From the NCBI GenBank assembly GCA_001938485.1, contig MQRK01246435.1:42449-106448 (forward strand): DNA of 64,000 nucleotides. Direction: 5' to 3'. How positions within the stretch are numbered: the first letter of the stretch is position 1; each line of letters begins with the position of its first letter. Below the pieces are notes generated by a model. That model worked only from the letters and a program-made list of their open reading frames with translations, was not told the DNA's origin and did no database searches. The translations under genes were made by a program, and so were the position numbers. The DNA is from Girardia tigrina. Its lineage: Eukaryota. Of this stretch, positions 1 to 64,000 are shown piece by piece.

Positions 1-31
<31 letters not shown>

Positions 32-139
32 AATATTATATTTTCTTTAAATAAAACACAAATCATAAATAACTTATTTTATATGATCATATATTTTTTT
101 AAAAAATAATTTTAATAAAGCTTTTTTTAATAAATCTAA

Positions 140-1090
140 TACAGTTCATGTTTCGGAATATGTTATATCATCAGAAATAATATTAATGTTGTAATGTTAT
201 TTTTATTTTTAAAAGGGAAAAATGTTTCACTTATTTATTTTAAGATTTTATTGGATAATAATGGCAAAAAATTAAAAAAAAAATTAAGTTTAAATTTTAA
301 GATTTGAAACGTTTTTGCTTTTTCCATTTTAAATGTTTGTTAAGGGGTTGTAGTTTTGTATTAAAAATGATTCACTGAACAGTCTCTCATAGTGTGAATC
401 AAAGCCCTTCTGTAAAGCAGAAAACACATCCTTTGAAATAAGAAGAGATTCTATTTTTACAACATAACCAATGATCAAGAACCTTACTCGATCGACTTGA
501 TTGTGAATGTTCATTAATCTGGGTTTTGAGATGACGATTTGTCTCTCCAATGAACGAGTTTTTTTACATCCGTGACAATCAAATTCATAAACCAGATTAG
601 CTTGCAATCCAGAAATCGTTTTTGATTTATTCGAAAGAAGTTTTGAATTTTGGATGCCATTGAAATAACTTTGACACTACTTATATTCTTATAATTACTC
701 TTTTTAAATGCTTTAAATCCTTCAGAATATGGTATTTTGATTATTTGTTTGTATTCTTCAATGTTTTCCTCATTTAATTCTCTCTTAACCCGTGTTTGTG
801 TACATAATTTGTTTAATGTAACCTTAATGTTTTGATCTATCTATTTTTTCATATACATGTTATCCTCAAGTGTCATCTAAAAATATTTCAACCATGATTT
901 GCCTTTTCAAAATTGGAGGACAAACTCCAAACTCTGTGAAAACTCCTTTATCATGCCCTCTCTATATCTTTCCTCACAAAAGCTCTGCGGTGTTGTATAG
1001 AGACCTGTATTTGTTGTCTTTCTGTTTAATTCAGTTCGATATTTCCAATTCGTCATAGTGCCAAGAATGTCAAGAAAATTTACTTCCAAA
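140..1090 (-). mobile_element. Penelope-like element, degenerate 3' fragment
   Basis: RT thumb FLDI...YRTELNRKTTNTGLY and GIY-YIG remnant ANLVYEFDCHGC...ESFLIQNYNP; hammerhead relic at about 147-180. Confidence 0.75.
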
Positions 1091-1626
1091 ATAATAATAA
1101 TTAAAATTTTAATTATTTTCAGTTTATTATTACTGTTTTTTCATCATAAAATTAAGCAAAAAGCAAAAGACAGTTTCAGTAAAATCTCTTGAAAATCAAA
1201 ATTACAAAATTAAAAAGTTTTATTTTTGTTGCTTAAAGTTGTACAATGAATATAATTCAATTTTAAACGGAAAGTTCAATAACTCTACAGAATATCACAC
1301 GTCAAATACACTCTCAAATGATGTATTAATATATAATGGTGGCGAGAACCTCAATCAGGATATAGGCCGCATTCACTTCCGATCACAGATTTTACATTCC
1401 CTTCTTTTGAAAACAATAAATTTTAATCTTACAAAAAAAAGAAACTGTAATCCATTACATTTTTCAAACTGGAAACTCGAAAAAATCTTTCTATAAACAT
1501 TAAAATGGTCGAATAATTGTTAAAAACAAATCAAAATTTACAGTGTCACAAATAAACATTTTTCGTTTTTAAATACATCAAAACATAAAATTGGCCACTT
1601 TGAAAAAGAATCTCCGAGAATATATT

Positions 1627-1889
1627 TCAAGATTTCAATTGTTTACACGAATCTATCGGTTTACATTCGACTGTCGAGCCAATCATTGTTGTCTTCCGGT
1701 TGGGTTCCATTTTACCTGAATGGCTTTTGACTTCCGGGAGAATGGGATGGAGATATTTGATATCGAAATAAGTTATTAATAAAACGTGAGATTTGCACGC
1801 TTCGACTCGTCGACGAAGAATATCTGTTTCTTTTTCTAATGCTTCAATAAAACTTGAATCTTCAGGATCCATTTGTTCAACAACGTGTA
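1627..1889 (-). CDS. KIF26: KIF26 last coding exon
   Basis: (L)HVVEQMDPEDSSFIEALEKETDILRRRVEACKSHVLLITYFD...stop; acceptor atttcag; resembles the KIF26 C-terminal domain. Confidence 0.92.
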
Positions 1890-4800
1890 CTGAAATATTA
1901 AGTCATTTCAATTATCAAAAATACTTTCGAATGAAAAATATATTTTAATAAAAATACATAAAATATATATTAGAAAATTATAAATGTAAGATTTTATGAT
2001 TTGTGCATCAAAGAGTCATTAAAGGATTAAACAAATTTGGGTTTATTATTTTCTTTTCTTTCCTACATCAGAAAAGATAATTACTTTTATTAATTTTTAT
2101 TTTTTTTATATTAGATTATTTATCTTCTCTTCGTTTAAGAAAAGAAATTTTATTATTTCAAATTATTAAGTTAATAATGCATATTATTTTGGAAACAGTG
2201 GTTTCCAGGATAATATGAGTAATTAAAAATTAAAATTTAAATTCAAAAAATAGATCAGAATTATTAATTTATAATTATAATAATGTTATTTTCATGAGCC
2301 GTAATAACATTAAAATTATTAACAATACGACCAATTTAGTTTGGCTTAATTTTTTGTGTATATTTACGAATTCTGGTTATCAACTCCCGACAATAATATT
2401 CTAACCCGAAATTAATTTATCCTTTTAGAGATTCGCCAATTTTTGGATTCAAGATTATTTAAAACAATTAAACATTTAATTTGTAATACAGTTCGGTCGT
2501 GAAGATAACTATACATTTTTCATCTTGATTTTCTGTCCTGTAATTCCAATTTTACTAATCAAAGTACCGTTATTATTTACATTGAGAATTTACGTAACGA
2601 GTTTTGACAATTTTTATTACGTATTGAAGACTAATGCAAAACCGCACACCGCCAAACAAACAAAGGAAAAAATCAAAAATCTCGACGCCTTTGAACTTTT
2701 TTCACACCCGGTCTATATTCCGGATCTTGCGCCATCCGAATATCACATTTTCCGCTCTATGGCACACTTTTTTCGTGGTCGGAGTTTCAAAGATCTAACC
2801 GAGGTCGAAAACGGGTGTCACCAGTTCTTCACTTCTAAGAACAAGGATTGGTACCGCAGCGGGATCGCACAACTTGCCCATAGATGAGATCAAGCTATAG
2901 ATTCAAATGGCCTTTACTTTGAAACTTAAATGTTTTTTATTTGTTGTAAAATTATGTTTAAATTTTTAATAAAAAATACGAAAAGACTTTTGGTTCACCC
3001 TAATACTATTGAATTGTAATAGTTAACTTATTTGGCTAATTTTCGGTCATGTTAGTTTTATAACCAAATAAATACCTAATTAACATATTGACATTGTTGA
3101 TATATTTTTTTTATTTTTAAAATTTATTAAAAAAAATCCTTAGTAATAGTCCATATAGTTAATAAAGACTTGGTCAATTTAAGATTAATTTATTTTCTTT
3201 TGAAGACTTATTTAATTAGTACAATTTTTAATTAAGAGATAATAACTGTTAGTTGCATATGCATTATCTTCGATGATATTTGATCCATTTTATTAATGTA
3301 AATTATATACAAATTTAAACAAATTTCTTCTCATTAATTTAATCATTTCGACAAAATCCATTTATTAAATTTTCTTTAAAATCAAATTTCTACTTTTATA
3401 TAAATTTAATTAACTTTCGCTATTTAAAATTTATCTATGAAATTTATTACATTTTTTAAAAAATATTTAACTTATTTTAAATTTAATTTATAATAAACTT
3501 TTTATTTTCAAAATAATTTCGTTAAAAATATTCAACTTATTCTAAATTTTCTTTCTTTCGAAATAATTTCGTTCTACATAATAAAAAGTTTATCCAATTT
3601 ATTGTTTTTGGAAATTCAATTTAATTTCTTGATTAATTTAAAAATTTTTAATAAATATATCGATTTTAAGAAATCTAAACATTATAACTTTCGATTTTTG
3701 TTTATTTTAATTATTATAAAAAGTTTTAGTTTTTTTTAAAAAAAATCATTTTTTTTAACTTATTTTTAAATTTTACATATTTTTTATGTTTAACTCAATT
3801 ATTCAATTTTTTAAATTTAGTTTCGTTCCGATTAGATTCTCTAACTTTCTTCTTAGTTCAACATGCTAAAATCTTTTAGTTTGCCTTTTAGTGTATAAGG
3901 AAACCCTTATTTTCTTTTCTCTGAAAAATTTTAATGTTGATTTTATGTCGAACCAGTTAATTGTTCAACTTATGAAAGAGGTTACACAACTGAAGTGCGT
4001 AGACAACGAGAACTAATCAGATGTCTTAGATTCGGAAAATAATGAAACATCATATGAAATCGTCCTGAAAGGAAAAAATTAAGATGCTATGGTTGTGAAC
4101 AACAGAAACATGTAAGAAGAAACTATCAGAACATTGAATGTCGAAAAATAGGTCACAGAGAAAAAGAATGTTATACAAAACTAAATTGGAGAATAAGACA
4201 GCCAAGTACTGATGGCATTAACCACCAAGGAAGAAGATACAACCAATAATAGAGAGTAATAGAGAGTACATAAGACTATTGGATAATCAAAGATATGAGA
4301 CTAATATCGAAGAAGAATATAAAGAGTCGATAGCAGGAAATTAATACTCAAAAGATAACGGCTCCGCAGAATTGGAAACAGTTGGTGCAATAAATTAAAA
4401 AAATAACTCTGATTCCCAAAGTATTTGTATTTATACTGGAAATAATATACAGTGCGTTCCAAAAGTCAGTTCGCACCCGTTGAAATTTTGATTTATGCTA
4501 TTTATTAAATTTTTTAATTTGTTTAAATGCTTTAATTTAAATAAATTTAGAAAATTTAAAATTGAAATATCAAGACCATCTTTTTTTAAGATGAATTAAT
4601 TAAATGTCTATCTTTTAGATTCAATGACAACTCGAAATATAGATATAAGGTTTAGGATTATTATTGTAGAATTAATGAACGAGGGTCATTGAACGGGTCG
4701 GATACAAGAAATTATGAAGGTTAGACATGGTATTATTGTTTCAAGACATTAGGTACATATGAAGATAAAAAACGTGGTGGACGACCTTCAAAATTACCAA

Positions 4801-7800
4801 AACGTTCTGAAAGAATTATTCGCCGTATATGCTTGAAAAATAGGCGTATGTCGATAAGTAAAATAACAGGAGCTTTCAATGCAGCTGGAATGATACATGC
4901 ATCACGAAGTACAGTGAATAGAATTTTGATAAAGTACGGCTTAAAAAGTCATTATGTTGTTTGCAAGCCTTTATTGAATGGAAAGCAACGAAAAAGAAGA
5001 GTTGAATGTGCTCGGGAAAAACAAAATTGGAATATCGATAAGTGGTCGAATGTAGTTTTTAGCGATGAATCTATGTTCCGCACATATAGTCACACTCGTA
5101 GCGAAAACGTTAGAAGGTTTGACAATGAAAGGCTTAGTCACATTTGTACTAAGAAGGTCCTCCAACACAGTGCCAAAGTTCATGTATGGGGATCTTTCTC
5201 CAGATTTGGTGTTGGTATCTTAAAACGGATAAACGGAGATTTAAATTCGAAGAACTATCAAGACCTAATTATCAATAACATAGACATTATAGGGCAATGC
5301 TTGGTATTCCCTCTTCAAAATTTTATATTTCAGCAAGACAATGCGCCTTGCCATCGATCAGCATCAACAGTGTCTTTTTTTTAAACAAAGAAGATAAATA
5401 TTCTTGATTGGCCTGCCAACTCACCAGATGTAAACCCAATTGAGAATTTGTGGTGTATTATAAATAGAAAAATAAATAATATGGATACTTTGAATTCAGA
5501 GAAAATGTGGATAGAAATACAAAAGTTATGGTACAACATACCAAGTTCTTTATGTCGTCGACTTGTCGATTCGATGCCGCGAAGGGTGTCTTCAATCATC
5601 AAGATGAAAGGATACCACACAAAATATTAAAAATAACATTTTTATTTGTAAATATAATATTTACTTCCACTTCATCGTCTTTTTACTTTTAGGAAATTTG
5701 TATAAGTGATGATTTTTATGGGTGCGAACAGACTTTTGGAACACACTGTATCAACTATTATATACATAGTGATAGGGGATGAGAACAATATTGAGAAAAT
5801 GTAAGAAGGTATAAATTAATAAGTATGGAAACTGGTAGAAAATTAAAATAAATATCATTGAATTGATTATTATAAGGAAGTTGAAAATTTTAATAAATTT
5901 TTTATGTAAATAAATTGTTATTTGTGTTAATAAAAATGTTATCATTATGAATTCTAATTCGAATATCGAAAACGATATAAATGCAACTAACACATTGAAT
6001 AATCTTCCATAAAGTTTTTTTATGATAAATTAGTATTTTTAATTAACTCGAATAGTAGGATTCATTATTCCTTCATTTTTGGAATAAACTAATATTTTTA
6101 TCTTTTTATTATGCATATTCTCCATTATTGATGTGAGGGATAATTTGGAATGTTGTAAGTTTGTTGTTTGCATGCTGTTTAGATTTGTGACTCTCCTACT
6201 CAGATGGGATTGATATGTTTATTGATTGATTATTTGAATCTAATGAAATTAATTTCATGATATTAATTTTAAGTACTAATTAATTAAAGTTTTATAATTA
6301 TGAATTTTAATAATATTTTTAGTAAACGATTTTAACTTATTAAATTTAATACATTTTAAAAATTAATGTTCATTTAAAAAATTACATAATGCCTTTTTAT
6401 CCAATAAAATTTAAGAAATTAAAAATTAATATTAAAAAAATTTCCATTGATTGTTTTTTTTAGATTTGAATACATAATCAAAAACTATATCAATCAAAGA
6501 AACATGACCTCTGAAAATTGTTGTGAAGAATCTGTTTGTGTTGGAAATAAATGTTTACATTCAAATTGTGCTGTTGTTAATAATATATATTCACTTTGAT
6601 ACATCAAAATAATAATATTAACAATAATAATATTAATAATTTTACAGTCATAACTCCATGAGGTTGGATCCACTAGTATTCGTTCTTTAGATTGAAGTAA
6701 TTCGGTTTTGAGGACGTCTTGCTGTGCGAGGAGATCGTATATCTTTTCGAATTGGATTTGTTTTGAAATTTTCTAAAAGTAATTGTTTATTAATTTATTT
6801 AAATATATTGAATAAGTATAATTATCTTAAGATAAATACTAAGATGTGTAAAGATTCTTAACTAATAATAAATAATTAAGAACTTATTCTTCTTATTATG
6901 CAGTGTTCATTAATGATTTATCACCTCTACTTTTACGAAACGAACTGCGTAAACCTTTCAAAAAGTCGTAGTAATCGAAAAGAAACAAAAGTTTAGGACA
7001 AAAATTCAAAAAAAATATTTAAATAACTGTTAGGTTCGTGATCAACGACAGAATGCATAACACAAATATTTATTAATTTAACAAATTTATATTTTCAAAC
7101 AAATTTATGAGGACCGATGTTTTCTTATTTCGCACAAACCAGTCATCAAAATTGCTAAACATAAATATCAATTTATAAATTTTAATTAAATTATAAATAT
7201 TTATACGTTATTTACTAAAAATTTTAATATTTTAAATTTACGACTTTATTTACGACTACATAGTATAAATGTGTTCAAGTGCAATTTTTGGTAAGCAGAA
7301 CTGGCGATGTGGGATGAAGGAAACATCTGGTTAAGATGTCTAACATTACTCTCAATAAAAATTAAAATCCTAATATTTTTATAAACAAAAACACGCCATT
7401 TGTAAAATTTATTTTTTATGACAATTAATTTCGACGGTATAACCGTCATCGTCAGGTCTCAAGAAAGAAATGAATTATAAATCTGCTTATATAGGCAAGC
7501 AGTGATTATGTCATCAATGGATTATTATGTCATCTAAACACGCTCAATAGGGTTTTCGAGAGACCCGTTTGCCCATTAATCTGAGGATCTAAAGATCTGA
7601 TATAAAGTGCTTCACAGGTCACCATCTCCCAATGGTTCTTAAAACGAGAACACAGAATTTTAAAATCATTTATGTTTATGTTTTCATTCGACTTACAACC
7701 CTTTCTGTGAACTGCAATATTACTCCCACCTACATTCCGACCATGTTCTTGGATTCTCTTACAAAGATGACGGGACGTCTCTCCAATGTATGTGGCATTA

Positions 7801-10800
7801 CACCCATTACATGTAAATTTATATACGAGANNNNNNNNNNNNNNNNNNNNNNNNNNNNNNNNNNNNNNNNNNNNNNNNNNATTTGGATTATGTTCGGATC
7901 TCGTATATAAATTTACATGTAATGGGTGTAATGCCACGTACATTGGAGAGACGTCCCGTCATCTTTGTAAGAGAATCCAAGAACATGGTCGGAATGTAGA
8001 AGGGAGTAATATTGCAGAACACAGAAAGGGTTGTAAGTCGAATGAAAACATAAACATAAATGATTTTAAAATTCTGTGTTCTCTTTTTAAAAACTATTGG
8101 GAGAGGGTGGCCTGTGAAGCACTTTATATCAGATCTTTAGATCCTCAGATTAATGTGCAAACGGGTCTCTAGAAAACCCTATTAAGCGTGTTTAGATGAC
8201 ATAACAATCCATTGATGACATAATCACTGCTTGCCTATATAAGCAGATTTATAATTCATTTCTTTCTTGAGACCTGACAATGACGGTTATACCGTCGAAA
8301 TTAATTGTCATAAAAAATAAATTTTACAAATGTCGTGTTTTTGTTTATAAACATAATTTGCCATTATTTTCTAATATTTTTACTAATTTATTTTATGTAA
8401 TTCACCATTTAAAAATCTTTCGTACATAATGTTTTACTTTCTTTACTTAACCATACGTTTAAATATTATATTAATTTTAGAGTTAAATTATATGATTTCA
8501 CTCTTTTTTTAAATTTTCGAGTTGTTCTATAATTTAACGTGAATTATGAAGCAAATTTTTATTTTTAAAATTATTGAATTTCATCTTTAAAATTCTTTTC
8601 AATAAACTTCTAATTTTAAATATTTTAGATATTTTTGATTTTCAATTATTCAATATTTTACTTTGTTAATATTAAAAGAAAGCTTTAATTTTACATTTAC
8701 GTAAAAATATATGAAAAAAGTAATATTTTATTTTTCTTAAAAAACAAAAATATTAGATTAATAATAAAAAATAATTGTAATTTATAAAATCAAATGAATA
8801 AAAAAATTAATAATTTTATTTTAAATTATACATATATATAATTGTTTTAATTCAAAAAAAGTTGATAGAATTTTGTTTTTTTTCTCAAAATATTAAATAA
8901 AATATGAATATTTTTTTTATATTTTTTTTCAATATTCAATGAAATAAATAATATTAATTGGGAAATAATAGTTGAATATATTTATTAAATTTAGTTGAAT
9001 GAAATTTATTGCCAACACATGTAGAAAAAATAATTAAAATAGATAATAAAATATCCACTGTTAAAAATTAAAATTCAATCAGTTTTGAATTACAGATTTT
9101 CACGGCTCATATCATTTAGAAATTATTTTTATATTTTATATGAAAATATTTTTATGAAAATATTTCAATTTAATATTTCTTTCTTTTCATAAATAATACG
9201 AAATGAATAAGAAAAAATATCATTTATAAAAAAATATTAAAAAAAAATTTAAAAAAATGAAAATATTCTTTTTTAGAGGAATGTTTAGAATTTATCTTTA
9301 CTCATTTATGTTTTCCCCTTAAAATAGATCTAAAATTATTACTTTTTTAATTTATTTTTTTAACATATAAAAAACGATAGAGAATATCGTTCTTTATTCT
9401 CCTATGCTTTCTTCATTTGATGCATTTTTTTTATTTTCAAAACAATACAAAAATTCAAACATGTGGAAATTTATTTTATTGTAATTGTATTTGTATTAAA
9501 ATTTTGTTATTCTTAAAATGTATAATCTAGGAAATATAACAGTTGGCGACATAACTTGTAGGGATTATATATTTGTTCTTTTCAGTTCTCCAACTGCTAT
9601 TCTGATGGTATAATCTTCCCCAAAAGAAAAATTCTATTCAAATTTTATTTCAGTGAAGATTAAAAAAAATTAAAATAATGTAAAAGTATCCCTTCAAAGA
9701 AAAATTTCAAAAATTTTCTGTTTCAGTTAATAACAACAATGAAATTATGAAATATTTTTGAATTTAACTAAAAAAATAAAATAATACTCCGACGCAACAA
9801 AATATATATTATTTATAAAGTTTCTATTGTAAAAATTTATAAAAAAATATTTAAAACTCAACGACAATTTTAGAAAATTTTTAAATATTTAATATTTCCT
9901 ATATTTGATATAAAATAATAAATAAATATTTATTATTTTTCTTAAATTAATTATAAAAATAAAATAAATTAATTAATACTTTTACTAATAATAAAAATTA
10001 GTTTTTTACCAATGTAAAAGTATAATTAAATGTAAAAGATAATTATTTATCAAACGTTTTCTGGAGCGGTTAAATTTCGGAAATTTATTTATGAATTTAA
10101 AAGGTAAAATTTTTAAATCAATGATAAATATTTGTTTAATATTCGAATAAAATTATAACAAGAATGAAAATCAAACATTTATTGCTACTGGGCAATTATT
10201 TGAGGGGGAAAAAATTAAAATATTTAATAAACTATCAGACGAAAAATATCTTTTTCTGTGTTTTGAAAATTTGGAATGAAACCGATTCTCTTTTATTGGA
10301 GGGAAATCATGAAATTCCCCCAAAAAAATAAAATCCTAATTTAATTATATTTGATACAATGTTTATTAATTCTTGGAAATTAATTCATCTTTAAAAAATA
10401 TGGAAAAGATAAAATGAAATTAAAATTACATTTAAAAAAAAATGGACAAATTTTTTTGGACATAAATAATAATTTTTCTTCAGGAAGTTTTCTTTTGTTT
10501 TATTTTTTTTTACCAGATTAATTATACATAAAAATACTGGATTATATTACTATTACCTTATTTATTTATTTAAACTTTTATTTAAATATAAAGATTTTAT
10601 AATAATATTGAAGAAAACTAATAATATGAATCTTAATGTGGGTTTTCGTCTTGAATAAATATAAATACATATAAGCAAAATAGTTACAAAACTATTAAAA
10701 CGTATATTTTCAGCAAAATACAATGGAAGGAGAGAAAAAGAAGAGTTGCAACATGAAGATCATAAATAAAAGAAAGTAGCTGTTAACCCTTTAGATGCCG

Positions 10801-12282
10801 CGAGATTTTAATGTTGTCAAAATATATTTCTATCGCTCCAATTCAGGTTTAAGATAATATATAGCGATATTAAGATATTAAATATTCGATCTTAGCTTGT
10901 AAAAAATACCAAAGTATAGCGAGTTAACTAGCTTATTTTGTATGAGTTACGTGGCGCGAGTTAACTCGCTTATGGCCCTTAAATGGGTAAAAAGAACTCG
11001 AGAAAGAATTCATGAATAATAACTTTGGTTTATACGATAAATAATTATTCTGTTTTTAGTTTTCAATGTTTTATCGATTTTATCATCGATTCTATTTTTA
11101 CATGCTTTACATTAGCTAGCTTTCTTTATATGTGTCTGTAGTGGTCAATTATATATATATAATTTACCTTAGTTATATAAACGATACTATGATGATATAT
11201 TCCTAGTTTTTAAAAATCAGGCTGATGTACTTCCATTTTTAAATTTTATGAATTCGTTACATTCAAATGTTACTTTCACAGTTGAAAATGAAAAGAATGG
11301 AGTCTTACCTTTTCTGGATCTTTTGGTTGAAAGAAAATTTCTTGGTTACGAGACTGGAATTTATAGGAAGCAAACTGATACAGGTTTATATACTTCACCA
11401 GATAGTTTTTGTGAATTTAAGTATAAAAGAAACATGATTAAAGGTTTAATTTATCGCTCCTGGTCGTTGTCTTCCACTTTTGTTAAATCTGTAGAAAGTG
11501 TTAATAAACTAAGTTCGTTGCTAAATAAGAATGGTTATTCTAAATCTTTTCTAGAAAAAATTAATAAAGGAAACAGTAGATAAAATACTTTTGAAAGATT
11601 TTTCGAAAAATCTGAGTTTGGCTTCTCCTGATGGATCTAAGAAAGAAATCGAAGGGTCAATAGATATGAATAATATGCTTAAATATTGTTTAATTGTACC
11701 TTATTCTGAAGGATTTAAAAACTTTAAAAATGAATTGTTAAAAGCTACTAATAATGAATTAAATTTAAAAATTATATCACGATCTCATAAAATTCAAAAT
11801 ATGTTCAATAATAAATCTATTACACCTTTAACACTTTGTTCTGATATTGTTTATGAATATAAATGTAATGGGTGCGATGCCACATATATTGGAGAGACTT
11901 TCCGTCATCTCTGTAAACGAATTCAAGGACATGGTGGAAAAGAGAGTAAGAGTAATATTGCAGAACATAGGAAAAAATATAAATGTGGTGTTAATTTTGA
12001 TAATTTCAAAATTCTGTGTAAGCATTTTGACAGTTATTGGGACAGAGTGTCGTGTGAAGCATTGTTAATTAGGTCACGTTGCCCTAAAATCAATGTTCAA
12101 TCGGCAGTCTCAACCAGCTTATTGAAAATTTTTGATTAGCATGATTTCATTCAATCGATTACATAATCATCATTTTTGTATTTATATACAGGTGAATTGA
12201 TTATTAATTAGTGACCAGAAGATGACGGTTGATCCGTCGAAATATATTGTCGTAAAATATATTTTTAAATGGATGACTTTGG

Positions 12283-12324
<42 letters not shown>

Positions 12325-15300
12325 ATATATAAAATTAAATATTTATATTTATAGACTCTATTAGTTTTAATAAACTATGTTGGGTTCTTTATAAAAATTA
12401 TAATTCATTAACACCAAATTTTATTTTTATAACAATAAAATTATTTAAACAATTTTTCTCCATGGATCTTTTCTTTTGTTTCATTTTTTGACCAGATTAA
12501 TTATACATAGAAATACTGGATTATAATACTGATAACTTATTTATTAAAACGTTAATTAAAATTGAATTTATTTTTTGATTACGTTAATTTATATATTAAG
12601 ATTTTATTATTTTATACAAATCTTCAAAATACATTATAAAAATCTAAACAATAACTGTTCTATTTTAAATCATTTTTAAACGTATTTTGCAACAATTTCT
12701 AGTAATCTAAAATTATTTAAATGCTGTTATTTCAATATTATTTATCTAAAACTAGTTAACTTAAATATAATTTTAGATCTTTTATAATATTTGAATGGTA
12801 CATCTACTGTTAAAATTAAATTTCTTAATATTTTATTCTTCTTTAATTGGTTAAACATTCAATTATAATTATTAAATTATAATTATAAATTGACAATATT
12901 TCAATTTTAAATAAAACATTATGATTTTTTTATTTTACCACCTAATTAAAAAAACATTTAATTATATTATGATTTATTTGTGCTCGATTTTTTTTGTACG
13001 ATTACTGAAATCATTTGGCGAATTTAATTACGACTTTTTGAACCTAATTGCTGAAATGAATTTTTTGAGTCTATTGATTAATGAAACGAATTTAATTCTG
13101 TGGTCGTTTTAATATATTTTAATTAATCTTTATTTAATGTATTTAAAGTATTTAATCTTTATGAATTATCGGCATCAAATTAATTGTTAATTTACCAATT
13201 GTTGGCAATAATTGTTGATTTACTTATTTTCAATACATTTTTTGTACATTGATTTTTTAATTTGTAAAAATATCTTAATACGAATAAAAATAATCAGCCG
13301 AACTAATTTCTATTAATTAATGAAAAATCAAAAATGGGCCCAGTGCGAACTGCAGCAAATCCAATGCCATGATTCTGCTACCACTGGTCAGCCTCTAGGA
13401 CCACCAGGAGACTGTACCAAAGACACAGAGTAATTGCTGTTCTTTATTATTTCGAAGACCCATATTTAGCAGGTTGTTTCTCAAAAACAAAGATGAATTA
13501 TTTTATGATTAAAGTAAGACTCAACAGGGGTTTGAGCAGATTACCGGTGTAACCAAGCAGTAAAGAGTTATTATGAAAAATAATAAATATAAGGTATACA
13601 AATATGAAAGTTCGTTTTTTTACTATTTAAAAAATTAAAATTCCAAAAAATTTTTAATTAAACTTTTATTAACAATAACATCAATATTATTCGAATTTAT
13701 TTGAAATTTATAGATTCCATCAAAGAATTTTCGAGCCATTTTCGCACTTCTTCGTGTTTTGTGAACTTCTGTACCGCCAATCCATGATCCATTGATCGAA
13801 ATAAGTAAAAATCCGATGGGGTAATGTTAGGAGCGTAAGTGGGATAAGATTTTCCACTTCAGTACTTTTATTGTATTTATGATCAGTTTTGCAAAATGAA
13901 GTCTCACATTGTCGTGAAGCAATATCGGGCATTCGTGTCTAGTGGTTCATTCCTGTCGTTTGGTGGTAACGTCTCTGTTCAGATTGACTAATTGCTCTCC
14001 ATAACGAGCCGCCGTAACAGTTTCGTAAGGTTTCAGAAGTTCATAGTACAAAATACCCGTCTGATCCCATCATATGCAGAGCAGCACCTTATTGCTATGG
14101 ATTTTATGCTTGGAAGTCATCTTTTGCACCTTTTTGGATCTGACCATGATCTCTCTCGTTTTGGATTATCGAAAAAATGTACTTTTCATGACCAGTGATA
14201 ATTCGATGCATGAATGACTCGCATTGCTGCCTATCAAGCAAAAGTTTGCACATTGCTCTTCGACTTTCTTGCTGGCGTTCAGTCAATTCATGCGGCACCA
14301 ATCGTTCTTCTTTCCGAATCTTGTACATTTCCTGCAATTGATTTGATATTGTTTGCTGAGTCAAACCTAACGCGTCAGTTAATTGTTGTTGCGTTTTGGC
14401 ATAATCTTTATCTTGTAAGGCTAGCAGTTCATTCTATTCAAACTAGCTTTGGTGGTCTAGCGCGGTCTTTGATGCTCAGATCAAAATCACCTTCTCTGAA
14501 CCTCTTAGACCATTTTGACAGGCTCAGAAAGGGATTGTATCTTTGCCATATACTTCAACAATCATTTTTTGAGAAACGATGGCACTTTTATTTGAGTTAA
14601 ACATGAATAAAATAACTTCCCGCAAATACTCTTTTGTTGAAGCTTCGGTGGTCATCTGTAAAATTACAATGAAATTTTATATGGTAATTTTTATTTAAAA
14701 TTCAAAAAGTAAAACACTCTACATTATAGATACAAACAAATGTTATAGAAAAAGTTTTATGATGGAATAATATTAGACAAAGTGAAACGAAATTTCATAT
14801 TTGTACATCTAATAATAGTCGCATCGTCAAGCAGAAAGAAATAATCTTCACCTACTTAATTTTATTTTGTTAGCATTAAAGTCAGGTATTAATAAAATGT
14901 TTCATAAATGCATAGGGTGCTCAAATAATAAAACTTTATGAAGTTCTCTAATTACTTTATGCAATCTGTAAAAGAAAATGTACAAGATCAAAACCTATGG
15001 TAATGAAATAATGCCAAATGCATTTTCTGGAAACAAATATTGTGGTTTAAAACCAAGATTATATAAAACAATAATATTTTATTGTTGACTTCAAAATTTT
15101 ACTTTCTTAAACATTGGTCGTATAAAATCCAGTATTCTTTTTAAGTTCTTTTGAAACAATGATTTACCTATTATTATACTTCTAATCAAGATATGATCCC
15201 AGATTTTAAAACTGCCTACCCCCCATAAGATTATGAATGTTTTCCTCAACTTCTGAGTTTAGTTAGAGTCATTAGTTAGTTGAGTTTCAAATGATTGAAA

Positions 15301-18300
15301 AAGATATTTTAGAAATTGTTTTGTTTTGTTTTTTTTCATAAAATTCATTAATTGCGTTTTATTTTATAAATGTATTTTTAAAGAATCTAATATTATTTCA
15401 ACATCCATGAGGTCAAAAAAATTGTAGAAAAGTTCAAGTTAACGAAATATAAAAGAAATACAATTATTTACGACAACTTTATGATAATATATAATCATTT
15501 ACAAGGATATTGCTTTCGTGACTGAGATTGTTAGTGATTACGATTTGATGAGGATGTAATTACAAAGAAGGAAATACAATATGAGGAAATCTTGTTTTTG
15601 TGCGGAGATAAACATCGGTGAAAAACTCTTTGAAAATTAGTAAAGCATAATTCTGTTGAACAAAGATTACAAATTAAAGAAAACTTGTAGAAATTTTGGC
15701 AATTTATCAAAGAAAATTGTTCCAAGGATGAATTATTTTGGGAAAAAGGCTACAACAAGAGGCAGCATATCCTAATGGGAATCATGATATGAAGTTTAAA
15801 ATGTATTATAACTTAGTTTGATAAATTGCGCTACTTGGAACATTTTTATTATCAAAGTTAAGAAGTCAATTAAAATTAATTTATTTTTTTTTATTAATTT
15901 CAACGGTTTAACCTTTAACTTTAGGAGAACTGATTTTTACAAATAAAATTAGTTATATATATTGTCATGCAATCATCTGCTACAGGTACCATGTAAACCT
16001 GTAATACTTGTCACATGGTCGAATAGTTGGCGACTAAACCGGCTGCCTCACCCACAGCAACCTGAGTGAAGAGGTGTGTGGACACCTAGCAGGATGAAAA
16101 ACAAAACCTTGGAGCCAACGGCCATCCATACCTGCAGAAGAGATAGGCGCCACCAGGTTCCTCACCTACTGAGACACTCAAAAATATGCAAACCCAAGCC
16201 ATATGCTTGTGCATAATTGAGTGCATCGACCGCCCGAAAAATCTACGGTACCAAAAAATTTTTGCAGGTATCAATTATGCAATACATATTTTTTTATCAC
16301 AATTTTTTAATGATTTTTGGTAAATAGTTTTTTTCAACTGTTATTTAGTTTTCATATTTATGATTTATACTTTGATATTTATAAATATTTGAAATTTGAA
16401 TTAAGTTATCGTTTTCAAAAAGTTTTTATTTGGTTTCTGTCTTCGGTTGATTGTTTTTTGGAACTTGTTGTTTCGAGTTTAATTTTATGTGGTAGGAAAA
16501 TGGAAAAGCACAACAGAAATCAATACCCAATACTAAAAAAGGAGAAGATGTGATAAATATACATTAAATTATATTTTATAATGGTGATATTTTTCAAAAA
16601 TCCATGAGTTTTGTTTTTTTCCTGCATAATATGTGTATCCGAATTCCACAATTCTTCTTTGACGAATTTATTATTATCTTTCATAGTTATATTTTACTTA
16701 ATAATTTTATTAATGTCACACGGTGACTTCTTCATACAAAAATCTTCAAAGTTTTGAAAATTTAAAATTTCTGTTAAAATTATATTTATACTGCCAAATA
16801 ATTTATTCTAAACGTGTACCAAGAGAATAATAATAATTATAAAATGTTTCAAACTATAAAAACATTTTTGCATTACTAAAAAATCCTTCGACAGCTAAAA
16901 ATAACTTTTTTTAAAATATATTTTCATACTATATTTATTTACAAAATTAAAATTATATCATTATTTATTCAAATAACACTGAAATAATTCAAAATATATT
17001 TTAAAAATTTATATTATATTTTATAAATATATTAATAAATATTCTTTTATAATAGATATTTAACACGTGTTTATTAACAAATAATCAATTTCATTTATAT
17101 TTTCATTTATTGTCAGCGATTATTTTGGTATTTTCTGTATTTTTTGCGGTGAATGTTTATAGTTTTAATTTCAACTTTGCATTTTTACAATGAACCGAAA
17201 AGCTGAAAAGGTTAAATTTAGAATGAAACATGTTATGAAAGTCATAAATGACGTTTGTAGTGGTATTTGAAAATCTTCATCCAGAATGAAAACTTTTCAT
17301 TAATAATTAAAGTTATATTATTAATAAATTACAATAAAAACTATTTAGTAATTTAGGAAACGACAAATTAATTATTTTTTTAATTTTAAAAATTGATTTT
17401 ACATTTGTGAGGAATATTTGGAATTTTGATGTTTTGTGTAGTGTTTGCATGTTTGATTGTTGCATGTTGATTTATAATTGTCTCTCCTAATCAGATGGAT
17501 GATTAATATTTTAATTCTTTTAATCTGAAACTAATTTATTCAAATTTAGATTTAATATTCAAATTTTTAATTTATTATTATTGTAAATTTTAAAAAAATT
17601 ATTAATTGTTTTTTTGTAATTTTTTAAATAATTAAATCAATGTTTTTAAATGATTATAAAAAATAATTTTATTTTAACCAATAAAATTTAAAGTAAATAT
17701 TTTAAATAAATTCTTTTCAAGTTAGTTCAGATTTGGAATGAGAAGTATTAAAACTTGAGTTACGAATTTAAGTAAGAGAATTACTAATAATATTCATAGA
17801 GATGATCAAAGTTGTGAATGTAATAAATGTTCTGTCAAATGTGTGAGTTCCTTAACAATATTTACTATCAAAATATTTAGAGACAATATATTTCGACCAA
17901 TCAACCGTCATCTTTAGTTCACATAAATGTAAAAATAATAAATACGTAATATATTGCATTAAATCAAGTTAATATAAAAATTTTCAACCATCTTATTTAG
18001 TTATTTCGATTACAAAATTTATTTATAAATGCTGATTGGGATCAGAAAACAGCGGGAACAATCTTTATGATGAACCAATTTAACATTTGTTTTCTTACAG
18101 GAATATTATCAAGTAAAATCAACTCTCGTTCACTTTCGTAGTTTTGAAAATAAACAGTTGGATAAAGAAGACATGACTGAGTTTAAAGATAGTTTAAAGA
18201 TAGCAAATAGTTTCACGAAACATGGAAGCTAAATTTATAGGTTGTGATGCAATATTCAAACGCAATCATTTTAGATGATCCGAGAGATGAAATATCTTAA

Positions 18301-21300
18301 TACCGGATTTTAATCAACATATGCAAATATATTCATTAATGATAGTGACGAAATAAAGGCAAAAAAAGAATAAACGTTATTTGTAACTCTGAAATATTCA
18401 AAGATGTTGACAGTGATTTGACTTATTTTTGATAAGTATTTTGACTGTATTTTTGATAAGAGCATTTAAATGACCATACATCGACCATACATTCCAAAAA
18501 AAGTTTTATTTAAAATAACATATCTCTTTATCATTATTCTATAAACTGTCTCGAAAAAATTACAAATTCAAAAAAGGAAATACGTGTCAAAATTCGTTTA
18601 TTATTTTTCAAACAATCGCAATTTATGAATATAAACTGCAAGCTCTAAAAGAGCATTTACACAACGCAAAATTACAAATATTTCCTACTTGCATTCAGAA
18701 TAGTGTATAAATATGAGGTAAAGATACAAAAGCAATATGTTTTAACACGATGCATGATGCACCACTTTGTCACATAAAACGCCATAAAACGTTACTTGTA
18801 GGTTGTCTTTTAACATATTCAAGGAAATTAATTCTAAATTCAACATAAAATAAAGGTTGAAAGGGAGAAAGTGCATCAAAAATCTAAGAATAAAACAATA
18901 AAAACTAAACTTCTGAAATCTAAAGAACAATCACCAATCCAAACAAATCTTAAATCTTCTGAAAACTGTAACAACAACTTGCCTATAACAATAGAAAAAG
19001 AAACACAATTACAAAAGTTCTGTAGTGACAAAAATACTTTTGAGAAATAAATTCAAACTTTGGAATCCGTAAATAAAGAATCAACGGATAAATATAGCTA
19101 CACAACAAACACGATCATCACCGAAGCAAAATCCATATCCAGAGAAGTAGAAACTAATACGCAAACAATCAAAGATGATTCTTCACAAACCTACACTATG
19201 AACAATAACAAAATATCTCAGAATCAATCAACACAGATTACTCCATATGATGACTTACCATCATTGAAATACAGAGACAAAAACACACAACCCGAACTAA
19301 GTAGAGAAAATCATTGTTTTAACAAGACAAACATTTACAGCCCAAATGAAGAAACTGATTTCGACATCAATTTCAGTAATGGTACAAGTCCTGATTATGA
19401 CTCAGAACAATACCCATCCAACAGAAAAATAAATCAAGTAAACAGCATCACACACGAAAAACAATTCAAGAACACCGACAAACAATCAACAAAAATGAAC
19501 AACAGTTTCACAGAAATTTGCTCAGAGATTACGGCACTCATTAGAGATAACATTAATGACTTTCTCGATGGGCCTTACAAAATCGTGAGCTATAAAAGAA
19601 ATTCTTTCATCTTGCTAATAAATGACGTAGAAACTACCGTCAACCACAAACGAATTAGATTCCGTTCCAAAAAACGCCTCGATCATATAGATTTCAGAGT
19701 TTGGGAGGATGAGTTAGTTAAACAAATTAAATACAGTTTCGAACATAATTTCTATAACTGTTAAATACCTATTCAGCTCATTTCTCAAACAGTTTTAACG
19801 CTCCACTTACAATAAGGGGCCTAATGTAGTGTTCACTGCATTGCAAAAGACTGCTGTATCTTGTGTTTGTTTTTTTACTATTTTTTTTTAATTGTATGTA
19901 TTTTCCATGTGATTGTGTTATATGATCTGTGATTGTTGTTTTATTTTATTTTATCGAGAAAAAAACAAAGATTCAGAAAATAAAAAATCAAGTCCAAAAG
20001 AAAAACAAAGAGAAACATTTAAAATAAAAGATATAATAAACAAATGAAGCAATCGCAATTCCCCCCCCCCTCCTGTTGAAAAGTAGTTTTTGGCAGCAGT
20101 TTAATAAGTATTAAGAATAATATTTCAAAAATTAACGATCAATTAAAAAAATCGATTTAAAAAAATAATATGATCAAGGAATTATGCCAACAATAGAGAC
20201 AATAACAAAAAATCCAACAAATCAAAATACTCAAAATCCAACAAATCAAAATACTCAAAATCCAATCAATCGCAAAGAAATAAAACTATAGTCAAATACC
20301 AAAAAAAGACAGCAGATTTATTTAAATACCCGGGAATTTCTTTTTTAATCTATACGTTTTTTATCGTTTTACAATATGTATCGTTTTTTGTTAAAATCCG
20401 TTTGTTTCATTATACGTCACCAAGGTCACCAAATCGTCTCTGGCATTTGGTTAGCTTGGTTGTATTATAATATTTGGGTTTTAACACCTACTCTTGCGGA
20501 ACGTATCTATCGCACAAAAAAAGAATCTACTGTTATACAAATACTATAACTATAATAAAAGATTTTTTCGTTTTATTTGTTTAAATATGAATCAGCAGGA
20601 TGGATGACAATAATTTGAAGAAGAGTCAAACATTGTACAAAGATTCGAATTATTGCTCAAATGAAGAATCAACGATAACGAAGGTCAGTAACGAGGACAA
20701 AGGAATCGTTACACATAACGAGTTGTTTTTTATGAGTCATTGTTGATAACACACAAACACGCACACAAACGCACACACATCATCCATAGATTGGAAACAT
20801 AATTGAAGGTAATATAATTATATATTAGAGAAAATAAATATAAATAACTACGAAATTTGATATATTTATAGAATGTTTATATTTCCAGTTTGGAAAATTT
20901 GTATATTTGAACAAAATATTAAATAAAACCTCAAATAATATTGAACAATGATTCATTTAGAGAAATACGAACATAATTTTTAAATATTAAATTTTATATT
21001 TAAATTAAATATTTCACAAAGAAATTATTTCGAGAGAATTTATTGTAATATATTAATTATAATAAAATTTGAAATATATAATAAACTAACATAATACTGA
21101 ACAATAATTTAAAATCCGACTGTAATTTTTTAATTAAGTTTGATTTTCAAACAAACAATAGTTTAAAATAATTTCAAAAACTTTTTTTTATAAATTTATT
21201 AAAATTTATTAATTAATTTATTATAAATTTATTTGTATTTTGAAATTCCGTTTTGTTTATACATTTCTTTCTGTGTTCCGCAATGTTACTTCGCTGACAG

Positions 21301-23631
21301 AAACAAAGAGAAACTCGAAGAATGCCTACGGATCGATGTGGATTGACTGTTCAGAGAAACCGCCCCTGTTGACTCTGTTATCAACCTGCTAGCAGATGGT
21401 GCTCAACTCCGAATGTGAGACAGGGTCGATCATTGAATCCATAACAGGAGTATCGTAGAAAATAAGACTGAAGATCTACCGAAATTGATTAAACAAAAAA
21501 TGAAAATGGTTTCAGCTTTACAAGAAGACCTTTGGAGAACAAATGAAGCTCAATAGACATATCAAAAATAAGAAAAAGAACATGAAAACAATCAATGAGA
21601 CTGCCATGAAAATCTCTATAATCTATGCAAAATAATTATTTGAGTAAAAATCATAAACTTTCAGATATCTTTTATTAAAGTCACAAAACTTGTTAAACGA
21701 ATATAAAGAGTCTTTCATTCTAATTTCAGAATAAGAATTAGAAAAAAAATTATATTTATGTATAAAACTGTCGAAACAACGGTGATTGAATATGCTCAAG
21801 AGACAATCTTTAAGTACTTTTGAGTTACCAAGTCAATTCACCTGTTTATTTTTTACTTTTATTTTACGGTGTATTGACATTAAATTATTAATGACAAGAA
21901 CAAAAAACAGTATTGATGATTAAAAAATTAATGCAGAATTTAAACTAAAAAAGCAAAAAAACTTTTGTACAGAATATAGTCAAGACGAAAATCAGAAATT
22001 ACAATTTTCTTTACAATCCTCTGGATTCTTGTACTGTTTTCTTCAATAAATGTTCCTGAATATCCAAAGCCAAATTCCCAGCATTAATATTTTTTTACTC
22101 AAGAAAATTTGTGAACGTAATAATTTAAAATTATAAAATGTTAAAACTGTAAAATTGTGAAATTATAAATTTGAAAATTTTAACGTTTTCATATTTATTT
22201 AACAAAATATTTATTTCCAAACGTCTGTGAATAGAAAATAATTTTCAATTTTTGACAATGATTTATTAAATAAAATAAACGTAAAAATAATTTTATAACT
22301 AATTATTGAAAAATGTATTATCAAATTCCAATTAAAACAATATAAAAAATTATTAATTTCAATAACGAAAAATAAAAATTTTTGAAATTTACTTAATTAA
22401 TTATTTGTTTGATTTTAATAATTGATTTGAAATTTATTATCCAATTAAATAAAATTCTAGAGAAAATAAACTACAGAAGTAATGGGTGAAAAGGTTATGT
22501 ATCAATTAATTGTTTATCTAATATCTCTCCACAGAATTTCACGCCTCAACGCTCTTCTCAGACGATATCCTTCAATCGTATTTCCGTTAATTTTGACAAC
22601 TTCAACAAAAGCATAGAAAAATTGGAATTTTGCTATGAGAAATAAATCGGACAAAGAAAGTTAATTTAATTAAAATTAAAAATCAAAATAAAATTAATTA
22701 ACAGAAAAATTGAAAGAAAATCTTTTTCTATGTTTTTAATAAAAAACTAGAAAAAAATTCAAAGTAATTAAAATTTAAATTAATTTTTTTCATTACTAAA
22801 AGGTAGGTTTAATAATAAAAGAGAATATCGCCATTTAAAAATTTTATTCATTGAAAAAATGTTTCAACTTTATGACCTCATCAGTTCTGAACTCTTATCA
22901 ATTGCAACTGGTTATACATTTCCTAGTTTAAACTTGTAAAGTGATTCATCCAATCATATTAAAATATTTTAACGTAAGACATGAATGGCTTAATGGTCTT
23001 CTAACTATATAATCAGTAGCAATTCATATATGGTAAATAAATTTGAAACAAATGGTAATTCATTAAAATTAGAATTCAAAAGCCAATTAAAATTGTTCAT
23101 TAATTTCGACGGTTAACTGTCTTCTCCAGAACAACTGATTTGTTTTTAAAAAATGTACTAATATACTGCCGGTAATGATTATGTAATCAATACGTCATCA
23201 ATAAATCATTTAAAACCCTCAATAAAGTTGTTGAGATTGTATTTTGAACTTTAATTTTAGGATCGAAAGATCTAATATATAACTCTTCACATGTCCCTCT
23301 CTCCCAGTAATTATTAAATTGAGTGCATTGAATTTTAAAGTTATGGCTGTTTATATCCCCTTTACCATGTTTACTATGTCAACCAAATTAATTCCACTTT
23401 CCTTACGACTGTGTTCATGGATTCTCTTACAAAATGACATGAAGTCTCTCCAATGTATGTGGCATTACACCCATTACATGTGTATTGGTCAATTGAGAAC
23501 CAAACACAATCCTAACAGTGTTGAAGATTTATTATTAAACATACTTTCCATTTTTTGGGTACAGGAAATTATTTTTAAATTAATTCTATCATCTACTACT
23601 TTTATAATAGAATTTTATCATATGCACACAC

Positions 23632-23668
<37 letters not shown>

Positions 23669-25162
23669 NNNNNNNNNNNNNNNNNNNNNNNNNNNNNNNN
23701 NNNNNNNNNNNNNNNNNNNNNNNNNNNNNNNNNNNNNNNNNNNNNNNATATATATATATATATATAATATAATTTTTGTTCTCAAACTGCCGTTGGTCAC
23801 TACAATTAGGAAATAATTGATATAAAATATATTATAGCCCCAAATTTTAAGACAAAAATAATTTTGAAAAATAGAAAATAAATTCTTAAGTAAATACTTA
23901 AAAACTGTCTAGTAAAAGTTTAAATGAATAAAATGTTAAAAGCAATATTCAAACAAAAAAAGAATAATTTTATTGGTTGCTTGGTGACAAGTTTTTTTAT
24001 GTTTGAATAACTTACTAATTTCTTGTCATTTATTTGTCTTCAAGATTTACAGTTGCCTGTGTGTTTATAAAATATCGATTACATTTACTAAAAAAATAAA
24101 TAAAGTTCTTGAAGATTATATTTATATTTTTTAAAAAAATATATTTCTATAATAATCACATTGAATTACAAAATTTATTAATAATAAAAAAATAGACAAA
24201 ACGGATAAAAATATGAATAATAAAAATAAATTATTTTTTTAATTCTATAGTATTGATTTAAATAAAAAATACCAAAAAATATCAAAAATGAAATTATTGA
24301 AATAAATATTAAGTCTTTGAAATGTTTTTATTAAATCATGACTTATTTAAAACCTTTAAATATTTTTTAAAAATATAAAAAAATGTACTTATTTATATTT
24401 ATTTAATTTTAATTTTTATTTATTTTTACTTTTTAATCATTTTAAAAATGTCAGAAAACTAGAAGACATGTTAACTTCAAAAAAGTCTATCACTAAATGT
24501 TCTGTTCAAATTTCTTTCCAAACATTCCCGTTTTTTGGTTTAATAGAATTATTTTACAATTTAGATACAATTTGATTAGAAAAAATATTTGATTAAATAA
24601 TATTAGCACTTTAATAAATGTTTTTTTAAGATATTTTAACAGTTATTTCCTTTAAATTAGACTGAAGGCTAAACAGAAAGAATGCATAAGCTTAGAAAAA
24701 GAAAAAAAGAAACAAAATAAATTATTAAATCATAAATTAGATTTTAAAATTCAATTTGACATCAATTTTGATTGACCAGACGATGATAGAAATAAAATTA
24801 TATTATATGAACTAGTAAAAGACTCGTCATGTATAACGGGAGAGTTAAATTTCGTTTTTGAAAGTTTCTGTTTTAATTAAAAAATCGAATTTATAATTTA
24901 TTATTTCGAAATAGGTGTTTAATTTTTCAATTTTTTTAAATTTAATTTTTTTATTTTCTTTATAAACCCTAACCCCTAACACAAACTGTAACCCTAACCA
25001 TAACCCTAACTCCTAACCATAATTCTAACGCTAACGGTTAACTTAAACTCTAACCCTAACCATAGCCCGTAAAACGATTTTCGCCACAAAAAATGTAAAC
25101 TAATTTAATTATCTACTTACAATTGTAAGTAAATAATATGAGCGTTACGCAGATGAAACATT

Positions 25163-25202
<40 letters not shown>

Positions 25203-28200
25203 TAAGAACAATTAAAAAATCAAGTATCAAGAATTCCATCACGAAAAAAGTTTTTTTACTGTATAACTAAAATAATTTTAATTTTTCGCTGTCACTCTAT
25301 TCCAATCTGCCATTCATATTCAAATAGCAATAGTTTTAGGACCAAACCTCGACACAAGTAGAACTAGCAACCATTAGTTTCACCCAATGAAAAAGCAGAA
25401 CTAGTAGCCTTGATCCAGGTTTTCTCAAAATCGAAGCCATGTTGGGAACTATAATTTGAAAATCCCAAGCATTCTGGTATAAGTTTCCTTGGTTTTATTC
25501 AAATGAAGAAATTAGATGCATAGTGGATATGTACTTTCAATCTTTGCATGTCAAGTATGTATGTGGTAGAACACTTCGCGTACTTTGTCCACAGCTCGGG
25601 TCACCAAAGGTTTTGTAGCAATTCTTTGTCACCTATTATAAAGATTCTGCTTTTTTATCCAGTTCAGCAGATTCTTGATGAATAATTCCTCTGTATTTCT
25701 AAGGAATGTCAAACTAAACTGTTTTTGAATTTGAGATGTGCTTTTCTTCTATCTCTTGTTCTCTATTCAAGTTCTCTTGACTGATGATTGTTTTGGTATG
25801 TGGGTATGTGAATAGGTTCATTATTTCAAGAAAGCTTCTATAAAGTCTCTGAGTCAAGTTCCAATTCCATTCTTGATTTCCTTCATTTTTATGATTGCAA
25901 TATTTCTTAATATTTCCTAAGGACAAGACTCATGAGAATGATAGACCGAATTATTATTCATGATATATCCATGATATCTCTAGCCTTTGTGCGCATCTCC
26001 GAATAATATCTTAGTCTAATTTTGACGACCTTGGTTTAACTGTTTCAGTTTTAATTGAAGCTATTGATATACATTTTACTAGGTATTAATATTTAAGATT
26101 ATGTGTCATTTATCTAATTATGGTCATTTAATTGTTAATCGACATCTTTACTATTTTTTCTCTTGTTTATTGCTTGTTTAATAAATATTTTTTAATAATT
26201 TGTAAGATTGTATTATTTTTGCAACAAATAACACAAAAGAATTTTTATTTATTATTATTATTATTATTATAATTTTTATTATTATTATAGTAATAATTAT
26301 TAATAATATTAATACTATCATTAAAAATTAAATTATCAATTAAAAATTCAAAAATATTAAAAATAATTTGAATTATTTTTTTAATAAATAATAAATTCAA
26401 ATTCAAATTAACAATTTCAACAAAAAATTAACTAAAACATAAATTACACATATAAATAATTAAAATAAATTAAATTTTCACTACACTTTTTCTAATTGAC
26501 AAATTAAGGGATCTTTTACAAACATGAAAAACATTGAAAATACAAAATATTTAAGACATAATTTTGGACTTTTTTTTAAAAATATTTTTATAATTTATCT
26601 AATAATTGAGAATAAATATTAAATAAAATGAAAAGTATTTTTTCAAATTTTTGTTTGTCTTATATTTCTTTCTTTTAATCGGATTTTTCTCGGACAAAAT
26701 CATTTTTTCTTTATTCTCTTTGTTTTTAAAAGCTTTTTCTTTTTCATTAGAATTTCTAATTCTTCATCAAAGTCATTTGTTTTCTTCGTGCATTCTAAAC
26801 TTCATTTAGTTCTTATTTTTGACACTTAGATTTATAAAGGAAAAGATGAAAAGGTCAAAGTCGATTTTCATTTGTCTTGTTAATCAAGCTGAAAGACTTT
26901 TCCTTGGAAAACTTTAAATTAAAAACATTTTTTTTCATTTTTTCTAATAATTTCAAGGTTATTCAATTTAAAACGTTATTAGAAAAATATAAATTATTGA
27001 TTTTCTAAGAAGATTTTTTTATCCTCTTATATCTCTAAGAAAAAATGGAAATAATGTTCTTGTAATTATATTAATATCTAAAAAGAAGGGAAAATAAAAT
27101 TTTTAATAAAACAAATTTAAAAGGGAACTGGGTAACGTTGTCAAATCAATAAACATTTTTCAAACGACAAATACAACTAAAACGATTTCCGTCGTAATTT
27201 AATAAGAAAATTGATACGGAATTAAAATATATTTAAATAAAAACGCAATGTTTAATTTCCAATAAAAATCTCAAAAAAAGCATTATTTCCTCAAAAAATA
27301 AAAATTTAAATTAGGAAGAAAAAAAATTATATATAACATATTATTAACTTAATAAAATATAAATAACATACTTTTAAAAAAAATAAATTATTCATTAGGT
27401 AGTAAATAAATTTTAATCGATAAATACATTTTGACTTATTTTAAAATATAAATTAATGAAAAATATAAATTAAAATGAATCAAAATTTAATGATCTAAAT
27501 TAATAGTTTTTAATGAAAAAATAATTTACTAAATGTAGAAAAATAATAAAATAATACAAAGTCTATTTGAGTTTTTTTTAAAAATAATTTTAGTTTTAAT
27601 TAGTTTTGTTAATTTTAATTGATTAAATAAAATTTTGCCGACATTTTAACTATTTCTTTTCGTTACAAATGCATTAAGAGGAAATTCCATTAAATTAATT
27701 CTCAACATTCGTTGAACTACTTGATTAAAGTGTTAGAAATTGTAAAATATGTCGATCATTTAGATTTACGATCCTTAAAAACGGGACGAAGGATGTAGGG
27801 AAGAGTCCATGAAATATAGGGCGGGATTTTTAGGTTTTATTAAACGATTTTCCAATTTACTTTTAGAAATGCAAGATGACAAAAATTTCAACGCTTTTCA
27901 ACAAAAAGTAGTTTAAAAGAAGTTTGACAGCAAAGTAAGAATTTCGAATTCTTTTCAAAGTTTCGAAAAAGTAAACTATTTTTAATTTTTATCATCCAAA
28001 GTTTAGGTATCTCAAGAGTCCAGTATTTTGTTAGACTCGTTTTAACAGTCTTCACCAAACACAGTTTTCAGACATCGCATATCGACTTACTTTTACATTT
28101 TTTCATCTACATTTTAATATTTAGTCTTTTATTTCGTAGTCTTTGGTAGTAACTTTGTTGTTCTACTTTTCACGTTTATCCTGTTTCTTTAAAATAACAT

Positions 28201-31200
28201 TTCTCCAAGTGCGAAGCCTTGTACATTGGAGAGACAAGTCGTCATCTCCGCACTAGAATTGCTGAACATACTCAATTGAGTAGAAATAGTTCGGTATTGA
28301 GCCATATTAAAAGATGTAAAGGTAATCTTGTGGATTACAATAAAGATTTTAAAGTGATTTTAAATAATTTTGACACAAATTATGAAAGGATTATTGCTGA
28401 AGCATTGTTAATAAAGCATCATAAACCATGCTTAAACGTGCAAGGTGATTCATCTAATCATATTAAAGTTTTTTAAATATCATTAAAATATATAAATGTT
28501 TTTTTCTAAAAAAAGAAAAAAAGCATGTTTTTGAGACGTATGATGTAATAGTTTTTCAACTATATAAATAGCAATTAATCACTTTATTTCATTGCACTGA
28601 AGATGCCGAAATGGTGAAACGCGTTTGTATTGGGAATAAATTTAATATTCAAAAATGGCCTTTTTTGTATAATATATATATAAAATCAATTTTTACAACT
28701 GAGAGGAATATTTTAAATTGTATGAATGTGTGAATGTAGTGATGTTGTATGTTGATTTGAGTATGTTGAATTTAGAATGGTGATTCTCCCACCCAGATGG
28801 AAATTGGTATTTTTAATATATTTACAATGATTGCCTATTCGAACATAATTAACATAATTATTTTATATTTTTTAAATAAACAATTAAAATGAAGTTTAAT
28901 ATTTTTTAAAAAAACAAAAAGAAAAGCATTTAATTAGATTTAAATTAAATTCAATTTTAACAATTTTATAAAGTTTATATTATTCTGAGTTTTTATTCAG
29001 AAATGGTTAAAATTATTACTTTTAATTAAAGCTTTTATAAAATAAAATATTTTAAAAAGACTTTAAAAAATTGTTCGAATAATCATGATTAAAAATAGAA
29101 ATAACAAAACCAATTAGAGCGATGTCCAACAGTCTTGCGAGAGTTGTAATGACTCTTAATGAGATAATAATCAAGATGCTAATGAAAAGTTAATATGAAG
29201 AATTATACATTGAGAATAAGTTCACATCTTAACGGCAAAAAATATTTTCAACACAATTGATCATTAAATATATATGAGGATGATGATTATGTAATCGAAT
29301 ATGTAATAAAGGCTCTATTAGAAAATGTTTAATAGAGAAGTTAAGTGTGAAGCTTGGATATTAATTTTTGAATCCATGGATCTTATTAATAGGGCCTCAC
29401 ACGTTACTCTCTCCCAGTAATTTTTAAATCGATTAATTAAAATTAAAAATTACATAATTGATTGCATAACCATCATCTTCATATATAAGCTGCAAAAGTC
29501 AGTGTTAATTTAGTCTGAAGATGGCGGGTTATCCGCCGAAATTAATTACAATAAATTTTGAAAAATGTCGTTTAGTTTTTAATCCAGATTTTAAATTACC
29601 ATTTTTTTAAATTCCTTATTTGAAAATAGTTTATTTTTATAATTAAAATAGTTTTTAAATTCAAAAATTTTATAAAATTAAAGGTAATACAAAATTTCGA
29701 AAATAATAAATCTGCTTATTTATATTTACAATTATTTTAATTTTATTGGTTTGTGCTAGAAAAATTCAAAAATTGTTACCAAGAAATTTGATTAAGAAAA
29801 CTTGTTTGAATAATATTTATATTTTTGTTATTAAATAAAAGTTTGGAAAATGTCTGTACTGTCATCTGAAAATAATACTGAGCCGTACACTGCTTTTTGT
29901 CTACTGAGAGTCCAAATATTTTGTCTAAAAAATCAAATAATATGGAACGGAACATTTTTCAAATGTTATTATTATTGTCTAAAATATCTAAAAGCTTTTT
30001 AAATAAATATAATAATTGTTTTAAAGTGAAATCCGGATGATAATTTTTTATTGAAAACAAAACTCATCCATTTAAAAATATATTTATAGACAATATATTT
30101 CGACGGATCTACCGTCATCTTCAGGTCACTGATTAATAATTAATTCGCCTGTATACAAATACAAAAATGAATATTATGCAATCGATTGCATGAAATCATG
30201 CTAATCAAAAATTCTCAATAAGCTGGTTGAGACTGCCGATTGAACATTGATTTTAGGGCAACGTGACCTAATTAACAATGCTTCACACGACACTCTCTCC
30301 CAATAACTGTCAAAATGCTTACACAGAATTTTGAAATTATCAATGTTAATATCACATTTACATTTCTTCCTATGTTCTGCAATATTACTCTTACTCTCTT
30401 TTCGACCATGTTCTTGAATTCGTTTACAGAGATGACGGGCAGTCTCTCCAATGTGTGTAGCATCGCACCCATTACATTTATATTCATAAACAATATCAGA
30501 ACAAAGTGTTAAAGGTGTAATAGATTTATTACTGAATATATTTTGAATTTTATGAGATCGTGATATAATTTTTATATTTAATTCATTGTTAATTGCTTTC
30601 AAAAATTCATTTTTAAAGTTTTTAAATACTTCAGAATAAGGTACAATTAAACAATATTTACGCATATTATTCATATCTAATGGCCCTTCGATTTCTTTCT
30701 TAGATCCATCAGGAGAAACTCAGATTTTTCGAAAAATCTTTCAAAAGTATTTTATCTACTGTTTCCTTTATTAATTTTTTCTAGAAAAGATTTAGAATAA
30801 CCATTCTGATTTAAAAAGGAACTTAGTTTATTAACACTTCCTACAGATTTAAGAAAAGTGGAAGACAACGACCAGGAGCGATAAATTAAGCATTTAATCA
30901 TGTTTCTTTTATTCTTCAGTTCAAAAAAACTGTCCGGTGAAGTATATAAGCCTGTATCAGTTTGCTTCCTATAAATTCCAGTCTCGTAACTAAGAGATTT
31001 TCTTTCAATCAAAAGATCCTGAAAAGGTAAAACTTCATTTTGATTAGCATGATTTCATGCAATCGATTACATAATCATCATTTTTGTATTTATATACAGG
31101 TGAATTGATTATTAATCAGTGACATGAAGATGACGGTTGATCCGTCGAAATATATTGTCTCTAAATATATTTTTTATTGGACGAGTTTTTTTTAATTGTT

Positions 31201-33035
31201 TTAAAGATTTATGTTTTATATTTTAATTTAAAACCTGTATATATTTAAAAGAAATGAATTAAAGAAAATTTAATTAATTATTTTATTATTTCTTTCAAAA
31301 CAAACATTGAAAAAAAATATTAACAACCAAAAATAAAAAAAGGAAAATAAAATTAAAAATTTTAAAACAATCATACAATTTACAAGGCATCATTTCAGCA
31401 GTGATTGTTGGTTGTAAAAGGCAACCCACCAATTTACTTACAGAACGGAAATGATGGCAAAACCTAGAAAAAAGTTTCCCACAAACTCAAGTAAACTGTT
31501 TGTAAACTCAATTATTGACAAGTTCGGAAAAAGCTGTCATATTTCTTGGTTACCAAAATTAAATTATTTTTTTTCTTTAAAAAAATAAATCAAATTTCAT
31601 GAAAATATATTTGAAATTTGGTTTTATTTGAAATTTCACGGAAGNNNNNNNNNNNNNNNNNNNNNNNNNNNNNNNNNNNNNNNNNNNNNNNNNNNNNNNN
31701 NNNNNNNNNNNNNNNNNNNNNNNNNNNNNNNNNNNNNNNNNNNNNNNNNNNNNNNNNNNNNNNNNNNNNNNNNNNNNNNNNNNNTTTGTTTGTCGGTAAC
31801 GCTATGATCAAAATGTGATATTGCAGAGGAACCCTAGCGAATTCTGCATAGTTCAATCTGTAAAGCCAGAATCGAGACGGTTCTGTCGTTACAGCACCTT
31901 TGTCGAAAGACACCGGGAGCCGATTTAATTGACCGACACATAACATAATTCAACACATAATTCGAAACAAGAAATGATAAATTATAATAATTACCATTTA
32001 ACAATTAAAACAGCATTATAAAAACAGCTTTTAAACTACCGATATTATTGGAAATTAGTAAGCAGCTTTTGAAAACCTTCAATTTTATGCTGAAATAATT
32101 TACAGAAATCCAGGAATATCACTATGATGAGTAAGTAAATTTTAATAATCTAGAAATGATTATTTTTATGGAAAATGTATTATTATAAATAATAGTATAA
32201 TATTATAAAAAATATAATATTATAAAAAAACAGCCAATTTTTGTTCTAAGCTCAGCTTTAATATAATACTATAAAAAATAAATAAATAAATATTATTAAT
32301 TAAAATATATTAACTAAAAATTTAACTGACAAATAAAAAGAATAGAGTTTTTCAATCACACAAAAGAAATGAAGAAATTTAGAGGAGAAATAAATAATGA
32401 TAATTTACTTATTTATTACTTATTATTTTATTTGTTTGATGTGGATTTACCATTTTCTGAATGTGCGTGTAATTTGAGGTAAGTTTCAATGAAAAATGTT
32501 CCTTCGGGTTTTAATTTTTATGGGCGATCGTCATAACTAATAAACTGTCGAGATATATCTTTAATAAATAAAAAACTCAATCTGATTTCCAAGCTAATTT
32601 AGTATATCAATTTAAATACCACAAGTGTGAATCCTTGTACATTGGAGAAACAAATCGTCATCTCCGCACTAGAATAGCTGAACACACCCAATTGAGTAGG
32701 AATAGCTCGATTCTAGATCACATTAAAAAATGCAGAAATAGAGATAAAGTTAACTATGACACTAAATTTACAATCTTGAAGAAATATTTCGACACATATA
32801 ATGAGAGGATAGTCACTGAGGCATTATTAATAAACCATTTAAAGCCATGCCTAAATGTTCAAAGGGAATTATACAATCTTTTAAAAATTTTGTAATAATT
32901 AAGAAAAGATTAATTGTGTTAATGGGCCATATAAATGACTTGTAATTCGAAATTATTTCACAGCTGATGATGTTGTAATGGTGAAACATGTTTTGTATAA
33001 TAAAGAAAACTATTAAAATGGCTTGTTTTCTTTAT

Positions 33036-33108
<73 letters not shown>

Positions 33109-36100
33109 NNNNNNNNNNNNNNNNNNNNNNNNNNNNNNNNNNNNNNNNNNNNNNNNNNNNNNNNNNNNNNNNNNNNNNNNNNNNNNNNNNNNNNNNNNNN
33201 NNNNNNNNNNNNNNNNNNNNNNNNNNNNNNNNNNNNNNNNNNNNNNNNNNNNNNNNNNNNNNNNNNNNNNNNNNNNNNNNNNNNNNNNNNNNNNNNNNNN
33301 NNNNNNNNNNNNNNNNNNNNNNNNNNNNNNNNNNNNNNNNNNNNNNNNNNNNNNNNNNNNNNNNNNNNNNNNNNNNNNNNNNNNNNNNNNNNNNNNNNNN
33401 NNNNNNNNNNNNNNNNNNNNNNNNNNNNNNNNNNNNNNNNNNNNNNNNNNNNNNNNNNNNNNNNNNNNNNNNNNNNNNNNNNNNNNNNNNNNNNNNNNNN
33501 NNNNNNNNNNNNNNNNNNNNNNNNNNNNNNNNNNNNNNNNNNNNNNNNNNNNNNNNNNNNNNCACCTACTATTTGATTCCACCTACTATTTTAATAGTAG
33601 GTGGAAAATTTTTTGAAAACTTCATTACACCTACTATTTCATGTCCACCTACTATTTGATGTTATCCGTTATTTATTTTTACTAGTGTTACAATAGGTTA
33701 AATGTTTGATAAATACGCAACGCATTAATAGTTGACTAAAATGTAACTCCTAATCTGTAAGTCATACATGTTATTCTTATGGTACCTCTTTAATTAAGCG
33801 TAGTTAGACCTTTCATTACATTTATTAACATGACTTTGAATGTAATATAATTACACAAAAAACTAAAATATTTATTTCGATAATACGTAAACAAAAAGAG
33901 ATAGAACTCGAAAAAATAAATCATATACAAAAAGTGGGAGTTGTACTTCTGAGAGAGAGATTAGTAAAATCAGATTCTCAGACATGTAAACAAAACAAAA
34001 TTTACTCTTTTAAATATCAAATATATTTATAGTTTTTTAATATAAATAAAATTGGTAATTATACAAAAATATAAAAATAAATTTAGTTTACTTTTATTTC
34101 ATTTTCTCTTTTCTGTTGATCACTCAAATGATTCTTTTGTGCTGTTTTAGGTGACATCTTTCTAACGCTTACCGGACTTTGGGTATCCTCAGATGTTTCT
34201 TCTGATCTATTAGGAGCTGATCTACTTTGCTTAGATGATGACGAGGAAGCTGTAGATTGTTATCAACTATTGAAAGATATTAAATAAATTTACATTGTGA
34301 TTGTTGTTTTTCTGGTGTTTGTGGTCTTGGAGCAGCTCCTAGTGAGCTTTCACTTGTTGAGTCGTTTTGTGACGAAACTTCACTGTCTCTCATGATACTC
34401 TCGTATCCACTGCTAGTATGACCACCGCCTCTTCTTTGAGAACGTCTTAATAATTGATGTTGATCAATATTGCATTGATCGATATGATTGAGGCAAGTTC
34501 CTTCTTCATCTATATTTGTACATTCCCTGCATTTGATATGCCCAGCAAGTTCAGCAAATTTATGTTGATGACCATATACACTTGAGCAATCACTACCGTG
34601 TCCGCTACTTGAATGAGTCGAATGTTTCGGTTGAGTAACGGTACAATATGGACTAATAACTTTTGATGAATTTTCGTGCTGCCCATGATGAATACTACAA
34701 ACAGAAGTTTGGGAATTATTCTTTGGTTGTTTAGGAGACTTTGATAAATTAGGAATTAAATTCTTTTCTTTTTCTTTCTTTTTTCCAAATAACGGACTTG
34801 TTAGGAAGCTTAATTTTTTCTTTGATTCCTTAAAAAATAAACAATGAAACAAATTATTATTTAATATTAAAATTCATTTTAATGTAAAAAATATTTAACA
34901 CAAATTTTAAGATTGTAAAATTAAAATTCTTTCTGATTAAATAAATGGAAAATGAAAAATCCTACAATTTTAGAATGTTATTATTAATAATATATAATAT
35001 TAAATCAACGAAAAACATAAATACCAAGCTAAAAATTGGTCATACAAGTTTATTGCTGGAGGAATTTATTAAAATGAAAAATATAAAAATTGTTGAGTCA
35101 AAATAATATGAATTTGAGAGGAATTTTATCCGTTAATTATCAGCAAAAGAATAAATCTTTTTTGAATAAAGCATAATCATTAGTCTTTTATCAATCTATC
35201 TTATGTGGTTTGGAATGTTGTTGTTGCTTAACTAGAACTTTTTTGTATATTTTCAGTATTCTTAAGTTATAACCTGTCTAAACTCTTGGACCTGTTTACG
35301 GGGCTAAAAAGAAAAGTACACTAAGTATCTAAGTCTTGGATACTACGTCAGAAATTCTTAAAATATTTTTGGCTTAATAACTATGGATCTTAACTAAGAG
35401 CAAGCCTTTCTTGGTGCAGCCACTTTAGCTTAGTTAAGGTTACTAGTTCTTGGAGCTTAGGAAGCAATGAGGATGACTAAATTATTTCAGGGAAAGTTTG
35501 ATAAGAAATTTTCGTAAGCACGTTTCCCAAACGATATTACTGAAAGTTTCCTTTCCAATAGAGCTGCACATTATCATATATCATTTGAAATAACTTTACA
35601 ATAATAAAATAGTACTTGTCAGGACTAAAAATCTTTGGACTCCCATAAATATGTAACTAAATATTTAACTAAAGAATAAAAATATCATAGAACTTGTAAC
35701 AAGTTTGTTTCAAAATTTTTAATGACTGAAATCAGGAAAGTTCAAGAAAAAATGTATCAGTATTCTGATTAATATTAACTTGTAAATCAAAAATATTGTT
35801 TTCATATCTATTCTTTATGCGGGCAGAACTCTACTTGACCAAGGGATTTTTGTTATCTTTTGTTGAAGGGAAAAGTGCTATTACATTTATTAATATTATT
35901 AATATTTATTAATACTTCTTTATCTTTACTTTTCTTGCGTAATATATACTACTTATGATTTAAAGATATATGTTTTTCAATTAATATTGTTCAGGAAATC
36001 TAATGGGACCGTCTGTCCCAATTCTGAGACCTTAACAAGTTTTTTAATCAAATATTTACATTATCATTTATTGTCATCGAGAATGAGTAAGTGTGCAAAG

Positions 36101-36161
36101 ATTGGAGAAAATTGATTGAGTGAAAGGTCTACAAAAATATGTTTCTAAATTTCATGGATAC

Positions 36162-36201
<40 letters not shown>

Positions 36202-39200
36202 TGAGAGAGAAAGAGAAAATAAGCTAATAAAAATATGGAGAAATTGGATGAAATCCACTCAGTCTGCCACTTCGAATGGCACATACTTGATATTAAGTGT
36301 ATTTTTGAATTTAATAGATGCCCTAAAATAGCTTTTGCAGACGAATACTACCATGATTGTAAGATATTATTTCCTGATAATACCTCTTTTCAAACATTCA
36401 AACAGCACAAGGAATGATTGCAAAACATTAAATTATGCAGTTGAATCCTCAACCATGCAGCTAAATTATTTACTTGTCAGTCCATTGAAGAAAATTTTTC
36501 ACTTAACAAAAATAAATTTACAAATAAATTGAAAGAAATTGAGGCTCATTTTATCTCATAAAACATCCAATTCTCTTTTCACACGGGCCATACGTTCCAG
36601 AAAAACCACCAAAAAATAATTACAAAAGACATGATACTTCAACATCTATAAAACACAGTTATAAACTTGTCATTGAACATCAAGGGGATCTTTTATATCT
36701 GAAACACGCGTTAATAACAGTCATATTAACCAGGGCTTCAACTTTCCCGCGAATGTGAATTCTCTTGAAATTAATTTTTAGGATTTCAATTTCCCATTTT
36801 CAATTCCGGGAAATGGAATTTTAAAATTTCCATTCCCATTCCAATATTTTACGGAAGTTCTAATTCCAGAGAATTTCAATTAGCGGGAGCACTTATGTCG
36901 GACATATGAGTGAACAAATAAATATGATGTAAAAATGAAAATGATTTAGATAATGCATACAAAAAATAATAAAATATATCTTAAATATTTTTTTTAGTTT
37001 AACAATGCATTATTTTTATTATTTTTTACAAAGTATTCAAAAATTAATCTGAATTTCAGTTTTAAAATTCCCAATACCATTCCCATTGCCGGGTGTTAAA
37101 AAATATCAAATTCGGTTCCCAACCAGGACAATACGAAAAGAAATGTTTCTCGAATCCGATCTGTGGTAAGCGAACTCGATATTTTCAACTCGTTTAGAAA
37201 AACCAAATTTAACTATGATATGAGATCGACTAAATTAATCAAGCTCAATGTATCCCTTTTCAGTCTGATTAACTTAGTCGGAATTACGTTGACACGATCA
37301 GTTGATGAGGATGAGAGAACGATAAAATCCAAAATTGTATAATTTAATCAAATAACATTTAATAAAATAGTAACCTTTACAATCGAATGAAATCTGTCAC
37401 AATATTTTCTGCCAAAATATAATCGGATAGTTAGTTATGAGGAGTCAAATTATAAGGTTTTGTAATAATGTTCATCAAAATTCAATCGTCAGTTGGATTC
37501 GGTAATAATAATTTTCGTCGAAATTCAATCTTCAGTTGGATTTAATAGTCAGGTAAATTAGTAAATATTAATTATAAATATTAATTCTGTATCATTTTGA
37601 ATTTGAATTCAAATTAAAATTGAAATTACATAAATATTTTTGATAATATAATAATTTGTCTTGACTGAGATAATTTTCTTATTGTCTTTCAACAATTGTC
37701 TTCCTTTCTTTAAATGATTTTTCCTTCGTTCTTTTATTAGTTTTCTCCCGATTACGATACTTTACTCACCCCAACTTTTGGGAATGATTAAACTTCTTCT
37801 TTTACGGATTTTTCGACTTGGGCTCTTCCTCGATAATCACATAAGTAAAACGATATAAAAAAATAAAAAAAACAAAGATAAACACAACACAAATAATCTA
37901 CATCATATAAAAAAATATAAACACTGTGATTAATAAATCGGCACATATGCAGGACAACAACAGACGTTGTGACACACTCAACAAAAAGGAATGAATAACA
38001 AAAGTAAACAAACTCGTCCGAAAGAAATAAAGAGAATAGGGTACACGCATGTGAAAACATCAAATACATGCTGTTTGTTAAAAATGAGGTATTACACTGG
38101 GAATACAAAATTTAAAAATTTTAATTTCCATTCCCATAAAAAGTTGAAGCCTTGATATAAACTATTTAAAACGTTCGATACTTCCATTTTCGTCTGGATT
38201 TGTCGCTATGAATTAAAAATTATGAACCCCTCAAAATTTAAAATGTAATGAAGACAATATTTCAAATACTACTTTAATGACTATGTTTAAATAATTAAAA
38301 AAAATATTACCAACATAAAAAATTACTTTTTTCGTTTTAATTTTATTATTTTCACATTTAATTTCTTTATTTTTTTCTTTAATCTTTTCTCGTCTATTGG
38401 AATTTACTAATTGCTTTTTGTCGGTACTTGATCCCGAACTTTTTCCTGGGGATGTACTTGAGGATCGTCTTTTGACAGCCTTTGATGAGTCTTCTTGTAA
38501 TTGTTTGGCTGGTGTGCTCAAGCTCGAAGTCATGACCACATAATGGTAGCCTCCAGTGTTAGTAATTGGGATGAAATCTATGGGACTTTTATTGGAATTC
38601 TTTGTCAATTTATTTTTACATGGAGAGTTTGGAACCGAATATTGATTACAGTCATCAATGGTACTATTGGAAGACAATTTACATCGACCAAATAAGGCAT
38701 TTTTAATTAAGGAACTAGATCGAGTTTTGCTGGGGGAATGTCTTTCCAAAATTTGTCTGGTTGGAGAATTTTTATTATTGTGTTTAGATGAACCATGATT
38801 AATATGTTTTGACGTTTGGTTTTGGGTTCTTTGCTGATTTGTGACATTCATCATAGTGTCTTCATTTTGGGAATTTCCTCTTTGAAGAGACGGATTTGAT
38901 TGTTGGTTGTCGCTTTTTGTTAAATTTTGGGATTTCTTTGAACTAATGATTTCTTGTTGATAAAAATGATTTGAAGGTAAAGGAATAGAATCAAATGTTC
39001 TGGAACCTGCTGAAACACCAGGAAATCGAACAGGAGAATTAGAAAGATCTGATGAATCCGGATATATATTTTGATAATTTCCTGGTTGGGAAATATTGAT
39101 GAGACCCTGAGCACGTCGATCAAGTGATCGGTAGTTAAAAGTAGTTTGTAATGAGTTATGAGGCTGGAAGATTTCATTACTAACTAGATTTATTTTGTTA

Positions 39201-42200
39201 TCTTTAACTGTATTATTTCGTCGGACTGGGGACAAACTTTGAGCTCTGTTGGTTTCCTCAGACACTGATCGAACCCATTCGGCAACCCTTGTAAAATTAG
39301 GTTCAATGGATGAATTATTTATTTGATTAATCATAAAATTTTCATGAACTAGTGTTGTTTGAGCTGTTTTATGTTTCGTGGATCTTTAATATTAAATATT
39401 AAATTTTAAATTAAATAACAATCAATTTACTTGTGTCTTTTTCTACCTTCTCTTTCATTGTTTTCTGATATCTGTTCATTTGTTACACACGGTTTCGATT
39501 TCTTTAACATTTGTTGATGTTTTGCACAATGTTTTGCACTGCGTTTTTGTGGCGACTGAACGTTATCAACAGTTTCCGCTTGGAATGGATAAGTATCTGA
39601 CTGAATGGGTGTCTGGGTATCAACGACCATATCACTATGCTTCTCAACCCAGTCCCATACAAATGGTTTATAAGTCTGTGGAGTAACTAAAGGATGTAAA
39701 TTAGATGAAGGTAATTGGGATGTGTTGTTATTTAAACAATGAAAATTATTAGATGAAGATATCTGAGAGTTTGCTGGCAAAGATAAAGAATTTGATGCGT
39801 CAATTAATTTTTGGTCACCATCAGATGAACCAACGGCTGCTGTAATGGATTCCTGAGAGGAAGGGTTCTCATTGGAAGTGGAGTTAGTGGAAGTGATTGA
39901 AGTAGTGTTAATGTTTGGAGATTCTTGAATGTTTGCATTTACATCATGACTTTTGGAGATGACCTCTGAGGCCTGGAAAACATCTGTTACGGGATTCACT
40001 AGCACATTGTTGTCTCTGGATACGTGTTTGGAATCAATGTTTTGGATTTCCTAATGAGGAGAATTAAAATTCAATGAAATATTAATTTATTAAAAAGCCA
40101 TGAAATTAAATTTTTTTTTATTTTAATAAATTTTATTGATGTAACTTGGTTCAATCATGAGAAACAGTAATACAGCTTTCGTAAACCGTTTTTCAATCTT
40201 TCATGTTCAATATATACAACCTTAATATTTATATGTAACAAATTTATTAAATATTTTTGTTACAAAAATTTAAAAGCGCAAAGTCTTACGTGTTGCTTCA
40301 AGAGTATCTTGAATTCAAACCCCGTAAGATGCTCACTGTAAGATTTGTAAGTATAATTTATAAGATATTTTAATTCTCAACATTTAAATAATTATTGATA
40401 TTATTAAATATATATATCTATATCCATATCCATATTTATAAGAAACGGTTAAAAATAGAAATACTAAAATATCCTCAAATAAATTCAGTTGTTTAAATAA
40501 ACAGAAATTTTGTGGGTAATTCAAAAAGTTGTCGATAGATAAATTATTTGGATCCAAGCTTATCTCTTTTGTGATTTGAATGTCTGAAGAAACAGGAGAC
40601 ATTTATGCGACCAATGTCGTTCCTAACACTCACCATGAAGAATGAGAAATAGTTGAAGTTCTTCTAGAATATGCCATTAGTTGTGCTTCATATGTAATTG
40701 TTTTCAGACAGAAGACTATTAGAGATGATAAAAAAAGAAAAAAAGAATATTTCCCCAGAAAAATTATTTCCTACTGAGACAGAAAGTATTAAATGTGATA
40801 TAACATCCGAAAATTGCTCTCATAATCAAAAACTCATAGGTCAAATATAAATTGCTAAAGAAAAAACATTTCAGGTAGTTTAAAAATGTTATTTGGAGTG
40901 TTTCAAGCTTGTAAATGTATCAAAATAACATTGAACAATTGTGGCAACATTTTAAACAATTTAATAAATGATTTATTCGGTTCTCATATGAGGAGGTTCT
41001 AATATCTTTCCATCCATAAATTCTCCAAATGAATAAACTCACAAAGAAGTCACACTAAAAACAGAAAATTGTAAAATTTTTTAAACATCCTATTGGGTGA
41101 CCCGAAATGTTCGTGACTATTTTTAATACAAATTTAGAAGCAAAAATTTTATGTATAGATATATATTTGATCAATAATGTATAGAATATTTGTTTCACAA
41201 TCGTTCGCCATCATTTTGTAACTGGATAATTCAATCCTTCCAAGACAATCAGTTTTTCGTTAAAACATTTTTCAAGATGGAATTTCAGGACATTAAAAGA
41301 TTCAAATATGTTGACGCAACATCAAGGAAGGTTGCAGCCCAGGTCCAAGAACTTTCTGCTCGTAGTCAAAAATATATGTAGTTTGACATAATCATGATTC
41401 AATACAACGTCCTTTCTGCTTCTCTAAGTTTAGTCGTTTTACATACAGGTTGGAACTACACTTGTCTGAATTGTTCGTCTGGTTGTTTTCTAGGAGCTCA
41501 TAATACAGACCAGCTTTAAGAATGACTAATGTTGGTTCATCTGACTTACCACGAGATGATTTCCCAAAAAAGCCATAAAAAGCTCATATCTTGTTTCTTG
41601 TTTAACAAGCATTTTTGCATTTCTGGAAATAGAAAAACATCAAATATCGAAAATGCTTCTTGTTTTCTTTCATTTCCAAATCGGTGCATAACAGATAAAA
41701 ATCAAATTAGACAAAAAATTGTTTTCTAAACTTGCATCAGACTATCACTTTCCATCCTATATTCGGTACGAACAAATATCCCATTATTTACATTCCACAG
41801 TTGGAATCATTACTACCTCTACATTATGTTTTTGTAAATTAAAATTTTTCAACCCATTTTCCTTAAAACTTTATTCGTAACAGATGACACTGTACAATCA
41901 ATGATCCATTTAAACTGTTTCCCGAAAATTTTTTATCTATAGTATTTTTTGTATTTATATAAAAGACTCTTTAAGTTTAAATTATATATCTCGTAACGAT
42001 ATGAATGAAGTAAGAGAATAAAAACCCAAGTCATTGTTTACAAATAATTATACTTTTCAAAACTCTGTCATTTGTATATGGTTTTGTATCATTATTGACT
42101 CGGTGTCGATTTCCTGTTGAAAAGTGTTTCGAAGTCTGCATGTTTGTAAATTAGGGCTTAAAAAAATTATTTATAATGAAAAACTTATTACAATTGGCTA

Positions 42201-45200
42201 AAAATATAAAATTAATACAATCTCCTCTTTTTTTTAAAATTTCAGGATGAATGGTATAATGTTATTAACTATTATATAATTTAATATTTGAACTACGTCC
42301 TATATCAAAAACTTCTGCTCGACTCAAAGTTTCTATTTGTTTCCATGTAGAGTTTGAAAGTAACTTATCAAATAAGAATAAGAATTACATTAAATTATAA
42401 AAGTTGACAAACAGCTCTTTATACAAAATTATAATTCTTTTGTCTTTTATAATTGGAAATTAAGAAGTCGCCGACTGGTGAGTTGCGTTGAAAGGAGCCC
42501 CATTAGTGCTTTGAGTTTGAGACCTTTACCAGAATATATAATAATATTAATATTATTTTTTAATTATTAGGTTGTCCGGAAAGTTCGTAGCGTTTTTTTA
42601 AGAAAATTTGAGACTCTATAAAAATCGAAATGATTGAGATCAGTCTACAAAGTATTCTCCATTGTTTTCCACCACCTTTTGCCATTATTCTTCAAGTTTT
42701 ATAATATTTTTTTCATAAAACGCTTGACTTTTACTTCCGAAAAACTCATCAAGGTAATTTTTGCAAGCATCTTTGTCTGTAAATCTTTTTACCACTAATC
42801 GAGTTTTGTAGACAACGGAATAAGTAAAAATCTGAAGGTACAATATCTGGCGAATACGGTGAGTGCAATAGAATATCTGCCAAACTCTGCTATTTTTTTC
42901 TGAGTTTGGAAAAATGTATGAAGTATTGCATTATCATGATGGAATACAACGCCTTTTCTGTTAGCTAATTCCGGACGTTTCTCCTTGATTACATTATCCA
43001 ATTTGCATAGTTGCTGAAAATACTAATCAGAATTAATTGTTTCTTTATTTGGATGTAGCTCGTAACATATCACGTCCTTCCAATCCCACCAAATGCTCAA
43101 TAAAACCTTAATGGGTGCAAATCCTGTTTAGTTGATGTGAGAGGCTTACTTCCAGCTTCCCCCATGATCTTTTGCGATGTACGTGATCGTACATTATCCA
43201 TTTTTCATCGCCGGTAATTAGCCACTTTTGAAACGGACTTTCATTATTTCTTTTGAGGAGCAAAATGCAGGCTAGAACTCTATCAGGAAGCACTTTTTCT
43301 GTTAATTTATGTGACACCCAAGCATCAAGTCTTGAAACTTGTAAATGGTCGTGAACTGCACTTTTTGATATCTGCAATAATTCTGCCAAATCTCGAGCGT
43401 TTATTCTCGGATTTTTGGCGATTTTAATTTTCAGTTCCTCGTCAGCTATAGTGGACGGGCAACCAAATCTTTCTGCATCTTGAAGGTTGAAATTACCTTT
43501 CTTGAAGTTCGCAAACAACATACGCACTGTACTTTCCCCGACCGCACTAGAACCATAAACGTCGCAATTTTTTTCTGCGTTTCGGCAGCGTTTTTCTTCT
43601 TAGTATAAAAAAACGGCATTACATGTCTTAAATGAATTTTATTTTCGGCCATAATTAGGAAAATAAAAATTCGAAAATTAATTGATTTTAAAGATAATAT
43701 ATGAATATTGATGAAACAATTAAAAAAGCATGGAAAAATAAAGGGAACAGTAAAAAATTACAGTCTTGAAATCATATATGAAAAATGCTTCGAACTTTCC
43801 GGACAACCGAATATTTTAATATTTCAATGTTTTTCTTCTATAAATAATGCAATCAATGATTTATGTAATTTATTTACTATTAATTCCAAAATATTATATC
43901 TATAAAATTTTAAATTAAAGTCAAAGAATAAATTAAAAAAATTATTTTAAAATTCATATCAGAAAAATTGATATCCCTGCATTTTTAATTTCTAATTTTC
44001 TTTTATTTATTTTTAAGTTTACTTTTATTGAAAATATTTAAACAGTAAATAATGAATACTGAATTATGATTTTGTCGTAAATAATGTCTTTTATTAATAA
44101 AATAACGAAATACTTCAAAAGAAACAAAATAAGATTAAATTATCAGTAAATTAAATAAATAAATATTTTTTCATTAATTTAAATATTTTTTCATTAATTT
44201 AAATATATTTTTAATTACAATATATTAATTTAAAAATTATTATTATGAGAAGTTAGTTAATATTCTTTCACTGATAAATTTTCATATTTTGGAAATAATT
44301 AAAATTTTAGATCATAATTTTAAAAATCTTTAAAAAATTTTTAAATTAAAATATTAAAGCCATTTTTGTAATATAATTGTAGTATATTAAATTTTTAAGT
44401 AAATATTATTTGACAAAAACATCTTAGATTACAATCGCATTAAGGATTAATTTTAATTTATAAGTTTGAAAAATGGTTTTTAAAAATTTTAAAGTTATTT
44501 TATAAGGATAAAATTATTAAAAATAAATGGAATTAAATATCAATTTTGAAATTTGTGTTTTTTTAAAAATTTGATTAGAATATAAACATTAAAAATAAAT
44601 AAAGGGGAATCGATTATTAAAAATGAATCTGAAATTTTTGTAATAAAATTATGAATTTGTTCTTATAAAAAATGAATTTGACTTTGAATATCGAAAACGA
44701 TATCAATACAAAAACAATTATTAACTAAATAAAAATATAAATGAAAAAATCTAATATATTATTATAATTTGAAATAATTTCTATTGAAAACCAATTTTTG
44801 AAAGCTGAACGATTACATAAAAAAGTGATGAATAAATATACAAAAAATAAATTGATATTAATACAAATATTTTTTTAATGTATATTTTACCGAATTAAGG
44901 AATTTCGTTTGATGTCCACTGGTTTCTGGCGAATGTTGTCGGTTCTTGGTTGAAACCATCGGTCCGTCGACCCACATTTCCTTTTGAGTACTTAATGTTT
45001 CAATAGCATTTTTGGCTGCAACCTTTGGCCAAACTAAGGCATTTGTCCTTACTATAGCTTTGGAAACCTGATTGGAAATATGATTTTTGGACAGTTCGAG
45101 CTTTGATAAATCCTTAATAAATAATTATTTTTACATTTTCTTCCTTTAATTTATTATCAAATACAATTTTATTATATCTAAATTATTTCATTTTTTCTTT

Positions 45201-48200
45201 CATTTAAAGATATACATATATAAAAGCCACAACCCGGTTTAATTTTATATTATTTTCAACAATTAAAATCTGCAGTACACGCTAAATCAATTTCCTCAAG
45301 AGAGAATTAAAGTTTGAGTATTTCTAGGAGAGTTGGGAAAAATTGATATCGATTTTCTAGGGAAAATGTGCGCTTTAGAGTGGCAATTTTATCAATATTA
45401 TCAATTTTGACACAATTTAGAGAAATTAATATATACATATATTAAACTATAAATAAATTATGTATTTCATCTTTTAAAAATCGTTTTAAAAACCAAAATC
45501 TATTTACTAACGCAAAATATTTATAAGAAATGCTTTGTTAAAAAAAGTCTTTTTTAAAGATTAATTTGAACAATAATTTGAATATGTATTAAAAAAATAT
45601 AAAGGACGATAATATTTATAAATTAAAAAGTCCCACTTTATAATATTAGGTTTGTCGAAAAATAATGGCGGTTTTTGGACACAAACTTCAAAGACGTGCA
45701 AATTCACAGAAACAAAAGTTTATTAATCAAAGTATGAACCGTTGGCATTAATACATTTTTGCCAACGAGAAACACGTTGTTTTATTCCATCAGCATAAAA
45801 TGCATCCGTTCTCGAAGCGACGAATTCTTGGAAGGCATTTTGAGCATCATTTTGGTTTTTGAAATTTTTTTCACGTAGGAAGTTGTACAAATGCCTGAAA
45901 AAGTAGAAGTGCGTTGGCGAGAGGTCTGGTGAATATGGTGGACGAAGCAGGGTTTCATAGCCCAACTCATTAAGCTTTTGAAGAGTCACTTTTGAAATAT
46001 GAGGTCTAGCGTTATCATGAAGAAGGATGGGACTTTTTCGATTGACCAATCCCGGACAACGGGTTTTCAATTTTTTATGCATTTCATCAATTTCATGACA
46101 GTACCTCTCCGCTGAGATTGTTTCATCTGGATTCAAGAAACTATAGTGGATGATTCCAGCATCACACCACCAAACTGTCAACATAACCTTACGGGGTGTT
46201 AGTTTCGGTTTTGGAAAGTGTTTCGGTACTTTATCTTTGTCCAACCACTGTGCAGATCGACGTCGGTTATCATACAGGATCCATTTCTCAGAATACGATC
46301 AAGAAATGGATCGTTTTTATTGCGAAGATGATTGGCAGAACAAATTTCATAGCGTCGGTTCTTTTGATTTTAATTCAAATCATGTGGAAACCATATATCA
46401 AATTTCTTGATTTTTCCAAGTTGTTTTAAATGATCCAGGACTGTTGTATGACAAATGCCCAACCCATCTGCAAGTTCTCTGATTGTTCTATGGGGATATG
46501 TTTCCACCATTGTCCTCAAATTGCCGTTGTTCACAGCCACTGGATGACCACGACCTTCTTCATCTTCAAGGTTTTCATCTCCATCAGAAAATTTTCGGAA
46601 CCATCGTTGCACAGTGCGCTCAGAAGCTGTTCCCTTGCCAAACTATTTATTGATATTGCGAGCCGTTTCTGCTGCTTTACGACCCAGTTTAAATTCGTAC
46701 AAGAAAATTGCTCGAATTTTAATTTTTTCCATTATTAATTTAGCACCGTAAATATTCTAAAAAATAACAGCAATATGTTAATAATGGCTATAGGAATATA
46801 CAGCTAGGCATAAGATTTCAAATAATATCTAATACTAATGCATTTAAACTTATATACATATCAAAATAGATAAACAAAGTATAAAGCTCAAAAACCGCCA
46901 TTATTTTTCGACCAACCTAATACATATTTAACTCAATTTATATCGATAGAATTTTCGTTATCATCTGACACTTCTGATTCTAGCTGTTAAACTTATATAT
47001 GTCAAATGATGAATAAACAATTAATTATGTAATAAATGTTTTAAATTAAAATAAAATCAAAGAATAAACTCAACAAATTATATTAAAAGTCACATCAGAA
47101 AAAATCATATCACTGAATTTTTTATATACAATTAATTATTATAAAAGTGGCTAATATAATAAAAGTGGCCAGACTGTAATCTGAGACACTGCGATAAAGC
47201 TATGTCAGTCAGCCAGTTCATAGCTGCGCTTCATTTTTAAATCGGTAGGTAATTGACATATAATATCTATAATATCAATAATCATTTGCATTCAGTCATT
47301 TATACTGTTAGTGACTTTTTTATGCCTAATAAGCGCGGAAAAAGAGAAAATATTAAGAAAGCATTGAGAGGAAAAGAGAGAGTAACTTCAATAAGAAAAG
47401 CTGCAAAGGATCATAAAGTGAACAAAAGCACTCTTCAATGACGAATAAAAAATTTTCGTCCTTGTGTTCTCAGTCAGGAAGAAGAAACTTCCATAGCTGA
47501 TACAATGAAGCAAGTAACTGAATGGGGCTTCGGATTCACTCATGAAATTGTCACACTGCTAATTAAACTATATCTGGATAGCAAAGGATATATGGAACCA
47601 CGCTTCAGGAATAACTTACATGTGGAAAGATTTAGTCGTTTCCTTTAGGAAGAGAAACAATCTTGTCACTCGTAAAGCTGGCAGTATTAAAACTGCCAGA
47701 TTGTCTGTGCGTGCAGAAGACATAAATTCGGTTGTTGATAAAATGATTGACGAAATTCCACAAAACAAAATGTTTAATTTTGATGAGACGGCATTTATCG
47801 ACGACCCGAGATCAAATGCAGTAATCGTACCAAACTGAACAAAAAAAGTAGCCGTTGTCAAAGAACACAGCAAAGTTAACATCTTGTGTGTTGTTTACCA
47901 AGCGCAAAACCTATACGCAGGGTGCACGCGTGGAAGACATGTTGGAACATTGTACAACATGAGTCAGTTAGGCAGGTTCGACAGGGAGATATTTGAAGTG
48001 TTGTTTGAGAAGCTATTTTTTCGTCATGTCAGAGAAGCTAAACTTGAAGGACAAGTTCTTCTGATAGGTGATTATTTAGTATCTCATTTTTCTGTGAAAG
48101 TTGTCCAAATTGCTAAAGAAAATAATATCACGTTTGTCGCACTTCCTCCTAACTCTACTCATCTGTGCCAGCTGTTGTATCTCAGCACAGGGTTTTTCAG

Positions 48201-51200
48201 TCTTTATTATTGACAATTCTTTTTCTAAATTTTTCTGATCCGTGGGTGATTGATTCATCCATAGTTGCAACAAATGATCAAGATTCGATAAACAAAATAA
48301 CACATGTTTTCTGTCATAAATGAGTTTTAAAGTTAAATAAGCAACAGAATCATGAGACGTTATTTGATTTAGAGAAGATTCCAATATTGATTTTACATCC
48401 GCAGCTTATTATCATCTTTAGTAAATTGTGGTAGTATTTGGTTTGTTCTCATAAGAAGCAAATCAAGAATAGTTCTAAATATCATTAATTTAATCACTAT
48501 GTTAAACGCCGATCGTTTCCACACTTCCATTTACAATTCAAAAGAAAGTTATATTATTTGTTTAACAAATCGTCATAGACTGAAATTAACGGTTTTTTAC
48601 AATTGTTTGTTTTGAGTTTATTACAATTCCTTAATAACATTATTACCTCACATTTTTTTTCTAATTGGTATTTGCTATATATGTTTATACAAACGAAGTT
48701 CATCAAATCGTTATACTTTTCGTTTTGGTTAGCTTTGTCTGAATAAACACGAGCTATGTTGATATCTCGAACAAGTAAAGCGGTCTTAACACGGCCTAAT
48801 TTGATGCAGTCAACTTTAAAGGTGATGGTTTTACAACACGGAAGGAGCTCCCATGAAACAGCTCCCGATGTAATTCATCAAAGGTACAACATAACCTTTT
48901 AATTACTTCGAGGCGTCAATTTTCCAATTGAACCTGGACTCAGGCATTGGTATTTTTTCATTTCCGGTTATTGTAGACAACCCATTTTTCATCTAAAGTC
49001 AAAATCCGTTGCAAAACTCAAGTTCAGTTGTTTAATTCGCCCTATTTTTCTGCATTTCATTGAGTTCGTGTGGCACCTCTTGACGACGTTTATTTTTTTT
49101 CTTTATTTTCTGATGTTTCGAATAACGATTGTATGAGAAATTTGGAGTTCAACTGCCAGTAAGCGCATTGTTTAGGTCAGATTTGCTTTAATCAAACAGT
49201 GCAGAGCTCATTAATCAATGGTTGTTTGGCGTCCGAAACCCTTTTCATCTTTACGAAGCATATTGCTGAGGTGGAATTTCGCATATCATCGGAAACATGT
49301 TTGAAGTCGTAGAATCTCGGCCGTTGCAAGCGCAAATGTTTTAGGAGGCTACCGTTTCTGTACGACCAATTTAAATTTATTCAAAATTAAGTTGCACATT
49401 TCTTCACACTTTTTTAAAATTTTAACTTGGTCCTAAATCAATAGCATTTTATAGAAAAGACAATACAATGCGAATAATATATCAAATTGCTCCTGAGAAT
49501 AAATAATTTATAAAATCAATATAAAATAAAATTAATTTCAAAATTTATTATATTTTAACCAAAATTTACAAAGTTTACATTTTAAAGTAAATTTAGCTTT
49601 GAAATCTAAGAAAATAGTAAATTTAATAAATAATAAATTAATTTCCTAATTAATAATATAATTATTATTAATATTAAATGAGAATAATATTTAAATATGT
49701 AAAAAATATGAAAAAAAATATTTCATTGTATGGGGGAGAATTAGTTGTTAAGAATAAGATTAGTTAATTGGTAAAGGATTATTATTGTTATCCTCTTTTA
49801 TTCAGAAATTAATTGAGAAATATTTTCTTTTCAATTTTATAAATTTCATTGTTTATCACCATATTTTTGGAATAAAATATATAAAAGTAAATTAAAAATA
49901 ATTGATTTTTTCCCAATTTTTTACAATATTATTGTAATAGTTGTCTTAAAAAGAATTTAATAAAATATAAAATTGACATATATTATAACAAGAAAATATA
50001 TAATTTTTAAAATTTATTTATATAAAATATATTAATACAAATCTCATAAAATGAAACTAAAAACTAAAATAAGCTGCATTTAAATATCATAAAAAACTAT
50101 AATGATTATATTTTTAGGAGGATTCGAATAATAAAATGTCAAGTAATATAAGACTGAAAGGATTTCTAGTATCATAACACTTCCGTTCTATAATTGTATT
50201 TTATTTATTCATTTAATGACTGTCTCTATAGGTTTTGTACAAAATTTAGTGTTTAAGTTGATCAATGCTTGATGCAAAATATATAATATTGTTTTATTTA
50301 ACGTTTGAAGAGTAGCCCTACCTTTCATCACATAGGCAAACATATAGGGTTAGGGTTAAGGTTATATCGTGACATAACTCCTATGGGAATTTGTGTCCTA
50401 AAACCATCCAAAAAATTACTTTATAATTCGTCAAAATAATTAGATCTATTTATCTTTTTATATATTTTTTGTTTGAATATTAAACAAAAGTTTTGTAACA
50501 TACTAAGCATAAATATTTATCATTTTGTGACATATTCCGTTTTCTTTTTTGTTGAATGATATTTTATTTTAAGTCAAACTAATTTTCTGATGGAAGCTCT
50601 CAATAATATCTCAAATATAAATTATTTATTTATAAATTATTAGAAAACTCACGGATTCTGATCCAGATTTCTCAGGAATGGAATTGGTAAAACTTGGTGC
50701 AGATATCCGCCTTTTTCTCAGTAAAAACGACGAATGTTCTTCGCCAACTTTGTTACGGGACGCTCCCAAATAAATGACAGTATCACAGGATTGTTCACTA
50801 CTTGACGTATAGTCAGCTTCTGAGGAAGTCATTCCGTTGGTACTGGATCCAGATGAAAATCCTGCGCTTCCTGCTTTACTTCTACTAGCTCTTCGAAATC
50901 CAAAACTATCACAAGAAGAACTATCATCAGAACTTGTGCCAGACAGTTTTGAAAATTTTCGTCTCTTTAGTCTTTGTAGTTTTAGAGCGAATTGAATTAT
51001 CTTAATTAATGTTAAATTATATATAAATCATGGTAGAAAATAAAAAAAACATGTTATATTTTTTTGAATAAATGATTTGATTATTATACATATAAAATAT
51101 ATAGCTGATACGCGACTGATAAAATCAAATGCAAGAATTAAAAATTTCTGACGAGCCGTTTCATTTTCGTAACTGATATCCAAAACTTATCTTTATCATG

Positions 51201-54200
51201 TTTATAAAATATTAATAATAATAAAAATAATAATAATATTAAAAATAATAATCATAATAATATATTTCTTATTTTTTATATTTACCTTTATATTTAAAAT
51301 CTTTATGGTCACGAAGAAATGTAATCATATTTAAAATTGATAACAAATAATAATACATATATAAGACGAAATCCGGTTATAATTTTTATTTTTTTAATAT
51401 TGTGAAATAAAAGATAAGCTTTAAAGAGGAGGGTATTTATATATAAGGTTCTAAAGTATGAAATTTGTAGAACTAAAGTCAAAGTTTATTGATAATTTAC
51501 CAAAACAAATATTTATGTCATTCATCAAAGTATAAACCCATAATTTCGACACACTTTTGCTATTTGAGCGACAGCATATTGAGGCTATTTTGGATAAAAA
51601 ATTGGTAGGCGAGAATCTGGAAGGACATTTTTTCGGTATCTTCGGAATTTTGATTTTTTTTCTATCTAAAAGTTGTTCAGATTGACTATGAAATGGTACT
51701 CAGGTGGGGCAACGTCTTTTGAGTATGGAGAATGATGCAGAAGGTCCAACTCAAGTTCCTGTAGTTTTGTCACGGTCATTAGGGCAGTATGTGGTTTTTC
51801 ATTATCATGGCGCTAGATGGGAACCGACCTACTTATCAAACGTGGATGTTTTTTTTAGTTGACGCATCCGATTCTCCAACTGGTTGCAAATGACATCTTT
51901 TGTGATCAAGGAACCAGGTTTCTTGAAGTTATAAAGGATTACACGTGTGGCAGACCACCAAACATTCGCCATCAACTTCTTTTGCTGAATGTTGTGCTTT
52001 GAACTGTGTTTTGGTGTTTTTTTTGTCCAATCCAGCTTGCTAAACATTTACAGTTATCATATTAAATCCATTTTCCATCACAAATGACAAGTTAATTCAA
52101 AATTTTTATAACTTTTATAACGAGAAAACATCGTAAAATGCCTCCAGACGCTTTTATTTCTGCTTTTCATTCAATTTATATGGAATCCACTTTTCTAACT
52201 TTTTTTACTTTACTAATTTGAGCGAAGTGATTCAATATTGTTTGCATTTACAGCAAACGTTAGCGATAAATTTTGAGCAGTTTGTGATGGATCCGACTCC
52301 GCGGTTACTTTCAGTTCGATATTGACTAACTAAGTTCCTGGACGACCCCGAGACTCTTTATTGAGGTCTAAATTACCTTTCACTAATTTCCAGAAACAAT
52401 TTTACTGTCTGTTGCGTATTAAGATTGTACAATACACTATTGATGTTTTGCATGGTTTTTGATACTGAAGTTCCACATAGGAACTCTTACTTCATTGTTC
52501 AAATTTCTGCATTTTCTATTTTTGAAAATACTAATTATTAAAACAAGTTATCATTAATTTAAAACATTAATTTCAAACATTATCATTAATTTTAAAATAT
52601 CATTATCATGCTTCTTTTACCAATCTACGGAAGAACAGCACAAACGGATTTATACGATAGATTTAAAGAGGATAGATTTAAATGGATACATGTTTGATTG
52701 AAGAAAAGAAGGGGGCCCTGTACCGAAGGACAGTGCCAAAGATTATTTTTTTGCAATAGAAATTTCGATAATATTCTGATAAACAATCTAATAAAGCTTG
52801 ACAATCAAATATATTGCAATTTTACTTCTGTTTTAAGTACTATTAAATAAATGAATTGTAGAGAAAGGAGTTTTAGAGTTTTAAAAGTAAATTAGAAGGT
52901 TGAAAAGATTAAATAGAAGTTTTGAAAGTATAAAAATAGGTTGAAGAGTCAAGTGGAAGATTTTAAATTTTAAAAAGAAGATATTTAAGTATAAATTGAA
53001 CGTTTGAAAGAGGGAATTGGAAGTTTTAAAAGTCATGTAGAAGTTTTAAAAATCTAAAAGGAAGGTTTTAAAGCATAAATAGAATATTTTTAGTATTAAT
53101 ATTGGGTTGTTGCATAAATTCCCGCCGTTTTTTAAACATTTATTTTCAAAGAAATCAAAGAATTTTAACAACCAAAATTATGACTCAGTTAATTAAATAT
53201 TTAATGAAATCATAAAATTTTAACAGCAAAAATAATAACACTTCAATCAATTATGTACTCTCCTTCATTGTTCATTACTTCTTCCAATCTTTCCACCAGT
53301 TTGTTGATTCCATTTCGCCAGAAATCCTTAGGTCGAACATCAATGTTGTTGAGCCAATTCTCAAGATGATCCTGATTTTCGAAGCTAAGACACCTCATTT
53401 CATTTGAAAGGCAGCGGAAGAGATGGTAATCCGTCGGGGTGATGTCTGCAGAATAAGGAGAATGTTGAAGGACCTCCCAGCCGAGCTCTTGAAGTGCCAT
53501 CTTGACAGTTTTTGCGGTGTGTGGTCGAGCATTGTCATGGAGGAGGATCACCTGGCCTTGTCGATTTGGTCTTTTTTTGTTGAATTGCCTCATTGACTCG
53601 ATGCTTTTGGGCTTTACAGAGATTTTTTTTCTACTGTCATGTTCTTTCCAAGCATTTCCCAGTGGTTTAGACCTTTGCAATTCCGCCATACGCAAATCAG
53701 TGTCTTCATTGGGTGCAGATCTTTCTGGATCTCTTCTCTCCTTACTCTTCTCTCCTGGAATCACCCACTTTTTCCTTTGCTTAATTTTCACATAGAGACA
53801 CCATTTCTCGTCTCCAGTGACGATTCTGTATAAGAAACGTTGTCTGTGGCCATACGTCCTTGATGTTGACCGAGATTTTGAGCAGCAATGGAAAGCCGCT
53901 TATCCTTCTGTTTTTGGGTGAGTTCGTGCGGGATCCAAGCTCCAAGCTTTTGAGTGAAACCCATCGACTGAAGATGGCGTGAAATTGTCACAAAATCACA
54001 ATTCATCTTTTCGGCCAATTCTCTGTATGTCTGGTTGCCATCTTCCTTCAAAAGATCCCCAAGTTGGTCCTCGTCCATCTCAACTGGTCTTCCGGAACGA
54101 GGAGCGTCGTTGAGATCGAAATTATCGTGTTTAAACATGGCCAAGCAATCCCGAGCAGTTCTCTCAGCTATAGCGTCCTCTCCATACACGGTACAAATAT

Positions 54201-60500: not shown

Positions 60501-61599
60501 CTCGATAAAACTCCAAAGATAAAAAAATGAGACAAGGTAATTTAAATCGATTTATCTATTTTATTTTCAAATTTTCATATTACAATATTTCTGAAACATT
60601 CAAACAAATTTATTCAACTAATTTAATTTTTTGAAAATTGTTTTTTTTACATTTTTTAATCTTTGTAAAAAACAATTAACATTAATTTTCACAAAATTTC
60701 ACACATTTCATGGTAAAAAAGAAAACACAAAAAAAAACATTTAAATATCACAAAAAAGATTTTGTTTCTATTTTTCTGGCGAATGCGATAAAAGAGAACG
60801 CGGAATCCATTCAATATATTCATATATATATATAATTAATTGGTAACTATATAGTAACNNNNNNNNNNNNNNNNNNNNNNNNNNNNNNNNNNNNNNNNNN
60901 NNNNNNNNNNNNNNNNNNNNNNNNNNNNNNNNNNNNNNNNNNNNNNNNNNNNNNNNNNNNNNNNNNNNNNNNNNNNNNNNNNNNNNNNNNNNNNNNNNNN
61001 NNNNNNNNNNNNNNNNNNNTTATTAAATTCTTTGTAAAGTTTAAAAGCAAAACAACATTTATTATTTTTAATATAAGTTTTTCTAAAATGGCAATTACTT
61101 TTTCACGTTAATATTTTTTATCATTCTATGATTTTATGAAGTAGTATGATGTATAATAAATTGTATATGATATTAAATATTATATATTTTTGAAAACAAA
61201 TTAAAAGAAGTTACATTTCAAAGGTTTCATTCAGAATTTATATTTTTGAATTTATCCTAACAAAATACAAAATAATTTGAGAAACTTTATTTTAATAATT
61301 CAATTTTAACAATTTTCGTCACTTTAAGAAACTTTAAATTTAATTCATCGTATTAAAATTAATAATAATCAATAATAATATTATTTTCAGTAATACCGGA
61401 TGTAAATGTCCGTTCTAAAACGTTGGAAATATTTAGTAATATTTTATTATTATTATTATTATTAATAATAATATTATTATTTTTATTTTTATATAAAATT
61501 TAATTATAAAGTAATTTTCATTAATTAAAATTTAGTTTATTTAATAACTATTTTGATTGTCTGTTCAAATATTTTTGTTCATCAAACTCTTATGTATCA

Positions 61600-62110
61600 G
61601 TTTTCCTAATGGCATTTAATTGACTTTTTTCTGGTCAGTCAATTTGGAAAGTCGGCTGTAGTTTTACCTGTGGTTCTATAGAATACTACGTTCTATAAAA
61701 TACTCAAATAAATCGAAATCGATTCGTGGATTGCAAGCTTAGCTAGTTTCTAAATTTATTGTCGCAGGTGTAAAAACTCGTTCGCGATAAATCATGAGCA
61801 CTTTGTGATGGATCCGACTTAATGGTTACTTTGTCGTCATTGTCTACATGCGTTCCTGGGCGACCCCGAGACTCATTAATGACATTAAAATTACCTTTCA
61901 TAAATTTTCAGAACCAATTTGAGACTGTCTGATGCGTACTAGCATTATATCCGAACACACATGTTTTCTGATGCTGACATTCCATTTTAAAAATACTGAT
62001 TATTAAAACAAGTTATCATTAATTTTAATTAATTTTTATTGCTGTGTTCAATAGCTGATCAATCAATGTTAAGTCATTGTCAAAATTATAACTATTTGAA
62101 TTTATGGAAA
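61600..62110 (-). mobile_element. Degenerate mariner 5' fragment
   Basis: Shares TGTGATGGATCCGACT and CGACCCCGAGACTC with 52280-52360. Confidence 0.65.
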
Positions 62111-63159
62111 TCATGTTACAATTTTCATACTAGAATAACCTCTAAATCAACTATTGAAATAAAATTTTTCGCATGAAACATTTCTATTCGGACTGAATAT
62201 TTTCTGATTCTACCGTGCTTCCATTGTAGCACCGCACCGAAACACATATTAAAATGCTCCTCTTAATCAGCTGATCATTTTTCCCCTCAACGAAATTTTG
62301 ACTCTGAATCGATTCAATTGCCATAAATTTCGTGTTTGTTAATCGTTTTTAGGGGAATTTTATTCGCGCAAAACATTGTTTTTTTTAAAAAAAAGAATTT
62401 TATGATTTTCTAGTTACTGATGAAAGTTAAACCACGTTTGTATATAATATTATTTATTTTAATGGGTTTTAACATTTGAATTTATTCATAAAAGAAAATA
62501 TTATTTTCAAGTACATTTTACTAAAATTAGTTTTGTTCCTATTGTGTATTATAATATAGTTAGCTAATTATAAATTATGTAAGGTTGTTTGTTTCCAAAA
62601 TAAATTATTAATTGAATTCTTTTCAAGTTTGAAAAATGTCAAGGATTAGAATAACAAAATAATAACAATTACGTTAATAGTTTCTTTTGTGTTAGTTTTA
62701 TTTATCTACTTTTATTCAAAAGGTGGTACCAAAATTTTAAGTGACACTTACTATCCATATTTGATATCGGTGTTTTTATGAGTTTATTAACGATTTTTAT
62801 AGTAATCTACTACTGGTAAATTCTTATATAAATGTATTTAAAAAGAAGTATAATGCAATTAGCAAAAGAGTCTTTTAGCATCGAAACACTGAAGTAAACT
62901 TCTCAAAGCAGAAGAATAACTTAATTCCTCTTTTCATCCGAAATCGAGAGCTATAATAATATCTTTACAAAAGGGCACAGAAAATCATCCTTTAAAAGGA
63001 ATGAGACGCATGTTTCGAGTGTCAATTGAAGAAAAAAACCTTATGATAAAATATTGATGAGTCTTTTTCTAATTAAAAAAATTAAGAAATAAATAAATAA
63101 ATTTTATTTGGAATAATTATAGTAACTTTACAAAAATATCAGAGAAACTAATATAAATA

Positions 63160-64000
63160 TTAGGTTGGTCGAAAAATAATGGCGGTTTTTGAGCTTTATA
63201 CTTTGTTTATCTACTTTGATATGTATATAAGTTTAAATGCATTAGTGTTAGATATTATTTGAAATCTTATGCCTAGCTGTATATTCCTATAGTCATTATT
63301 AACATATTGTTGTTATTTTTTAGAATATATACTAAATATATACGGTGCTAAATTAATAATGGATAAAATTTAAATTCGAGTAATTTTCTTGTACGAATTT
63401 AAACTGGGTCGTAAAGTAGCAGAAACGGCTCGTAATATCAATAAAGTGTTTGGCAAGGGAACAGCTTCTGAGCGCACAGTGCAACGATGGTTCCGAAAAT
63501 TTTCTGATGGAGATGAAAACCTTGAAGATGAAGAAGNNNNNNNNNNNNNNNNNNNNNNNNNNNNNNNNNNNNNNNNNNNNNNNNNNNNNNNNNNNNNNNN
63601 NNNNNNACTTGCAGATGGGTTGGGCATTAGTCATTCAACAGTCCTGGATTATTTAAAACAACTTGGAAAAATCAAGAAACTTGATAAATGGGTTCCACAT
63701 GATTTGAATGAAAATCAAAAGAACCAACGCTATGAAATTTGTTATGCCAATCATCTTCGCAATAAAAATGATCAATTTCTTGATCGTATTGTTACCTGTG
63801 AAGAGAAATGGACCCTGTATGATAACCGACGTCGATCTGCACAGTGGTTGGACAAAGATGAAGTACCGAAACACTTTCCAAAACCGAAACTAACACCCCG
63901 TAAGGTTATGGTGACAGTTTGGTGGTGTGATGCTGGAATCATCCACTATAGTTTCTTGAATCCAGGTGAAACAATCACAGTGGAGAGGTACTGTTATGAA
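63160..64000 (+). mobile_element. mariner transposon (runs off the window), same family as 45646-46920
   Basis: TA|TTAGGTTGGTCGAAAAATAATGGCGG TIR; MDKI..RVIFLYEFKLG, WVPHDL; highly similar to the reverse complement of about 46100-46920. Confidence 0.95.

Follow-up and report, generated by a model that had tools for sequence, protein, structure and literature searches.

A five-copy dispersed repeat of Girardia tigrina that may consist of decayed solo LTRs and often lies beside Penelope ends

Which kind of element recurs five times in this part of the Girardia tigrina genome, and why do its copies lie so often beside Penelope-like elements? The window, i.e., the whole 64-kb stretch of AT-rich eukaryotic DNA analyzed here (1058 N), contains ~10 Penelope-like insertions with RT, GIY-YIG, and hammerhead motifs, as well as mariner/Tc1/pogo remnants. 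A Pfam scan, which covered 181 of the 266 stop-free frames of ≥50 aa, returned mariner/Tc1/pogo, Penelope RT, GIY-YIG, and kinesin domains. The first-pass annotation had described an unclassified element in five deeply diverged copies and had offered three candidates for it, namely, an intron-containing Penelope leader, solo LTRs of a diverse family, or a family of small transcription units. The copies, their shared motifs, and the host gene are as follows.

6132..6623 (+): copy A, with a TGTGAGG start, head, AT spacer, and AATAAA at 6546
17406..17857 (+): copy B, the most complete, from TGTGAGG to CCTTAACA, with AATAAA at 17822 and a GT-rich tract between
17401..17405 (+): left target duplication of B, ACATT
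17858..17862 (+): right target duplication of B, ATATT, with one mismatch
28700..29134 (+): copy C, whose homology to E reaches 29134; it may extend to about 29253
54622..55039 (+): copy D, from TGTGAGG to GCTAACA, with AATAAA at 54994; in a kinesin intron, antisense to the gene
57390..57870 (-): copy E, same family as C, with an eroded start and AATAAA at 57432
6191-6207 (+), 17482-17498 (+), 28784-28800 (+), 54685-54701 (+), and 57771-57787 (-): core YTCTCC-N4-CRGATGG in A, B, C, D, and E, respectively
54964..54976 (+), 29122-29134 (+), and 57462-57474 (-): distal motif ATGTCMAAYRGTC in D, C, and E, respectively
34283-59379 (-): KIF26-like kinesin host gene with long low-complexity exons, from Pfam and the ORF list

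The best named match of a kinesin exon is Priapulus KIF26B (50%), and the ORF list suggests that D and E share one intron of this gene, with A, B, and C beyond its last long exon. Copy B is bounded at either end and measures 452 bp. The 3' end of A is uncertain (about 6592, or a TAACA ending at 6623). TA-rich runs lie on either side of E, and a short TA run precedes C.

Our analysis revealed that the five copies are real and lie where they had been reported. The core occurs exactly five times window-wide, each time within a copy, and a three-block head pattern matches four copies (E being eroded) versus none in 100 shuffles. When the ~105-bp heads were aligned, 10/10 pairs scored above every one of 300 dinucleotide shuffles and also above each of 300 segments drawn at random from the window. 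Consistently, leave-one-out nhmmer searches with head profiles recovered 5/5 heads, with E-values of 2e-8 to 4e-18 for A, C, D, and E and of 8e-7 for B, and found no sixth copy in the window; a profile built from A, B, and D alone detected C at an E-value of 1.5e-7 and copy E at 1e-5. The claim of five deeply diverged copies holds for A, B, and D, which are separate lineages, whereas C and E form one family, being 85-89% identical (98/110 in the head, 243/287 in the spacer). There are two subtypes, A/B/D and C/E (heads of D and E are 63% identical versus 88% for C and E), and they are tied together distally by ATGTCMAAYRGTC, which in the window is found in C, D, and E only. This motif, like the AATAAA of E, had been missed in the first pass. 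Homology between C and E stops right after it, at 29134/57462, beyond which identity drops to 40/69; the distal ends of both copies are partly set by a neighboring Penelope copy.

Two observations concern the sequence just upstream of the copies. The ~17 bases before B and C (17389-17405 and 28682-28699) are alike (AAAAT..ATTTT.ACA), for which a target preference, a 5' extension of the element, or AT-rich chance are all candidates. In addition, a degenerate tandem array of 20-21-bp units (52877-53101 and 54490-54605), split by a mariner copy (about 53104-54460), ends right at the start of D.

The head is the best-conserved part of the element. Its start block reads TGTGAGG in A, B, and D and TGAGAGG in C, and is eroded in E, all as first reported. 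Heads contain 0-5% C and 65-78% G+T, and each carries one or two copies of a GYATGYTG unit. Although the core reads SPxQM on the plus strand, its frames carry stops, and the spacings between head blocks differ by non-multiples of three, leaving no conserved reading frame; likewise, RNAalifold of the heads on both strands gave five pairs with no compensatory change, hence no conserved fold. These negative results fit motifs that act at the DNA level, and the core is a candidate factor-binding site, within which lies an E-box-like CAGATG.

Conservation is lower beyond the head. The extreme-AT spacer that had been described is indeed present (12-13% GC), and its homology is clear only for C/E (0/300 shuffles), being borderline for A-B (1/300), A-C (6/300), and B-D (6/300) and not significant for 6/10 pairs. 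The proposed conserved distal block stands in part: five of 10 pairs reached significance (A-D, C-E, and D-E at 0/300 shuffles, A-B and C-D at 3/300), whereas the other five failed and a leave-one-out distal profile did not recover A, B, or D. Of the distal motifs, AATAAATGTT is poorly specific, with nine occurrences in the window, three of them in copies; ATGTCMAAYRGTC is a candidate initiator region or ORF start. By eye, the alignment also offers putative TATA-like and initiator-like sites upstream of AATAAA.

Taken together, we consider the copies best read as decayed solo LTRs of related Ty3/Gypsy-like families, at a probability of roughly 0.5. Of the three candidates offered earlier, this one is the best supported. 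Hallmarks of animal LTRs, as given by Benachenhou et al. (PMC3601003), include TGTTRNR...YNYAACA termini, a weak TATA, and AATAAA with a GT-rich stretch downstream; the same paper gives a 5' motif TGTNANR for rGmr1, an AATAAA near the 3' end for Sushi, T-rich U3 regions for both, and tandem repeats within U3. The copies resemble these Ty3/Gypsy (Metaviridae) LTR models in their TGTNANR start (TGTGAGG in A, B, and D), their YAACA end (B, D, and possibly A), an AATAAA close to the 3' end that is accompanied by a GT-rich tract (A, B, and D), a T-rich and C-poor upstream part with tandem units, and a length of 420-490 bp. More specifically, the end of B fits YNYAACA and lies 36 nt from AATAAA; D, which has a 7/10 terminal repeat, ends in GCTAACA at a distance of 46 nt from AATAAA; and the TAACA of A lies 78 nt from AATAAA. 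As the first-pass annotation had noted, A, B, and D have GT-rich tails, in all three following an AATAAA. The AATAAA of E is without a GT tract, that of C has one mismatch, and neither C nor E has a GT-rich/AACA 3' end of LTR type.

We compared these features with random AATAAA sites (21302 trials), under criteria chosen after the copies had been seen. A YAACA 25-85 nt from AATAAA, as in A, B, and D, is found at 19% of random sites, or 0.7% for 3/3; when the GT-rich tract is included, 11 of 447 AATAAA sites qualify, three of which are those of A, B, and D (criteria again post hoc). The near-duplication ACATT/ATATT around B is real, matching at 4/5 bases and in register with its TG...CA termini; a YAACA end plus duplication occurs at 0.6-1.0% of random AATAAA sites, and the chance of at least one copy with a duplication is 1.7-4.7% (also post hoc). 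None of A, C, D, and E has a target duplication at a plausible end, the single-mismatch matches of D (+385) and E (+547) falling inside the distal block or a Penelope tail.

Starting from the repetition, boundaries, motifs, and B termini with their duplication, all of which are directly observable, we infer a course in which the U3/R/U5 assignment, parent family, solo formation, and order of insertion are interpretive. The copies would be old solo LTRs or, in the case of C and E, 3'-clipped LTR remnants, from at least four related lineages (A, B, D, and C/E). An integrase would have inserted the parent element by its TG...CA ends, leaving a 5-bp duplication, and LTR-LTR recombination would then have removed the interior so that one LTR was left. 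The head would correspond to U3, its short tandem duplications being enhancer units and its core a conserved site of factor binding. The distal block would comprise the TATA/initiator region, then a short R in which AATAAA lies, and a U5 that is short and GT-rich. Penelope elements would have used the same AT/TA-rich sites, later or earlier. The "functional cassette" proposed in the first pass holds in this LTR sense, because a solo LTR is itself a promoter/polyA cassette, and lacks support as an intron-containing leader of the Penelope families in this window.

Several features set the copies apart from Ty3/Gypsy LTRs. Their strongest cross-family conservation is at the 5' end, the reverse of the pattern described in PMC3601003, in which R/U5 is usually better conserved than U3; one of five copies has a duplication; C and E are without 3' hallmarks; and no parent element was found in the window. 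Within this scope, there is no gag-pol with a copy on either side, none of the copies is preceded by a purine tract, the candidate ends of B and D are not followed by TGG, and no gag or pol domain was found beside any copy (Pfam, 181/266 frames). Nor is adjacency to Penelope predicted by the solo-LTR reading.

The window does contain a separate Gypsy-like remnant at 19051-19824 (+), a 237-aa frame with an integrase C-terminus lead (Atlas score 0.84). From 19825 onward (+), an LTR-type start, TGTAGTG, stands behind a purine tract and is 72% G+T; it is unrelated to the five copies, although their C-poor, T/G-rich heads resemble it. We considered B as the 5' LTR of this remnant and rejected the assignment: the remnant ends in a different LTR (222/300 shuffles score as well).

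Copies D (+) and E (-) converge, and this arrangement raises the question of whether the copies are instead the long, degenerate or asymmetric ends of a cut-and-paste DNA transposon, with A/B/D as one end type, C/E as the other, and D and E as the two ends of a single 3.2-kb element that a Penelope copy interrupts. The existence of two subtypes, and an outer boundary that is sharp while the inner one fades, would suit transposon ends. TG...CA termini, a TGT start, and integrase-like ends, as seen or suggested in the copies, also occur in Ginger-type DNA transposons. Unlike Ginger elements, however, the copies have neither long near-perfect terminal inverted repeats nor a transposase. The earlier statement that no terminal inverted repeats are visible needs amending only for imperfect 10-bp repeats in B (6/10) and D (7/10); near-identical ones are absent, the best internal repeat being 7/10. 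Further points against a transposon are that the heads of D and E agree at 63% versus 88% for C/E, that no duplication surrounds the D-E pair, that the window offers no partner end for A, B, or C, and that B is closed on both sides. ARAGORN found no tRNA, as had been reported, and among the frames covered Pfam found no transposase between D and E. We therefore regard a transposon origin as improbable.

Some features would suit a host family of small transcription units that encode a short Cys-rich peptide or a non-coding RNA, i.e., Cys-containing frames of 28-31 codons that open with ATG in A and D, and acceptor-like YAG/ATTTG sites in A and B. However, AATAAA lies inside the short frames, before the stop codon, which makes a host peptide gene unlikely; the frame of E has one Cys, and that of C is out of frame. 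There is also no Rfam or Pfam match and no covarying RNA structure (five pairs, none compensatory, on both strands), and C and E have come to differ to a similar degree in head and spacer, as is typical of decaying copies. The small-transcription-unit family is thus a weak candidate, which we rate as somewhat less probable still than a transposon. Rfam searches up to an E-value of 1 gave three matches in the window, none on a copy, and we rejected a structured RNA, a tRNA-derived SINE, and a retrozyme, for which there was no Rfam family, tRNA head, or covarying fold. Non-LTR retrozymes (bioRxiv 10.64898/2026.07.22.740005) are likewise short non-coding units linked to Penelope-like elements; unlike the copies, they carry a hammerhead and form tandem arrays.

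The neighborhood of Penelope ends is the feature that the solo-LTR reading leaves over. The relevant elements, treated here as neighbors, are as follows.

17870..17987 (-): hammerhead-bearing 3' fragment of a Penelope element, the tail of which faces B at its 3' end, 13-21 bp away
28206..28672 (+): end of a Penelope copy with GIY-YIG, hammerhead, and a tail that stops ~28 bp short of C; 98.9% identical to P0003
29269..29570 (.): inverted Penelope pair downstream of C
55519..57343 (-): 5'-truncated Penelope RT-EN with inverted tail and TA runs at both ends, 479 bp from D and 47 bp from E
7454, 8275, 12216, 17916, 28598, 29516, 30123, 31125, 32965, 55601, and 57236: 11 hammerhead Penelope 3' ends of several families

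The claim that B, C, and E adjoin Penelope termini and that D lies about 500 bp from one is borne out: a Penelope end lies within 60 bp of the boundary in 3/5 copies, a number reached by 0 of 20000 random placements (with hand-set boundaries). Since Penelope insertions help to define where C and E end distally, we repeated the test anchored on the heads only, which gave P = 0.0006 for the whole window and P = 0.004 for its Penelope-rich first 34 kb (not AT-matched). Penelope proximity thus exceeds chance within the window, yet is unexplained. Its orientation is inconsistent, C standing behind a tail and B and E facing tails head-on. The simplest account would be shared AT/TA-rich sites, or one element targeting the ends of the other. 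Elsewhere in the window, a 120-bp direct repeat (10468-10587 and 12448-12562, 82% identical) flanks the Penelope copy at 11160-12284.

Could the copies belong to the Penelope elements themselves? In its simplest form, this explanation makes them the 5' leader of the hammerhead-bearing, Poseidon-type elements of the window, in keeping with the position of C behind a same-strand Penelope tail and of E upstream of a same-strand Penelope RT. In 9/11 hammerhead ends, however, an ATG occurs 45-60 nt after the hammerhead, opening M-[AST]-x-[FLV] starts that by eye resemble the N-terminus of a full-length relative, P0014 (44% identical to P0003), and the tails end a few codons in. ORFs are known to start at the hammerhead in Anolis and Adineta elements (PMC11167929 and PMC3846280), and a pLTR plus tail holds 12-22 codons (PMC3846280). 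With the ORF apparently starting 45-60 nt after the ribozyme, there is no room for a 470-bp leader. Moreover, A, B, and D have no upstream hammerhead, no copy contains a hammerhead motif, E and the RT have an inverted tail and a TA run between them, and a GT at the post-core position occurs in C and E only. Given these points and the inconsistent orientation, the intron-containing Penelope leader suggested in the first pass is, for the Penelope families of this window, very improbable.

A less direct link deserves more weight, although we still regard it as unlikely: the copies could stem from a Penelope-like clade without hammerheads (Naiad-type or undescribed), either as solo pseudo-LTRs or as non-autonomous derivatives, or could form a cassette mobilized in trans by Penelope enzymes. 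The head may then be an internal promoter, perhaps located in an intron that starts with GTGAG; the first 12-30 ORF codons may lie in the distal block. This explanation draws on the Penelope ends within 60 bp of 3/5 copies (P of 0.0006-0.004) and on the position of E between TA runs, a preferred Naiad target according to PMC8557442, which describes Naiads as having no hammerhead, favoring TA repeats, and carrying an N-terminal CX2-5CxxC. Known pLTRs contain TATA/Inr-like sites together with the first 12-22 codons, and other DNA can be mobilized in trans by Penelope (both PMC3846280); Penelope and Chlamys have introns in the 5' UTR that overlap their promoter (PMC8557442). In the copies, the GTGAG found at base 2 in A, B, and D would also make a splice donor, A and D have short frames with Cys that follow an ATG (the matching frame of B has one internal stop), and homology between C and E falls 13 nt past the ATG. 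On the other side, four copies share one 5' boundary with no upstream RT remnant, B has TG...CA ends and a duplication, and C is without the base-2 GT.

Our searches for a link at the protein level were negative within their reach. No RT/EN remnant or ORF with CX2-5CxxC or GIY-YIG was seen to be continuous with any copy, and Pfam found no Naiad-type protein among the 181/266 ORFs covered. Compared by eye with Naiad N-termini (PMC8557442), the copy peptides do not fit CX2-5CxxC. They have no database match either, although such short queries have little power: phmmer with the 31 aa of A against 1.84 billion representatives gave no match; a three-sequence distal-peptide alignment against longer proteins gave 14 candidates, none at an E-value ≤10; 0/4 distal peptides matched Pfam; and the distal peptide of D gave nothing beyond leads under 0.9 in Atlas. 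The five head motifs had three matches in the Naiad/Chlamys/Hydra supplement (PMC8557442), none in a matching context.

Compared with Penelope-like pLTRs (Penelope/Poseidon, Naiad, and Chlamys; PMC8557442, PMC3846280, and PMC11167929), the copies share a terminal unit with promoter-like motifs and a possible 3' ORF start, AT/TA-rich sites, and clustering with other Penelope ends. They differ in being without a hammerhead, EN, or RT remnant, in their one shared 5' boundary, and in the TG...CA of B; they are also longer than the 193-218-bp pLTRs of Adineta. The most specific version, i.e., a ribozyme-less, non-autonomous unit moved by Penelope-type machinery that starts at a splice donor, has its internal promoter inside an intron that is retained, breaks off after the first few ORF codons, and preferentially targets the ends of other Penelope elements, or else a pLTR of an undescribed clade, is in our judgment slightly less probable again than the broader explanation.

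The head pattern had no match in GTDB genomes. Our literature search found no description of this element in the portions of the sources available, and the accessible text of PMC4209133, PMC6431247, and the retrozyme preprint (bioRxiv 10.64898/2026.07.22.740005) contains nothing like this unit.

In sum, the chances are about even that this dispersed repeat, which looks like an LTR, also worked like one. If the copies are solo LTRs, the gain in annotation is modest, namely, a diagnostic motif for LTRs across lineages that are only 50-60% alike, together with a candidate conserved enhancer core in U3. If adjacency to Penelope held genome-wide, one retroelement class would target the ends of another. 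If the unit belonged to Penelope biology, the cis signals of hammerhead-less elements, and the reason why Penelope-like elements keep introns, would become testable questions, and for a true ribozyme-less unit the head motifs would be the first cross-family conserved promoter/recognition signals of such elements. The five-copy repeat is probably ordinary, its one unexplained point being the frequent adjacency to Penelope ends.

Several other features of the window were also observed. A second dispersed repeat occurs at 52258-52573 and 61779-62035, 78-89% identical in two blocks and with a GC-richer core. A degenerate telomere-like TAACCC array lies at an internal site (24965-25061), close to a TA run, and a short version lies near 50346-50362 (-). 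A 121-aa frame at 60116-60478 (-), with no Pfam match, is found beside a TAA run and a GC-rich block (59921-60070). Finally, a young mariner family is represented by two copies in opposite orientation, at 45642-46922 and 63156-64000, which are 93% identical.
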